A stretch of 59,449 bases of DNA from Candidatus Hydrogenedentota bacterium (GTDB lineage Bacteria > Hydrogenedentota > Hydrogenedentia > Hydrogenedentales > SLHB01). The notes below the pieces were generated by a model, which saw only the letters and a list, made by a program, of their open reading frames with translations, did not search any database and had not been told where the DNA came from. The stretch lies in NCBI GenBank assembly GCA_045863295.1, contig BTWA01000037.1:1-59449 (forward strand), read 5' to 3'. The position numbers and the translations under genes were made by a program. Positions 1 through 59,449 of this stretch are shown piece by piece. The first letter of the stretch is position 1. Each line of letters starts with the position of its first letter.

Positions 1-102
1 GGGCCTCCTTTCGCGTTGAAGGCATTTTAGTTCAGTACGGAGAAGAAGACAAAGCGGAGCTTTTCGGGAGTGGGTTTCCAAGCGGACACTTGGGAACGAG
101 GG
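1..102 (-). repeat. Dispersed 102-bp element (copy 1) with REP-like hairpin, sigma70 promoter and Shine-Dalgarno, pointing out of the window
   Basis: Reverse complement aligns without gaps to 57919-58020 at 96/102 (hand alignment). On the minus strand: TTGTCT (52-47), N17, TAAAAT (29-24), AAAGGAGG (11-4). Confidence 0.9.
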
Positions 103-119
103 ATGTGTGAACACGAAGA

Positions 120-185
120 AAATTTTCGTCCGCAGATGAACGCCGATGTGCGCCGATGGGACGAATTGAGGGGAGGCGGTTTTTG
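120..185 (-). repeat. REP-like dispersed motif (CGCCTCCC...ATCGGCGTTCATCTGCGGACGAAAA)
   Basis: Reverse complement resembles 57652-57708 and 58057-58118. Confidence 0.75.
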
Positions 186-417
186 TGTTTGCTTGTGTAT
201 GCGGGTCGTGTGGTACTGGGTGAATCTGGACGCAACGAATCCGTGTGGAAGGCGCTTCGATGTTTTGTGTCACCTTTGCTCCCGGATATTGCACGACAGT
301 GTCCAATTAGCTTTGTGACGGCGAACTTGCTCGCCCTCCGCCGAAATCGGCGCCGTTACAGAGTGCGCATGAAATATCCTTCGTGTTTCAAGCTACACGT
401 GTTCTGTGAGAGCATTT

Positions 418-545
418 TTCACCACGCACGCTTTCAGCGTGGTGAAGAATGCGGTCTACAGGGCCTGCGGATAGGTAGGGTGGGCGAACCCAGGGCGTCG
501 ATTCGCTTTGCCCTTGGGCTCGTATGATTTAGCCCTTCAGGCCGT
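418..545. repeat. REP-like palindromes downstream of radA
   Basis: Perfect inverted repeat TTCACCACGC (418-427) / GCGTGGTGAA (437-446), and a CCCAGGGC...GCCCTTGGG hairpin at about 489-518. Confidence 0.55.
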
Positions 546-587
546 TGGGACGCGAAGAAGGGACCTTGCGATCATCGGCCGCACGGG

Positions 588-1949
588 TCAGGCTTCGAGT
601 GCGCTTTCAATCGCTTGCCCGATACCCATTGTCGGGAGGAGTGTGAGGCCGGGGTCTGGGATGTCGGCGGCGTTGGATTGGGGGAGGAGGGCGTGGGTGA
701 AGCCGAATTTGGCGGATTCGGCGATGCGGCGGCGGGCCATGTCGACGGCGCGGATTTCGCCCGCGAGGCCCATTTCGCCGAAGACGGCGAGTCCGGCGGC
801 GACGGGGATTTCGCGGAAGCTGGAGACGAGCGCGGTAGCGATGGCCAAATCGGCGGCGGGTTCTTCGATGCGGACGCCCCCGACGACGTTGACGTAGATG
901 TCGCGGTCGGCGAGTTGGATACCGGCACGTTTTTCGAGGACGGCCACGATGAGGGCGACGCGGTTGGGGCTGACGCCGGTGACGGTGCGGCGGGGAGTGG
1001 CGAAAGAGGTTTCCCCCACGAGGGCCTGGACTTCGACGAGCAGGGGGCGGGTGCCTTCGATGCTCGGGAAGACGACCGAGCCGCTTACGCCTTTGGGGCG
1101 TTCGTTGAGAAAGAGCGCGCTTGGATCCGGGACTTCGAGCAGGCCGCCTTCCGACATTTCAAACACGCCGATTTCGTTGGTGGAGCCGAACCGGTTCTTG
1201 ACCGCCCGCAGGATGCGAAGGACTTGCTTGCCTTCGCCTTCGAAGTAGAGGACGGTATCGACAAGGTGTTCGAGCAGGCGAGGCCCCGCGATGGAACCCT
1301 CCTTGGTGACGTGCCCGACGAGGAAGATGGGGACGTTGTTTCCTTTGGCGAGCCGGAGGAATTCATTGGCGCATTCGCGGACTTGTCCTACACTGCCGGG
1401 CACGGCCGAAAGTTCGGGCGTGTACATGGACTGGATGGAATCGACGACCACGAGACTGAAATCGCCGTCGACAATATGTTGGCGTACCTTGTCGATGGCG
1501 GTTTCGGTGAGCATCAAGAGGTTATCCGAAAGCGTGCCCAGACGGCGCGCGCGGATGCGGCATTGTTCGAACGACTCTTCACCGGAGACATAGAGGACCT
1601 GCCCGGCGTGTTCCGCGACGTAGTGCGAAAGCTGGAGCATGAGCGTGGATTTACCAATGCCGGGATCGCCGCCGACGAGCGTGAGCGAACCTTCGACGAT
1701 GCCGCCGCCGAGGACACGGTCGCATTCCGCCATGCCACAAGGCATCCGGACGCTGGGTCCGTCGGCGTCGGTGGAGATGGGAATGGGCTTGCTGTTGTCG
1801 ACGATGGCAGGCCGTTCGTGCGCGGCGGGCTGCGAGGCAATTTCCTCGACAATGGTGTTCCATTCGTTACAGGCATCGCATTTGCCAGCCCACTTGGAAT
1901 GGACGGCGCCGCAACTCTGGCACACGAAGATGGATTTGGTTTTTGCCAT
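588..1949 (-). CDS. radA: DNA repair protein RadA/Sms
   Basis: N-terminal CxxC..CxxC zinc finger, Walker A GDPGIGKST, KNRFG motif, Lon-like C-terminus. Confidence 0.98.
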   Translation of the reverse strand: MAKTKSIFVCQSCGAVHSKWAGKCDACNEWNTIVEEIASQPAAHERPAIVDNSKPIPISTDADGPSVRMPCGMAECDRVLGGGIVEGSLTLVGGDPGIGKSTLMLQLSHYVAEHAGQVLYVSGEESFEQCRIRARRLGTLSDNLLMLTETAIDKVRQHIVDGDFSLVVVDSIQSMYTPELSAVPGSVGQVRECANEFLRLAKGNNVPIFLVGHVTKEGSIAGPRLLEHLVDTVLYFEGEGKQVLRILRAVKNRFGSTNEIGVFEMSEGGLLEVPDPSALFLNERPKGVSGSVVFPSIEGTRPLLVEVQALVGETSFATPRRTVTGVSPNRVALIVAVLEKRAGIQLADRDIYVNVVGGVRIEEPAADLAIATALVSSFREIPVAAGLAVFGEMGLAGEIRAVDMARRRIAESAKFGFTHALLPQSNAADIPDPGLTLLPTMGIGQAIESALEA

Positions 1950-2300
1950 GGCGATTACGCGAACGCTCCTTTGCGGGGTACTGTACCAAATGCGACGAGC
2001 AGCGAACCATGGACGATAGGGAATGCACTCGCGAAGAACGGAATCGTGTGCACAGGGTCAGGTGTTGAGGCCTGGGTGCGCATGCAGGCGGTGTAGTTGC
2101 AGGGAGTCGCAGGCTCTATTCCTTCCTATTGCTGGAGATGGGCGGCGAATGCAACGGGGCCATAAGGGAAATGTGGCAGGGAGCATCGATCGTGTGTCCG
2201 GTTGCAGGGCGCGGTGGTCTGGCTGATCGTCGTTTGCGGGTTGTGGTATCTTTCCGGCCCTGTATGTTGGCATGTCAAAACTTGATGGAAAGTGAGCGGA

Positions 2301-3554
2301 ATGGAAAGCCTTTTATTCTTGACTGAAGAGCAAGTTCGTACGGTGCGCGCGAAGTTTGGTACGCCGGTTTACGTGTATGACCAGGCCACATTGGAGGCGC
2401 AGGCGGCCAAGCTGTTGGCGTTTCCGAACGCGTTCGGATTTTCAGCGCGTTTCGCGATGAAGGCGTGTCCTTCGGCGGCGGTTATCCGGGTGTTGCATAA
2501 GGCTGGGCTCGGCATCGATGCCAGCAGCGCGTTCGAAGTGGAGCGCGCGATGCGGGCGGGGGTGCCCGCGAGCGCCATTCAGCTGACTGCGCAGCAGTTG
2601 CCGGAAGACTTGGCCGTGATTGTCAATAAAGGCGTGTCGTTCAATGCGTGTTCGCTGCATCAGCTTGAATCGTATGGTGCTCTGTTTCCGGGAACGGACG
2701 TATGCGTTCGTATCAATCCGGGTCTGGGTTCGGGTCACAGCAATCGGACAAACGTGGGTGGCCCCTCATCGGGATTTGGCATCTGGCACGAATACCTGGA
2801 TGACGTGATCGCGATCGCGAAAAACCATGGACTGAAGCTAACGGCCATGCATACCCATATTGGATCCGGCACGGACCCAGAGGTGTGGCATCGATGCGCG
2901 GGGATGTCGCTGGCGATTGCGGCGCGGCTGCCTGAAGTGACGAAATTGAGTCTGGGTGGCGGCTTTAAAGTGGGGCGGATGCAGGGCGAGAAGTCGACGG
3001 ACTTGCATGAGGTCGGCGTGCGGGTGAAGGCGGATTTTGAAGAGTTTGCCGCGCAACATGGGCGCCAACTGGAGCTGGAATTGGAACCGGGCACGTTTCT
3101 CGTCGCGAATGCGGGGGTGATTGTGGCGACCGCGGTGGATGTGGTGGATACCGGAGCGGACGGGTACCGGTTTATCAAGGTGGATTCCGGGATGACGGAA
3201 GTGTTGCGGCCGAGTTTGTACGGCGCTCAGCATCCGATTGTGACGGTACCCGCGGATGGCGAGACGCGCGGTAGCGCCGAGTATCTGGTGATTGGGCATT
3301 GCTGCGAGAGTGGCGACGTGCTGACGCCGGAACCGGGCAATCCGGAAGGGTTGCTTCCCAGAGAATTGGTGGAAACGCGCATCGGCGATCTGGTGGTGAT
3401 CGGCGGATCGGGCGCGTACTGCGCGGCGATGCCGGCGAAGAATTACAACAGTTTTCCTGAAGCGGCGGAAGTAATGCTGACCAGCAACGGAGAATTGAAG
3501 CTGATACGAAAAAGGCAGACGTTGGATCAGGTCTTGGCCAATGAGGTTCTGTGA
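2301..3554 (+). CDS. lysA: Diaminopimelate decarboxylase
   Basis: FGTPVYVYD, PLP-lysine FAMKAC, HTHIGSG, LGGGF, EPG, CCESGD, GAY...NYNS. ATG at 2301 chosen over GTG 2292. Confidence 0.95.
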   Translation: MESLLFLTEEQVRTVRAKFGTPVYVYDQATLEAQAAKLLAFPNAFGFSARFAMKACPSAAVIRVLHKAGLGIDASSAFEVERAMRAGVPASAIQLTAQQLPEDLAVIVNKGVSFNACSLHQLESYGALFPGTDVCVRINPGLGSGHSNRTNVGGPSSGFGIWHEYLDDVIAIAKNHGLKLTAMHTHIGSGTDPEVWHRCAGMSLAIAARLPEVTKLSLGGGFKVGRMQGEKSTDLHEVGVRVKADFEEFAAQHGRQLELELEPGTFLVANAGVIVATAVDVVDTGADGYRFIKVDSGMTEVLRPSLYGAQHPIVTVPADGETRGSAEYLVIGHCCESGDVLTPEPGNPEGLLPRELVETRIGDLVVIGGSGAYCAAMPAKNYNSFPEAAEVMLTSNGELKLIRKRQTLDQVLANEVL

Positions 3555-3793
3555 ACGAAATACGCCCCGAACAGAAAGAGATGCGGAATCAGCAAGCCGC
3601 AATCACGCAGCGTCGCAGCGGTTCAAGAATATGATCCGAAATGTGTTTTGGATATGTCCTGTCGTCCCTCCGTGACCGGAATTCAGGGTGCGTCTTGCCC
3701 CCCATAGATAGTGACGGCTCCGGGTGGCCCTGGCCCCTTGTGCGGCGACTTTCTTGCATATGCCGACATGCATGTCACAAATCTCGAAATACA

Positions 3794-3803
3794 ATGGTAT
3801 ACT
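3794..3803 (+). promoter_or_regulatory. Putative extended -10 promoter (TGnTATACT) for NHL/C13 gene 1
   Basis: ATGGTATACT; the same 10-mer lies upstream of paralogue 2 (9893-9902). Confidence 0.45.
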
Positions 3804-3933
3804 GTACGTGCTGCAATCGGTTGTAGGTCAGGTCAGCCCGGTTGCTCTCTATCTGGTCGTAAGTCGTTTAAGAGCAGTAACATGTGCGCATTTTTCGTGA
3901 GCAGATCTGGAAACCCTAGAGGTAGCCCCCACA

Positions 3934-6900
3934 ATGTGCCTGCGTCCATTGGGCGTGTTTGTTGGTCGATTGCTCTTACCTATTGTTTTCATTGCCTGCG
4001 GACTTCATTTACTTTTCCCCATAGCTCACGCACAACCCCCTCTTTACCGGTTTGAACGTGCCTGGCCCTCTTTCCAACAGCCTTGGTCGTTTAATGAACC
4101 CCGGGGAATTGCGGCGGACTCCCTTGGCAATTTATACATTGCCGATGCCTCGCGCGATGTCATTTTCAAATTTGACCCCGATGGCCGTCTCCTTTCGATT
4201 TGGGATGTTGCCGGGTTTACGCCACGAGGCATTGCTTTGGACGCCGTCGACAACGTTTACGTAGTGGATGGATTCCCTGCCCGTGTTCTGAAGTTCAATT
4301 CCAACGGGTTGCTTATTTCCAGTTGGACGGCGAATGTTGGGGGCAATCCGAAGGGGATTGCCATTAGCGAATCGGGTATAGCGTATGTCGTGAAAGGCGA
4401 TACCCACCAGGTGGCCGCGTTCGATTTGGACGGCAATTTTTTGTTCGCCTTTGGCAGCGCGAGCGCGGGGGACTACTATTTTAATCAGCCCGAGGGCGTG
4501 GCCGTCGGGTATGCGGGCCGGGTATATGTAACCGACGTGCTTGCCAGTTGCATCAAGGTTTTTGATGCCGACGGTAATTACTTGTTTACCTTCGGACAGT
4601 TTGGGAGCGGTCTCGGCGACGTGAACCAGCCATTTGGCATTGATATTGATGACAATGGAACCGTGTATGTAGTTGAGCGTGAAAACGAACGAGTTCAGAC
4701 CTTCGACTTCAACGGGAATTGGGACCTGCAATGGGGTACTGAAGGGTTTGGCAACGGCCAATTCTCCGAGCCAGACGGGGTGGCCGTCGCAAACGGGTTT
4801 GTATACACGGCGGACCATGGCCTCAGGCGCGTCCAAAAATTTACGAAAACCGGTGTCTATGTATCCAAATGGTCGCGTAGCGGTACTGGAAATGGTGAAT
4901 TCTTTAGCCCCTTCCATATGACCCGCGACAGCAATAACCGGATCATCGTTGTCGATCAGGCCAATGATCGGGTTCAAATTTTCAATTCAAACGGTCAATT
5001 CGAAAGGGCTTTTGGACAGACGGGGTTTGCCAATGGTCAATTTCAAGTTCCTACCGGCGTGTGTGTGGACAGCAACGACAACATTTATGTCTCCGATAAT
5101 TCCAATGTCGACATTCAGAAATTCAATTCGTTGGGCGTTTTTCAAGCCAAATTTGATTTCGATATCGGATCGTCCGATGGCCAGTTCAGTTCGCTTCAAG
5201 GCATCGCGGTGGATTCGGCTGGAAACATCTATGCGGTGGACCGGTTCAATCACCGGATACAGAAATTCAATTCAGCAGGCACGTTTGTGGGGAAGTGGGG
5301 ATCGGACGGCACGGGCACCGGGCAGTTCAAATTTCCCACCGATATTCTGATTGATCCCAGCGATATCATTTACGTGACCGACTATCTGCTAAACAGCAAT
5401 GGCCGCATTCACCGGTTTACCACGTCGGGTACCACCCCCGCCACAGGACCTTCCGAATATGGCAATACCGGACATCCGCTGGACTTGACGAATCCTATCG
5501 GTCTGGCGTGGCATCCGAGCGGATATCTGATTGCGGTGGATGGGAGCCAAGTGAGGCCACTGGTCCAATATGATTCAAATGGGACGCCCCATGCAGTCCT
5601 TGAAGATCCAAACGGCGGGTTATTCAAGAATAGCGAAATGAAGGATGCAGCCGTAGATTCAAACGGAAACCTATTCTTGACGGGAAATGCGCGCAATCAG
5701 GTATTTAAGTTGACTCCAGCTATCCCGGCACAGGTCACCAAGGCTATCGTCGTAGCGGGCGGTGGACCTTTTGATGGCAACAATCTATGGCCCGCGACGA
5801 TGTCATCCGCAGCCACTTCGGTCTGGACTTTGTTCAATCAAGGGTTGACCAAAGACGCTCTGACGTTGTTGAGCCCTGTGGAACTACCCGATTTTGATGG
5901 CAATGGGATCAAGGATGAGTTCGACAGTCTTGCGACGTCGGCCAACTTACAGAACGCGATCACTACGTGGGCGACGCAGGACCTGAACGGACAGGCTGTT
6001 CAAGACGTGGTAATCTATCTGGTCGATCATGGCGGTCCTGGCAAATTCCGTCTGAACGAGACCGAGATTCTTAATTTCTCGACGTTCGCGGGATGGGTCA
6101 ATACTCTGCAGGCGGTTATTCCTGGTAAGGTCATAATTGTGTACGACGCATGTGAAGCGGGTTCCTTTGTATCCACGATGGGATTGCCTTCGGCCAACGG
6201 CAAACGCATCGTCATCGCCAGTTCAGCAGACAACGAACAGGCCCACTTTGTCTCGTCGGGTGCGGTCTCGTTTTCGAATTTGTTCTGGACACAGATTTTC
6301 AACGGTCAATCGGTTGGATCTTCCTATACATCGGCATCGAGCGTTATGGCCCCGTTTCAGACAGCGCAACTTGACGACAATGCGGACGGCGCGGCCAACG
6401 GCGGTGGAGATGGGCCTGTAGCCGCGGGTACGTTTATCGGGCTTCATATTGCTCAAGGCTGGACCGGACCCATCATTGGTACCCTTGGCGTCCCGTCCAG
6501 CATTACCAATTCAAACAGTGCAAACCTATTTGCCGACAATGTTTCAGATCCCGAAGGGGTGAGCCGCGTATGGGCCGTGATATCACCGCCAAGTTACCCA
6601 GGCGCGGAAGACACCATGCCCGTTACGGGACTGGGTACCGTTGACCTGTATCCCGTGAACGCCACCCGGTGGGAAGGCACCTACGATGGATTTGTCATTC
6701 CCGGTATGTACACAGTCCGTTTCTATTCCATGGATGGCAACGGATCGATATCACCCACGTCCGGGACCTTTATCAATGTGATCGATCCGCCTCGCCGCCG
6801 GCACGTCATCGTTGGGGGCGGGCCGCAGTCGTCCTCGCAGTGGCCGTCCATTGAGTGGGCGGCGTCGTGGGTGCGCACGTCGCTTCTGTATCAAGGGCAC

Positions 6901-9771
6901 AAAGATGCCGAGATCAATTTTCTGAGTCAGACATCGGTAGCGGGTGTGGATAGCACGGCTACTCTCGCGAACCTGCACAATGCGATCAGTTTTTGGGGCG
7001 CCAGCAATACGCGCGATTTGACGATCACGTTAATAGGACCCGCCACGCCCAATGGATTCTGGGTGAATGGGACGGAATTGCTGACATGGTCGGAGCTTGA
7101 TAACAAGCTGGATGGGATACAGGGGTATATGCCCGGCCCCATAACAGTCATTTGCGATACGGACGCGTCCGGCGCGATGATTCCGCAGCTCGATCCTCCT
7201 TTGGGTGCACAGCGAATTCTGATTTCGAGCACCGATCCCGGGCAGAGTGCGACATTCGCCAACGAGGGCGTGATGAGCTTCACGCGGTTCTTTTGGTCGA
7301 GCGTGGCGTTGGGCGGCACGGCGGGGCAGTCATTTCTGAAAGCGCAAGAGGCCATGGCCTTCGCCGCGGGGCAGGATGCTCAGTTGGACGATGACTCAAC
7401 CGGCGCATATGACACGAAATTTGACGGCAAGCTTGCGTTGAAGTATTCGTTGGGCACGGGCATTCAATTGTCGGGCGACGAGCCGTTGATTGGTTCCGTG
7501 TCGCCGCCTCAAGACATTGGGACGCAGACGTCGGCCAGTTTTTGGGTGGAGGATGTGACGACCCTGTTGACGCTGGATTCGATTCTGGCGGTCATCTCGC
7601 CTCCCGACGGCGGCACGCCGATCGAAGTGCCCATGACGGCGGGCGCGGGCGGACGTTATGAGGCTACGTTCAACGGGTTTGGCCAGTTTGGGACCTACAA
7701 CATCAGCATATCCGCACTCGATGCGCGCGGGGTGTCGTCAGATCCTGCGGAGACGTCCGTCACGCGGCCCGCGCCGGACTCGGCGGATGCGTTTGAGGAA
7801 GATGATTCCGCTGCGGCGGCGAAATGGATAGGCCTTGATGCGTTTCCGGATCAATTGCATACGTTTCACGATGCGGGTGATCAGGACTGGGCCACGTTTT
7901 ACGGCACTGCTGGGCAGATAGTCACCGTGGAGACGAATAACCTCGGTGCAAACGTGGATACATTGGTGCGCGTCTTTCGCGCCGATGGCACGACAGAAGT
8001 GGCGATGAACGACGATCGCGGATTGGGTAATGTTTCTTCGTATTTGAACTGGACCGTGGACGTCTCCGCGATGTATCTGGTGAAAGTGGCGCACTCGCCC
8101 AATTCGGCCTTGCCCGGTAGCGGCACGGGGACCCAGTACCGATTGCGGGTGTGGCGGGAGACGGGTCCGTCCTTGCCAGGTTCGCTGTTTGTGAGTGTGG
8201 TGAATTCGGGCGGTGGGTCGGTGCCGGGTGCGACGGTTCAAATTAACAGCACTACGCCGCCATGGCAGGTGCAGCAGAGCACTGGAGCCGCGGGCACGTT
8301 TCAATTCAATGGGCTGGCGGCGGGCTCCTACACGGTTATCGCTTCCTCCGGTGGGCAGTCTTCTTCGCCGGATGCGGTGAACATTCCCGCGGGCGGTAAT
8401 CAGAACAAGGTCATTATGCTTGCCGCGGGCGCGACGGGCGCACTTCAAGTGAATTTGACGCCTCCGGGGGCAGTGACCGCCGGTGCGCAATGGCGCGTCG
8501 ATGGCGGTGCATTCCAGAACAGTGGATCTACCATGAGCGGGTTATCCGCGGGATTGCATTCGGTTTCCTTTAAAAACGTGACAGGATTTGTGACTCCGGT
8601 ATCGACGAATGTGACGATCAACAGCGGGCAAACTACGGTGATTGGTGGTGCGTATTCGGCCGCGCAGTTGGCCACGCCGCAAGGGTTGCAGGCAAGCGAC
8701 GGGACGTTTACCGACAAGATTCAAGTGACGTGGCAGGCGGTAGCAAACGCCACCGGATACCGTGTGTATCGCAGCCAGACCTGGGACGGCGGTTCGGCCA
8801 CCGCGATCGGCGACGTGTCGGGAACCACATATGAGGATTTCTCGGCCTCCGCACCGAATGTGACCACACCGCCAGGCGGATGCGGTGGCGGAGGCGGTAC
8901 GCCTCAGGTCAATTACATCACCTACGTGTATTGGGTACAGGCGCTGGGCGCGAACGGGGCTCAGAGCAACTGGTGTCCGCCGAACGACGGGTATCGCGGT
9001 GCGGGAGTCAAGTTGCTGGACGCGTGGTCTCGGGCAGAGGGCGCTCCGGTGTTTGAAACGGCTTTGCCCACGCTTACCGGGGCCGATGGAATGCGAGTCG
9101 CACGAAGTGGCGACGCGCTTGCGCTTCGAATCATGGCCGACGAAGCCATTGATCCGTTTAGCCTAGCCGGTGAAGTGACGTGGGATGCGGGAAGCCGGGG
9201 CTTCGTGGATTGGGTAGAGGGAGAAGCGGGCGGTTGGGCTGTGGCACTACCCGTACCGGAGTGGACGGTGGGGTCCTTGGTGACTCTGACCGTGTCTGCG
9301 AGCACGGTTTCCGGAATTCCAGTGGAGGCGGTATCGCGTACCTTCAGGATTGTGGAAGACACCGAGTTTGCGTCGCTGATGCCTCGCATGGAAGGGGGCA
9401 TAGGCAATCCCATTCTGCTGGACCCGACAGGACCCTTCCTGCAGCCGGAATCCGTGGCGTTGAATTTGCCCGCCGGCTACGGGCTGGGCGATATCGATCT
9501 GTACTATTACCTCGCGGATGGCGACCGCGCGGGCTGGCATTCCGCCGGAACGATGGTAGGTTTTGCCGCGGGCATCGGACCGGATGGTCAATTGACTGTC
9601 CGTCACGGTGGCGTGGTTCAATTTGGATTGAAGGCAGCTCTTGAGCCGGCCCAATCCGGTATCGGTATGTCGTCGGACTTTGGTGGCGGCGCGGTCGTAC
9701 TTATGGTCGCACTAGCAGTTTGCGTGTGGTTGAACCGCAGGAATACGTGGCGGCCACGGGCCAGGCGGTAA
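3934..9771 (+). CDS. Large secreted, membrane-anchored NHL-repeat / C13-like (clan CD) peptidase protein, paralogue 1
   Basis: Signal peptide ending IAHA|Q; ~12 NHL repeats (F..P.GIAVD..GN.YV.D..N.RIQKF); YLVDHG and YDACEAGSF dyad; degenerate second peptidase domain; PPC-like domain (DAFEEDD...DQDWATF); PEGA-like repeat; FN3 (QASDGTFTDKIQVTW); C-terminal TM with Arg-rich tail. Confidence 0.9.
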   Translation: MCLRPLGVFVGRLLLPIVFIACGLHLLFPIAHAQPPLYRFERAWPSFQQPWSFNEPRGIAADSLGNLYIADASRDVIFKFDPDGRLLSIWDVAGFTPRGIALDAVDNVYVVDGFPARVLKFNSNGLLISSWTANVGGNPKGIAISESGIAYVVKGDTHQVAAFDLDGNFLFAFGSASAGDYYFNQPEGVAVGYAGRVYVTDVLASCIKVFDADGNYLFTFGQFGSGLGDVNQPFGIDIDDNGTVYVVERENERVQTFDFNGNWDLQWGTEGFGNGQFSEPDGVAVANGFVYTADHGLRRVQKFTKTGVYVSKWSRSGTGNGEFFSPFHMTRDSNNRIIVVDQANDRVQIFNSNGQFERAFGQTGFANGQFQVPTGVCVDSNDNIYVSDNSNVDIQKFNSLGVFQAKFDFDIGSSDGQFSSLQGIAVDSAGNIYAVDRFNHRIQKFNSAGTFVGKWGSDGTGTGQFKFPTDILIDPSDIIYVTDYLLNSNGRIHRFTTSGTTPATGPSEYGNTGHPLDLTNPIGLAWHPSGYLIAVDGSQVRPLVQYDSNGTPHAVLEDPNGGLFKNSEMKDAAVDSNGNLFLTGNARNQVFKLTPAIPAQVTKAIVVAGGGPFDGNNLWPATMSSAATSVWTLFNQGLTKDALTLLSPVELPDFDGNGIKDEFDSLATSANLQNAITTWATQDLNGQAVQDVVIYLVDHGGPGKFRLNETEILNFSTFAGWVNTLQAVIPGKVIIVYDACEAGSFVSTMGLPSANGKRIVIASSADNEQAHFVSSGAVSFSNLFWTQIFNGQSVGSSYTSASSVMAPFQTAQLDDNADGAANGGGDGPVAAGTFIGLHIAQGWTGPIIGTLGVPSSITNSNSANLFADNVSDPEGVSRVWAVISPPSYPGAEDTMPVTGLGTVDLYPVNATRWEGTYDGFVIPGMYTVRFYSMDGNGSISPTSGTFINVIDPPRRRHVIVGGGPQSSSQWPSIEWAASWVRTSLLYQGHKDAEINFLSQTSVAGVDSTATLANLHNAISFWGASNTRDLTITLIGPATPNGFWVNGTELLTWSELDNKLDGIQGYMPGPITVICDTDASGAMIPQLDPPLGAQRILISSTDPGQSATFANEGVMSFTRFFWSSVALGGTAGQSFLKAQEAMAFAAGQDAQLDDDSTGAYDTKFDGKLALKYSLGTGIQLSGDEPLIGSVSPPQDIGTQTSASFWVEDVTTLLTLDSILAVISPPDGGTPIEVPMTAGAGGRYEATFNGFGQFGTYNISISALDARGVSSDPAETSVTRPAPDSADAFEEDDSAAAAKWIGLDAFPDQLHTFHDAGDQDWATFYGTAGQIVTVETNNLGANVDTLVRVFRADGTTEVAMNDDRGLGNVSSYLNWTVDVSAMYLVKVAHSPNSALPGSGTGTQYRLRVWRETGPSLPGSLFVSVVNSGGGSVPGATVQINSTTPPWQVQQSTGAAGTFQFNGLAAGSYTVIASSGGQSSSPDAVNIPAGGNQNKVIMLAAGATGALQVNLTPPGAVTAGAQWRVDGGAFQNSGSTMSGLSAGLHSVSFKNVTGFVTPVSTNVTINSGQTTVIGGAYSAAQLATPQGLQASDGTFTDKIQVTWQAVANATGYRVYRSQTWDGGSATAIGDVSGTTYEDFSASAPNVTTPPGGCGGGGGTPQVNYITYVYWVQALGANGAQSNWCPPNDGYRGAGVKLLDAWSRAEGAPVFETALPTLTGADGMRVARSGDALALRIMADEAIDPFSLAGEVTWDAGSRGFVDWVEGEAGGWAVALPVPEWTVGSLVTLTVSASTVSGIPVEAVSRTFRIVEDTEFASLMPRMEGGIGNPILLDPTGPFLQPESVALNLPAGYGLGDIDLYYYLADGDRAGWHSAGTMVGFAAGIGPDGQLTVRHGGVVQFGLKAALEPAQSGIGMSSDFGGGAVVLMVALAVCVWLNRRNTWRPRARR

Positions 9772-9880
9772 TTCTTTTCTGGCATACCCGGAATTGAAAT
9801 CGGGAGTATTTGCTGTTCGTAGTTTTCGCAGTCAGTTTATGCGGAGTAGGCTGGATTAGAAGCAGATTCGGCGTCACGTT

Positions 9881-9908
9881 GTGTTGGGTTGCATGGTATA
9901 CTCAACAC
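9881..9908 (+). promoter_or_regulatory. Putative extended -10 promoter overlapped by an inverted repeat, upstream of paralogue 2
   Basis: GTGTTGGGT-N10-ACTCAACAC overlapping ATGGTATACT (9893-9902). Confidence 0.4.
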
Positions 9909-10084
9909 AAGCTGTAGGTGACATTCGATTAGACCGGCTTTCTGCACTGGCTTTGATTTTGCCAATGAAAAGCGAGTAATCCGGTAGTTTGCCGGAGTGT
10001 GCGGTTGTCCGACGGGAGCCCAGGGCACGGGGTCCAAGGTCTACCGCCCTCATTAAGTCGCATTCTTGACAAGGAATCGTCCTG

Positions 10085-13000
10085 ATGGAAGAGCGTCCAT
10101 CGGTCACGCGGGGTATTACCGTGTCACGTCGTGCCCAGATCGCGTTTTGTTTGTTTTGGATGGTAGCCCAAGTTCCCTCCACAGCCGAACTGCTGTTATA
10201 TGAGTTCGAACAGTCTTGGCCAGTCCAAGTAAATTCCGTGTTAAATCTTGACGCCACATCTCTGTACGCGGATCGGGATGGGCACGTGTATGTACTTTCC
10301 AGTTACATCTACAAGATGGACTCGACAGGACGTTGGCTGCAAACGTGGAACCCGGGCGGTTCGTATCATATGCCCGCCAAGATCTACACGCCCCGTACAA
10401 TCTCCGAGCAGCAGGGTGTGGCGGTAGACCAGGCGGGACAGGTATATCTCGCCGCTTCCTTTTCCATCAACGTGTACTCGCCCGAAGGCGTACTGCTTGC
10501 GACGCACTCATTTCTGAATCCGGGCAGCCCGCCCGATCAATTAAATGCCGCCGACATCGTTGTCGACGGTCTTGGCTACATGTACGTGACGGATCACGTT
10601 AACGACAAGATTTTTCGCGTGAAGCCGAGCGGGTCGCTGCTGTCGTATTTGGGATCGCCAGGCACCGGTTCGGGCCAATTCAATATGCCAACCGGCATTG
10701 CCATGGACGTAGAAGGTGTTTTGTACGTCGTAGACAAAGGCAATAATCGGATTCAAAAGCTAGAGCGTGACGGCACGTTTTTGACCAGTTGGGGAACGCT
10801 GGGAAATGGAGACGGCCAGTTTTCCGCCCCCCAGGGAATCGCGATCGGGTCCATAGGCAACGTCTATGTTGCCGATACCGGCAACAACCGGATTCAGTGT
10901 TTTGACAGCAGCGGTGCATTCCAATTCAAATGGGGCATTCAAGGCAGCGGGCCGGGCGAATTCAACAGTCCGGAAGATGTAACCGTTGACGACAGCGGGT
11001 TTGTGTACGTCATCGACGGGGACAATTTTCGCATTCAGAAGTTTACGAAGGATGGCGCCTTTGTCACCTCTTGGAGCCGCTTGGGTTTTGAGAACGGCAC
11101 ATTTCACTATCCGTATGGCGTGGCGCTGGACAGCGCGGACAACGTATATGTGACAGAACGCGACAATCATCGCGTGCAGAAGTTTGATTCCAGCGGAGCA
11201 TTTATCACGAAGTGGGGCAGCTTTGGCACGGGCGACGGACAGTTTAACGAACCGTTCAGCATTGCCATCGACGGTTCGGACAATGTGTACGTGTTGGACA
11301 AGAACAATCACCGCGTGCAGAAGTTTACCTCGGTGGGCGGATTCCTTTTGAAGTGGGGGAGTTTCGGAACGGCCGACGGCGAATTTGCGCATCCCGAGGG
11401 GATTGCGGTGGATTCGGCCGGGAACGTTTATGTATCCGATACCACCAACGACCGCGTACAGAAATTTGATTCGGCGGGCAATTTCATCATGAAGTGGGGT
11501 ACGGAAGGGCCCGGCGATGGTCAATTCCGTAACCCCAAAGGCATCGATGTTGATGCGGCCGGTGCCAACGTGTTCGTCGTGGATGGAAACAACAATCGCG
11601 TTCAGAAGTTTACGAACAGCGGCGCGTTCGTGACGAAATGGGGCCAATTGGGGGCGGAAGCGGGGGACTTCGATGCGCCCGTAGGGCTCGCGTTGGACGA
11701 CGCAGACAAGGTGTACGTTCTTGAGCCCTCCAGCGGCAACCGCATTCAAAAGTTCGAACCCAACGGAACGTACATCACGCAGTGGGGCGATCGTGGTCCG
11801 GGCAGTTCGTCCACGGCCAGTTTAGACAACAAAATCATTCCCGGCATCTTCTACAGCCCGTGGGATCTCGAAGTGAGTTCGACGGGGGATGTATACGTAT
11901 CCGATGTGAACAACCATCGCATGCAAAAGTTCAAACCGGTCAGCGGCACGGACATTACGATAGGAATCGTGGTGTTGGGCGGCGGTCACTATAACGGCAA
12001 CCGGCTGTGGGGGGCGACGCAGTCGAACGGAGGGCTGGCGTGTTGGGCCATGGCCGCGCAGGGCATCCACGCGGACCGCATCCTGTTGATGACGCCGGGC
12101 TTTCCAACAACGATGGCAGGGGCGCTTTCACAGGCGACGGCGTATTACCCCAGTGAATTTGACATGAGTCAGATTGTGAACGACATCGCGGCCCAATGGC
12201 CGGGCATTGTGAAGAATGCCGTGGTCTATCTGGTCGATCACGGCGCCCCCGGCCGATTCAGGCTGAACGAAGACACCATACTCGAAGATTCGCAGCTTGC
12301 GAGTTGGATTGACGATATTCAAGAGCAAATTTCCGGCACATTGACCGTTGTCTACGATGCATGCGAATCGGGCACCTTCATCAGCGCGCTCGCAAATCCC
12401 ACGTATGCGGGCAAGCGCATTGTTATCGCAGCGACGAGCGCCGGGGAACAGGCGCATTTTGTGGAGAACGGTTTGCTGTCGTTCTCCAATCATTTCTGGT
12501 CCGAAGTATTGAATGGCGAGACGGTGGGTGAGTCGTTTGAACGCGCCAAGACCGCGATGAGTTGGGCCAATCAGAACCCGATACTCGACGACAACAGCGA
12601 CGGCACGGGAGACGGGCCGGCCAACCATCCGTTGGCCGACGTCACGCATATTGGTTCGGGAACCTCGGGGAATTTCACGCCACCGGTGCATACGACGACC
12701 GGTGGGGCGTATTCGGGGGTCAACGACGGCACCGTGTTTGTTGACGGCGTGTCCGACGACGAGGGGGTTGTAAGAGCGTGGGCGATTGTGACGCCTCCCA
12801 CCTTGACCACTTCGCAGGCGCCGTCCACGATGGCGGTAATCCACCGATCGGAAGTTGAACTTTTACCGGACGATGACGACAGCGATCGATGGGAAGGGAC
12901 TTATACCGATTTCGTCACGCCGGGTGTGTACAGCGTGGATGTTTTCTTGCTGGACGCGGTGGGTGCGTTATCGGGGCCGTTTCACACGACCGTGACCGTG

Positions 13001-16000
13001 GGCAATCCGCCAACCCGGAAAGTCATCCTGGTTGCGGCGGGAGATCCGGCTTCGCAAGAGTGGCCCGCCTATGTATATACGGCGGGTTGGGCGTATGCCG
13101 CGCTGCGGATACAAGGGTATACGGACGACGACATCCGCTTCTTTAGTCAGGCCACGGGTGCGGGCGTGGACGATTCCGACGCTACCCTCGCTGAAGTAAA
13201 CGATGCCATTGTCAATTGGGCTGCAACCAACACGCGCGATCTAACGATCTGTTTCATAGGTCAAGGCGTGCTGGGCGGCATCTGGATCAACCAGAGCGAG
13301 TTTCTTGAGTGGACCAGCCTGGGCACAGCCCTCGATGCCATACGCGACAACATTCCCGGAATGTTGACTGTCTATTGCGACGCGGACGGCGCGGGTAGCC
13401 TGTTGCCGCAAATTGCCCCTCCGCCGGAACACCCGCAGATAGTGGTTACCGGAGCGGGCGCTGGACAATCCGCCAGTTTCGCCAATGGGGGCATCACCAG
13501 TTTTTCGCGTCATTTTTGGGTGGAGACCGCCTTTGGGGCAACGGTGGCCGGGGCGTTTCAAAAGGCGGCTGGCGCGATGAAATTCGCGACCGGTCAAACC
13601 GGCGAACTGGATGACAACGGGGACGGCGTGTATGACTCCAAGGTCGACGGCACACGTGCCCTGCGCTACACAATTGGCAACGGCGTGGGCCTTGCCGGCG
13701 ATGAACCAGTTATCGGCGACATTTCGGGCGATCAGACGCTCTTCGGCGCCGAAACCTCGGCGACTTTTGGTGTAGGGCCGGTGTCTTCGCTCCTCGCGAT
13801 GCAGGAAGTGGTGGCGACGATTACGCCGCCAGACGGCGGCGCGCCGTTCGATGTTTCACTTGGAGAGACGTTTCCAGGCGAGTGGGAGGCCACCTACGAC
13901 GGTTTCACCAAGACCGGCGTATACCGAATCAGCGTGACCGCCGTTGACATCCGGGATATTGCCTCCGCGCCGAAAGAGACACGTGTAACCAAACAAACAG
14001 GGTCGGGAGACGGGGCCGATACGTACGAAGACGACGACGCATTTGGAAATGCGAAGTGGATCGGCGTCGATGCGTTTCCGGATCAGGTACATAATTTTCA
14101 CGATAATGGCGACATCGACTGGGCGACATTTCATGCCAATTCCGGCGACGTGATTACGGTCGAGACCAACAATCTCGGCGAGAATGTCGACACGCATATT
14201 CAGGTTTTCCGCGCGGACGGGGCAACGCAGGTTGCGGAAAACGACGACCGGCCCATTGGCGATGTGTCCTCCAGCGCGACGTTTACCGTGGACACCACTG
14301 CGTTTTACCTGGCAAAGGTTTTTCACTCCGCCGATTCGGACTTGCCGGGGTTTGGAACCGGTTCGAATTATGATTTGCGCGTATGGCGACAAACCGGACC
14401 AGCACTGCCCGGCAACCTGATGGTGACCGTGTTAAATGGCTTGAGCCAGGGCGTTGCGAATGCCACGATTACATTGAACAGTACAACCCCACCCTGGAAC
14501 TTGCAGCAACCGGTGCATTCGGACGGTACCTATTCCTTTACAGGACTTGGTTCGGGCAGCTATCAGGTGGCCGCTTCGGCTCCAGGATTTGGCCCGAGCT
14601 CTCCCGTGAATGTCTTCGTGTCCGCCGGCGGCAGCGCCAATCAGGTAATCACGCTCTCGGGACAAACCGGCGGCATCACCTGCACGATTGAACCCGCGGG
14701 CGCAGTGGCGGCGGGGGCGCAGTGGCGCGTCGACGGCGGTGCATTCCAGAATAGTGGCGCGACCGTATCGGGATTGACGGCGGGCGCACACTCCGTGACG
14801 TTTAAGGACATTGCAGGGTGGGTCACGCCAGCCGGAGCGAACGTGACCGTCAATCCCAATCAGACCGCGTCCGCTGGTGGTACTTACACACCGGCACAAT
14901 TGGCCACGCCCCAAGGACTCCAGGCGAGCGACGGCACGTTTGCCGATCGTGTGGAAGTCACTTGGCAGGCCGTGCCCAATGCGACAGGATATCGCGTCTA
15001 TCGTAGTCAGTCGTGGGATGGCAGTACGGCTACAGCGATAGGCGACGTCGCCGGAACGACGTTCAATGACACAACAGCAGCGACTCCCAACGTCGTCACT
15101 CCGCCCAGTGGCTGTGGCGGTGGCGGCGGTACACCGGTAGTGACGTACGTCACGTATGTGTATTGGATACAGGCGCTCGGAGCGGGGGGCATTGTAAGTA
15201 ACTGGTGTCCGCCGAACGACGGATATCGCGGGTTGAGTGCAAAATCCATGGATTGGCTGGCGTCGGAAGTTTATCAGCCGGCATTGCCGACACATTCCCT
15301 GGGAGAAGGCATCCGCGCGGCGTTGCCGGGCGATACCCTTGCGGTACGGTTGCGGGCAAGCGAACCCATCAATTGGGATGGCGTCGAAGCGACTCTGCGA
15401 TGGGAGGGGGGCGAGATTTCAACTGTGGAGACGGTGGTCATCGAAGGTAGCGGCGGCACCGACGGATGGGTTGTGGCCAAGCCGGATCCGGTTTGGACAG
15501 CGGATTCGGTGATTCGATTCGAAGTCACCTTCACAACGATAACCGGAACGCCCCAGGATCCGGTGACCTACGAATTCCATGTTCTGGAAGTACTTCCTGC
15601 CGATTCCGTCGCCGCCTTGGATGGGGCTGCCGGTAATCCATTTATAGTTGCTCCCTCGGGCCCATTTGAAGAATCCCAAAGCGTCACTGTCACGCTTCCG
15701 GCTGGAAATGGGGACGTAGACGTATACTACTACGTGAGCGACGGTCCGGCCGCAGGCTGGCACCCTGCATCCGAGGTGGTGGGATTGCTGGATGGGGAAA
15801 GTTCGGATTTTGGGAACGGGACGTGTCAACTTCGAGTCCGTCACGGCGGAACGCTGTGCTTGGGTCCGGCTGTAGCGCCTTTGGAACCATCGTCGTTGGG
15901 TTACAGCCGGGAATTGACTGGACGTGTTCTGGTGGCGGCCATTTTGGCGATCCTTCTGGCCGTAGCGCGAATTCGGCTTGCACGGACCGAATCAAGGACG

Positions 16001-16003
16001 TAA
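10085..16003 (+). CDS. NHL-repeat / C13-like peptidase surface protein, paralogue 2 (start may be GTG 10121)
   Basis: Same architecture; YLVDHG / YDACESGTF; C-terminal RVLVAAILAILLAVARIR. Confidence 0.9.
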   Translation: MEERPSVTRGITVSRRAQIAFCLFWMVAQVPSTAELLLYEFEQSWPVQVNSVLNLDATSLYADRDGHVYVLSSYIYKMDSTGRWLQTWNPGGSYHMPAKIYTPRTISEQQGVAVDQAGQVYLAASFSINVYSPEGVLLATHSFLNPGSPPDQLNAADIVVDGLGYMYVTDHVNDKIFRVKPSGSLLSYLGSPGTGSGQFNMPTGIAMDVEGVLYVVDKGNNRIQKLERDGTFLTSWGTLGNGDGQFSAPQGIAIGSIGNVYVADTGNNRIQCFDSSGAFQFKWGIQGSGPGEFNSPEDVTVDDSGFVYVIDGDNFRIQKFTKDGAFVTSWSRLGFENGTFHYPYGVALDSADNVYVTERDNHRVQKFDSSGAFITKWGSFGTGDGQFNEPFSIAIDGSDNVYVLDKNNHRVQKFTSVGGFLLKWGSFGTADGEFAHPEGIAVDSAGNVYVSDTTNDRVQKFDSAGNFIMKWGTEGPGDGQFRNPKGIDVDAAGANVFVVDGNNNRVQKFTNSGAFVTKWGQLGAEAGDFDAPVGLALDDADKVYVLEPSSGNRIQKFEPNGTYITQWGDRGPGSSSTASLDNKIIPGIFYSPWDLEVSSTGDVYVSDVNNHRMQKFKPVSGTDITIGIVVLGGGHYNGNRLWGATQSNGGLACWAMAAQGIHADRILLMTPGFPTTMAGALSQATAYYPSEFDMSQIVNDIAAQWPGIVKNAVVYLVDHGAPGRFRLNEDTILEDSQLASWIDDIQEQISGTLTVVYDACESGTFISALANPTYAGKRIVIAATSAGEQAHFVENGLLSFSNHFWSEVLNGETVGESFERAKTAMSWANQNPILDDNSDGTGDGPANHPLADVTHIGSGTSGNFTPPVHTTTGGAYSGVNDGTVFVDGVSDDEGVVRAWAIVTPPTLTTSQAPSTMAVIHRSEVELLPDDDDSDRWEGTYTDFVTPGVYSVDVFLLDAVGALSGPFHTTVTVGNPPTRKVILVAAGDPASQEWPAYVYTAGWAYAALRIQGYTDDDIRFFSQATGAGVDDSDATLAEVNDAIVNWAATNTRDLTICFIGQGVLGGIWINQSEFLEWTSLGTALDAIRDNIPGMLTVYCDADGAGSLLPQIAPPPEHPQIVVTGAGAGQSASFANGGITSFSRHFWVETAFGATVAGAFQKAAGAMKFATGQTGELDDNGDGVYDSKVDGTRALRYTIGNGVGLAGDEPVIGDISGDQTLFGAETSATFGVGPVSSLLAMQEVVATITPPDGGAPFDVSLGETFPGEWEATYDGFTKTGVYRISVTAVDIRDIASAPKETRVTKQTGSGDGADTYEDDDAFGNAKWIGVDAFPDQVHNFHDNGDIDWATFHANSGDVITVETNNLGENVDTHIQVFRADGATQVAENDDRPIGDVSSSATFTVDTTAFYLAKVFHSADSDLPGFGTGSNYDLRVWRQTGPALPGNLMVTVLNGLSQGVANATITLNSTTPPWNLQQPVHSDGTYSFTGLGSGSYQVAASAPGFGPSSPVNVFVSAGGSANQVITLSGQTGGITCTIEPAGAVAAGAQWRVDGGAFQNSGATVSGLTAGAHSVTFKDIAGWVTPAGANVTVNPNQTASAGGTYTPAQLATPQGLQASDGTFADRVEVTWQAVPNATGYRVYRSQSWDGSTATAIGDVAGTTFNDTTAATPNVVTPPSGCGGGGGTPVVTYVTYVYWIQALGAGGIVSNWCPPNDGYRGLSAKSMDWLASEVYQPALPTHSLGEGIRAALPGDTLAVRLRASEPINWDGVEATLRWEGGEISTVETVVIEGSGGTDGWVVAKPDPVWTADSVIRFEVTFTTITGTPQDPVTYEFHVLEVLPADSVAALDGAAGNPFIVAPSGPFEESQSVTVTLPAGNGDVDVYYYVSDGPAAGWHPASEVVGLLDGESSDFGNGTCQLRVRHGGTLCLGPAVAPLEPSSLGYSRELTGRVLVAAILAILLAVARIRLARTESRT

Positions 16004-16116
16004 ACAACTCCGCCATGCTTTGCAGTTATTGCACTGCCGAGCATTGTTGTAAGTGGAGTTTCCAATGGGTCGAGTAATGTAGTCGATTGTGTAGCTGTGG
16101 GTTACCTGGGGGAACC

Positions 16117-19100
16117 ATGTCACTTCCAGTCCGGTGTGTTGTTTACGCGGGGCTAGCTTATTGTTCGCTTTGCGGCGCTGAGACCGTGTATCAACTCGAT
16201 CGCACGTGGCCGGTCGAGACAAATCCACTGCCTTCGTTTGTAAATGCTCACAGTCTGACCGTCGATCGGCAGGGAAATGTCTATATAACGGAGTGGTTTT
16301 TTCATCGGATCTTTAAAACCGATTCCACCGGCCAACCCATTTTGCACTGGGGCACCCTCGGAGACGGATTGGGCCAAGTGTCGCACCCGGCGGGTGTCTC
16401 CACAAGCGTGGACGGCAAAGTCTATGTACTCGAATCCGGCAACAACCGTGTTCAAGTATTCGACGGAATTGGCGTACCCCTCTTTCAATTTGGCTCGGCG
16501 GGATCGGGCGACGGGCAGTTCAGCTTGCCGTTCGATATCCTCGTTGGTCTGGACGGAAAAGTCTATGTCGTCGACCAGGGCAATGACCGTGTCCAGGTCT
16601 TTACAGCCGATGGCCAGTTCTTGAGAAAATGGGGCAGCAGCGGAATCGGAGACGGTCAGTTCGATGCGCCCACGGGAATTGCCATGGACGATGACGGCAA
16701 TATCTACGTCGCCGACCGTGAATTGGATCGCGTGCAGAAATTCGATATCGAAGGAAACTTCCTCGCCAAGTGGGGCGCCACAGGTACTGGCAACGGGCAA
16801 ATGGACTATCCCACCGGCGTGGCAATTCTGCCGAACGGCCTCGTATGCGTCGCGGATTCGGGAAACTCTCGCGTTCAGCTATTTGACGCAAACGGCGTAT
16901 ACCAATACCAATTCGGTTCCGTAGGGCCGGGGGACGGACAATTCTCCACCCTGGATGCCATCGACGTGGGGCCGGACGGTCTGATTTACGCGTTGGAATC
17001 CGAGAATTCCAGGGTGCAGGTATTCAATGCAAATGGCAGCTATCTCCGCCAATGGGGAAGATTCGGAAATCCGCCCGGTCACTTTGCCGCTCCTGCCGCG
17101 GTCACAGTCTCCCCGGATGGCACAATGTATGCCGTTGACCGATATCTCCACCGCATACAGAAGTTCGCGCCGGATGGATCTTTTGATTCGTATTTGGGCA
17201 GCCCCAACGGGGCCGGCGGAGGCGATGGCGAATTCAACTGGCCTGAATCAATTGCAATGAACGCTGCAGGCGACGTCTATGTCACCGACACGTCGAACAA
17301 CCGTGTTCAAAAGTTTGATGCGAGCGGCAATTTCCTGCTGAAGTGGGGAGTCACGGGAGCGGGGGACGGCGAGTTTGTCTGGCCTAACGCGGTTGCGATC
17401 GGGCCGGACGGATCGGTTTATGTCTGCGATTACGGCAACAACCGCGTTCAGCGGTTCGATGCGAACGGTATATTCATCAGCAAGTGGGGTTCGGGCGGCA
17501 GTGGCAACGGACAGTTCACGGATATTCATGGCGTGGCCGTGACATCCGACGGCACGGTATTCGTTGCGGATGCCGGAAATAATCGGATTCAAAAGTTCAC
17601 CTCAACCGGCGCATACCTGGGACAAACTCAATCACCGGGATCGGGCGATGGGCAGTTTAATGCGCCGTATGATGTGAAGATCGGCGCCGACGGCAATCTA
17701 TATGTTGCAGACACGGGCAATCACCGGATCCAGATTGTCGACACCAATTTCACGTATCTCAATCAAATCGGAAATGGATTTCAAGGCGGCGACAACTTCT
17801 TGTCGCCTTTCGGCGTCAGTCCGGGTCCCGCGGGTTCCGTCTATGTCGCCGATACGGATCAACGCCGTGTTCAGAAATTCGTGCCGGTAGAATCTTCCAC
17901 CATCACGTCTGTATCCAAGGCCGTTGTCGTCATGGGGGGCGGTTCGTATCCTGGAAATGGACTGCTGCCAGCGACCGTTGCATCGGGCGCTCTCGCGTTC
18001 TGGGCCATGACTCAACAAGGAATCAACCCGGCCGAGATTTATGTGCTCGGTCCGTCGCTCGGCGCGCAATTGAACTTTACGGTGGACGCCGACGTGGACG
18101 CGATTGCGACCAAATCTGCCCTTGCCGACGCACTAACCCAATGGGCGATGGAACCAGTCAACGGCCTGCCTGTGAAAGACGTGTATGTGTACCTGGTCGA
18201 CCACGGCGGCGTAGGCAAGTTCCGGCTGAACGCAGACGACGAGATCTTGGACGAGACTGAACTCGCGGGGTGGTTAAACACGCTGCAACCGGCCATCACC
18301 GGTGATTTGGTTGTCATTTACGATGCCTGTGAGTCCGGTACCTTTCTGGCTACATTGAACGGTTCAAATGGCGCGGGTGAACGCGTGCTCATCACGAGTA
18401 CGGCCTCTGGAGAACCGGCCCACTTTGTCCAGGGAGGTCAGATTTCGTTCTCCAGCATCTTTTGGCCCGAGATACTCAATGGCCAATCGATTGGGGACGC
18501 ATTCACACGCGCCTCCGCCGCCATGGGGTGGGCCAATCAACAGAGCCTGCTCGAAGCCGACGGAAACGGCTCCCCGAATGAATCGACGGACATTGCGGTC
18601 GCAAACGGACTCATTCTGGGGAAGGGGACCACGCAATACTTCGACAACGCTCAAATTGGCAGCGTTGCCCCGGACAGCCAGATAGCGGGCGTAAACGACG
18701 GGCTCATCTGGGTTGATGACGTTACAGACAACGACGGAATTCAACGAGTCTGGGCGGTGATCACGCCGCCTTCCTATGTGTCCGCATACTCCACCATGGC
18801 GGTCATCGATCGGGCGTCCTTGGATTTGGTTCACGTGGGCGGCGATCGCTATGAAGCCACGTACGGTGAATTTGTGGTGCCGGGTACCTACGCGGTCGAC
18901 ATTTTCGTTGAAGATGGAGTTGGCGTCATCGCGGGGCCCGTGCACACGACGGTGGATGTGGGTACCCCGCCGCGCCGGAAGGCAATAGTCATTGCCGGGG
19001 GGGATCCAGGTGGAGAACTTTGGCCCGCGCATGATTGGGCGTCCTCCTGGGTGTATTCGGCTTTAAAGATTCAGGCCTACACCGATGATGACATTTACTT

Positions 19101-22100
19101 CCTCACGCATGCGGATGTCGCGGATGCACCAGGAAAAGACGGTGTGCCAGGCATGGCCTCCATTCAAGCGGCCATCGGCACCTGGGGAATTCAAAACACG
19201 CGCGACTTGACGATTGTTCTCGTCGGTCCCGGAGGGTTAGGGCAGTTCCTGCCAAACGCCACCGAAGTGCTGTCGTGGGATACATTGGACGGTTGGCTGG
19301 ATTCGGCGCAGGCAAACATTCCCGGTGTAGTCACCGTGATCGCAGATTGCGACGGATCGGGAAGTCTGCTGCCCAAAATGTCCGCTCCGGTCGCGAAGGT
19401 GCGGTATTGCGTCGCGGCAAGCGGTGCAGGACAGCAGGCCGCGTTTGGCAACGGCGGCGTGATGAGTTTCACCCGGTTCTTCTGGGTAGCTACGGCTCTT
19501 GGCGCGAATTTGGGCGAGTCCTTCAACGTGGCCGCCGAAGCAATGGCATTTGCCGCCAATCAACGATCGGAAATCGACGACACTCTCGACGGTTATTTCG
19601 ATTTGAAGTCGGACGGATTTCAAGCCCTGCATTACACCATAGGCACGGAAATCGGCCTCGCGGGAGACGAACCCCTGATCGGCGCCGTCGTTGGCGAACA
19701 AATCCTGGGAGAAAACGATTCCGAAGCCACAATTTGGGTGGATCAGGTGTCCACGCTGCTCGCGTTGCATCAAGTGGTCGGGTTGATCACGCCGCCAGGC
19801 GGCGCGGAACCGGTGGAGATCCTGTTGCAGCCCGACGGCACAGGGCGCTACTCGGCCACCTACAACGGCTTTGTAAACTTCGGCACGTATCCCGTCACCG
19901 TTACCGCAGTGGATCTTCGCGGTGTCTCGTCCGCACCCGCGGAAACCATTGTTGCGAAGCCCAACCCCTTGGGCGTGGATCCGGATATCTACGAGCAGGA
20001 CAATTCGTTCGGTGAGGCCAAGCCAATCACGGTAGACGGATTCCCGGATCAACGTCACAACTTCCATGTGCAGGCCGACGAAGACTGGGTCAGTTTCTAC
20101 GCAACGCTCGGAGATGTCGTGACAATTGAGACCAACAATCTGGGATTCGCCTGCGACACGATAATTGAGTTGTACGGAACGAACGGCACAAGCCTAATTA
20201 ATTCTCAAGATGACAGGAGCCTTGGAGACAAGTCGAGCCGGTTGGTGTGGACGGTCACGGCCACGGGCGTCTACTTTGTCCGCGTGCGCGATACCGAAGA
20301 CGCGCACGGTGACGGTGCCACGTATGACTTGCGTGTGTGGCGCGAAACAGGACCGGAAAAGGACGTCAATGTCACGCTCAACTTTGTTTCGACGGCACAG
20401 GGCGGAGCCGCGGTCCCCAATGTGACCATGAGCTTTATCCATCAGGGAAATGATCTGCAGAAAACGATCTCAAACTATTCAGTACAATTTGGCGGTAACT
20501 ACAATTTCTCATGGTATTCCGGCACGTATAGAGTCGAGGCCTCGGCCCCGGGCTTTTCGCCGGTTACCTACAATCCCATTGTCGCGAACGCTGGCGGCTC
20601 GATAAACTTGGCGATTCAGATGACCCCAGTGCCCGGCAGCATACAAACGACGATCCTGCCTGCCGGCGCGGTCAGCGCGGGTGCAAAGTGGCACACAGGA
20701 GACAACATACTCCAAAACAGCGGAGCCACAGTCTCCAATCTGGCGCCCGGAAATTATTCCGTTGTCTTTACTCCCGTGGCCGGATGGATCAAACCTGCAA
20801 CTCAGAATGTGCAAGTATCAAGTTCGGCAACGACTCAAGTAACCGGCACCTACGTGCAGGCAGGATCGGTCAGCGTTACCATTCAGCCCGCTGAGGCAAT
20901 GGCTGCCGGTGCACAATGGCGCTTGGACGGTGGACCCATGCAAGCGAGCGGTGCCACGCTGACTGATGTGACACCGGGGTCACACACAATCACCTTTTCA
21001 ACCGTAGCCGGTTGGATTACGCCGGCAGACATTCAGGCTACCGTCACTGGCGGACAAACCAATGATGAGACGGGGACCTATGTCGCCCGTACAGGGTCGT
21101 TAAACGTTACACTACTTCCCACCGCGGCGGTGACCGCGGGCGGTCAATGGCAGGTGGACGGCGGCGCGTGGCACAACAGCGGGGACACCGTTAACGGCTT
21201 GAGCATCGTGGGTCAGCGCACCGTGTCGTTCAAGTCTATTTCCGGCTGGGCCAAACCGGGAGACAAGTCGGTCCAAATCGTGGAAGGCCAGACGGCGAAT
21301 GAATCGGGCACGTATACCGTCGAGACGGGTTCATTAAAGGTCACCATTGAACCGGACGAAGCCGTGAATGCGGGGGCAAAGTGGCGCGTCGATAACGGTG
21401 CATTGAATGCTTCAGGGGCGACCGTGACAGGCTTGTCAGTCGACGAACACATACTGTCATTCGTTCAAGTCGACGGTTGGGTCACACCCGCGCCTCAAAA
21501 CGTGGACATCACCGCGAATACTTTGACCACCAAGACGGGGACGTATCAAAAGGCTACTTTAACGACGCCATCGGGCTTGCAAGCGAGCGATGGCACGTTT
21601 ACGGACAAGATTCGCTTGACATGGAATCCCGTGCAAAGTGCAACGGGCTACAAGATTTTTCGCGCCACTACCTGGAACGGAGGGGAAGCCGCGCAACTGG
21701 GCACCTCGACCAACGCGTTCTTTGAGGACTTTTCCGCCGCGCCGCCTTCGAACACAGGAGGGGGCGGCTGCAAATCCGCTCCAGCCGCACTCAAAGTGGA
21801 CTACGTAAAGTATGTGTATTGGGTTCAGGCGACGGGTCCGGGCGGCATTCAGGGAGACTGGTCCGCTCCGGACGACGGCTACCGCGGCGCCGCGAAGAAC
21901 TTCACGAATGAGTTGATCGATCCTGTCTACGAATCGGCGTTGCCCCCGGTTTCACTGGGTCCAAATTTGCGTGCCGCACGTCCCGATGATGTGCTGGCCG
22001 TACGTATCCGGGCGGATGGCGTGATCGATCCGACGAGTATTGTCACGCAAGTTACGAGCAACGGAATACCCATCGCGAATGGCGAGTGGATGCCCTACGA

Positions 22101-22647
22101 GAGTGGTGGCGGCAGCGACGGGTGGGTCATCTCACGACCGGAGGGAGCGTGGCCGGTGGGGCAGGATATTCTCTTTGAAGTAACCGCTGCGACAGAATCC
22201 GGCGAAGCACTTGAAAGCATTACGTATACGTTTCGAATCGTGGAGAATCCTTCGCTGGAAGGCATTCCGCCCATGGCCGGATCCGTCGGTGACGTGATCG
22301 AAGTACGCCCGTCGGGAACGGTCGGAGAGCCGTCCGGCATTATCATTGCCAATCCGAAGGCGGCGGGCCAGGCAACGGTTTACTGCTATCTCGCCGATGG
22401 GGATCATCCTGGTTGGTATCGGGGGGATCGAGTGGACGGGTGGCTTGCCAGAGATCCTGTGGTGACGGAAGACGGATCGGTGCATATAAGCGTTCGACAT
22501 GGCGCGGTAATCTGCATGGGTCCGGACAATGTGGAGGAGATGCCCGCATCCGCCGGGCTTGGCCATGGGGACCTGCTCGTAATCATGTCCACATTTGCCG
22601 TGTTGGCGATACTCCAGAGGCAAATTCCAAGACTTCGAAAGCGATAA
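16117..22647 (+). CDS. NHL-repeat / C13-like peptidase surface protein, paralogue 3, with 4 PEGA-like stalk repeats
   Basis: GGGGGA SD before ATG 16117; YLVDHG / YDACESGTF; four AGA.W..DG repeats; ends GDLLVIMSTFAVLAILQRQIPRLRKR. Confidence 0.9.
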   Translation: MSLPVRCVVYAGLAYCSLCGAETVYQLDRTWPVETNPLPSFVNAHSLTVDRQGNVYITEWFFHRIFKTDSTGQPILHWGTLGDGLGQVSHPAGVSTSVDGKVYVLESGNNRVQVFDGIGVPLFQFGSAGSGDGQFSLPFDILVGLDGKVYVVDQGNDRVQVFTADGQFLRKWGSSGIGDGQFDAPTGIAMDDDGNIYVADRELDRVQKFDIEGNFLAKWGATGTGNGQMDYPTGVAILPNGLVCVADSGNSRVQLFDANGVYQYQFGSVGPGDGQFSTLDAIDVGPDGLIYALESENSRVQVFNANGSYLRQWGRFGNPPGHFAAPAAVTVSPDGTMYAVDRYLHRIQKFAPDGSFDSYLGSPNGAGGGDGEFNWPESIAMNAAGDVYVTDTSNNRVQKFDASGNFLLKWGVTGAGDGEFVWPNAVAIGPDGSVYVCDYGNNRVQRFDANGIFISKWGSGGSGNGQFTDIHGVAVTSDGTVFVADAGNNRIQKFTSTGAYLGQTQSPGSGDGQFNAPYDVKIGADGNLYVADTGNHRIQIVDTNFTYLNQIGNGFQGGDNFLSPFGVSPGPAGSVYVADTDQRRVQKFVPVESSTITSVSKAVVVMGGGSYPGNGLLPATVASGALAFWAMTQQGINPAEIYVLGPSLGAQLNFTVDADVDAIATKSALADALTQWAMEPVNGLPVKDVYVYLVDHGGVGKFRLNADDEILDETELAGWLNTLQPAITGDLVVIYDACESGTFLATLNGSNGAGERVLITSTASGEPAHFVQGGQISFSSIFWPEILNGQSIGDAFTRASAAMGWANQQSLLEADGNGSPNESTDIAVANGLILGKGTTQYFDNAQIGSVAPDSQIAGVNDGLIWVDDVTDNDGIQRVWAVITPPSYVSAYSTMAVIDRASLDLVHVGGDRYEATYGEFVVPGTYAVDIFVEDGVGVIAGPVHTTVDVGTPPRRKAIVIAGGDPGGELWPAHDWASSWVYSALKIQAYTDDDIYFLTHADVADAPGKDGVPGMASIQAAIGTWGIQNTRDLTIVLVGPGGLGQFLPNATEVLSWDTLDGWLDSAQANIPGVVTVIADCDGSGSLLPKMSAPVAKVRYCVAASGAGQQAAFGNGGVMSFTRFFWVATALGANLGESFNVAAEAMAFAANQRSEIDDTLDGYFDLKSDGFQALHYTIGTEIGLAGDEPLIGAVVGEQILGENDSEATIWVDQVSTLLALHQVVGLITPPGGAEPVEILLQPDGTGRYSATYNGFVNFGTYPVTVTAVDLRGVSSAPAETIVAKPNPLGVDPDIYEQDNSFGEAKPITVDGFPDQRHNFHVQADEDWVSFYATLGDVVTIETNNLGFACDTIIELYGTNGTSLINSQDDRSLGDKSSRLVWTVTATGVYFVRVRDTEDAHGDGATYDLRVWRETGPEKDVNVTLNFVSTAQGGAAVPNVTMSFIHQGNDLQKTISNYSVQFGGNYNFSWYSGTYRVEASAPGFSPVTYNPIVANAGGSINLAIQMTPVPGSIQTTILPAGAVSAGAKWHTGDNILQNSGATVSNLAPGNYSVVFTPVAGWIKPATQNVQVSSSATTQVTGTYVQAGSVSVTIQPAEAMAAGAQWRLDGGPMQASGATLTDVTPGSHTITFSTVAGWITPADIQATVTGGQTNDETGTYVARTGSLNVTLLPTAAVTAGGQWQVDGGAWHNSGDTVNGLSIVGQRTVSFKSISGWAKPGDKSVQIVEGQTANESGTYTVETGSLKVTIEPDEAVNAGAKWRVDNGALNASGATVTGLSVDEHILSFVQVDGWVTPAPQNVDITANTLTTKTGTYQKATLTTPSGLQASDGTFTDKIRLTWNPVQSATGYKIFRATTWNGGEAAQLGTSTNAFFEDFSAAPPSNTGGGGCKSAPAALKVDYVKYVYWVQATGPGGIQGDWSAPDDGYRGAAKNFTNELIDPVYESALPPVSLGPNLRAARPDDVLAVRIRADGVIDPTSIVTQVTSNGIPIANGEWMPYESGGGSDGWVISRPEGAWPVGQDILFEVTAATESGEALESITYTFRIVENPSLEGIPPMAGSVGDVIEVRPSGTVGEPSGIIIANPKAAGQATVYCYLADGDHPGWYRGDRVDGWLARDPVVTEDGSVHISVRHGAVICMGPDNVEEMPASAGLGHGDLLVIMSTFAVLAILQRQIPRLRKR

Positions 22648-22670
22648 TCGGCAACCTCATCAAACCTTTT

Positions 22671-22715
22671 GCCGGGAGGCCAGACAGGAATGGCATCCCG
22701 GCCAATCTGTTTTCC
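22671..22715 (+). terminator. Possible intrinsic terminator after paralogue 3
   Basis: GCCGGGAGGCCA / TGGCATCCCGGC stem (11/12) followed by a weak, displaced T tract. Confidence 0.4.
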
Positions 22716-22755
22716 TCTGCGCCCTGATTTGCTTTTCAGTCCCGCAAATTCCGGT

Positions 22756-22783
22756 TGAACCCTTCTTCCAGCCCATGCGTCTA
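22756..22783 (+). promoter_or_regulatory. ECF sigma-type promoter, probably autoregulatory
   Basis: TGAACC-N16-CGTCTA, carrying the AAC and CGT cores typical of ECF promoters, directly upstream of the ECF gene. Confidence 0.7.
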
Positions 22784-22806
22784 CAATGTTGGAAAGAGGA
22801 GGTCAC

Positions 22807-23352
22807 GTGCGACCCAGGCGGGAAATCGAAAGCGACCTGTTGCTGATCCGGTTCCATCGGGGCGATCTGGCGTCTTTTTCGGAATTGATGCGGTTATGGG
22901 AAAGACGGCTTTTCTACTACATCCGGCGCATGGTCCCCGCGGAAGAGGACGCATGGGACATCCTGCAGGATGTTTGGATGCGGGCCTATACGCAGATGCG
23001 AACGGTGCGCGATGCGGCCTCGCTTCGTTCCTGGCTGTATTGCGTGGCGCACAATGCTGCGGTTAGTCATCTGCGAAAGCACTCGCGCTACGAGGCGGCA
23101 TTGGAAAACGTGGAAACTCCCGCACATGGCGATTCGCCAGCATTCGATTCCGACGATGCGCGGATGATTCATGAAGGCATTGAAAAGCTCGCGTCCGCGC
23201 ACAGGGAAGTCATAGTACTCTACTTTATAGAAGAGTTTTCGCAAGCCGAAATTGCGAACATCCTGAACATACCCGAAGGCACAGTGAAGTCCAGATTGCA
23301 CCATGCAAAACACGCCTTGAGGACGATCCTCGACGCGGAGCACGGAACATGA
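22807..23352 (+). CDS. ECF RNA polymerase sigma factor
   Basis: Region 2 (EDAWDILQDVW, SWLYCVAHN) and region 4 (EIANILNIPEGTVKSRLHHA); GAGGAGG SD before GTG 22807. Confidence 0.95.
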   Translation: MRPRREIESDLLLIRFHRGDLASFSELMRLWERRLFYYIRRMVPAEEDAWDILQDVWMRAYTQMRTVRDAASLRSWLYCVAHNAAVSHLRKHSRYEAALENVETPAHGDSPAFDSDDARMIHEGIEKLASAHREVIVLYFIEEFSQAEIANILNIPEGTVKSRLHHAKHALRTILDAEHGT

Positions 23353-23954
23353 ATCACAAAGTGGCATTGGCCGACAAGCTGATTGCGCTGGACGCGATCG
23401 ATCCGGCGTTGGAAGGCCGCTATCGACGGGAGGTGAATGCGATGTTGGAACGAACGCTAAAACCAATTGAGCGTGTGGCGCTGATTGCCGCCGCAGTGTT
23501 CAGTTTTTCGACGACAGTATTGTTTGCTGTCGTAATGTGGAGGACATGGGGCGAACTTCCTGCGATAGCGTCGGCCGGATTCGCGATCGGATCCGTGTTC
23601 GGCCTCGCGTTCGGAATCATCTCGCTGGGCATTTTCCGGAAAGGCCGGTTCAATGTAGGGAAAGATATGGGCCGCTATAGCGGCGCTGTCTGGATCTTCA
23701 CGATACTCATGATGACCCTTTTTCTCGTGCTTGGCCAGCAAATGGAAAATGCCGACAAAGGGACCCAATTGATTCTGGTGGGGCTGGTGTTTTTGGTGAC
23801 CTTTGGCGTGGTCGGTCTGCTCCAATTCAACATAAAACAATCCGAACTGCAAATCAGAGAGTCCATTCTTCGTCTGGAGGTTCACTTGGCGGAATTGACG
23901 GAGCAGATTCGAGACAGCCAAAGCCCGGCAGGAAAGGGCGAGGGATCGGTATGA
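23349..23954 (+). CDS. 4-TM membrane protein, putative anti-sigma factor
   Basis: ATGA overlap with the sigma gene; four hydrophobic segments; C-terminal coiled coil. Confidence 0.75.
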   Translation: MNHKVALADKLIALDAIDPALEGRYRREVNAMLERTLKPIERVALIAAAVFSFSTTVLFAVVMWRTWGELPAIASAGFAIGSVFGLAFGIISLGIFRKGRFNVGKDMGRYSGAVWIFTILMMTLFLVLGQQMENADKGTQLILVGLVFLVTFGVVGLLQFNIKQSELQIRESILRLEVHLAELTEQIRDSQSPAGKGEGSV

Positions 23955-24017
23955 CGGAGTCCATGGCGCGTTTGATATGATATCTCTTTCAGTCCTGGAA
24001 GTATCTTGGAGATTCAT

Positions 24018-25409
24018 ATGAGCGCGTTGACACCAAAGCAGATTGTGGCCGAGTTGGACAAGTACATCATCGGGCAAAGCGAGGCAAAGCGGAAAGTGGC
24101 CATTGCGCTGCGAAACCGTTGGCGCCGACAACAACTACCCGACCACCTCCGCGATGAGGTCGCCCCAAAAAACATCATCATGATCGGCCCCACTGGGGTC
24201 GGAAAGACCGAAATCGCACGCCGGCTCTCGAAGCTCGCCGATGCGCCGTTTGTAAAGGTAGAAGCCTCCAAGTTCACTGAAGTGGGTTATGTCGGCAGGG
24301 ATTGCGAATCGATGATTCGCGAATTAACCGAAGTGGCTGTGCAGTTGGTGCGCGCGGAGATGCGCAAAGAGGTGGAGACTAAAGCAAAAGAGAATGCGGA
24401 ACACCGGCTGCTCGATCTCTTGTTGCCTCCTCAGCCACGCGCACAAACGGTATACAGACCATCCGATCCTCTGGCGGGAGATGAAGCCCCGGCGCATTCC
24501 GGTCCGCGCCCCGAAGACAGCGAAGCGCGTACTCGGGAGATTCTGCTGGCCAAGCTTCGCGCGGGCGATTTGGACGACCGCGAAATCGAAGTGGAAGTGC
24601 GTGAGTCAGGCAATAAATCCATGATGCAGGTGTTCTCCAATACCGGTCTGGAAGAAATGGGCATCAACCTCCAAGACATGTTCGGAAGGATGATGCCGCA
24701 GCGCACAAAAAGGCACAAAACCACCGTGGCAGAGGCGCGGCATATACTGGAGAGCGAAGAGACTGAGGCGCTCATCGACATGGATGCCGTTGTGCGCAAG
24801 GCCGTCGAGCGCACGGAAAACTCGGGGATAGTCTTTCTCGACGAGATCGACAAAATTGCCGGACGTGGCACCCCCGGACACGGACCCGATGTCTCCCGCG
24901 AAGGCGTTCAACGGGACATCCTGCCCATCGTGGAAGGGAGCACCGTCACGACCAAGCACGGACCCGTGAAGACCGACCATATTCTCTTTATCGCCGCGGG
25001 CGCGTTCCATATGACCAAAGTTTCGGACCTGATTCCCGAATTGCAGGGCCGGTTTCCCATACGGGTGGAACTGGATAGCCTGCGCTCCGAGGATTTCGCA
25101 CGAATCTTACGTGAGCCGGAGAACTCGCTGATAAAACAGTATCAGGCACTTCTCGCCACGGAAGGAATCGATTTAAGCATCACCGACGACGCCGTCGAAG
25201 CGCTCGCCGCCTTCTGTCAGAAGGTGAACGAAGACACGGAGAACATCGGTGCCCGGCGCCTCCACACGATTATGGAATACCTGATAGAGGATCTGTCGTT
25301 TGAAGCTCCGTTTGATGAGAAGAAAGTGGTCAAGATTGACAGTGCAGACGTTGGAAATCGTCTGGCGGGTCTCATCGAAGACCGCGACCTGAGCCGGTAC
25401 GTCCTTTGA
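24018..25409 (+). CDS. hslU: ATP-dependent protease ATPase subunit HslU
   Basis: [34 protein letters not shown] pore loop, DEIDKI, DLSRYVL end; GGAG SD. Confidence 0.98.
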
Positions 25410-26110
25410 TACGCTTTGACGATTTTGAACGGTTGGGACTTCGACTGGCGGGAATCAGCGACCGGTCGGACGGCGACTGCGGTTGGAACACGGAATCCGG
25501 TCCGGCCAACCGCAAAACCCTGGCCGGACGGCTCGGACTCGACCCCACGCAATTGATCGGCGCCCGGCAAGTGCATTCGGCAAGCGTTTCGGTTGTCACA
25601 AGAGCCGATTGCGGGCGCGGCTCACTCCATCGGGAGGACGCTGTTCCCCAATCGGATGCGCTGATAGCACGTGACAGGGATGTTGTGTTGACAATTCTGG
25701 TGGCCGACTGCGTGCCGGTTTACTTGGTGGACCAAACTACAGGGGCCATCGGCTTGGTCCACGCCGGTCGCTTGGGCACGGAATTGGACATAGTCGGAGC
25801 CACGGTGGACGCCATGATCAGGGAATTGGGGGCAAATCCCAGGGAAATGCACGCTTTAATTGGGCCCTCTGCCGGTCCTGAGCGTTACGAAGTCTCGGAA
25901 GAAATGGCGTGCGCCTGGGCGTCGAGGGGTCTGCCGGGTAGCGGTAGAATGATTAACTTATGGGATGCCAATAAGTTACAGCTTGTTCGGGCGGGCGTTC
26001 CCGCGATAAATATTCATGTAACGTCGATTTGCACCCTTTCGGATCCACGTTTCTTTTCCCATCGTATGGACCGTTCGGGGCGCCGTAATATGGCATTCTT
26101 ACTTGCGTAG
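25406..26110 (+). CDS. pgeF: PgeF/YfiH (laccase-domain, purine nucleoside phosphorylase-like) protein
   Basis: [24 protein letters not shown] motifs; overlaps the hslU stop. Confidence 0.9.
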
Positions 26111-26249
26111 CAGCTCTGTATGTGATTGTCTTTGGATAAGTTACATGCGGTTAGCCCGCTAGCGCTTCGGATCCTCGGCAGAACGATCCAACGGCTGGGT
26201 ACGGCACGTTAAACCAATGTGGTCCAAAGGCTTCAGGAATTCGGGCAGG

Positions 26250-26279
26250 TTGCACCTCTCACCGTTCATATGCTAAGCT
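26250..26279 (+). promoter_or_regulatory. Putative sigma70 promoter of the rimP operon
   Basis: TTGCAC-N18-TAAGCT with TG extension at 26271-26272. Confidence 0.55.
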
Positions 26280-26308
26280 CATAGCCGGAAACGACTCGGA
26301 AATGCCAG

Positions 26309-26334
26309 AGAGTGGGTGTTTACCCACTCTTTTT
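26309..26334 (+). promoter_or_regulatory. rimP leader terminator-like hairpin (attenuator)
   Basis: AGAGTGGGT-GTTT-ACCCACTCT followed by TTTT immediately upstream of rimP; such a GGG/CCC hairpin is conserved upstream of rimP in many bacteria. Confidence 0.8.
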
Positions 26335-26345
26335 AGTTGATGGTT

Positions 26346-26813
26346 ATGAGTGACATACCGGCTCGAAACGAGATAGTCCGGTGTGCGTGGTCTGAGTTGG
26401 AGCCCCACTTGCGGGAACAAGGCTTCGAATTGGTTGAAGTCGAGTTTCTGAAGCAGGGCTACACGTGGACCCTGCGCCTGTACGTGGATAAGCCCGGCGG
26501 GATTACGCTGGACGATTGCGCGGATGTTTCCCGCTTGCTGAGTCCAATTTTGGACGAGGCCGATTTTGTCGAGGGCAACTATGTGCTGGAGGTATCGTCG
26601 CCTGGAATTGACAGGCCGATTCGAAAGCCGCACGATTTTGAGCGGTATGTTGGAATGCCGGTGAGGATAAAGACACTTGCCCCCGTGCAGGGACGCCGCA
26701 ATTTTCGCGGAGTGCTGACAGCGTTCACCGATGGGATGGCAACCGTCGAGTGCGATGGTTCGGCCTATTCCCTGCATCTGGAGAACGTGCATAAAGCGAA
26801 TTTGGACCGGTGA
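26346..26813 (+). CDS. rimP: Ribosome maturation factor RimP
   Basis: LRLYVDKPGGITLDDC, YVLEVSSPGIDRP. Confidence 0.96.
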   Translation: MSDIPARNEIVRCAWSELEPHLREQGFELVEVEFLKQGYTWTLRLYVDKPGGITLDDCADVSRLLSPILDEADFVEGNYVLEVSSPGIDRPIRKPHDFERYVGMPVRIKTLAPVQGRRNFRGVLTAFTDGMATVECDGSAYSLHLENVHKANLDR

Positions 26814-26843
26814 GTGCCGGGATCCGAAAACAAGGAGCCAAGG

Positions 26844-28007
26844 GTGGGACCGAATTTACAGGTCATCCTGCAGCAATTGCAGGCCGAGAAAGGCATCGAG
26901 CGGGAGACGCTGGTCGAGGCCATCCGCAGCGCATTGGAGACGGCCGCGCGTAAAAGCATCCGTGACAATGCGAACATCACCGTTGAGGTAGATATCGAAA
27001 AGGACAAGCTGGATTTCAAAGTATACGAAATCCGCGAAGTCGTGGAAGTGGCCTCCGACGCAACGCGCGAAATGACGTTGGAAGAGGCGCAAAAGCTAAA
27101 CCCGGAGGTGACTCTGGGCGATCGCCTGAAAGTCCGGACGGAGCCACGTGATTTTGGCCGCATCGCGGCCCAGACGGCCAAGCAGGTAATTCTGCAGAAG
27201 CTCAAAGACGCCGAGCGCGACAATATCTTCGACGAATTCAAAGGGAGAGAAGGCGAATTAATCACCGGCACGGTGAAGCGGGTTTCGCACGGTAACATCA
27301 TCGTGCAGGTAGGCCGGGCCGAGGCCATCGTGCCCCCGCGTGAACAGTCTCCCCGTGAAAACTTCAAACCCGGCGACCGTATCCGGGCATTTTTGCTGGA
27401 AGTGGAAAAGACCCCACGGGGACCCCAGATTATCCTTTCCCGCACGTCAACGGAACTCGTGCGTGCGCTATTCGATTTGGAAGTGCCCGAGATCTACGAC
27501 AACACGATTCAAATACGGGCCATTGCACGCGAGCCGGGCAGCCGCACAAAAATCGCCGTGCAGTCCAAGGACAGCAATGTCGATCCCGTAGGGGCCTGTG
27601 TAGGCATGAAGGGCGCGCGGGTCCGTGCGGTGGTGGAAGAATTGAACGGCGAAAAAATAGACATCGTCCGATACAGCACCAACCCGGTCGAATTCTGCGC
27701 AAACGCGCTGAATCCAGCGGATATTCTGGATATTTCGGTGGACGAACCCAACAAGGAAATCCTTGTAATCGTGCCACAGGATCAGTTGTCGCTGGCTATC
27801 GGCAAGCGCGGCCAGAATGCGCGTCTAGCGTCGCGGCTGATGGGTTGGAATATCGATATCAAGAGCGATACTGAGTTGTCCGGCGGCGCGGAAGATTCGG
27901 TGGCCAAGGCGTTTGACGCCATTGGTTCTGAAGCGAGTGAGACGCAGTCGCCGGAGCCGCCATCCTCTGATTCGGACGAATCGGAAGAGACTGCCGGCGA
28001 TGCGTAG
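26844..28007 (+). CDS. nusA: Transcription termination/antitermination factor NusA
   Basis: FGRIAAQTAKQVI, S1 and KH domains (AREPGSRTKIAV, LAIGKRGQNARLA); AAGGAG SD before GTG 26844. Confidence 0.98.
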   Translation: MGPNLQVILQQLQAEKGIERETLVEAIRSALETAARKSIRDNANITVEVDIEKDKLDFKVYEIREVVEVASDATREMTLEEAQKLNPEVTLGDRLKVRTEPRDFGRIAAQTAKQVILQKLKDAERDNIFDEFKGREGELITGTVKRVSHGNIIVQVGRAEAIVPPREQSPRENFKPGDRIRAFLLEVEKTPRGPQIILSRTSTELVRALFDLEVPEIYDNTIQIRAIAREPGSRTKIAVQSKDSNVDPVGACVGMKGARVRAVVEELNGEKIDIVRYSTNPVEFCANALNPADILDISVDEPNKEILVIVPQDQLSLAIGKRGQNARLASRLMGWNIDIKSDTELSGGAEDSVAKAFDAIGSEASETQSPEPPSSDSDESEETAGDA

Positions 28008-28061
28008 CGGAGCCCAGGGATGCTTCCGCCGCATTGAATGGAGTTGAGGGAGTAGCTTTTT

Positions 28062-30920
28062 ATGCAGACCGTATCCAGCTTAGTAGAGCGACTGGACATG
28101 AGCGCCGAAATGGCGGTCGAGAAGCTCCGCTATATGCTGTACGAAGTGGAAAGCGTCGACTCGGAGATTACCGACGAGTTGTGCGATATTTTGATCGACG
28201 TCAATGACGATCCCGATCTTGCGGAGAGAATTCGCAAGAAACGTCAGGACGATATCGAAAAGGCGCAAAAGCGCAATGCCCGCCTGAAAGAAAGCGCCAA
28301 GAAGGCCGCCGCGGCCAAGCGCAAAGAGAAGGAAAAGCAACAAGCCGACGTTGAAGTCGAGATAGCCCCGACGTCCGATATTGCAGACGACAGCGAGCCA
28401 GCCGAGGTCGATCGCCCGGAAGTGGCGGAAATAATTCGCGAAAAGGATCTCAAGCCGGCTGCGGAAATAATTCACGCGGATGAAACGGTGGAGACACCGG
28501 CCGCACCCAAGCCGCCAAAAAAAGAGAAAGAAAAGAAAGAGCCGGCGATCATTATTGGCACGGCCGTGTCAAAGGACGAGCCCCGCATTCAAATTGTGCG
28601 CGCGGATGGTACCGCCCTTGAGGCACATGACGAAAAAGCCGAACAGTTGCTCGTGGTAACGGCCGAGGCGCCTGTGGAAGTGGAAGAAGACAAGCAGATC
28701 GGCTTGCTCGCCGAGGCCGAACGCCGCCAGGAAGAAGAAGAAGAGCGGCGTGCTCGCCAGCGTTCGCACATCAAACCGGACCCGGCTGTTGTCGAGGAAG
28801 TCAAACGCAAGGCCGCCGAGCGCATGAGAAAATTGCAGGCAGAGCGTTCGGCGCCGGTTCAGCAAGCGGGTCCGCCTTCGCGTTCGCATGGCGGGGCTTC
28901 GCCCGCCGCGGTTCAGGCCAGCTTTGCCGGCGGCATTTCCGTGGCGGCACCCTCGGGTCCTCCACCGGTGGGTGTCCCATCGGGCAAGACCGCACGGAAA
29001 AAGCAAAAGAAACAGGAAAAGTACCGGGCCGAGGAAAGCAAGCGCAGGAACGCCGCCGCGGCCATTCGCGAATACCAATCCGGTTCCAACATGGGACCGC
29101 GCAAGAAGAAGCGCCGCAAAGACAAGGACGAATCCGTGATAGTGCAGGAAGAAGACGTTTTCGTTCCAAAGCCCATTGAAGTCGATGACGCAATGACGGT
29201 GGAAGAGTTGGCCAATGTCATGGAAATTCCGGTCAATGAAATCATCCTCGCGTTGATGGATCAGAATATCCTGGCCACTAAGAACCAGGCATTGACGCTG
29301 GATCAGATCCGTGGCCTGGCGGAGCCCAAGGGCTACGACGTCCAGCTCGTCATCCGGGAAGAAGAAGAGCTGTTTAGCGACGACGCCGACGACCCCGGCG
29401 ATCTCGTGCCTCGGGCGCCTGTGGTCACCGTGATGGGCCACGTCGACCACGGCAAAACGTCGTTGCTCGATCATGTCCGTAGGGCAAACGTCGCGGCGGG
29501 CGAGGCCGGCGGCATCACGCAGCATATTGCGGCCTACGACGTGCCGATCGGCGATCAACGGCTTGTGTTTCTGGATACTCCAGGCCACGAGGCCTTTACG
29601 GCGATGCGCGCGCGTGGCGCCGGCGTAACTGACCTTGTCGTCCTGGTTGTCGCCGCGGACGACGGCGTGAAGCCGCAGACCATTGAAGCCATCGACCATG
29701 CCAAGGCCGCAAACGTGCCAATCGTCGTGGCCATCAATAAGTGTGACAAACCGGATGCGCAGCCGGATCGTGTTCGCCAGGAATTGACGAAGTATGAGCT
29801 GATCGACGAATCCTGGGGCGGCAAGACCAGCATCAAAAACATTTCCGCCAAGAACGGCGTTGGAATTGACGAATTGATGGAAGTGCTGGTGCTTGAGGCA
29901 GAGATCCTGGAGCTAAAGGCCAATCCCAGAAAACGTTCCCGCGGCACCGTGGTTGAGGCGGAATTGTCCAAGGGATTCGGCCCCGTTGCATGGGTTCTGG
30001 TGCAGAACGGTACGTTGCGGGTTGGTGACGTGTTTCTCGCGGGTACCTGCGCCGGACGCGTTCGAAACATGTTCAATTCCCGAGGCGAGAGCATTCAGGA
30101 AGCCGGACCTTCCACGCCGGTTCTGGTAACGGGCTTCGACGAGACGCCCAATGCCGGCGACACGTTTATGGGTGTGGAAGACGAACGGGTGGCGCGTTCC
30201 ATTGCGGAAAAGCGCAGCTTCATTGCCAGACAGAAGCAAGAGCGCTCCCGCGTGCGCCATGTCACGTTGGAAGATTTCCACGAACGCATGCTTGCCGGCG
30301 AGAAGTCGGAACTGAACGTACTTATTAAAGCTGACGTGCAAGGCTCGGTGGATGCATTGATTTCGAGTCTGGCGAAGGTGGGCAATGCCGAAGTCCAGGT
30401 CAAGGTAGTGCACTCCGGCGTGGGCGGAATCAACGAATCGGACGTTCTCTTGGCCAGCGCCAGCGACGCCGTGATTCTGGGTTTCCATGTCACCGCGAAC
30501 CCCAAAGTGCAGAAACTGGCAGAGCAGGAAGGCGTGGATATCCGCACTTACCGGATCATCTACGAGTTGATCGAAAACGTGCGGCTGGCCTTGGAAGGCA
30601 TGCTGACGCCGGACAAGAAGGAAGTCATCACCGGCAACGTGGAAGTGCGTGCCGTTTTCCGTTCGTCGGCGCATGGCAATATCGCCGGCTGTTATGTGGT
30701 GAGCGGCGAGGTGACGCGTGGCAATCTCGCACGGATAATTCGCGATGACGTCATAGTATATCAAGGCCGAATCGGCAGCCTGCGGCGCGAGAAGGATGAC
30801 GTCCGGTCCGTGGCCTCCGGATTCGAATGCGGCGTAAAGCTCGAGAATTATGAAGACGTCAAGGAAGGCGATATCATTCAGCTGTACCGCGAGGATTCCA
30901 TCAAGAAAACGTTGGAATGA
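28062..30920 (+). CDS. infB: Translation initiation factor IF-2
   Basis: RAPVVTVMGHVDHGKTSLLD, DTPGHEAF, NKCD, KADVQGS. Confidence 0.98.
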   Translation: MQTVSSLVERLDMSAEMAVEKLRYMLYEVESVDSEITDELCDILIDVNDDPDLAERIRKKRQDDIEKAQKRNARLKESAKKAAAAKRKEKEKQQADVEVEIAPTSDIADDSEPAEVDRPEVAEIIREKDLKPAAEIIHADETVETPAAPKPPKKEKEKKEPAIIIGTAVSKDEPRIQIVRADGTALEAHDEKAEQLLVVTAEAPVEVEEDKQIGLLAEAERRQEEEEERRARQRSHIKPDPAVVEEVKRKAAERMRKLQAERSAPVQQAGPPSRSHGGASPAAVQASFAGGISVAAPSGPPPVGVPSGKTARKKQKKQEKYRAEESKRRNAAAAIREYQSGSNMGPRKKKRRKDKDESVIVQEEDVFVPKPIEVDDAMTVEELANVMEIPVNEIILALMDQNILATKNQALTLDQIRGLAEPKGYDVQLVIREEEELFSDDADDPGDLVPRAPVVTVMGHVDHGKTSLLDHVRRANVAAGEAGGITQHIAAYDVPIGDQRLVFLDTPGHEAFTAMRARGAGVTDLVVLVVAADDGVKPQTIEAIDHAKAANVPIVVAINKCDKPDAQPDRVRQELTKYELIDESWGGKTSIKNISAKNGVGIDELMEVLVLEAEILELKANPRKRSRGTVVEAELSKGFGPVAWVLVQNGTLRVGDVFLAGTCAGRVRNMFNSRGESIQEAGPSTPVLVTGFDETPNAGDTFMGVEDERVARSIAEKRSFIARQKQERSRVRHVTLEDFHERMLAGEKSELNVLIKADVQGSVDALISSLAKVGNAEVQVKVVHSGVGGINESDVLLASASDAVILGFHVTANPKVQKLAEQEGVDIRTYRIIYELIENVRLALEGMLTPDKKEVITGNVEVRAVFRSSAHGNIAGCYVVSGEVTRGNLARIIRDDVIVYQGRIGSLRREKDDVRSVASGFECGVKLENYEDVKEGDIIQLYREDSIKKTLE

Positions 30921-30929
30921 TGGCCTTCA

Positions 30930-31211
30930 ATGGTCATCGGGTTGCTTCAGATGGACCTGCTTGTACACGGTTCCCGTTCGTTGAAAGACAAGCGGCGCGT
31001 CATCAAAGGGCTTAAACAGCAGATGCGCGATCGGTTTAACTGTTCTGTCGCTGAAATTGGTTTTAAAGAGCAATGGGGCCGATCTCGTCTGGCCGTATGC
31101 ATCGTGGGCGATGACAGCCGTTTTGTGAATACGCAATTGAACGAGGTGGCCAATTTTGCATCGTTGCGCGCCGGTGCGGAGTTGGCCGACTACTCCATTG
31201 AGATGATGTAA
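30930..31211 (+). CDS. DUF503 (YlxP-like) protein
   Basis: SLKDKRRVI...RFNCSVAE motif; position between infB and rbfA. Confidence 0.9.
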   Translation: MVIGLLQMDLLVHGSRSLKDKRRVIKGLKQQMRDRFNCSVAEIGFKEQWGRSRLAVCIVGDDSRFVNTQLNEVANFASLRAGAELADYSIEMM

Positions 31212-31573
31212 TGCCATCCGAACGAGCCGAGCGCGTTGGCGCGGTCATTAAGAAGGAAATCGCCGAACTGCTGATGCGAGGTGTCAAGGATCCGCGTGTC
31301 GGTTTTGTTTCGGTGATGGCCGTGCAGATGTCGCCGGACCTGAAATACGCAAGCGTCTATGTAAGCCTCTACGGATCGGAAGCGGAGCGAAAAGGGTCTC
31401 TCGTGGGGCTACAGCAGGCCTCCGGCTGGGTGCGGCGCGAAATTGGCAAGCGTATTCGCCTCCGGCATACCCCCGAAATCCGCTTCATGGAAGATAACAC
31501 ACTGGATCAGGTATACCGACTTGAAGAACGAATCCGCGAACTCCACGAATCCGAGCCCAGCGGCGACGAATGA
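31211..31573 (+). CDS. rbfA: Ribosome-binding factor A
   Basis: RAERV, VKDPRV, SPDLKYA, LRHTPEIRF. Confidence 0.96.
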   Translation: MPSERAERVGAVIKKEIAELLMRGVKDPRVGFVSVMAVQMSPDLKYASVYVSLYGSEAERKGSLVGLQQASGWVRREIGKRIRLRHTPEIRFMEDNTLDQVYRLEERIRELHESEPSGDE

Positions 31574-32543
31574 CGTTGGACGTGTTATCGCGGCCCTGCG
31601 CGAAGGCACTTCTTTCATTGTAACCAGTCATGTTCACCCCGATGGCGATGCCATAGGAAGCGTCTTGGGCATGGCATCGCTTCTCAAGGGATTGGGAAAG
31701 ACCAACGTGGTCTGCGCACTGCACGATGCGGTTCCCAAATTGTACGGCTGGATGCCCGGCGCAAGCACAATACTTTCGTTGCCTGAAGTTCGAGGCCGGT
31801 CATTTGACACGTTTGTTCTCGTGGACGCGAATCACTTGGAACGAGCGGAAAGCATTGTCGAGTGCATTGGCGATAGCACGCGGGTCATTATCGTCGATCA
31901 TCACTTGGCCGATCGATTTGAGTCCGAAATCCATCTGATTGACAGCCGTTATGCCGCCACAGGCGAAATCCTGCCGGAGCTGTTCGACGCGGCGGATGTT
32001 GCCATCGATTCGGATACGGCCGTTGCCCTCTACGTTGCGCTGTCTACCGATACGGGCAGTTTTCGCTTTGGCAATACGACGCCCAATTCTCACCGAGTGG
32101 CATCCCGTCTTATTGCCGCGGGCGTTAACGTTGCGGATGTTACGGAACGCATATTCGACACGATGTCACGCGCCAAGTTCATGTTATTGAGCCGCGTTTT
32201 GCAAGGTGTGCGCCTGTCCGCGGACGGCCGTGTTGCGGCGATCCACATCACCCGCAGGGATCTGGAGGAGACCGGCGCGCAGCCCGAAGACATAGAAGGG
32301 CTGATCAACTATGCGCGCGGACTGGAAGGCGTGGAGATAGCCATTCTCTTCCGAGAATCCGGCAATGGTTCCATTAAATTGAGCAGCCGGGCCCGTCCGG
32401 GCTTCAACTGTGCGGAGTTTATGGCCACGTTTGGCGGAGGCGGACACGCCGCCGCCGCCGGAGCGTCCATCTCAGGCACATTGGACGATGTGGAACAGCG
32501 GGTGATGCAAGCCTTGGAAGAACGGCTGCGGAAACAGGCATGA
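31521..32543 (+). CDS. nrnA: DHH-family phosphoesterase (NrnA-like); start uncertain
   Basis: HVHPDGDAIGS, VDHH, TDTGSF, GGGGHAAAAG. Confidence 0.88.
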   Translation: MKNESANSTNPSPAATNDVGRVIAALREGTSFIVTSHVHPDGDAIGSVLGMASLLKGLGKTNVVCALHDAVPKLYGWMPGASTILSLPEVRGRSFDTFVLVDANHLERAESIVECIGDSTRVIIVDHHLADRFESEIHLIDSRYAATGEILPELFDAADVAIDSDTAVALYVALSTDTGSFRFGNTTPNSHRVASRLIAAGVNVADVTERIFDTMSRAKFMLLSRVLQGVRLSADGRVAAIHITRRDLEETGAQPEDIEGLINYARGLEGVEIAILFRESGNGSIKLSSRARPGFNCAEFMATFGGGGHAAAAGASISGTLDDVEQRVMQALEERLRKQA

Positions 32544-33439
32544 ACGGCATTCTTCTCGTCGATAAACCGCAAGGCATGACCTCGCACGATGTCGTAGACA
32601 AGATCCGGCGAGCAGCCAAACAGCGGCGCGTTGGACATACCGGCACCCTGGATCCTTCCGCCACGGGTTTACTTATTCTGTGTCTTGGCCATGCGACACG
32701 CCTGTCCGAGTTCTTCACCGGCATGGACAAGACCTATGAAGGGGTAATGCGCCTTGGGATTGTCACCGATAGCCATGATCTGGACGGCGCCGTATTGGAT
32801 GAAAAGCCGTATCCCGAACATCTCAGCGAACAGCAAGTCCGTTCGACGCTGGAGCAGTTCACCGGCGATATCCTGCAAGTGCCTCCCATGGTCAGCGCGG
32901 TGAAGGTAGCGGGCGAGCGGTTATACATCAAAGCCCGCAAAGGCGAGGTAGTCCATCGCGAGCCACGGCCAGTGCGGGTCTACGAATTTGAGCCCACTCG
33001 AATTATGCTCCCGGAAATTGCGTTTCGCGTGCGATGCAGCCGGGGTACCTACGCTCGAACGCTTTGTCACGATGTGGGAACCGCGTTGGGGTGTGGCGCA
33101 TCGCTCGCACGGCTCCGCCGGACGGAAGTGGGCCGCCACTCAATTCACGAAGCGCACACGCTCGATCAGTTGACGTCCGTGTCGGACGTTGAGCAGTTTC
33201 TGCAATCGCCTGACACGGCCCTGGATTTGCCCGAAGTTCACGTGAAACCTATCTGCCGGACCGTTGTCGCCAGCGGCGGCGTGTTGGGGTTTCATGATTT
33301 GACGGGCCCTTGCCCCGTCACCGAGGGCTGGGTGCAAATCAAGGAAGAGTCTGGCGAATTACTGGCTGTGGGAGAGGTGGATACCCATGAGACCGGTGTT
33401 CGGATCCGGCCCAAGCGCGTGCTTTGTGGGCAGCCGTGA
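32540..33439 (+). CDS. truB: tRNA pseudouridine(55) synthase
   Basis: GILLVDKPQGMTSHD, GHTGTLDP, QVPPMVSA, CSRGTYAR. Confidence 0.97.
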   Translation: MNGILLVDKPQGMTSHDVVDKIRRAAKQRRVGHTGTLDPSATGLLILCLGHATRLSEFFTGMDKTYEGVMRLGIVTDSHDLDGAVLDEKPYPEHLSEQQVRSTLEQFTGDILQVPPMVSAVKVAGERLYIKARKGEVVHREPRPVRVYEFEPTRIMLPEIAFRVRCSRGTYARTLCHDVGTALGCGASLARLRRTEVGRHSIHEAHTLDQLTSVSDVEQFLQSPDTALDLPEVHVKPICRTVVASGGVLGFHDLTGPCPVTEGWVQIKEESGELLAVGEVDTHETGVRIRPKRVLCGQP

Positions 33440-34380
33440 TCATCATCGACAATATCCTCGATGCCGCATTTCCCAACACGGGAACGGTGCTCACCATCGG
33501 TAGTTTTGACGGCGTTCATCTGGGGCACCGGCGCATCCTGGACGAGGTCAAGCGACACGCCGAAGAGCGAAACCTCACTTCAGCTGTCATTACGTTCAAG
33601 CCCCATCCTCGCCAGTTCTTTTCGCCAGGCCACGCACCCAATCTCTTGACCTGTGATACCAAGAAACAGGCATTGCTGTGTGAAGCTGGCATGGACGCGG
33701 TGCTAATCCTGCCCTTTGACGCCGAAGTGGCCGCGATGGAACCGGAGGAATTTGTACGGCGAGTGCTTGTGGAACGCTGCAATGCCAAAGCCGTCGTAGT
33801 CGGCCATGATTTCCGATTTGGAAACAAGGCCCGAGGTGACTTCGAACTTCTCGCGGAACTGGCGGAAAGGCAGGCGATTGAAGTGGCGCAAGCGCCCGCG
33901 CTCTTGATCGACGGCGAGCGCGTCAGCAGCACGTTTATTCGGGAACAGCTGATGTTGGGCGACCTGGAGACCGTATTGCGGTTTCTCGGGCGTCCCTACA
34001 GCGTGACAGGAATCGTGAACTCGGGCCAGCAGATCGGATCCACGCTGGGGTTCCCCACCGCAAACATCCGCCCGTACCACTCCGCCATGCCCGGGATTGG
34101 CGTGTACGTCGCCGAGGCGCGATGGAGGGACCAGCGTTTTCCCGCGGCCGTGAATATTGGCGTTGCGCCCACTATCCGGAACCGGGATCTCACCATGGAA
34201 GCATTCATTCTCGATTTCTCCCATGATCTGGTCGGAGAGACATTGGAAGTCGTGTTTCTAAAGCGGCTTCGCGATGAGCAACGCTTTCCGTCCGTGCAGC
34301 ATCTGATTGCGCAAATACAGCAGGATGTTACCGCCGTCCGCGCCTACTTCGCAGCGCAAAAGGATTCCGGCGTACAGTGA
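33436..34380 (+). CDS. ribF: Bifunctional riboflavin kinase / FAD synthetase
   Basis: IGSFDGVHLGH, VGHDFRFG, VSSTFIR, LGFPTAN, NIGVAPT; GTGA overlap with truB. Confidence 0.96.
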   Translation: MIIIDNILDAAFPNTGTVLTIGSFDGVHLGHRRILDEVKRHAEERNLTSAVITFKPHPRQFFSPGHAPNLLTCDTKKQALLCEAGMDAVLILPFDAEVAAMEPEEFVRRVLVERCNAKAVVVGHDFRFGNKARGDFELLAELAERQAIEVAQAPALLIDGERVSSTFIREQLMLGDLETVLRFLGRPYSVTGIVNSGQQIGSTLGFPTANIRPYHSAMPGIGVYVAEARWRDQRFPAAVNIGVAPTIRNRDLTMEAFILDFSHDLVGETLEVVFLKRLRDEQRFPSVQHLIAQIQQDVTAVRAYFAAQKDSGVQ

Positions 34381-34627
34381 TCCGAACGGTGCCAATCCGG
34401 TCATTTCATGTCGAATAGCTCCCCGACAGGCTCGTTGAGTAAGCGGCTGTAGGCCTGTTCACCGCCGGTATGTAACCTGCCTGACAACAAGTTGTTGGAC
34501 GGCTTGGAACACGAAGAAACCAATGTGGACGGAACCGATCGGGATTTCCAGTGTTTAACACGGTGGTTTGGTGTGTCTAACCGTAAGACACAGAGAGTTT
34601 TAGGAGAACTAAAGTGGGCGGGATTAC

Positions 34628-34656
34628 TTGACTCGTGCCGTGCATTTCTATACCAT
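34628..34656 (+). promoter_or_regulatory. Putative sigma70 promoter of the exporter operon
   Basis: TTGACT-N17-TACCAT; palindrome TGTGTCT-N7-AGACACA upstream at 34572-34592. Confidence 0.6.
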
Positions 34657-34769
34657 TACACGGATGCGTATCAGACGGAGCAATCCGTGCCTCCCTGGCC
34701 GAGCAATCAAGGCCCCTGGCAACAGGTCCCTACGCCCCAGAAGTAGTAAAACCGAGTGTGTTGACGATC

Positions 34770-36746
34770 ATGACGTGCCGTAAGCTCATAACCGTTCTCT
34801 GTTTCCCCGCACTATCCCTGATGTTGGCGGCCGGTTGTAGCAAAGACCAATACAAAGCCCGTGCCGACAAGGAAGTGTACAAGATTATCTCCGATAAGAC
34901 TCCCGACGTGCCCGGAATGCTTCCCGAGTTCACCATTGAAGGTACCGACGTCGAACCTCTGGCCGGGGACTTTCCGACTATCTCATCCATTGATGAGTAC
35001 ATGGGTGAAGCTGGCGACGCGGAGCGGGATGCGCAAGTCCTCTCGCTGGAAAAGGCACTCGAAATAGCGTTTACCCACAGCCGGAACTATCAAACACAGA
35101 AAGAGTTATTGTACTTGTCCGCGCTGAGCCTGACCTTGGACCGCCATGATTTTGCCCCAATATTCGCCGCCGGCGCTCAGGCCGACTACGTCCGCTCTAC
35201 GACGGACGTGTCCAAATTGTCGGGGTCGGCGCAGTTGGCCAGCGCAATTCCGGGCTGGATTTCGCAACAGGCAGGCGTTATCAGCACGTCGCTGGGCAAC
35301 GCGGGCACTACCGCGGCGCTGTTGCAGGCGTTGGGAACCCCGGCCAACTCGCCCGCGGTCCTGTTTCTTGAGGGAATCAATGATGTCGCCGGAACACCCG
35401 GCACGCTGTTGAACAACTATGCGGCGGTGGTGGATGAGGCCTTCACCGTTGCCGGGGTAAACCAGCCACGCAACGAAATCATGAACGAGCGAAGTGTGGA
35501 CGGTGGATTCTCGGTGGGCGTCAACATGCTCATGAAGGGCGGAGCACGAATCGCCCTTCAGCTTTCTTCCGATTTCCTGCGGTTTCTCACGGGCGACCCG
35601 CGCGTGAATACCGGCTCCGCCCTCACGGCGTCTGTGGTGCAACCCTTGTTACGCGGCGCGGGGAGCAAGGTCACACTGGAACAGCTTAAGCAAAGCGAGC
35701 GGGATGTCCTTTATCAATTGAGGGATTTCACGAATTTTCGCAAAGACTTTGCCGTGCAGATTGCCTCCGATTACTTTGCCGTTCTCCAGGCACGAGATTC
35801 GGTGCGCATCAACTATCTCGGCTATCAGGCCTTCAAGCGGGCCGCCGACCGGGACAGGGCGTTTTTCGATGAAGGCCAGCGAAACGCCGAAGATCTGGGC
35901 CGCAGCGAGCAGGCCGAACTGAATGCCGAGAACTCGTGGATTAACGCCATCCGAAGCTATCGCCGAGTGCTGGACCAGTTCAAAATCGATCTCGGGTTAC
36001 CAGTGGACGCCAAAGTGGTAATGGACTATTCTGAATTGGAATCGCTGATTGCCAAGGGCGTATCGCCGACCTCCATCAGTGTCGACGATGCGATAAAAGT
36101 GGCGTTTGCGGCACGGCTGGATTTGTACACCGTGCGCGACCAATTGGAAGATGCCGGCCGCCGTGTCGACGTGGCCGCGAACGGTTTGTTGCCGGATCTG
36201 GATCTGGTTCTGACGGCCCGTGTTAACAGTGTGCCCGGAGAAGATACCTTCAACGAACTCGATTTCCAGCGGGCGCTATGGACGGCCGGGGTTGATCTGG
36301 GGCTGCCATTGGACCGCAAGGCCGAACGCAACAGCTACGTGTCCTCGCTCATCGCGCTGAGCCGCTCGGAACGGGAGTTGACTCTGGCAGAAGACACCGT
36401 GAAATTGGAGATTCGGGAAAACTGGCGTGCTCTCGACCAGACGCGGCGTAATTACGAGAACCGGCAAATCGCCTTGGAGTTGAGTCAACGACGCGTTGAG
36501 TTGAACAATTTGCTGACCGAACTCGGCCGTGGCACGGCACTGAATCAGATTGATGCTCAGAACGACTTTATCAACGCACAGAACGATTTGACCGATGCAG
36601 TCGTAAGTCACTTTATTACCCGGCTCCAATTCTGGCGCGACATGGGTATCCTATATATCAAGGAAAACGGACAATGGCAGGACATCAGCGATGAAAACCT
36701 CAACACAGTCCAACAGTCCACAGAAAACGAAGTTCCCGTTCCTTAA
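34770..36746 (+). CDS. TolC-family outer membrane efflux lipoprotein
   Basis: Lipobox-like LMLAAGC, LSLEKALEIA, VVQPLLRGAG, LLPDLDL, LGLPLDR; in an operon with adaptor and ABC genes. Confidence 0.85.
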   Translation: MTCRKLITVLCFPALSLMLAAGCSKDQYKARADKEVYKIISDKTPDVPGMLPEFTIEGTDVEPLAGDFPTISSIDEYMGEAGDAERDAQVLSLEKALEIAFTHSRNYQTQKELLYLSALSLTLDRHDFAPIFAAGAQADYVRSTTDVSKLSGSAQLASAIPGWISQQAGVISTSLGNAGTTAALLQALGTPANSPAVLFLEGINDVAGTPGTLLNNYAAVVDEAFTVAGVNQPRNEIMNERSVDGGFSVGVNMLMKGGARIALQLSSDFLRFLTGDPRVNTGSALTASVVQPLLRGAGSKVTLEQLKQSERDVLYQLRDFTNFRKDFAVQIASDYFAVLQARDSVRINYLGYQAFKRAADRDRAFFDEGQRNAEDLGRSEQAELNAENSWINAIRSYRRVLDQFKIDLGLPVDAKVVMDYSELESLIAKGVSPTSISVDDAIKVAFAARLDLYTVRDQLEDAGRRVDVAANGLLPDLDLVLTARVNSVPGEDTFNELDFQRALWTAGVDLGLPLDRKAERNSYVSSLIALSRSERELTLAEDTVKLEIRENWRALDQTRRNYENRQIALELSQRRVELNNLLTELGRGTALNQIDAQNDFINAQNDLTDAVVSHFITRLQFWRDMGILYIKENGQWQDISDENLNTVQQSTENEVPVP

Positions 36747-38892
36747 TCCGCGAAGTATCGCGAAGATACTGGTGGCGGCCGTCGCCATCATTGGAATCTT
36801 CTGGTATTGGGGCGGAAGCGGGACTGTCACGGAGAGCCGCACGGCCTTTGAGGTCAAGCGCGGACCGCTGATGATTTCCATCATTGCGGGCGGCACCATT
36901 GAGGCACTTGAGTCTCAAACCGCAAAGTCGAGCATACGCGGCGAAACAAAGATACTTGAGATTGTGGAAGAAGGGACCTTTATCACCGAACAGGACGTAG
37001 CCAATCAGAAAATGCTGGTACGGCTGGACGATTCTCAATTGAAAGAGCGCTTCACGCAAGCCGAGATTGAATATCAAAGCGCGTTCGCAAATTTCACCGA
37101 TTCGCGCGAACAGTATGAAATTCAAATCAAGCAAAATGAAAGCGATATCAAGGCGGCGGAACTGGCGGCCCGGTTCGCGCGGATGGATTTCGAAAAATAT
37201 CTGGGCGCACAGCTTGCCGTGAATCTGCTGGAAGAACTGGGGTTGAACGTCGATCTCGCCACCTATATCACTCGAGAGGCGGCGGCCGACGCGGAATCCA
37301 AGGGCGATCCCGCCGTGGCAATTTCGGGTTCACCCGAAGACGATGCCGCGGCCGCAAGGCAGGCCACCGAGGAGGAAAGCCTGGATGAATCGCAGCCCAT
37401 GGTGCTGCCGGGCGGTGGCAAGAACCGCTACGATATTTCGCTGACCGACGAAGAGGGACGCAACAGCATTGACTTTACCAAGTATGCATCGCCCGATTTA
37501 CTGGGCGATGGCGAAGCCCAACAACGGCTGAGGGAGTTGCAGAGCAGCACCTTGCTGGCCAAACAGGAACTCGACCTCGCCCAAACGCAATTGGTGGGCA
37601 CGCGCCGTCTGGCCGAAAAGAACTTCGTCACGCAGCAAGAACTCGATAACGAAGAGCTGAAGGTTCGTAAGAGCGAAATCGGATGGAATTCGGCATCGAC
37701 TTCCGAAGAATTGTTCATTCGCTACGAGTTCCCCAAGCAGTCCGAACAATTCCTTTCGGACTTTGAAGAGGCGTTGCGCTCGTTGGAACGCACGTTGAAA
37801 CAGGCCATCGCAAAAGAAGCCCAGGCCGAAGCCCGGTTGCGTTCCAGTGAAGCCAACTTCAAATTGCGCAAGAGCAATCGGGACGAATTGGCAGAGCAAC
37901 TCGAAAACTGCATCATCTACGCTGAGCGGTCCGGTTTGGTTGTATATGCTGGAAGCAACGATTCATACCGCCAGCAGGCACAAATTGAAGAAGGCGCCGC
38001 AATACGGGAAGGGCAGGAAATCATTACCATTCCCGATATGACCCAGATGGCCGTCAATGTGAAAGTGCACGAGTCTTCGATCACCAAAGTGAAGCGAGGA
38101 CAGAAGACGAATATCACATTCGACGCGCGAAGGGGAGAGCGCTTGACCGGCGAAGTCATTAAAGTCTCGGTCTTGCCGGATTCCAACCGCCGTTACATGA
38201 GCCCGGATATCAAGGAATATGCGGTGTCTGTCCGTATCAACGGCTCCCACGAATGGTTGCAGCCGGGTATGAGCGCACAGTGCGAGATTATCGTGAACCA
38301 ATTACCGGACGTGATTTACGTGCCGTTGCAGGCGGTGGCGCCGAGAGGGCTCAAACGCGTTGCATTTGTCAGCGACCGTGCCGGGAATTTCGAGCAACGG
38401 GAAGTCGAAACCGGCGAGTTCAACAATGAATTCATCGAAGTGAAATCCGGATTGACCGAAGGCGAAAAAGTGCTGCTGCGTGTACCGGACGCTGTACGGC
38501 GGGAGCAGGCCGCGGAAGCCGAGAAAGAAGAATCAACTGGCGCCGAAGCCCAAGGCGAAAGTGAGGCTGACAGCAGCAAACCCACCGAAACTGGAGCGGC
38601 GACAGATCAAGCCGTAGGTGCTCCCGGCGGCGAAGGTGGAGAACGGCGCAGACGAGACGGTGCGGAAGGAGAAGGTGGCCCTGCCGCCTCGGCAGGCCCC
38701 GAAGGCGGCGACCGCCCTCGCGGTGAACGGGGAGGCTTTGGCGAAGGCGAAGGCCGGCCCCGCGGCGAACGCGGTGGTTTCGGCGGCGGTGAAGGCCGGC
38801 CCCGCGGCGAGCGAGGTGGTCCAGGTGGCGGCGAAGGCCGGCCTCGAGGGGAAGGATCACCGGCGGCCCCCGCGGCCCCGGCAGCGTCCTGA
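36691..38892 (+). CDS. Periplasmic adaptor (MacA/HlyD-like membrane fusion protein) with repetitive tail
   Basis: N-terminal TM, VKRGPLMISI, long coiled coil, IPDMTQM, LQPGMSA, VETG...IEVKSGLTEGEKV. Confidence 0.9.
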   Translation: MKTSTQSNSPQKTKFPFLNPRSIAKILVAAVAIIGIFWYWGGSGTVTESRTAFEVKRGPLMISIIAGGTIEALESQTAKSSIRGETKILEIVEEGTFITEQDVANQKMLVRLDDSQLKERFTQAEIEYQSAFANFTDSREQYEIQIKQNESDIKAAELAARFARMDFEKYLGAQLAVNLLEELGLNVDLATYITREAAADAESKGDPAVAISGSPEDDAAAARQATEEESLDESQPMVLPGGGKNRYDISLTDEEGRNSIDFTKYASPDLLGDGEAQQRLRELQSSTLLAKQELDLAQTQLVGTRRLAEKNFVTQQELDNEELKVRKSEIGWNSASTSEELFIRYEFPKQSEQFLSDFEEALRSLERTLKQAIAKEAQAEARLRSSEANFKLRKSNRDELAEQLENCIIYAERSGLVVYAGSNDSYRQQAQIEEGAAIREGQEIITIPDMTQMAVNVKVHESSITKVKRGQKTNITFDARRGERLTGEVIKVSVLPDSNRRYMSPDIKEYAVSVRINGSHEWLQPGMSAQCEIIVNQLPDVIYVPLQAVAPRGLKRVAFVSDRAGNFEQREVETGEFNNEFIEVKSGLTEGEKVLLRVPDAVRREQAAEAEKEESTGAEAQGESEADSSKPTETGAATDQAVGAPGGEGGERRRRDGAEGEGGPAASAGPEGGDRPRGERGGFGEGEGRPRGERGGFGGGEGRPRGERGGPGGGEGRPRGEGSPAAPAAPAAS
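38701..38856 (+). repeat. 42-bp tandem coding repeat, about 3.7 copies ((E/G)GEGRPRGERGG(F/P)G)
   Basis: Units start at 38701, 38743, 38785 and 38827. Confidence 0.9.
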
Positions 38893-38904
38893 CCGCACGA
38901 AAAC

Positions 38905-39600
38905 ATGGCAGTGCGCAATTCAATAGCAAGCGTCGTCGAAGTCCGCAAGTCCTACATGATGGGCGCGGTCCTGGTAGAAGCCTTGCGGGGGCTCTCGGTG
39001 GAGTTTCTCGAAGGCGACTATTGCACTATCATGGGCCCGTCAGGCTGCGGTAAGTCGACCCTGCTGAATGTATTGGGATGTCTGGATCGGCCAACCTCGG
39101 GACAATACCTGCTCGGCGGAGACGATGTGTCGAAGCTGGACGATGATACCTTGTCATCAATTCGCGGTGAACGTATCGGATTTGTGTTTCAATCCTACAA
39201 CCTCATTCAACAATTAACGGTGCTGGAAAACATCGAAGTGCCGTTATTCTATCAGGGGCGGCCAGAAGCTGAATGCCGTGCAATCTCCACCCAGTTGGCT
39301 ACACGGGTTGGACTCGCCCAACGCATGGATCATAAACCCTACGAATTGTCCGGCGGGCAGCAACAGCGTGTAGCCGTGGCCCGCGCCCTGGTCAACGACC
39401 CACTCATTATCCTCGCGGACGAACCGACGGGAAATCTGGACAGTACTTCCGGCTCGGACATCCTCAATCTATTTGACGAACTGCGCGACCAAGGCAAGAC
39501 CATTATCATGGTTACCCACTCCGATGAAGTGTCTGCGCGCGCAGACCGTGTAATACGCCTCCGTGACGGCGTGGTGGAACGAGATGAGCGGCATAACTAA
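38905..39600 (+). CDS. ABC transporter ATP-binding protein (MacB/LolD-like)
   Basis: [32 protein letters not shown]. Confidence 0.95.
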
Positions 39601-40924
39601 GCACCAATTGAGCGAATTGTCGCCAACGCGGCTGAAGCGCACCGTCATGCTGGGACTTAAAAGTCTCTGGGTTCACCGTTTGCGCTCCCTGTTAACCATG
39701 ATGGGTATCGTGTTTGGCGTCATGTCGGTTATCGCTATGCTTGCGATTGGCGAAGGTCTCAGCTTCGAAGCCCAGGAACAGATCCGGCGCATGGGCAGCA
39801 ACAACATTATTATCAAAAGTGTGAAGCCCGCCGAGGACAAGAGCACCAACACCCAGGACCGCTCCATCATGCTCGAGTACGGACTGACCTACGAAGACAT
39901 GACGCGGCTGCAATACACAATTCCCTCCGTGGAAGTCGTCTTGCCCAGCCGAATCATCCGCGAAGACGTTTGGCATGGCTCGCGAAGGGTGGGCTGCACC
40001 ATCATTGTCACCGTACCCTGGTATCCTGCCATGAGAAATCACCAGCCGGCAATCGGCCGGTTCTTTGACGAATCCGAGCAGGATGACAAGAAAAACGTCT
40101 GCGTTCTTGGCGCCGGCATGGACCGTGAATTGTTTCCCATCGACGACCCAATCGGCAAGTCCGTTCGTATCGGTCAGAGTTACTATCAGGTTGTCGGTGT
40201 CATGGAGCCAAAGGCAACCGTTACCGGGGGAGGGGGAACTGCCCAAACATCCGGAAGCGCAACGAAGACCACTTCGGCGGATAACCAGTTTGAACTGTAC
40301 ATTCCTTTGTCCGCGGCAAAATCACGCTTCGGCGAAACCCTGATAAATCGCAGTACCGGTAGTTTTACCGCGGAGCGGGTTCAGATCCACGAAGCCACAG
40401 TCCAGGTTTCTAACCTGGAAGATGTAATCGAAACCTCACTCATCATAGAGGAAATTCTGGCATCGACACACAAAAAGCGTGATTATGAGTTAATCGTACC
40501 ACTCGGCCTGCTCCAACAGGCCGAACGCACGAAAAGAATATTTAACATCGTTTTGGGCGCTATTGCAGCGATTTCACTGCTTGTCGGTGGTATCGGCATT
40601 ATGAACATCATGCTGGCTACTGTCACGGAACGTACCCGGGAAATCGGCATCCGCCGCGCTCTGGGGGCCAAGCAGCGGGACATTGTCCTTCAATTTCTCA
40701 TTGAGACAGTCTTGCTCTCCGGAGTGGGAGGCCTGCTGGGCGTGGTGTTAGGAGTCTCGATACCCTTTTTCATTACCTTCTTTGCAGAAATGAAGACGAT
40801 TATCACGATCTGGTCTCCCGCGGTGGCGTTCTCCATTTCAGCCCTGATTGGCATTGTATTTGGCATTTATCCGGCCATGAGAGCCGCAAAGATGGATCCG
40901 GTGGAAGCCCTGCGGCACGAGTAG
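39584..40924 (+). CDS. MacB-like ABC transporter permease
   Basis: [51 protein letters not shown]. Confidence 0.95.
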
Positions 40925-40963
40925 GCAATACATTACCTGTCTGCGCGAGGGCAAAATATTAAA

Positions 40964-40992
40964 TTGTTGACAAACCGGTTTTGTGGTATCAT
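40964..40992 (+). promoter_or_regulatory. Putative sigma70 extended -10 promoter
   Basis: TTGTTG-N17-TATCAT with TGn extension and an AT-rich upstream segment. Confidence 0.5.
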
Positions 40993-41063
40993 GCCGTCGC
41001 ATCGCAAAAGTACGCATCCGGTAATTCCACGCTGATCGAACTCCCCGATCATGTGAGGCTGGC

Positions 41064-41465
41064 GTGAATCTGGACCGTGTTAAGAAAATCTTGCAGTCGC
41101 TCGCGGAAGGCATTGACCCTTATACAGGGGTTGCCTTACCGACCGATAGCGTCTACCACAATCCAAGCACGGTTCGTGCGCTCTATACCGCATTGCGCGC
41201 ACTGGACGAATCCCGGGAACTTCAAAAAGAAGCGTTGAAGGAATCGAAACCAAGTCCGGTGCTCCCCTCACCCAAACCTACCGCCGAAACATCAAATGCA
41301 AGCCGCCTGTGGGACAAAGGAGAGGACCGGCAACTCAAGGATGGGTTTCGCGCCGGACTTACGGCGGAGGAGTTGGCCGCGAAGCACGGCCGGTCCGTGG
41401 GTTCCATTACGGCCCGGCTGGTTTACCTGGGGCTGGTTTCCGCTCCCGGACACAAATTCTCCTGA
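41064..41465 (+). CDS. Hypothetical protein with Myb/HTH-like C-terminus
   Basis: LAEGIDPYTG N-terminus; W...EDRQL...F..G....ELA..HGRS.GSI.ARL. Confidence 0.75.
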   Translation: MNLDRVKKILQSLAEGIDPYTGVALPTDSVYHNPSTVRALYTALRALDESRELQKEALKESKPSPVLPSPKPTAETSNASRLWDKGEDRQLKDGFRAGLTAEELAAKHGRSVGSITARLVYLGLVSAPGHKFS

Positions 41466-41472
41466 GTCATGC

Positions 41473-42252
41473 TCACTGCCTCGCCGGTATCCACGCGGCC
41501 GGATCTTGCCGGTAGAAATTACTCAGAACTTGGTAGAGCGCTTCGTGCCGCCGCCGGAGGGCGTGTGGTTTCTCAAAGAAACTCTCCGTAGCTACCGCAA
41601 AAAACTCCGCGGGATCGGATGCCCCGTACGCATCCAGAGCGCTCGGTCCACGTGTCGAAAGGGCATCGTTCAAGCGTTGGTATTCTTCGCCAAGGACCCG
41701 TACCCATTCGTCGTAATCGGATTGCAGTTCCAGCAACGGTGCGCCATCGGCCTCCAGATTCTCCGAATCGATCTGATGCGCAAATTCGTGCAAAATGACG
41801 TTGAACCCATCGTTGGGATGACGAATGTCATACCGGATCTGACTCCATGAAAGCGCAATCGCGCCAAGTTCCGACGATTCCCCGCTTAGGACAGCCTCGG
41901 ATTCTACGATTCCGTCGAACGTTTCGAACGCATCTCTGGGTGAAATGAAATCGTCCGGGTATACAAGGATGCTCATGAGTCTGGGAAAAAAATCGGTCTC
42001 GCGGTGCAAGAGGAGGACACTCGCCTGGGCCGCAATGGTGACTCGCATGGCGTCGGAAAGTTCCAATCCTCCGCAGCCTTCAAAATTCTTCTCCGCGAGT
42101 ACAATTTGCGTGTGGCGGTACAGTTCCATCCGGCTTTCGTCGGGCAAATAGCGGCTGTATGGGACATTCCGTTCAATACAGTCCGTTTGCACGGAAGATA
42201 GGGATCTCGACAGAATTCGTTTTCGGCGTCTGCGCTTGATAAATCCAAACAT
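41473..42252 (-). CDS. MtfA-like zinc-dependent peptidase (M90)
   Basis: NVILHEFAHQID, EFFAVATESFFEKP, FYRQDP. Confidence 0.92.
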   Translation of the reverse strand: MFGFIKRRRRKRILSRSLSSVQTDCIERNVPYSRYLPDESRMELYRHTQIVLAEKNFEGCGGLELSDAMRVTIAAQASVLLLHRETDFFPRLMSILVYPDDFISPRDAFETFDGIVESEAVLSGESSELGAIALSWSQIRYDIRHPNDGFNVILHEFAHQIDSENLEADGAPLLELQSDYDEWVRVLGEEYQRLNDALSTRGPSALDAYGASDPAEFFAVATESFFEKPHALRRRHEALYQVLSNFYRQDPAAWIPARQ

Positions 42253-42262
42253 GTACGCGTCG

Positions 42263-42994
42263 TTACTCGTTGCGGTCCGGGTCTTTGGCGAAAACGAAAA
42301 AGTGCTGCGATGGCAGAAACTCCATCAGATCGACGAGTTCGAAGCCTGCGGCATTCCATTCCGCAAGCACTTGTCTTACCGACATGCGGTGGTCTTCTTT
42401 AATGTGCTTTGCGGTTTCGCCTTCAAGGCGGTACTCCAGCAGGGCCACTTTGCCGGTTTCTTTGAGGCACGTTTTGATTTTCGCCAACATGGGTTGCGGG
42501 TCCTGAAACTCGTGGTAGGTATCCACCAACAACACCCAATCAATTGCATTCTCCGGCAACTTCGGGTCGGCCTCGGCCCCCAGCACGGGAATCACATTCT
42601 CCACGGCCTCCTTCGCGCAGAGGTCCTTGAGAATGTCGAGCATTTCAGGCTGAATGTCCACGCCAAATACCTTGCCGCCGGGCCCGACCTTTCGGGCGAT
42701 CCGCCGTGCAAAGAACCCGCTACCCACGCCGATATCCGCTACGATATCGCCGTCCTTCAAGTTCATGGCGGCAATCACCTCGTCCGGGCGTTCTTCATCG
42801 ATCCGCTCCGGGCGCTCGAGCCACTCGGCTCCTTGAAAACTCATCACGTTGGCCGGCTTGCGCCCGGTTTCAGGATGCGCATGTTCGTGGTCATGCGCGC
42901 TCTCTGATACTTCGTCTGCCCAAGCCGTTGTGAGCAACGCAAGACCACCGCCCAGAAAGACGAACATGGCCAGCGTGGTTTGGAGTGTCCTCAT
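42263..42994 (-). CDS. Class I SAM-dependent methyltransferase with signal peptide
   Basis: VADIGVGSG, GVDIQPEML, DTYHEF; N-terminal MRTLQTTLAMFVFLGGGLALLTTAWA. Confidence 0.88.
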   Translation of the reverse strand: MRTLQTTLAMFVFLGGGLALLTTAWADEVSESAHDHEHAHPETGRKPANVMSFQGAEWLERPERIDEERPDEVIAAMNLKDGDIVADIGVGSGFFARRIARKVGPGGKVFGVDIQPEMLDILKDLCAKEAVENVIPVLGAEADPKLPENAIDWVLLVDTYHEFQDPQPMLAKIKTCLKETGKVALLEYRLEGETAKHIKEDHRMSVRQVLAEWNAAGFELVDLMEFLPSQHFFVFAKDPDRNE

Positions 42995-43569
42995 GATGTG
43001 GCTCCCAATTCTTGTTCTATCGCTTGCACCACCGCTTTGGACATTGGAGCGATGCCGGGTTCGAAGCGCGCCTTTACCCGTCCATCGCGCCCTACAAGAA
43101 ACTTGGTGAAATTCCACTGGATCGCGCCGCCCATCGGACCGTTTGCGGTTTCGGAAGTCAGGTCCGCATACAGTGGATGGATGTCGCGGCCATTCACGGA
43201 TATCTTCTTGAACACGTCGAAGTGCACACCGTAATGGATAGTGCAAAAGGCCTGTATCTCATCGTTCGTACCGGGTTCTTGAGCACCGAAGTTGTTGGCC
43301 GGGAATGCGACCACGGCCAGACCGCGTGCCCGGAACCGGTCGTCCAGTTGCACCAGCCCCTTGTACTGAGGAGTCAGTCCACATTGGGAAGCCACATTGA
43401 CCAACAACAAAACCTGTCCGGGATACCTGTCGCCAAGAGGGCGCGCCAAACCATCAACGGATTCGACGGCATGCCCCGTTACGTCAGCCCCATTGCCGGT
43501 GAGCGGCTTGGGCGACCAAAGAAACCGGCCCACGATGCGACCGGCCAGATGTCGGAGTGCGGACAGCAT
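42991..43569 (-). CDS. Glutathione peroxidase family protein (Cys type)
   Basis: VNVASQCGLTPQY, FPANNFGAQEPG, WNFTKFLV. Confidence 0.95.
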   Translation of the reverse strand: MLSALRHLAGRIVGRFLWSPKPLTGNGADVTGHAVESVDGLARPLGDRYPGQVLLLVNVASQCGLTPQYKGLVQLDDRFRARGLAVVAFPANNFGAQEPGTNDEIQAFCTIHYGVHFDVFKKISVNGRDIHPLYADLTSETANGPMGGAIQWNFTKFLVGRDGRVKARFEPGIAPMSKAVVQAIEQELGATS

Positions 43570-43575
43570 GTTCCC

Positions 43576-44055
43576 TTACTCCCGGACCTTTGCAAGTTTT
43601 ACCTTGCGAAGCCCATGTATGATCTTCCATTCCGCCGGAGTGACAGGCTGCACGGACAGGCGAGAGTTCTGAAAAAGCACCATGCCCTTCAGCCCCTCCT
43701 TCGCTTTCAACTCATCCGAGGATATAAACGGATTAAAAGGATACTTGGGTCGGACCTCGACACAGTCCCATCGTGGTTTTTCTGGGGTGCTCTTGGCGTC
43801 GTAATATGGCGAGTCCTTGTCAAACTGTACCGGATCCGTATACGCCTCGTTCACAATTTCCATCACTCCAGCAATGGCGGTCGGTTTGATCACGCTATGA
43901 TAAAACAGCGCAAGGTCGCCCTTTTTCATCCCGCGTAGATGGAGCCTTGCCTGATAGTTACGGACTCCATCCCAACGGCCAACACCCGATGATTCCCGGC
44001 ATAGGTCGTCCCAACTGTAGGTGTCGGGCTCGGATTTAAGCAGCCAATAAGCCAT
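43576..44055 (-). CDS. EVE domain protein
   Basis: MAYWLLKSEP, WDGVRNYQAR, FYHS, YYDAKS, RLSVQPV. Confidence 0.93.
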   Translation of the reverse strand: MAYWLLKSEPDTYSWDDLCRESSGVGRWDGVRNYQARLHLRGMKKGDLALFYHSVIKPTAIAGVMEIVNEAYTDPVQFDKDSPYYDAKSTPEKPRWDCVEVRPKYPFNPFISSDELKAKEGLKGMVLFQNSRLSVQPVTPAEWKIIHGLRKVKLAKVRE

Positions 44056-44278
44056 ACAATTCCCTAGGGTGGGTGGAACGGACATCGGTCCCCTGCAACA
44101 TCTTCGCCGAATACCGCCACTCCCGAATAACGTTGTTATACCCGTCGGCAGAAGAATGTACAAATACGCGGTCCGCCGGATTCCGGACACTCGTCGACGG
44201 TCGCATTTTGCAGCCATCCAATCCCTCTTGCTAAACTCAATTTGTGCTGCAAGTACCGAAATCGTGCAAGGAGATTCC

Positions 44279-45121
44279 ATGTCCGGCATATCCCCAGGTC
44301 GATTTGAGGGCACCGACCGGTATTACCTCGATCCTGAACTGCAATCGATCGTGAATATCGCCCTGCAAATGGAAAAGCCGTTGTTGCTCACCGGCGAGGC
44401 CGGCACAGGGAAGACGCAGTTGGCGTTTGAGGTGGCGCGCGCGCTGGGGATGCGGATGGAGATTCTTCGTGCCAAGTCGACTATTAAGGGCGAGGAAGCC
44501 TGCTACGTCCAGGACACCGTACTGCGACTGAACGATGCGCGATTCGGCTCGGCGGCAACCGGCAGAGACGTGGCCAATTTCTTCGACTACGTAATTTGGG
44601 GACCAATAGGCCGGGCGTTTCGCGCGGACGAGCGGGTCGTACTTCTCCTTGACGAAATTGACAAGACCGAGTCCGACGTCCAGGACAACCTTTTGGACAT
44701 TTTGGAAGATACGGAGTTCACAATTCGCGAAGTAAACGAAACCATTAAGTCAAAAATCCGGCCTGCCATATTCATCACTTCCAATGCAAAGCGCGAGTTG
44801 TCCGATCCCTTTCTACGCCGCTGCTACTGTCATCACATAAGCTTCCCCACACCGGATCAAATGCGCCAGATTGTCATGCTGCACTTTCCCAAAACAAGCC
44901 CCAAGCTGATGGAAACAGCTATCGCGATATTCTATGAACTCCGCGAAAGGGGATTCGAAAAACCACCTGCAACCAGCGAGCTAATCAATTGGATCGGCGC
45001 GTTGGAGCGGATGAGCCTGGTTCCCGATCCAAAATTGCCGCCGCTCATTGGTGTCCTCCTGAAGAGGTCTGGCGACATTCAGCGCTTCCGGGAAGGCGGT
45101 TCCCGGCCAAGGTATGTGTAA
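44279..45121 (+). CDS. MoxR-family AAA+ ATPase
   Basis: GEAGTGKT, LLDEIDK, ITSN..RELSDPFLRRC; AGGAG SD. Confidence 0.92.
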   Translation: MSGISPGRFEGTDRYYLDPELQSIVNIALQMEKPLLLTGEAGTGKTQLAFEVARALGMRMEILRAKSTIKGEEACYVQDTVLRLNDARFGSAATGRDVANFFDYVIWGPIGRAFRADERVVLLLDEIDKTESDVQDNLLDILEDTEFTIREVNETIKSKIRPAIFITSNAKRELSDPFLRRCYCHHISFPTPDQMRQIVMLHFPKTSPKLMETAIAIFYELRERGFEKPPATSELINWIGALERMSLVPDPKLPPLIGVLLKRSGDIQRFREGGSRPRYV

Positions 45122-45145
45122 GCCCCGTCGTCCGAGAGATGGATC

Positions 45146-46369
45146 ATGACAACACTCGCTGCCAGAGAATTTCAAACCATTCTTTTTCAGGATTTCTTGT
45201 ATCTGCTCCGTGAATTCGGGGTGCCCGCAGGCACGAAAGATCTCATTGATCTCAATAAAGGCATCGACCAAGGGGTGGTAAGTTCCCTTGACGACTTGTA
45301 CGTGTTCATGAGGCTAACGTTTGTCCGGCGCGTCGAACATATGGATGCATTTGAGCGTGCATTTCTGTTGTATTTCTTCGGAATCGACGTGCCCCCGGTG
45401 GCAGAGGGCGATCTGGCATTGTTGCGCACCAAGGCGTTCAAGGATTGGCTGCGTGAGCTCATCGAATCGGGAAAAATTCCAGAACACAAGATTCATCAGA
45501 TGACTCCCCATGAATTGATGGACAAGTTCTGGGAAACGCTCCGGGAGCAAATGAAAGCGCATGCCGGCGGTACCAAATGGATAGGGCAGCGCGGCAATTC
45601 TCCGTTCGGACACACCGGCAATGCAGAGCGGGGCATCCGCGTAGAGGGCGTGTCCCGGAACCGTTCCGCGCTGAGTGTAATCGCAAACCGCCGCTACCTT
45701 GCTTACGCGGACACCAATACATTGCGCGGTGATAATCTCCGGCAAGCGCTGGAGTCGATGAAGCACATGCGCAACGAAGGCCCGTATACCCGACTGAACC
45801 TCGATGAAACCATCCGCAGGACGGCAGCCAACGGCGGTGAGATTGACATCGTATTCGAACGCGATTTGCGAGACCGGATCCGTGTGGTTCTGTTGGTGGA
45901 CAACGGCGGATTCTCAATGGACGCCTTCATCGAGCGCACTCGGCTTCTGTTCTCCAAGATGCGATCGCGATTCGAGGATTTGTCCACTTACTACTTCCAC
46001 AATACGATTTACCAAAATGTGTGGTCCGACTTTCGTAGAACCCGGAAATATCCGGTGGAGCAGTTGCTGCTTCGAAAACCCGATACCCGTTTTGTATTTG
46101 TCGGAGACGCCACGATGGCGCCGGAAGAACTCGAAATGCCGTTCGGCAACCTCTACTACTACGAACGCAATCCGCGCTCGAGCCTGTATTGGTTGCGCCG
46201 TATCGCCGATCGGTTCCCGCACGCCGTCTGGCTCAATCCGTTGCCGCGAGAATCCTGGGAACGGACACACGGATCCCATACGCTCGGGCGGATACGCGAA
46301 ATCTTTCATATGGAAGACATGACACTCGGCGGTATTAAAGGTATGGTAGAAAGGCTCAGCGAACGGTAA
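45146..46369 (+). CDS. vWA/CoxE-like partner of MoxR
   Basis: GGTKWIG...SPFG..G, LLVDNGGFSM, YYFHN, FVGDATMAP.EL, VWLNP. Confidence 0.88.
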   Translation: MTTLAAREFQTILFQDFLYLLREFGVPAGTKDLIDLNKGIDQGVVSSLDDLYVFMRLTFVRRVEHMDAFERAFLLYFFGIDVPPVAEGDLALLRTKAFKDWLRELIESGKIPEHKIHQMTPHELMDKFWETLREQMKAHAGGTKWIGQRGNSPFGHTGNAERGIRVEGVSRNRSALSVIANRRYLAYADTNTLRGDNLRQALESMKHMRNEGPYTRLNLDETIRRTAANGGEIDIVFERDLRDRIRVVLLVDNGGFSMDAFIERTRLLFSKMRSRFEDLSTYYFHNTIYQNVWSDFRRTRKYPVEQLLLRKPDTRFVFVGDATMAPEELEMPFGNLYYYERNPRSSLYWLRRIADRFPHAVWLNPLPRESWERTHGSHTLGRIREIFHMEDMTLGGIKGMVERLSER

Positions 46370-46472
46370 CGCAACTGGACATGAACGGTATTCGGTAGCG
46401 AGAATCGCTGGGCCGAGTTGAGGCACGATCGCGGCGCGGCGGCAACCGCATTTCCCTTGGGGGCGACGGCAC

Positions 46473-47501
46473 GTGGAGCATTCCGAAGCACAAGATCTGT
46501 TTGCCAAGGCGGGCCAGTTGTATCTCGATGGCCGGTATGACGAAGCACTCGACATTCTGACGACCCTGGACGAAAGATATCCAAACAATCATCGCGTGCT
46601 GAAGGCAAAGGCCCGCACCTTGGGAAAAATCGGGCGCCTCGACGAGGCAATCGCTCTGTGCGACAGGCTGATCGACGAGTTCAACTATGAAAAAGCCCGC
46701 CAATTGCGCGACAAATTACAGCGACGGCTCCACGGTGGGCCCGCTGACGATTCCGTTCAGGGGCCGAGCGATGATGACAAGGCGTATCCCTTGGAAGTCG
46801 TGGAGGAAGTGCGTGAGTCCGACCACGAACCCATGGAAGGCGGCGTTCATGTGGTATCGCTGCAACCCAAAGAGCGCCGCTTCAAAATCAAACCCATCCG
46901 GCTGCTCATTCTCGTGGCCATTGCCGTCGGAGTCTATTTGGGCTATGTGCCCTGGTGGCTGGGCGTAGGCATCGTGGGGGCGTACTTCGTAATCAAGTAT
47001 GCAATCCGTGCGGCGCTCTATCGACTGTTCACTTTGCCCTTCAAGATGAAGGGCAAAGCCCTCGACGGCGCTACGGTGGAAATGCACGGTTTCGAATGGA
47101 CCCAGAAACCAACGTCCGAAGCCGGCGACGATGAAGACGAGAATGAATCGAAGCCGAAGGTTCCACTGGAATACGCCTGGATCGACGTAACCATCTCGCC
47201 GCCGCCTCGTACGCAAGGGTTCACCCATTGGGAACCTGGGGAACTCGCGCTGGCCCCGTACAAGACCAAGATCAAGTCGCTTGACGACATGGACAAATGC
47301 TTCCACATTCACGACTACAAGCACGTGGTGGCTGGCAAGGAATTCGAAGAAGGCGAAGAGGACAATGACGAGGAAGAGTATGGGATGAAGGTGCACGGCC
47401 CCCATCGCATCAAAGTGTTGGTTGGCTTGCCCCAAGGCGAACGCGAATTCAAGTTCGTCTACTACTCGGTGGTGTTTGGCCGAATAGACCTGGTGCGCTA
47501 A
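46473..47501 (+). CDS. TPR-containing membrane protein
   Basis: N-terminal TPR-like helices (GRYDEAL, GRLDEAI), two hydrophobic segments, acidic C-terminal domain. Confidence 0.8.
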   Translation: MEHSEAQDLFAKAGQLYLDGRYDEALDILTTLDERYPNNHRVLKAKARTLGKIGRLDEAIALCDRLIDEFNYEKARQLRDKLQRRLHGGPADDSVQGPSDDDKAYPLEVVEEVRESDHEPMEGGVHVVSLQPKERRFKIKPIRLLILVAIAVGVYLGYVPWWLGVGIVGAYFVIKYAIRAALYRLFTLPFKMKGKALDGATVEMHGFEWTQKPTSEAGDDEDENESKPKVPLEYAWIDVTISPPPRTQGFTHWEPGELALAPYKTKIKSLDDMDKCFHIHDYKHVVAGKEFEEGEEDNDEEEYGMKVHGPHRIKVLVGLPQGEREFKFVYYSVVFGRIDLVR

Positions 47502-47548
47502 ACCAGCACAACCCACCGAATGGGCACAGCTTCTTGTTTACGACGGCC

Positions 47549-47638
47549 TTACTTCTCCATCAGCGAGACGACCAGCGGTGCAAACAGGGCGACAGTACAA
47601 GCGCTCGTCAGCACCAAGGTCAACAGAATCGTCTTCAT
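47549..47638 (-). CDS. Small hydrophobic peptide, 29 aa: MKTILLTLVLTSACTVALFAPLVVSLMEK
   Basis: Translated by hand; TAAGGA SD 9 nt before the ATG; near-consensus promoter upstream. Confidence 0.7.
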   Translation of the reverse strand: MKTILLTLVLTSACTVALFAPLVVSLMEK

Positions 47639-47688
47639 CGATCTGCATCCTTATATGCCCGGCACTACCGTATCTTTGCTCCATCCCC

Positions 47689-47717
47689 AAACTATCACTT
47701 GCCGACGAGATTGTCAA
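47689..47717 (-). promoter_or_regulatory. sigma70 promoter of the 29-aa peptide gene
   Basis: Minus strand TTGACA-N17-TAGTTT with TGn extension. Confidence 0.7.
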
Positions 47718-48016
47718 GCGAAAATTCGCTTATTTGGCGTTTTCTTCAATTTTTTGTGTTTCTAAAAAACCGTAAGGTTCGCAGGAAATCCATTAAATCG
47801 AATTAATTGAAGACTCGGTATCCCCATCTAGTGGCCTAATTTCTTCGGATTCAATCTGTAGTATGCTTTGAATTGAGTTAATTGTTGACAACATGACGCG
47901 GGATGCCCGTGCCACCGCGCCACGTTTAAAAGCGAGCACAAAGGCTTGCCTGAAACACAAAAAGCACGCTATAACCATAGTCGGGTGCTGAAACAACTCT
48001 TCAGGAGAATCTCACA

Positions 48017-48757
48017 ATGCCGTTCCGTACCAGCAATCCCGCGATGAGGCCCCTTGCAGACAGTTCGCTCGCCAGCTATGACGCGGCACGAATGACCGTG
48101 CAAGGCACCGTGAACAAGACCGGTATACTACTGGTACTTGTGGTGGGTGCGGCCGGCTTTGTATGGAGCCGGATGAACAACGGCAATCCCGAGGCCATGT
48201 ACCCTTGGATAATCGGAGGAATGATAGGCGGCCTCATCGTGGGACTTGCCACGTCATTCAAACCAGGCTGGGCGCCCGTCACCGCGCCCATATACGCGGT
48301 ACTGGAAGGCTTGTTTATCGGCGGCCTTTCCGCGGTAATGAACGCCCAGTTTCAAGGAATCGTCCTGCCCGCCGTCGTGCTGACCTTTGGCGTCATGTTC
48401 GTGATGCTGGCCTTGTACACGACTGGAATCATCAAAGTCACCGAGAGATTTAAGATGGGCGTGATCGCGGCCACTGGCGCTGTCATGCTGTTCTACCTCG
48501 TAAACTTCCTCCTCAGCTTCGCCGGCTGGAATTTTGGATTCGTGCACCAGGGAGGCGTTGTGGGCATTGGGTTCAGTCTGTTCGTTGTGGGATTGGCGGC
48601 GCTGAATCTCGTGCTCGACTTCGCGTTTATCGATGAAGCCGCGGAGTCCGGCGCGCCGAAGACGATGGAATGGTATGGCGCATTCGCCCTTTTAGTGACG
48701 CTGGTTTGGTTGTACATCGAGATTCTCAGGTTGCTTGCCAAATTCCAACGCAGGTAA
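48017..48757 (+). CDS. Bax inhibitor-1/YccA-family membrane protein
   Basis: RTSNP, MTVQGTVNKT, YAVLEG, NLVLDF, APKTMEWYGAF...TLVWLYIEILRLL; AGGAG SD. Confidence 0.92.
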   Translation: MPFRTSNPAMRPLADSSLASYDAARMTVQGTVNKTGILLVLVVGAAGFVWSRMNNGNPEAMYPWIIGGMIGGLIVGLATSFKPGWAPVTAPIYAVLEGLFIGGLSAVMNAQFQGIVLPAVVLTFGVMFVMLALYTTGIIKVTERFKMGVIAATGAVMLFYLVNFLLSFAGWNFGFVHQGGVVGIGFSLFVVGLAALNLVLDFAFIDEAAESGAPKTMEWYGAFALLVTLVWLYIEILRLLAKFQRR

Positions 48758-48778
48758 GCGAACCGGCCGGTTGTTCAG

Positions 48779-48811
48779 GGTCTCCACGGTTTCCCCCGGC
48801 GGAGACCTTTT
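48779..48811 (+). terminator. Putative intrinsic terminator
   Basis: GGTCTCC...GGAGACC stem followed by TTTT. Confidence 0.5.
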
Positions 48812-49025
48812 CTACTTTACCGTTGCGGCCGATCCGGGCAAGCCGATGGCAGTAATTCCATCGATTGGGAATTGCGGACTGTGCAAAAGTCGTATTCCAC
48901 AAGATCTCGCCGTGCCCGGTTTAAGCAGCGGAGTGATTCATCGAAGCCTAACGTGATTTCACGGCATTACCCTGTTATTCTGATGGTAGTCCGTGGAACT
49001 ATAGTGTATATCTGCAGTAGCCTTC

Positions 49026-50906
49026 ATGCCGGATCAGGTCGGCAAAAGGCACGTAAATGCGAGTGACAGCATGAGTCTGTGCGGGTCTTATTTGGAGGAA
49101 TACGCGCAATCGCTCGGATGCGCCGCGGCAGAGGCCGCCGACGCCGAGCATGCCGAAGCCGCTCTGTGCGAAATCGCAAAGCAACTCGCCCAGTGCACAA
49201 CGTCTGGCGCTCCACTAAACCTCGATCCGCTTTACCAATCGGATTTGACACCCTCACAAACCGGGCGGCTGGTGCGCGTGCTCGAAGTGCAATGTATCGA
49301 GCTCTTGCGCAGGAAGTGCCCCGCAGACGAATTTGCGGAAAACGTACTCACGCTCCGGCGCATAATTCAGCTTACGTTGCCCCCCAACGACGAGTGCCGG
49401 AAAGGCGTTGCCGTTTACCGGCAATTAATTCACGGCGACAGCGAGATCAACACGGCCGAAGCCCGGCGGTTTCAAAGTCTGCTCGCTGGCATGATGAAGA
49501 CAACCCCCAATCTCGTCTACTTGCATGACTTGAACGGCAATCTCTTCTACCTCAACGATTTTGGTCTCGAAATGGTCGGATACAGCCGGGAAGACGTCTC
49601 CTCCGGATTGTCCGTACACGATTTTGTCGTCCCCGACTATGTGGACCTCGTTGAATCCCGTATGGTCTCTTCGCGCAAAAAAGTCGCGCCGTTCAGCATT
49701 GAAATCTACGCGAAGAACGGAGAACGCATCCCCGTCGAAATCATTACCCGGATCGTCCGTGACGATACGCTCATGCAGGATCTTGTCTTGGGAATTGCCC
49801 GGGATCTTCGATTGGAGCGGCGACTGCAAAACGATATCGCCCGAGCCCATACCATTCTCGACGCCGTTATGAACTATGCCCCCATTGGCATCGTGGTAGC
49901 CGACGAATCTTTTGCGATTGTCGAAGCCAATGCCGCTGCCGCCGATCTGGCAGGCGCACCGTCCGTTCACGCCCTGGTCGGGGTCCACATGGCCGACCTG
50001 CTGGATCAACCTCACGAAGAAACCGTGAAATGGTTGCAGTGCGTTGCGGATGGGGGAGGCGAGTACAGGGAAACCTTTTCACTGCGTTCCCGCTTTGGAC
50101 ACCCATTCGCGTGTACCTGCATGGCGGCTCCATTAAAGCACGTGGACGGAGCCCGAAGCGGACTGGTACTGATGCTCTCGACCGCCGCACCCGAATCCAC
50201 CGGCGAACGAATTCAGGATGCGGAAATCAACCTCAATTCACTCGGAAATGTCGTTGGCCGCATTGCCCACGAACTGAACAATCCTCTCACCGGCATCATC
50301 GGCTATTCGGAAGTCTTGCGGCAGTTGTCGGATGATCCCAAGTTTCGCACGCGTCTGGATCATATACTGGAAGAATCACACCGCTGCCGCAGAATTATTG
50401 AAAGCCTGCAAGCCTTTGTCGATCGCGGCGAACGAAAACACGTGGTTCTGGATTTGAACAGTCTTCTGGATGATTCCCTCTCGCTCATCCAGTATCAGCT
50501 TTCAGTGAATCGCATTGCACTGGAGTTGAACAAGGCATCCGATCTGCCCACCATTGCAGGACCCCGATTGGAAATGCAACGGGCCGTATTGAACGTCCTG
50601 GTTAATGCCCAACAGTCGCTCAGAAAAGTCTCCGACCGGCAACGAATTCTCCGTATCGAGACCCGGAAAAAAGACGACGAATTTGTCGAACTCGTCATAG
50701 AGGACAACGGCGCAGGCATTTCGCCCAATTTCATCGAACGGGTATTCGAACCGTTTTTTACTACTCGCGACATTGGCGAAGGAATGGGCCTGGGATTGAG
50801 CATTTCATACGCTGTGCTGCGCGACTGCGGCGGGACGATTCGTTGCGAGCGGGCCGAACCGCAAGGGGCGCGATTCATACTGTCTTTCATGTGCGCCAAA
50901 GATTAG
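49026..50906 (+). CDS. Cytoplasmic PAS-PAS sensor histidine kinase (start may be 49071)
   Basis: Two PAS domains; H-box IAHELNNPL; N-box NVLVNA; DNGAGI; FEPFFTT; GMGLGLS. Confidence 0.93.
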   Translation: MPDQVGKRHVNASDSMSLCGSYLEEYAQSLGCAAAEAADAEHAEAALCEIAKQLAQCTTSGAPLNLDPLYQSDLTPSQTGRLVRVLEVQCIELLRRKCPADEFAENVLTLRRIIQLTLPPNDECRKGVAVYRQLIHGDSEINTAEARRFQSLLAGMMKTTPNLVYLHDLNGNLFYLNDFGLEMVGYSREDVSSGLSVHDFVVPDYVDLVESRMVSSRKKVAPFSIEIYAKNGERIPVEIITRIVRDDTLMQDLVLGIARDLRLERRLQNDIARAHTILDAVMNYAPIGIVVADESFAIVEANAAAADLAGAPSVHALVGVHMADLLDQPHEETVKWLQCVADGGGEYRETFSLRSRFGHPFACTCMAAPLKHVDGARSGLVLMLSTAAPESTGERIQDAEINLNSLGNVVGRIAHELNNPLTGIIGYSEVLRQLSDDPKFRTRLDHILEESHRCRRIIESLQAFVDRGERKHVVLDLNSLLDDSLSLIQYQLSVNRIALELNKASDLPTIAGPRLEMQRAVLNVLVNAQQSLRKVSDRQRILRIETRKKDDEFVELVIEDNGAGISPNFIERVFEPFFTTRDIGEGMGLGLSISYAVLRDCGGTIRCERAEPQGARFILSFMCAKD

Positions 50907-50939
50907 ACGGCCGAAGCCCCATACCTTAGAACCTGGTTT

Positions 50940-51968
50940 ATGCCACCTATTCTCCCAACTCCCGACGAACGATTCAGCGCCATAACAACCCTGTCGCTGG
51001 ATCGGCTCTGCACAGATTTCTCCGTACTGACCGACCCCCAACGAATTCGGCGGCGATGGGCCAACGTTACACCGCTGGAAATTGGCCAAAGCCGCGCCCA
51101 CATTCCAATGCTCGCATGTGAGGTCGGCGAAGGGCCCGAAATAGTCTCGGTAATTGCGGGTTGCCATGCGGATGAGCCCATTGGCCCTTTGACCGCATTG
51201 GCATTGCCCGATATTTTATCCCTCAATTTCCCAGGACTGCTCGATCGCTATACGTTTCGAATTATACCGCAAATGAACCCGGACGGCGCCCAACGCAATG
51301 CCGTGTGGTATGCAAACCCACCGGCCTTCGCTCCCTATTGGAAAACGGTCACACGGGAACTACCGGGAGACGACATTGAGTTCGGCTTTGGCGACGCTAC
51401 TTCCGTTCGCCCGGAGTGCGCCGCTGCAATGGCCTTCATGAGGGCCCGAGGTCCGGTTGCGGCCCACTTTTCACTTCACGGCCTGGCCATGGGCAGAGGA
51501 GCCTGGTTCCTGCTGGACCCCGCCTGGGTGTCGCGATCGGAACCGCTGATGGCCGACTTGGCCAGTCTGTGCGGCAGACTGAATGTGCCGTTGCACGACG
51601 AGCCAAGGGATGGGGCCAAGGGATTTGCCCGAATTCGCGAGGGATTTTGCACCACACCCAACTCGGCGGCCATGCGCGACCATTTCCTGCAACGGAATGA
51701 TCCGGACACCGCATCCCGATTTCACCCCAATTCGATGGAGTTTGCCCGGTCGCTGGGCGGCGACCCCTTTTGCGCCGTAAGCGAATTGCCCTTGTTTCTA
51801 TATGAAGGGAACGCGACCGGCACATACGCGGCGCTTAAAGCCGCCTTGAAAGAAGGCAATTCCCCAGAGGCCTTGGAACGAGACCATCCGGTCAAAGCAA
51901 TGCCCGTCGAATTACAGATGCGGCTCCAACTCGGACTCATTCTGCTCGCGCTGCATCACCTTCCGTAG
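50940..51968 (+). CDS. M14-family zinc carboxypeptidase-like protein
   Basis: AGCHADEP (HxxE), MNPDG, FSLHG. Confidence 0.8.
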   Translation: MPPILPTPDERFSAITTLSLDRLCTDFSVLTDPQRIRRRWANVTPLEIGQSRAHIPMLACEVGEGPEIVSVIAGCHADEPIGPLTALALPDILSLNFPGLLDRYTFRIIPQMNPDGAQRNAVWYANPPAFAPYWKTVTRELPGDDIEFGFGDATSVRPECAAAMAFMRARGPVAAHFSLHGLAMGRGAWFLLDPAWVSRSEPLMADLASLCGRLNVPLHDEPRDGAKGFARIREGFCTTPNSAAMRDHFLQRNDPDTASRFHPNSMEFARSLGGDPFCAVSELPLFLYEGNATGTYAALKAALKEGNSPEALERDHPVKAMPVELQMRLQLGLILLALHHLP

Positions 51969-53397
51969 TATCCGGTTTGGGTGGCCCCGGAATGTCGTCC
52001 AGATAAGGAATGACCGGACAGTTGCGGCAGGAAGGATTCGGTTCGCACCAGTCCTGATAGATCTGGATCAACCCTTGCTGGATTCGAAAATCCATGCGCG
52101 GCGGCGTGATGTCGCCGAAAAGGCGGGGCACCATGGTGTTGATGATCCGGCTGCTGGATTCCGCTGGCATCGCCGCAAAAAAACCGAATACCCGCTCTTC
52201 GCGAATGCGGTTCCGGGCCGACCGCGCATTGGCCAACGCCGCCGGCACAAACACGTTTCCAATAATGGAACGAACGCGATCTTGGCCAAGCAGGGCACAG
52301 GGCTTGGCAAAAGCCTTGCCTTGCCACGTTGCATGCTGAGGCCAGAATCCCAACGTGCCGGGAAAAATCGCTTCAAATCCCTTGCGCCGCTCCATCGGCG
52401 TCCCGTCGCCGCTCCAGATGCTCTCCAGCGCGCCCGCCAATCCCGGCGAGGCCGTGCGCGCAATCACACGAACCGCACCCGCCAACCGGCGCTCCGGAAA
52501 ATTGTTGGGTCGCACGCCCACCTTGGGCCAATCGACGTTGAGCTTACGCAGCCCCGAAAGGTGTCGTTGCCGCAATTCCGCGAGACGCAGAAAGTGGGGG
52601 GGAGGCTCGCCTGGAAAATCCCACTGCTCCGGCAACAGGCCCGCAATTTGAAACAGCGCGGCTTCCAGGATCATGGGATCTTGATGCGCAAGTTGTTGCG
52701 CACGTTCATAAGGAAGATGACGCGCGATCCGTTCAAAATTGTCCTTGTAGCGGCTATAACCACACGCTTTCATGAAGGATTCGTAGATCGCCTGATCTGG
52801 CCCAAACCTCGCAATGGCGTCCTGCAACTGTCTGGCCTTCTGCAGAAGGCGCCACTCGCCCGCCAATACAATAAAGCGAATGAGTTATTCCGAACCGTAG
52901 GCCTCGGCAATGGCCGCGCAATATCCGCTGGCGCTGTCCAACTCAAACGAAGCCGGATCAGGCGCAAGCCGGTCGGCCAACACCGCGATGTCCTCCTCAA
53001 GAAAATGGGACAGCAACAAACAAGGCACAGGTGTCGAACGATGGGTCAGCGCCGGTTCAACCGGCGGTTCGGATTGCATCAGCACATGCAGAATCACATC
53101 GTCATAACGCGGATCCGCATGGTGCCCGTGTTGCGTCCATTGCGCATGGGTAAAATGGACCTCGACATCCCCGGTCCGGGCTTTCCCACCAATCTCAATC
53201 TGGGCGTTCTTGAAGTCCGGTCCCTCGGCATGATTCCACCAACCCGGCGACAGGATTTTGATCGCGCGCCCGTCGGTAGTGCTCAGGCCTTCCTGCCGGA
53301 AGATCTGGTCGTACCAGACACACTGAATCACATGCTCGGTAATGGGAGCATCGCCTTCACGGGCGGCCCGAATCTGGCCATACACGTCAGAAAACAT
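51937..53397 (-). pseudogene. DUF2851-family gene interrupted by one in-frame TAA
   Basis: ORFs 52885-53502 and 51937-52866 share a frame; PG..N..EGPDF.NA, GDVEVH, HGHHADPRYDDVILHV, RPNNFPERRLA, terminal C...C..C; stop at 52887-52885. Confidence 0.8.
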
Positions 53398-53556
53398 CAC
53401 GGGGTCTCGTTGCCTTGCCAATCCTGATGCAATGCGAGTATACGCATGCCGCCGGGTAGTAAGCGAGGCATGCGCCAAGCGTGAGTTTGGGATGGCCCGC
53501 ACTCTCGATTACTATAAGCACCACTGAAGCCGGTAAGGAAACGGAGTTGCCGAAGA

Positions 53557-54540
53557 ATGGACTATGCACTGCTGGGACGGACAGGTGTAAAGGTATCCAA
53601 TATCTGCCTGGGTACCATGACCTTTGGCAATGAGGCAGACGAGGCCACCTCCCGCGCCATCATGGATCGGGCATTGGAATCGGGCATCAACTTCTTCGAC
53701 ACCGCGAATATTTACAACAAAGGCAAAACGGAAGAAATCGTTGGCCACTGGCTCACGCCGCATCGCGACGAAATCGTCCTGGCATCGAAGGTGTATTTTC
53801 CGGCGGGGGAGGGCATCAACGATCGGCGAAGCTCGCGCAGGCATATCACGATGGAGTTGGAAAATAGTCTAAAACGCCTCCGCACCGACCGGCTGGATAT
53901 CCTCTACCTGCACCATTGGGACGACGATACCGGCCTCGAACAATCTCTCGCCGCATTGGAAACATTGATGCAGCAGGGAAAAGTGCTCTACGGCGCCGTC
54001 TCCAACTTCGCCGCATGGCAAACCATGAAAGCCTTGGCCGTTGCAACGGCGCGCTCTTTTAATCCCATCGTGTGCATACAACCGCAATACAATTTCCTGA
54101 AGCGCCAAGCCGAAGTGGAAATCCTGCCCATGGCCCTGGCCGAAGGCTTGGGCGTCTGTCCCTACAGCCCGATTGCCGCGGGCGTACTGACCGGAAAATA
54201 TCTCGCCGGCGAAACGGGGCGCGTGCACGTGAACGCCATGTACAAAGAACGGTACAAGAATCCCGAGTATGCCGGCGTGGTCCAACGCTTTGTGGCTCGC
54301 GCGAATGAAATGGGGGTGAAGCCCGCCGCACTCGCCGTGGCCTGGGTGCGCAGCCACCCCGCCGTCACCTCCGCCATCATCGGCGCACGGAATCTGAACC
54401 AATTGGAAACCGCCCTCGAATCGGTGAGTATCGCCTTAACGTCCATCGAAAGGGAATCGATCAGCGCTCTCGGCATTACACCGCCCCTCGCCACGGATCG
54501 AGAGAACATGTCCGTAACGCAGACCGTTATAGGCCGGTGA
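53557..54540 (+). CDS. Aldo/keto reductase
   Basis: LGRTGVKVSNICLGTMTFG, DTANIY, SLKRLRTDRLDILYLH, YSPIAAG, IIGARN. Confidence 0.95.
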   Translation: MDYALLGRTGVKVSNICLGTMTFGNEADEATSRAIMDRALESGINFFDTANIYNKGKTEEIVGHWLTPHRDEIVLASKVYFPAGEGINDRRSSRRHITMELENSLKRLRTDRLDILYLHHWDDDTGLEQSLAALETLMQQGKVLYGAVSNFAAWQTMKALAVATARSFNPIVCIQPQYNFLKRQAEVEILPMALAEGLGVCPYSPIAAGVLTGKYLAGETGRVHVNAMYKERYKNPEYAGVVQRFVARANEMGVKPAALAVAWVRSHPAVTSAIIGARNLNQLETALESVSIALTSIERESISALGITPPLATDRENMSVTQTVIGR

Positions 54541-54551
54541 CACGTCGCTCC

Positions 54552-56222
54552 CTACGCTTCACTCGCGTGTTCGAGCGTGAAAGCCTTACCGGCCCCGGCC
54601 TTCAGCTTGAATTCCTCGACGTGGTGTATGGGCCGGCACAATAGGATGGAATGCCTAGGTGCGTCCCAATGAGGACACAACGTGGCAACCGCCGCTTCCT
54701 TTGCTTGCCAGCGCTTCAACCCTTCGATCCAAAGATCTACGTAGGCCTCGCGCAAACGTTTGCCCTCGCCGGGATCATTCGGCACCAGCCCCTTCTTGGG
54801 CACAAACGTGCTGCCGGCTGTAAACGTTTCGATAAGGCCCGTAATTCGCGACGCTTGCCTGACTCCAATCATCGCGCGAAACATCGCATCTCCTCCGTCG
54901 GTCATGTACTGCGGAATCTTCGATTCCAGTTCGTCACGCGTTTCAGTAACGGAAGTCGCAATATGATACGGGCGGAAATCGTATTCATCCGACGCCAGAT
55001 ACAGCACGCGAGTGCGCCACTTGCCGATGGTCAATATCAATTCCGAAACGCGACCCACGTGAAATTCCCGGATCGCATCCTTTCCCACCCCAAGCGCCAA
55101 GGCATGCGGTCCTGCGGCAACGACAACCCCCTCTAGGGTGCCCTTCGCGCACTTTCCTTCAATCCCCCTGGGCAGGGAATCAGGTTCCGGCAAAACAAAT
55201 TCGTCCCCCGGCACGATCCGAACCCGAGACTGTTCCTTGGCCTGGATCACGCGCGTAAGGGTGATGTGATGAAGTCGCAGCAGTGATAAACCCGTTACCG
55301 AATCCGCGGCCACGGCTCCCAGAAACAGGTTCGGATACCTCTCGCGAAGATCGCACAGACGATCGGGATACAGTAAATTGAACACGTGCGGACGATTTAC
55401 CGGACACGCGCCGCCCAGAAACAGCGCCTCGTGCGTGTCTCCCTCATTTTCGATCTGAAATCGTTGCCCACGGCGCAGCCCCAGTTCATCCCAGTGCCTT
55501 TCCGTCAGATTGACCACGTTGCCGCCCACCGCCCGTCCTTCAAAGACGCCGTCGCGAATACCAGCGATACGCAGACCATCGTACGTGGGCCGGCCGCTCC
55601 GCGCGGCCAGAATGGGCGCAATCTTCTTCGGCGGCGCGAGATCCGCGATCGGCGTCAGTGTGATGAACTCGCAACCGCCACTCCATTCCTGATCGTCGTC
55701 GAACGCGTCGAAATCCACCCGGTGAAGCGTCAACACATAATCGCCCGGCGGTATCGCGATTTCTCCACTCGTATCCGTCAAACCGAACGCCTTCAGGTTA
55801 TCGTCGGAAGGAGGTTTGCCGTGCTTGCGTTCGTAGGCCTTAGCGTGGTCCTGAGCCCACTGGGTCAGCCGGAATGTATTGGAAGAATCAATGCGAAGCC
55901 GACCGCTCGTGTTATGCAACAAAGCCTGAGATGGCTTGATCCATTTCACGCCGGACTTCTTCAACTCGCTCTTCGTCAACGGCGGCCCCACCACGACATC
56001 CACAACGAGTTCGTCGTCCTGAATCAACTCGTAGACCACAAGCATGCCGGACTCCGCCAACTTCTTCAGGGACTTGTCTTTCAACGGTTCGACGTTGCAG
56101 GTCTCCAGCACACTTCGCGGGTTGGCCTTCAGGATGTCCGGTCCATGCGCGGGATCGTAGAGGTACACATGGAACCCATCGTTGTACACACAAACCCGTT
56201 GAGTGCCCCGCCGGATAGTCAT
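54552..56222 (-). CDS. Hypothetical protein (~556 aa)
   Basis: Long ORF with normal composition; GGGAG upstream of ATG 56222; no family recognised. Confidence 0.75.
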   Translation of the reverse strand: MTIRRGTQRVCVYNDGFHVYLYDPAHGPDILKANPRSVLETCNVEPLKDKSLKKLAESGMLVVYELIQDDELVVDVVVGPPLTKSELKKSGVKWIKPSQALLHNTSGRLRIDSSNTFRLTQWAQDHAKAYERKHGKPPSDDNLKAFGLTDTSGEIAIPPGDYVLTLHRVDFDAFDDDQEWSGGCEFITLTPIADLAPPKKIAPILAARSGRPTYDGLRIAGIRDGVFEGRAVGGNVVNLTERHWDELGLRRGQRFQIENEGDTHEALFLGGACPVNRPHVFNLLYPDRLCDLRERYPNLFLGAVAADSVTGLSLLRLHHITLTRVIQAKEQSRVRIVPGDEFVLPEPDSLPRGIEGKCAKGTLEGVVVAAGPHALALGVGKDAIREFHVGRVSELILTIGKWRTRVLYLASDEYDFRPYHIATSVTETRDELESKIPQYMTDGGDAMFRAMIGVRQASRITGLIETFTAGSTFVPKKGLVPNDPGEGKRLREAYVDLWIEGLKRWQAKEAAVATLCPHWDAPRHSILLCRPIHHVEEFKLKAGAGKAFTLEHASEA

Positions 56223-56406
56223 TGATTCCAGCTCCCAACCCGTGTTTTGCATGAGTATACAATCGGCACGGCGAAAACGTGACGGCCATTGCGCATCTGC
56301 GCTTGCACGCCCCACCCACGAACTCGATGCCTGCAATTCCTGTCACGTTTCAAGTAATGTATCGCCGGAACGGATCCGCGTGGCCGTGGCCGTGGGGTGC
56401 TTTGGA

Positions 56407-57273
56407 TTGAAGCGTGAACTGATATTCCTGCTCAAGACGTCCAGACCCGGTTTCTGGGTCACATCCATGTGGTTTTACCTCTTGCCCCTCGGAGGCCGAT
56501 GGGTGTTCAACGAGATCGAATTCTGGCTCGGCCTGATATACGTCGGCTTCCCGCTGGGCCTGCTCATCTACGGTTGGAACGATTACGTCGATGCGGAAAC
56601 CGACCGCCTGAACCCGAGAAAAGGCACCTTCCTGTTCGGAGCAAAACCGAGCGACGAAGAATTAAAGCGAATCCCTTGGTGGATGGCAGCGGTGCAGACC
56701 CCGTTCTTCCTGGCCTTCGCGGCGACAATGGGAATCAAAGCGCTCGCCATCATCGCAGGACTCATCGGCTTCACCTGGCTCTACAATGCACGGCCGTTCG
56801 GATTCAAGAACTATCCCATCCTGGATCTTACCAACCAGACAGGCTACTTGCTCGTGTTCGTCCTCAGCAGTTGGATCAATCGCGTGCCCCAGGCCCCATG
56901 GCCCGTCTTCCTGTTCGGAGCCCTCTTCGCCATGCACTCCCACCTGCTCGGCGCCACCATGGACATCGAACCCGATCGCGCCGCGGGACGACGCACCACC
57001 GCCAACGTCGCCGGGCGAGTGAGGGCCAAGGGACTCATCGCGCTGTTCATCACATGCGAAGCAATGCTCGTGCACTTCGCCCTGGGCAATACCGCGCTCT
57101 CCATCGCCCTGACGGCCGCGGCCGTTGGGTTCGTCCTCGACGCCGTCCTGCTCCAACGCGACAACCCGTATCCCCCCGCACAATCCACCGCCTTCCTGAT
57201 GGGCTGGAACGTCGCCGCCATACTCTCCGCCCCATGGATTTGGCAAAACGGAGTCTTCGCAGCCCCAACGTGA
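56407..57273 (+). CDS. UbiA-family prenyltransferase (CrtEb-like)
   Basis: SRP.FW, YGWNDYVDAETDRLNPRKG, YN..P..FK..P.LD, MDIEPDRAAG..T.A; multiple TM segments. Confidence 0.88.
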   Translation: MKRELIFLLKTSRPGFWVTSMWFYLLPLGGRWVFNEIEFWLGLIYVGFPLGLLIYGWNDYVDAETDRLNPRKGTFLFGAKPSDEELKRIPWWMAAVQTPFFLAFAATMGIKALAIIAGLIGFTWLYNARPFGFKNYPILDLTNQTGYLLVFVLSSWINRVPQAPWPVFLFGALFAMHSHLLGATMDIEPDRAAGRRTTANVAGRVRAKGLIALFITCEAMLVHFALGNTALSIALTAAAVGFVLDAVLLQRDNPYPPAQSTAFLMGWNVAAILSAPWIWQNGVFAAPT

Positions 57274-57344
57274 CGCTCCGCGAGATTACTCCGCATTCCT
57301 ATCACCATCCGCATCCATCGGCGCCAATCTCCAGACGAAAAACC

Positions 57345-57653
57345 CCACCCGCCGCACGAACGCCGTTCCCACTCTGGCCTGCGGGAGCTTGCTCCCGCCT
57401 TACCCAAGGGAGCTTGCTCCCGCACAACCACCCAAAACCATCCCACCAAAAACCAGCCACCTCAAACACACACCCCCATACTCATCGGGGCTCATCCGTC
57501 GACGAACTCCACCCGCCGCACGAACGATCCGCTCCCACTATGGAGTGCGGAAGCTTGCTCCCGCCTTACCCAAGGGAGCTTGCTCCCGCACAACCACCCA
57601 AAACCGTCCCACCAAGAACCAGCCACCTCAAACACACACCCCCATACTCATCG
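57345..57653 (+). repeat. Tandem direct repeat (2 copies of ~144 bp, period 164 bp) with REP-like palindromes
   Basis: 57345-57487 and 57509-57653 are nearly identical; each carries AGCTTGCTCCCGC twice within GGGAGC/GCTCCC hairpins. Confidence 0.93.
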
Positions 57654-57918
57654 CCTCCCCTCAAATCGTCCCATCTGCGCCAATCCGCGCTCATCTGCGG
57701 ACGAAAACGGTCCTTGTGTTCACATCTCTCCGTGCACTTTGTGTCTCTGTGGTGAAAACGTCTTTTCCCTCGTTCCCGAATGCACCGCTTTGTCATTGGA
57801 CTTGATCGTCTGTCTGCCAAATCCCGGATTCACGCGGAAGCCGTCAACACAAAAGAGCGCCCTTCACCGCCCTCATTCAATTTTTGTCCTTTTCGTCCAT
57901 TCTGTCCATTGCTTCCTA

Positions 57919-58020
57919 CCCTCGTTCCCAAGCTTCCGCTAGGAAACCCACTCCCGAAACGCTCCGCTTTGTCTTCCTCTCCGTACTGACCTAAAATGCC
58001 TTCAACGCGAAAGGAGGCCC
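57919..58020 (+). repeat. Dispersed 102-bp promoter/RBS element (copy 2)
   Basis: 96/102 identical to the reverse complement of 1-102; TTGTCT 57969-57974, TAAAAT 57992-57997, AAAGGAGG, then ATG at 58022. Confidence 0.9.
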
Positions 58021-58021
58021 C

Positions 58022-59284
58022 ATGCAGGCATCGCCCACCTACAACCTGCACACCCGCAAAAACCGCCTCCCTTCAAATCTTCCTATCTACGCCCATCGGC
58101 GTTCATCTGCGGATAAAACTCCTCGTCGTACCCACACCTCTGCCCAATCCCTGTTCAGCACCGGCTTCTGGCAAACTGCCGACATCGACGACATCCGCTT
58201 CACCGGCTCCAACCTTAAAACCACCACCACCTTCACCTACGACGACTGGGGCCGCATGACCCAAAAAGCCAACAGCGGCTTCACCGCCGACTACGCCTAC
58301 CGATACGAAGACTCGTTATTTTCACTACAAAGCGATTTCCCAGAGGAGCAAGATGTCTCCTGCGAGTATGGTGGCAACTTGAGTCGACGAATTAAAGTGG
58401 ATGACTCAAGCACGACCCAGTATCGATTCGCAATTGACAACTTGATCGTTAACGAGGAGGATGAATCAGGTGTATTGCAGCGGACATACGTGGGCAGAAC
58501 ATATGCTTCGTCGATCGGAACAATGCCCGCATCCGGCGAATGGGAATTTTACACATTAGATCACTTACTGACTGTAAGATCCGGATTCTCTGGTGACAAG
58601 ACATTGTCGAGTCGGTACGAATACACCCCGTTTGGTTCTCCGCTTTTGTCCACGTATAGTGCAACTGGTTGTCATGTTTTTTCATCCAATCGCTTGGATA
58701 AGGTCAACAAATTGATGTTCTCGCGAAGCAGGGTATATTCGCCAAGTGGAGTACGTTGGATGACCCGTGACATGGCTGGCATGATAGATACTCCCAATCT
58801 GTATACTTATGTACGTATGCAACCAGTGTCATTCATTGACACCGAAGGTTTCTTTGCATTCCCAGCTTTATCAATTGTGGGTGGACTCGTTGGTTGTGGC
58901 GTGGGGGCTTATATGGGATTTGTGTCTGATGCACTTGAACGCGGCCCCGGCTCTACAATGGCTACTCGATCAAAGTCAGCATTCTGTAACTGTATAGGCG
59001 GCGGAATCAGTGGAATGTCACTTGGAATGGGATTCATCGGCAACGCGCTATTTGGAGGTATGGGAGGAATGGCCGCATGTCTCTGCCAAGGGAGGTCAGC
59101 CCAATGTTGTGCGCTGACCAGTGCAGCTTCAGGAGGATTGGCAGGATTGGGTGGGCTCGGCTTTAGCACCAGAACTCTCGCACTAGGAGGTAGTGCCAAT
59201 ACTGCGGCATCAATGAGCAGCATAGGGGCTGGTGTGGGAGGTGGATTTGGTTCGGCTCTGGGCTGTTTCTGCCCTGACAGTTAA
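58022..59284 (+). CDS. Orphan Rhs module: partial, diverged Rhs core plus Gly/Cys-rich C-terminal toxin-like domain
   Basis: YDDWGR, DHL.TVR, YEYTPFG, RWMTRD.AG..DTPNLYTYV...PVSFIDTEG (variant of PxxxxDPxG); no full YD shell. Confidence 0.82.
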   Translation: MQASPTYNLHTRKNRLPSNLPIYAHRRSSADKTPRRTHTSAQSLFSTGFWQTADIDDIRFTGSNLKTTTTFTYDDWGRMTQKANSGFTADYAYRYEDSLFSLQSDFPEEQDVSCEYGGNLSRRIKVDDSSTTQYRFAIDNLIVNEEDESGVLQRTYVGRTYASSIGTMPASGEWEFYTLDHLLTVRSGFSGDKTLSSRYEYTPFGSPLLSTYSATGCHVFSSNRLDKVNKLMFSRSRVYSPSGVRWMTRDMAGMIDTPNLYTYVRMQPVSFIDTEGFFAFPALSIVGGLVGCGVGAYMGFVSDALERGPGSTMATRSKSAFCNCIGGGISGMSLGMGFIGNALFGGMGGMAACLCQGRSAQCCALTSAASGGLAGLGGLGFSTRTLALGGSANTAASMSSIGAGVGGGFGSALGCFCPDS

Positions 59285-59298
59285 TCGGATTTCAAGAG

Positions 59299-59449
59299 AT
59301 GGATCCAGCACTGAAAGAAATTCTCCAAGTTGTCAAGGCCGTTTTCCAGAAGAAAGGAGTCTGTTTCCTAGTCATTAGCACTAGCTTGTGTGCGGCATAT
59401 ATTGCGTGGAGGTTTTTGATCATTCCGACCGCCGGGAATCCCCTGCTGC
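59299..59449 (+). CDS. Putative membrane immunity protein (truncated by window end)
   Basis: ATG 14 nt after the Rhs stop; open to the end: MDPALKEILQVVKAVFQKKGVCFLVISTSLCAAYIAWRFLIIPTAGNPLL. Confidence 0.55.
   Translation, partial: MDPALKEILQVVKAVFQKKGVCFLVISTSLCAAYIAWRFLIIPTAGNPLL

Follow-up and report, generated by a model that had tools for sequence, protein, structure and literature searches.

The closest described systems

Orphan Rhs and CdiA-CT modules, in the part of the published description that bears on them (Poole 2011, PMC3150448; Koskiniemi 2014, PMC3967940), bring together the 3' end of a Rhs core, a variable tip and a small downstream ORF, with several alternative tips in one genome and a conserved core segment lying 5' of the variable part. 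Most such modules lack translation initiation signals, at least in the portion of the account that deals with them (Poole 2011, PMC3150448), and yet independent expression of Rhs tips is already known: promoters inside Salmonella Typhimurium rhs express both main and orphan Rhs-CT tips as type II toxin-antitoxin-like modules, and the relevant part of that study places the promoter within the coding region, 89 nt before the PxxxxDPxGL motif, with translation from a CTG codon (Starsta 2020, PMC7043789). An earlier note on the DNA discussed here had set out from the premise that orphan Rhs modules usually lack expression signals of their own, which is right as regards translation initiation in most of them and too broad in view of the Salmonella promoters. 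The other known kind of element that concerns us is the REP. Nunvar is said to have described, in 2010, REP elements with RAYT (TnpA-REP) transposases, as REPtrons. In the part of the literature closest to our case, the REP appears as a short hairpin repeat found mostly between long ORFs (Di Nocera 2013, PMC3733652).

Both kinds of element meet in a stretch of 59,449 nucleotides, hereafter the window (positions 1 to 59,449 of contig BTWA01000037.1, assembly GCA_045863295.1, from a Candidatus Hydrogenedentota bacterium), near whose right-hand end an orphan Rhs ORF opens behind a composite head of about 390 bp. REP/RAYT systems and orphan Rhs modules being familiar, what appears to be new is the architecture, in which one REP-welded head, private as far as we can tell among the genomes searched, is reused at seven loci or more in front of different tips. 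So far as the partial descriptions of other orphan modules permit a comparison, these cassettes differ in not being arrayed behind a full-length rhs gene, but dispersed over loci beside housekeeping-looking genes, and in having their own ATG, SD sequence and promoter-like hexamers, together with repeats in the head that are not derived from Rhs.

Anatomy of the head

The head consists of a 53-bp REP, a 49-bp promoter-like segment, an ATG with a 38-codon leader, and a 170-nt Rhs-core arm. In the right-hand copy, on the plus strand, the REP half (57919..57971) is a class-1 REP whose hairpin has decayed (-3.5 kcal/mol, z 0.05), and it passes directly into the promoter-like segment (57972..58020), which was not found in any other genome searched. 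The putative -35, TTGTCT (57969-57974), straddles the joint, its first three nucleotides (TTG) being the last three bases of the REP half, and it is followed after a 17-nt spacer by the putative -10, TAAAAT (57992-57997), and then by the SD sequence AAAGGAGG (58010-58017), with AAAGGAGG-N4-ATG spanning 58010-58024. TTGTCT-N17-TAAAAT, AAAGGAGG and C-ATG (58022) are thus placed as the earlier note had described them. The leader (58022..58135) is not Rhs-derived, and it holds a copy of a repeat, R, at about 58049-58135. Behind it lies the conserved, GC-rich Rhs-core arm (58136..58307), which is 92-96% identical to the arms of other heads; from 58136 onward the sequence matches the only full-length Rhs of the genome (on contig C38, 2143 aa) from residue 1796, the homology of the orphan starting at its residue 39. 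Identity between copies stops at about 58307, where GC content drops from 0.58 to 0.47, and the variable, low-GC remainder of the orphan ORF (58308..59284) carries the Rhs-associated core and then the toxin tip.

The left-hand copy lies at the other end of the window on the minus strand, with its promoter-like half (element positions 54-102) at 1..49 and its REP half (element positions 1-53) at 50..102. Its hexamers, at window 52..24, and its AAAGGAGG face out of the contig, and its class-1 hairpin is partly intact (-7.3 kcal/mol, z -2.4). Directly upstream of this REP, also on the minus strand, stands a copy of R, a CATCTGCG-type direct triplet, at 103..185; the stretch 102-185 matches 58140-58057 at 80%. 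Upstream of the right-hand head there is a further copy on the plus strand, R' (57640..57730), and the 13 copies of R in the genome are all at these loci. Also on the plus strand, 57341..57653 holds two tandem units, each of about 165 bp, of class-2 REPs, the family that flanks the second RAYT gene at C2:53408-54139, so the right-hand orphan sits behind a BIME-like repeat mosaic.

When copies from around the genome are compared, the head has a sharp 5' edge exactly at the start of the REP, with five upstream flanks that are unrelated to one another. At its other end the boundary is ragged: homology ends after R in C32, after ...RFTGS in C29a and C56, after ...GSNLKT in C8, and at about 58307 elsewhere. 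Within the head, the promoter-like segment has the highest mean pairwise identity, 0.90 as against 0.78-0.86 for the other parts. No Rfam family reached its gathering score anywhere in the window, and none matched at E<=1 in 1-700; at E<=1, 57250-58350 gave a chance lncRNA match only (23.5 bits, gathering score 50). A tRNA or tmRNA as integration site was ruled out, none lying within the window. Another dispersed repeat, about 147 bp long, lies at window 281-454; it has more than 30 copies, roughly 68-80% identical across contigs, and no Rfam match at E<=1.

A repeat trimmed by the assembler

How, then, did a head of this size first appear as an element of 102 bp? The two ends of the window do align as had been claimed, positions 1-102 (minus) with 57919-58020 (plus), in inverted orientation, without gaps and with 96 of 102 positions identical; in a genome search with the 102-bp repeat this pair scores E 1.8e-39. 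The copies differ at six element positions (15, 16, 23, 42, 59 and 72), of which four belong to the hairpin half and two to the spacer between -35 and -10, and the fact that all six spare the motifs carries little weight, since six substitutions would avoid the 20 motif positions among 102 with p of about 0.27 (arithmetic from the counts), which is not significant. In the other copies, homology runs on past position 102, through C-ATG, T-ATG or A-ATG, the 38-codon leader and the Rhs-core segment, to the equivalent of about 58307.

The explanation is to be found at the contig ends. Four of them (base 1 of the window and the ends of C12, C24 and C62) lie exactly 56 nt from the first private base; base 1 of the window is 56 nt past element position 47, the last base that separates the left-hand copy from its nearest paralogue. 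This common spacing is characteristic of breaks in a de Bruijn assembly at k=55, in which contigs end where unique 56-mers run out, and hence the length of 102 bp is a technical one, set by the assembler. The contig does break at a multi-copy repeat, just as the earlier note had supposed, and the coincidence of contig end and element end is an artefact; what was assembled as a 102-bp repeat is a stub of the longer shared head, and we infer that beyond base 1 the left-hand copy is very probably followed by the same leader and by one of the unplaced cassettes. We think the case is instructive in its own right, since it shows that the k-mer limit of an assembler can mimic a neatly bounded element.

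Repeats of this kind also raise the concern that the joint between element and Rhs ORF was made by the assembler and is not present in the cell, as a chimera or a collapsed repeat. It is true that four contigs break within the repeat, that summed contig depth in run X1 is 40-185 over 57328-58311 as against 10-13 in the unique flanks, and that no single public contig covers the whole repeat zone from 57000 to 59449. The same junctions were, however, assembled independently in C29, C61, C69, C32 and C8, and two contigs from other studies cross the joints, one of run X3 (record 19) bridging flank and element (57888-58020) with 0 differences and one of run X2 (record 14) leading from the promoter through the ATG to R (57966-58119), so that we regard a false joint as hardly credible.

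Copies across the genome

The genome search returned six full-length and 11 partial matches to the element, which bears out the claim that the repeat is dispersed and multi-copy. The set of copies and their contexts can be read directly from the contigs. Besides the right-hand copy in the window, which leads into an intact ORF of 420 aa, and the left-hand copy, which runs off the contig, an intact ORF of 439 aa with a Rhs_assc_core match of 49.9 bits follows the head on C61; these two intact Rhs-tip ORFs stand behind two of the six heads with a visible leader. Interruption, truncation or a frameshift has damaged the other four (C29a, C32, C8 and C69). C29a stays in frame for 63 codons before another repeat intervenes, and a bare REP and a start-less Rhs fragment of 597 aa come after it; on C32 only the leader and R remain, followed by small low-GC ORFs. 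The head on C8 (84% identity) has GGAAAT for its -10, AAAGGCGG as its SD and a 4-nt deletion that shifts the frame, with low-GC ORFs behind it, and on C69 the hairpin is deleted, the -35 reads TTATCT, the -10 is again GGAAAT and the ORF is frameshifted; both copies with a ruined -10 thus carry frameshifted ORFs. A further copy, C29b (C29:21873-21940), comprises element positions 16-83 only and is followed by unrelated DNA.

What is shared behind the copies matters most for their interpretation. Downstream DNA can be read for seven copies, of which six enter the same ATG leader, and the ATG stands at element position +104 wherever that region is visible (6/6). Because these six share leader, second repeat and Rhs arm, the copies are duplicates of one junction and not separate insertions before different genes. 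The suggestion that copies mark gene starts accordingly survives in that they sit at the starts of orphan Rhs cassettes, and fails in that the starts are one start, duplicated. The contig ends at C12, C24 and C62 are likewise Rhs-tip cassettes behind the conserved head, open for 320, 288 and 340 aa, so that at least six different Rhs toxin tips are found behind the conserved arm (the right-hand copy in the window, C61, C29, C12, C24 and C62). A conserved tail behind the C29, C12, C24 and C62 cassettes was considered as their 3' boundary and rejected, as it is a genome-wide repeat of about 200 bp found at many contig ends.

Not every relative of the head has all its parts. On C56, C59 and C4 the REP and the promoter-like part are missing and R is joined straight to the Rhs arm; an equivalent joint, from 57712 in R' to 58131 at the Rhs arm with 57713-58130 skipped, also occurs in contigs of runs X1 and X2. 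At C29:4723-2879 a bare class-1 REP abuts the Rhs-core fragment of 597 aa, at a different breakpoint and with no start codon, and loose ends of this junction are seen in contigs of runs X2 and X3. Inspection of the flanks of the compared copies revealed no terminal inverted repeats or target duplications, and among neighbouring ORFs read by eye no integrase-like ORF was noticed beside the heads, the only recombinase-type neighbour being a RAYT-like ORF on C32. The ORFs upstream of 57919 in the window have no Rhs match and look housekeeping-like by eye, and beside one cassette is an ORF that, from its appearance, we take to be RadA-like.

It had been proposed that the repeat is a self-contained, portable unit of about 100 bp, a promoter with ribosome-binding site that inserts in front of cassettes of different kinds. 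In support of such a unit, the copies have five different upstream flanks, the heads on C32 and C8 precede low-GC ORFs that are not Rhs, and C29b, with its -35 and a TAGAAT -10, precedes unrelated sequence and then a 162-aa ORF with hydrophobic stretches. We nevertheless think it unlikely. The limit of 102 bp is that of the assembly, six of seven copies are followed by a common ATG leader, R and Rhs arm, the right boundary is ragged, and the flanks lack the terminal inverted repeats and target duplications just mentioned. In addition, the two halves differ in their distribution: the 5' 53 bp are an independent REP, present without the promoter-like half at nine sites in this genome and at 127 or more loci in other phyla, while the 49 bp are almost always tied to one leader. 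The promoter-like 49 bp were not found in the 40 relatives searched, and a 21-mer from this half had 0 exact matches in genome_contigs and metagenome_contigs, as a 27-mer from the Rhs arm had 0 in metagenome_contigs, both scans covering exact matches only and possibly collections that omit records of this genome.

The REP half and its transposases

The claim that each copy carries a REP-like hairpin is borne out with a qualification: the 5' half is a genuine REP, and its hairpin has decayed in the right-hand copy and is partly kept in the left-hand one. What an undamaged version looks like can be seen on C61, where the stem is a perfect 11 bp with a 4-nt loop (-17.5 kcal/mol for the 102-nt element, z -3.85), and the stems of different copies show compensatory variants (AAGC/GCTT, AAAT/ATTT, AACT/AGTT). 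Inverted copies of the hairpin at C2:26745-26797(+) and 27387-27439(-) flank an ORF of 178 aa that matches Pfam Y1_Tnp and the REP-associated tyrosine transposase family NF047646 (105.3 bits, cut-off 80), and another such gene, 76% identical to it, lies on C9 between two further REP copies. The RAYT-like ORF on C32 stands just before the REP of the head, and its score of 58.6 bits is below the cut-off of 80; the idea that the head had truncated it was rejected, because the match covers profile positions 20-145 of 146. A second class of REP, made of paired GGAAGCTTGCTYCC-type palindromes, forms inverted copies around the second RAYT at C2:53408-54139 (NF047646, 88.2 bits, cut-off 80), and further copies of this class are seen on C3, C19 and C9.

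Searched as an oriented pattern in this 96%-complete draft, the class-1 REP has 19 oriented sites, eight of them at Rhs heads, a count affected by the tendency of draft assemblies to under-assemble repeats. The REP sites inspected lie in gaps between long ORFs, and stand-alone copies all end in ...GCTTTG before unrelated DNA, from which it follows that the -35 TTGTCT is half REP (its TTG) and half private sequence. In the 40 relatives, only element positions 1-65 gave matches. With the 4-nt loop left free, the exact hairpin is present at no fewer than 127 loci, in MAGs and genomes of many phyla; the record titles name Desulfobacterota-type, Planctomycetota, Verrucomicrobiota, Hydrogenedentota, Gammaproteobacteria and other lineages. 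Among the 127 loci listed, eight have a homologue of the C2 RAYT (34-64% identity) within 300 nt, and among the matches listed the DNA after the hairpin is not conserved. The uniformity of the hairpin across phyla suggests that the REP/RAYT pair has spread horizontally.

We therefore see in the REP half an ordinary member of the REP/RAYT kind, with an unusually wide phyletic spread of its exact hairpin. Inverted copies flank a RAYT above cut-off, stem changes are compensatory, and the element forms mosaics with a second class that bears its own RAYT. It differs from the described systems in its apparently low copy number (the 19 oriented sites), in the presence of one exact hairpin in many phyla, and in that one copy is welded to a promoter-like segment to which it supplies the TTG of the -35. 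In addition, no GTAG or CGTC tetranucleotide was seen beside the stem in the copies inspected, tags that concern the two super-families of Di Nocera 2013 and not REPs generally. Elsewhere, relative G011 has, at 1494-1879, four head-to-tail units of 96 bp (97% matches), each starting with the same REP hairpin and with compensatory changes in the stem. The repeat family of about 200 bp contains a variant REP (TCGTTCCCTGGCGCAAGC...), is tandem in places, and is found at both ends of C6, at ends of C17, C77, C10 and C69, and at C29:1900-2420; it probably accounts for many of the assembly breaks.

Is the head an expression signal?

This is the central question, and the answer is finely balanced: we put the chance that the head acts as a promoter at about one in two, and would say much the same of the fuller proposition that the head common to these dispersed, stand-alone tip and immunity cassettes is a working start for both transcription and translation. 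The organism itself seems to offer the right setting. It uses canonical sigma-70 promoters, 10 of 42 regions upstream of tRNA genes scoring at least 10/12 at a fixed distance as compared with nine of 2000 random 120-mers, and an SD core is found at -20..-4 in 35% of 290 ORFs with near-unambiguous starts, against a background of 10%. With sigma-70 promoters and SD sites in use, expression from the head is plausible. The hexamers TTGTCT-N17-TAAAAT reach 9/12 of the consensus score in both window copies, and the -35/-10 pair, the SD and the in-frame ATG all fall within 55 nt.

It is also possible, though we lean towards doubting it, that the very same anatomy is silent, a neutral piece of repeat junk copied along with orphan Rhs fragments, in which hexamers, SD and ATG would have arisen by chance, and in which the cassettes would be an unexpressed reservoir, used after recombination with full-length rhs, or simply in decay. 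A match of 9/12 is common by chance, 4.8% of random 120-mers scoring as well or better, and motif positions show no excess conservation, being no less variable than other positions (Fisher p 0.64-0.82). Codons 2-38 of the leader are unconstrained, with a pN/pS of about 1 across five copies. The decay of the hairpin in the window copies (with the left partly kept), the damage to four of six heads, the heads lacking the promoter-like part, the start-less 597-aa orphan and the lack of initiation signals in most orphan modules, as stated in part of the source (Poole 2011, PMC3150448), all sit comfortably with silence, and the match score, the variability at motif positions, the leader, the damaged heads, those lacking the promoter-like part and the 597-aa orphan are what we count against a working head. 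On the other hand, chance is unlikely to have placed a -35/-10 pair, the complete AAAGGAGG and an ATG in frame inside 55 nt, no other part of the head is as well conserved as the promoter-like segment, the ATG survives in 6/6 copies, and loss of the -10 goes together with decay of the ORF on C8 and C69; the last three of these are what we count in favour of a working head. Nor is a reservoir easily reconciled with the Rhs arm, which at only about 85% identity over 59 nt to full-length rhs would be a poor substrate for recombination of the Salmonella type.

Two further points speak against a working head. GGAGG and the ATG are separated by 4 nt, which is at the lower limit of spacings in this genome and occurs in one of 21 GGAGG-bearing starts. 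Six of seven heads are co-directional with the gene before them, so transcription reading through from it could take the place of a promoter in the head. Among the 24 sequencing runs listed for this DNA, none is recorded as an RNA run. We infer promoter activity, translation from 58022 and a part for the REP in the spread of the head.

As a working model we take the Salmonella case, in which, according to the part of the study concerned with it, tip and immunity gene are expressed apart from the delivery part by a promoter 5' of the variable tip (Starsta 2020, PMC7043789). Our candidate differs in lying outside Rhs sequence, at a REP junction, and in being followed by a canonical SD and an ATG; from there it is about 830 nt to the end of the core. 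Hybrid promoters, for their part, arise where an IS element or small repeat ends in a -35 box that faces outwards. Here too a mobile repeat supplies, with its last bases, the TTG of the -35, and adjoining DNA the remainder; the difference is that REP and promoter-like segment are always found already joined, with no sign that arrival of the REP created or changed expression.

How the cassettes may have spread, and what they may be for

The history of the head, and its use if it does work, might be pictured as follows. The Rhs arm is joined in frame at a fixed breakpoint (residue 1796 of the C38 Rhs), and this one ancestral junction would have been copied to new sites with the REP as its sharp 5' boundary, which fits the pattern of sharp 5' and ragged 3' edges. 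The REP may have served as a boundary for recombination or processing, the 3' part being exchanged or lost afterwards, and variable low-GC tips would have been swapped behind the Rhs arm. A working head would drive a truncated, non-deliverable Rhs tip together with its immunity protein, perhaps as a toxin-antitoxin-like pair, or perhaps so that immunity genes stay on, in the manner of the promoters within Salmonella rhs. A RAYT may possibly have moved the head.

A bolder form of the idea would make the head a platform for capture and expression, in which the Rhs arm captures foreign low-GC tip/immunity pairs, the promoter, SD and ATG of the REP junction express them, and REP and RAYT copy the platform. 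We consider this improbable; were it true, it would be a RAYT-linked functional analogue of the integron for toxin tips.

The consequences differ with the state of the head. An active head would mean that half a dozen or more Rhs tips and immunity genes are kept on without delivery machinery; it would extend the toxin-antitoxin-like Rhs tips of Salmonella to a distant phylum, Hydrogenedentota, with a REP contributing part of the promoter. A silent one would make this a clean example of REP-rich repeat mosaics that mark the breakpoints of orphan toxin cassettes.

The predicted orphan protein and its neighbour

The predicted protein opened by the ATG at 58022 has 420 aa and ends at 59284. It contains the Rhs-associated core (TIGR03696) at aa 201-276, with 47.6 bits against a cut-off of 32.5, and so has the core end and variable tip of an orphan module; neither the N-terminal part that serves delivery nor the greater part of the shell is present, and with no delivery domain a benefit from making the toxin part is doubtful. 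The tip, aa ~278-420 (window 58853-59281), is hydrophobic and rich in glycine, and contains several cysteines. No Pfam family matches it, and structural comparison gave only sub-threshold leads, to glycine-zipper membrane proteins; that the tip damages membranes is our guess. Behind it, on the plus strand, a small hydrophobic ORF of which the start is present (59299..59448) runs off the contig after 50 codons; these codons match no Pfam family, and by virtue of its position the ORF is a candidate immunity gene. Finally, in comparison with the Rhs proteins of C61 and C38, the orphan is without 21 YD-repeat codons at window 58230-58240, between two short direct repeats, a loss that is likely to be a deletion by slippage or recombination.

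Follow-up and report, generated by a model that had tools for sequence, protein, structure and literature searches.

Three adjacent genes of a Hydrogenedentota bacterium encode putative cysteine proteases whose predicted head joins two NHL propellers to a legumain-fold domain and its dead copy

Three consecutive genes in the window (the whole stretch of 59,449 nucleotides that was analysed) encode giant proteins, W1, W2 and W3, with a head of about 1,250 residues that is predicted to form one rigid unit made of two NHL propellers, a legumain-fold domain with an intact His/Cys dyad and a dead copy of that domain. In the reading that we favour, and to which we give about an even chance, the three proteins are target-selecting cysteine proteases whose putative activity would be exerted outside the cytoplasm. 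They would be exported by Sec, their acidic loops may bind Ca2+, and the propeller faces would bind the substrate, so that each paralogue would direct the same chemistry to a different target. The dead module may act as a scaffold or as a second peptide-binding site, P1 would probably be small or hydrophobic, and the stalk would keep the head off the membrane, whether the protein sits in the periplasm or, following tail processing and type II export, at the surface. The genes and the sites upstream of them are as follows:

3794-3803, forward strand: promoter-like site of the extended -10 type, ATGGTATACT, upstream of W1 (pattern match)
3934-9771, forward strand: W1, ORF of 1945 aa
9893-9902, forward strand: promoter-like site of the extended -10 type, upstream of W2 (pattern match)
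10085-16003, forward strand: W2, ORF of 1972 aa, domain order as in W1
16087-22647, forward strand: W3, ORF of 2186 aa, likely start at 16117

As stated in the preliminary description, these are three giant paralogues with a common domain order (pairwise identity of 37–43% by BLASTP over the main aligned stretches), while little similarity is left at the DNA level. The term "tandem trio", used in the same description, holds for their position but not for a single clade, since the AU test on a 14-row core tree rejects the grouping of the three cores (p = 2e-43), as it does that of W1 with W2 (p = 0.004), and with it a recent tandem triplication. A horizontal island was also rejected, GC and GC3 of the genes being those of their neighbours, and a plasmid search returned no match. 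In W3, the ATG at 16117 is the likelier start, downstream of the ribosome site GGGGGAACC. Finally, the extended -10 promoter-like pattern has two matches in the window vs. 0.01 expected, for a pattern picked post hoc, after sighting. The one sequencing run consulted consists of short, patchy pieces and is probably DNA.

All three proteins follow the same order: signal peptide, 12 NHL blades, intact C13 module, dead copy, beta-sandwich stalk, transmembrane helix and basic tail. This order is given below for W1, along with the dyads of W2 and W3:

3934-4032, forward strand: W1 predicted signal peptide, ending in AHA (sequence; hydropathy 2.39)
4045-4092, forward strand: W1 N-terminal strand plus cap, predicted to form the first cross-over linker and to close blade 12 (family consensus Y.FER.WP.L.QPWYF)
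4078-4878, forward strand: W1 propeller A, NHL blades 1-6 (VIA matches, model 16-270/282, Z up to 38.6)
4870-4884, forward strand: W1 second cross-over linker, W(S/G)R.G (W.S.G in the family consensus)
4879-5724, forward strand: W1 propeller B, blades 7-12, ring completed by the N-terminal strand (VIA matches)
5731-6459, forward strand: W1 C13-like peptidase, dyad intact, with a pair of acidic EF-hand-like loops (profile, structure model)
6028-6030 and 6151-6153, forward strand: W1 dyad, His699 and Cys740
6460-6792, forward strand: W1 Ig-like beta-sandwich 1 (all-beta by DSSP; PKD/FN3-type VIA matches, Z ~10)
6793-7461, forward strand: W1 second C13-like module, dead, without the dyad but retaining the pocket framework (structure match)
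7459-7785, forward strand: W1 Ig-like domain 2 with the conserved linker G[IV].LAGD.P
7795-8673, forward strand: W1 stalk, with PPC-like, CarboxypepD_reg and one PEGA-like repeat
8686-9633, forward strand: W1 FN3-like domain, then C-terminal beta module shared genome-wide (no Pfam match)
8875-8898, forward strand: W1 Gly-rich GGCG insert within the FN3-like domain
9676-9768, forward strand: W1 predicted transmembrane helix and basic tail (hydropathy)
12239-12241 and 12362-12364, forward strand: W2 dyad, His719 and Cys760
18202-18204 and 18328-18330, forward strand: W3 dyad, His706 and Cys748

Signal peptides were called by eye and from hydropathy rather than with a predictor; the N-terminal hydropathy of W2 and W3 peaks at no more than 1.6 (19-residue window), and the N-termini are signal-like in 53/53 homologues in which this end is intact. 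C-terminal hydrophobic peaks reach 2.07, 2.47 and 1.88 in W1, W2 and W3, each followed by an Arg/Lys tail. Within the stalk, CarboxypepD_reg exceeds its Pfam cut-off in W1 and W2 only and PPC falls under it, while PEGA and fn3 yield zero Pfam matches at E ≤ 5 and the Atlas leads are all below 0.9 (fn3 0.85). The "PEGA-like" repeats (one in W1, one in W2, four in W3) and the "FN3" domain are thus by-eye labels for beta-sandwiches.

The first module belongs to peptidase family C13, its fold being nearest to legumain, its His-Gly and Cys dyad (motifs DHG and DAC) lying in register, and its Pfam Peptidase_C13 (PF01650) scores (26.3, 29.8 and 25.9 bits in W1, W2 and W3) exceeding the cut-off of 22.8. 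The caspase-haemoglobinase fold anticipated for the DHG/DAC region was recovered: the AF2 model (pLDDT 91) resembles OaAEP1 (Z 24.5), legumain (24.0) and PIGK (21.2) more than metacaspase (20.7) and caspases (≤17.5), AEP/legumain are the best Foldseek matches, and the 32 PDB matches of the module profile at E < 0.01 are C13 without exception. By comparison, Pfam C14 (caspase/paracaspase) gives no match at E ≤ 0.1, with structural Z of 13–21. The second module has neither dyad residue in register, shares ancestry with the first according to hhalign (probability 100), and in W1 aligns with legumain over 207 residues (Z 24.3, rmsd 2.1), which supports the proposed pairing of an active with a dead peptidase. 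At the family level, His and Cys co-occur in 141/152 first modules vs. 3/151 second modules, and NHL repeats directly precede the first module in 134/152. Moreover, the His and the Cys are kept in 98% and 99%, respectively, of 132 heads sharing roughly 30–45% identity, a near-invariance across diverged sequences that argues for selection for catalysis. It speaks against considering these proteins as adhesins whose two C13 modules are purely structural, a very improbable reading, even though the whole family retains the dead module and one host gene carries it alone.

The first module shares with legumain/AEP and the related ligases (MEROPS C13; 4aw9, 5h0i) its fold (rmsd 2.5–2.6 over 215–223 residues) and the motifs (D/N)HG and (D/E)AC.SG in register. 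In contrast, the helical C-terminal LSAM prodomain is replaced by an all-beta Ig domain, and the new family features two acidic loops (the first of which is absent from W2), fused propellers and the dead copy. The substrate pocket differs as well. In legumain, S1 is made of Arg44, His45, Ser216 and Asp231 (PMC4357240), whereas the Arg-His pair, sought between strand 1 and the end of helix 1, occurs in 0/132 heads. The corresponding regions are filled by Trp/Ala/Thr/Ala (W619 in 127/132, T622 in 130/132 and A770 in 130/132), Ala770 standing at the Ser216 equivalent and aligning with the butelase Ser; no conserved Asp is found at 777–781, the putative register of Asp231. This S1 register was taken from short sequence alignments, without superposition, and a PDB search with the 47-aa S1 loop returned chance matches only. 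The pocket residues are near-identical between paralogues, W3 having Leu in place of the pocket Trp. Asn specificity is therefore unsupported, and the Asn/Asp/Arg specificity implied at first had to be abandoned. Because Trp/Ala/Thr/Ala fill the S1 regions, P1 is probably a residue other than Asn, Asp or Arg, either small or hydrophobic, as far as the sequences indicate.

A different chemistry was considered, in which the proteins would be transpeptidases or ligases, like PIG-K, whose C13 domain is tethered through a C-terminal membrane segment, or the plant peptide asparaginyl ligases, and would cross-link or anchor the proteins captured by the propellers. We regard it as rather unlikely. PIG-K/Gpi8 (7w72, 7wld, 9ub7) does provide the best profile matches (E 7e-7), the Asp ahead of the catalytic His is retained in 90% of the heads, and HG is followed by a small residue (Gly in 87%), with Tyr absent from the 15 commonest pairs. 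Compared with the LAD1/LAD2 residues of ligases, the pairs after HG, at what we take to be the LAD2 position, vary (GD 24, GV 16, GP 16 and AP 6 of 132). However, AEP/legumain score higher in structure, and no conserved partner gene was found nearby, GPI transamidase partner subunits included (none among 56 neighbouring ORFs), PIG-K being, according to PMC7522609, part of a eukaryotic complex of five subunits. According to PMC8209628, no known determinant separates ligases from proteases, and the succinimide Asp is dispensable in HaAEP1, which we counted against ligation.

Likenesses to other systems are looser. An Ig domain follows the caspase fold in the MALT1 paracaspase (caspase + Ig3; Z 16.2), and a dead homologue stands beside an active domain in caspase-8/c-FLIP (c-FLIP Z 13.7). 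Both have lower Z, with the Pfam C14 match absent here, and are cytoplasmic systems that pair between chains. Gingipains (C25), which use type IX export, are also exported bacterial clan CD proteases with Ig and adhesin domains, but their similarity is far lower (Z 11.2–11.5) and they have no propellers. Their specificity is for Arg/Lys (PMC4357240). That no characterised example was known holds within the open literature searched, in which we found no description of the family.

In a target-selecting protease, the propellers would make the choice. The roughly 12 NHL repeats first reported were retrieved by Pfam NHL (E 3e-38 to 1e-69 across W1, W2 and W3) and by DSSP, which counts 12 blades on the W1 model, i.e., six four-stranded blades per ring, while VIA matches of W1 propeller B span model 1–560/569 (~275 residues aligned, Z 38.7). 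AlphaFold predicts residues 34–1185 of W1 (1152 aa) as one rigid unit (pLDDT 91, pTM 0.89), in which the propellers are predicted to form a cross-over pair packed against both peptidase modules. The N-terminal strand of this model completes the ring of the second propeller, and the two would thereby be locked together via two conserved linkers. The W(S/G)R.G motif noticed midway through the array does lie at a homologous place in all three proteins (313, 330 and 323) but is not a family motif, occurring in 3/62 ungapped rows of alignment A2, namely W1, W2 and W3; in the model, it is merely one cross-over linker. The suggested diversification of the propellers is substantiated by the position after each blade's Pro, of which the mean entropy (3.98 bits vs. 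2.50 for the propeller mean) exceeds the 95th percentile of propeller positions. Catalytic or metal-binding top-face residues, as in PAL and lactonases, were not found, no residue exceeding 14% at the post-Pro position in any of the 12 blades, and the remaining top-face positions conserve nothing beyond the generic NHL Asp/Asn. Alternatively, the hypervariability of these faces could stem from relaxed constraint or from adhesion. MI-APC covariation across 132 sequences highlighted high-entropy positions only, with zero usable contacts. Compared to known NHL propellers (TRIM71/Lin41, TRIM2, Brat, PknD sensor), the six-bladed fold is the same (Z 30–39, rmsd 1.7–3.2), but here there are two of them, in a predicted cross-over arrangement and with hypervariable faces. 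No solved structure matches the head in its entirety (the best TMq in Foldseek being 0.29), which does not establish a new fold.

Where the proteins act depends on the host envelope. The host encodes BamA and secretins, hence has two membranes, so that a transmembrane tail alone would make a periplasmic protein; owing to this outer membrane, a surface location is only what we infer. The host genome has two matches to exosortases and three to rhomboids, along with seven secretin matches above the cut-off, while the C-terminal tails match no NCBIfam sorting-signal model. These two membranes and tails would suit inner-membrane proteins working in the periplasm on the host's own envelope proteins, e.g., maturing giants with the shared C-terminal module, which is found on more than 20 host ORFs. 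We nevertheless deem this decidedly unlikely, given a patchy distribution (46/135 genomes), the many homologues with dockerin-like or otherwise non-transmembrane ends, and the combination of hypervariable faces with 14 paralogues in the host, which better fits external targets. That the host also places this C-terminal module on subtilases and an M12 metallopeptidase was counted in favour of the target-selecting protease.

Self-processing would be another function of the peptidase, which would cut its own chain, in a MARTX-like manner, to release or mature the propeller head of an adhesin. Several paralogues carry extra N-terminal cargo domains, and the dead module leads into a Leu-small-small linker in 83/120 homologues vs. 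5/112 for the active module, which we counted in favour because the MARTX cysteine protease domain cleaves after Leu (PMC2780291). Yet, the linker is equally common in proteins ending ≤110 residues past the last Ig (23/37) and in long-tailed ones (66/102); as the former have little to release, self-release at the LAG linker is weakened, and the predicted rigid head would rather suit a linker serving as a structural strand. Overall, self-processing appears unlikely.

The family amounts to 964 clusters at E ≤ 1e-30, and paralogue expansions recur, with 10–19 module matches in 4/5 unrelated genomes. Stand-alone peptidase forms were limited to 8 short matches among the 7,999 candidates listed, probably fragments. 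No conserved gene context emerged in the 56 of 70 neighbouring ORFs scanned (short flanks, with which the operon reported in e1-2400304 is still compatible), and no transporter or substrate gene was seen to recur next to the family genes. Of six stretches from five relatives, none carries a family gene immediately upstream of the ECF sigma pair; in one, a member lies ~16 kb off. A broader reading, possible but doubtful, is a retargetable protease/ligase family with a conserved C13 core, a new P1 preference, cross-over propellers choosing the target, a dead twin as a brace, and a dozen or more variants directed at foreign proteins, which would then be those of prey, competitors or the biofilm matrix. 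To our knowledge, the C13 enzymes characterised so far are legumains specific for Asn/Asp, ligases and the GPI transamidase, and C13 serves as a source of protein-ligation tools. A fold and dyad kept without the Asn pocket suggest that the family described here may add a new specificity to C13, and a rigid head that ties a single catalytic site to variable binding faces would, if true, be a natural case of exosite-programmed proteolysis. Finally, the anchored stalk did not stand as a defining part of the architecture: C-terminal ends vary widely and are interchangeable across the family, and some homologues stop directly past the second Ig, being apparently the head alone (~1,260–1,300 aa), which makes the hypothesis directly testable.

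The window carries three neighbouring paralogues of about 2,000 aa, located where the preliminary description had placed them:

3934-9771, + strand: W1, ORF
8875-8898: Gly-rich GGC insert within W1; W2, W3 and further genes have an equivalent
10085-16003, + strand: W2, ORF
16087-22647, + strand: W3, ORF, with a likely start at ATG 16117

These proteins are colinear, share 37-43% identity and all exceed the Pfam cut-offs for NHL and Peptidase_C13. CarboxypepD_reg exceeds its cut-off in two of them and PPC remains below, and the previously proposed PEGA and FN3 domains are labels that found no confirmation. Flanked by lysA on one side and by an ECF sigma/hslU/nusA/infB block on the other, the trio has a GC and GC3 similar to those of adjoining genes. 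Downstream of W3, positions 22786-23954 encode an ECF sigma factor with a partner of 201 aa that has no assignment, a pair present in 8 of 53 family relatives but without linkage to the protease genes. W1 and W2 each possess one extended -10-like site; using a pattern picked from these two genes (TG.TATACT or TGGTA.A.T), such sites occur upstream of 4/14 other C13-module genes examined and 0/9 other giant genes, with 164 sites across the genome.

The anticipated C13 peptidase fold is borne out by the AF2 model of W1 599-955 (pLDDT 91, pTM 0.85), for which Foldseek ranks AEP/legumain first, while a wide structural search returns OaAEP1 (Z 24.5, rmsd 2.5, 223 aligned) and legumain (Z 24.0, rmsd 2.6, 215 aligned), then PIG-K (Z 21.2), metacaspase (20.7), caspases (<=17.5) and gingipains (11). 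Moreover, all matches at E<0.01 in a PDB search with a 32-sequence profile are C13 proteins, with His and Cys in register. A second module has the same fold (hhalign probability 100; legumain Z 24.3). In a census of 152 proteins (the best 150 homologues of the family search plus W2 and W3, several from the source genome), two modules are found in 147, and the His/Cys dyad in 141/152 first vs. 3/151 second modules, as expected for an active and dead pair. Since the framework of the pocket persists in the dead module (Asp 91%, Ser-Phe-Ser 91-96%, Trp 60%), this module seems to have retained a role and not to be decaying; that both modules are purely structural appears very improbable. Four homologues (P0021, P0085, P0118, P0009) contain three or four modules, of which a later one bears the intact dyad; active-then-dead is thus not a universal order.

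According to PMC4357240, clan CD S1 specificity sits in L1/helix 1, L4 and L5, the legumain S1 residues being Arg44, His45, Ser216 and Asp231. Among 132 near-complete heads (the two propellers with the active and the dead module), none has Arg-His in the L1/helix 1 stretch, which reads N.LW.AT (Trp 127/132, Thr 130/132), and L5 has Ala at the place aligned to the butelase Ser in 130/132. Nor do these 132 heads show a conserved Asp at the helix 1 position of Arg-specific clan CD members, its register being deduced from their motif spacing. The Asn, Asp or Arg specificity implied by the preliminary description is thus unsupported, and these residues would point to a small or hydrophobic P1 preference. 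The same residues are nearly invariant over the genome's 14 paralogues, except in W3 (Trp to Leu). Acidic EF-hand-like loops, present in 109/132 and 84/132 active and 100/132 dead modules, may bind Ca2+. The family shares the legumain fold and would act like a legumain-fold protease, but it differs in pocket and prodomain and is therefore not a legumain. That the C13 domain is instead a ligase seems doubtful; ligase determinants are not absolute according to PMC8209628, so sequence does not decide on ligation.

In our view the family is real and represents a variant of C13 that is still uncharacterised. Full-text literature searches yielded no paper on this architecture, which supplements, MEROPS, InterPro and subscription journals may still mention; "NHL repeat" is absent from the accessible parts of PMC3501461 (prokaryotic caspase homologues), as are C13, caspase and NHL from those of the giant-gene preprint 10.1101/2023.11.21.568195.

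The predicted structure of W1 34-1185 (pLDDT 91, pTM 0.89, from 63 sequences) has a high pTM for five domains, the head being predicted as one unit. Alignments of six-bladed NHL structures cover either model residues 16-282 or a stretch running from residue 1 to about 565, in which only ~275 residues are aligned; hence the first ring would consist of blades 1-6, and the second, blades 7-12, would be closed by the N-terminal strand, in a predicted cross-over double propeller. Its two crossings are predicted to be a conserved WP.L.QPWYF cap and a W.S.G linker. The latter explains the W(S/G)R.G motif noticed beforehand, a real feature but in that form private to the trio (3/62), W.S.G being the family form. 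Several first-ring alignments stop at model 1131-1137, range endpoints hinting that the dead module packs against the first ring; covariation analysis was uninformative for the head. Entropy at the position after each blade's Pro, on the ligand-binding face of NHL domains, averages 3.98 bits vs. 2.50 for the propellers overall, in line with the diversification proposed earlier; by their appearance, the propellers are surfaces for variable binding and not enzymes. We give an even chance to an exported protease whose variable propellers would select target proteins, while the shared catalytic core would cut them and the dead twin would brace this core.

With a signal peptide and a C-terminal TM, the alleged surface proteins would face the periplasm, barring processing of the tail followed by export, and their surface location is thus an inference; the host genome has BamA, secretins, exosortases and rhomboids, and no trio tail matched the sorting models. 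A role as periplasmic maturase is quite improbable. Across the genome (L001-L020), more than 20 large proteins end in the same unnamed C-terminal module and TM tail; among them are two subtilases, an M12 peptidase, BACON/TIG arrays and a cohesin protein. The GGC insert, ~270-305 residues before the C-terminus in 11/20 ORFs examined, resembles Cys-bearing sorting motifs and may serve for disulfide formation, lipidation or processing. A self-processing adhesin is unlikely: a candidate Leu-Ala-Gly linker for self-release follows the dead module in 83/120 homologues, but is as frequent with almost nothing behind it (23/37) as with long tails (66/102).

The core search recovered 2,335 clusters, built at 50% identity, with E<=0.001; 964 of them reach E<=1e-30. 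The family occurs in 46/135 genomes of the phylum and also in records of Desulfobacterales, Lysobacterales, Magnetocorallium and Magnetococcus, with 10-19 module matches in 4/5 unrelated carrier genomes. In the source genome, 18 ORFs contain the C13-like module: 14 have the active-plus-dead pair, one has a dead copy alone and three have a single divergent copy; the unusual forms, with a split homologue from a Hydrogenedentes genome (L021), are:

L010:3366-6281: dead-module-only protein, 972 aa, immediately preceding a complete member of the family
L007:1976-11116, L013:2410-11031, L014:1802-8242: single divergent C13-like giant proteins, with GAC replacing DAC and an HGRL strand-1 loop
L021:5623-10033: split homologue in overlapping frames, probably due to frameshifts or assembly error

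Two of the divergent giants have FG-GAP repeats where the family has NHL. Sorted by rough patterns, the C-termini of 149 homologues are dockerin/EF-like (38), TM plus basic (20), F..GFE (11), GCF (11), other motifs (10) or unclassified (59), and 17 homologues, some probably fragments, stop <=30 residues past the last Ig. The head is what the family conserves, and its anchor is interchangeable.

Finally, in a core tree of the source genome (14 rows), a 100/98 branch separates W1 from W2 and W3, and AU tests rejected both W1+W2+W3 and W1+W2 as core clades. The stalk tree (9 rows, same genome, without five truncated or stalk-less core-tree rows) has W1 and W2 as sisters (97/98). Heads and stalks have likely been shuffled or converted between neighbouring genes.
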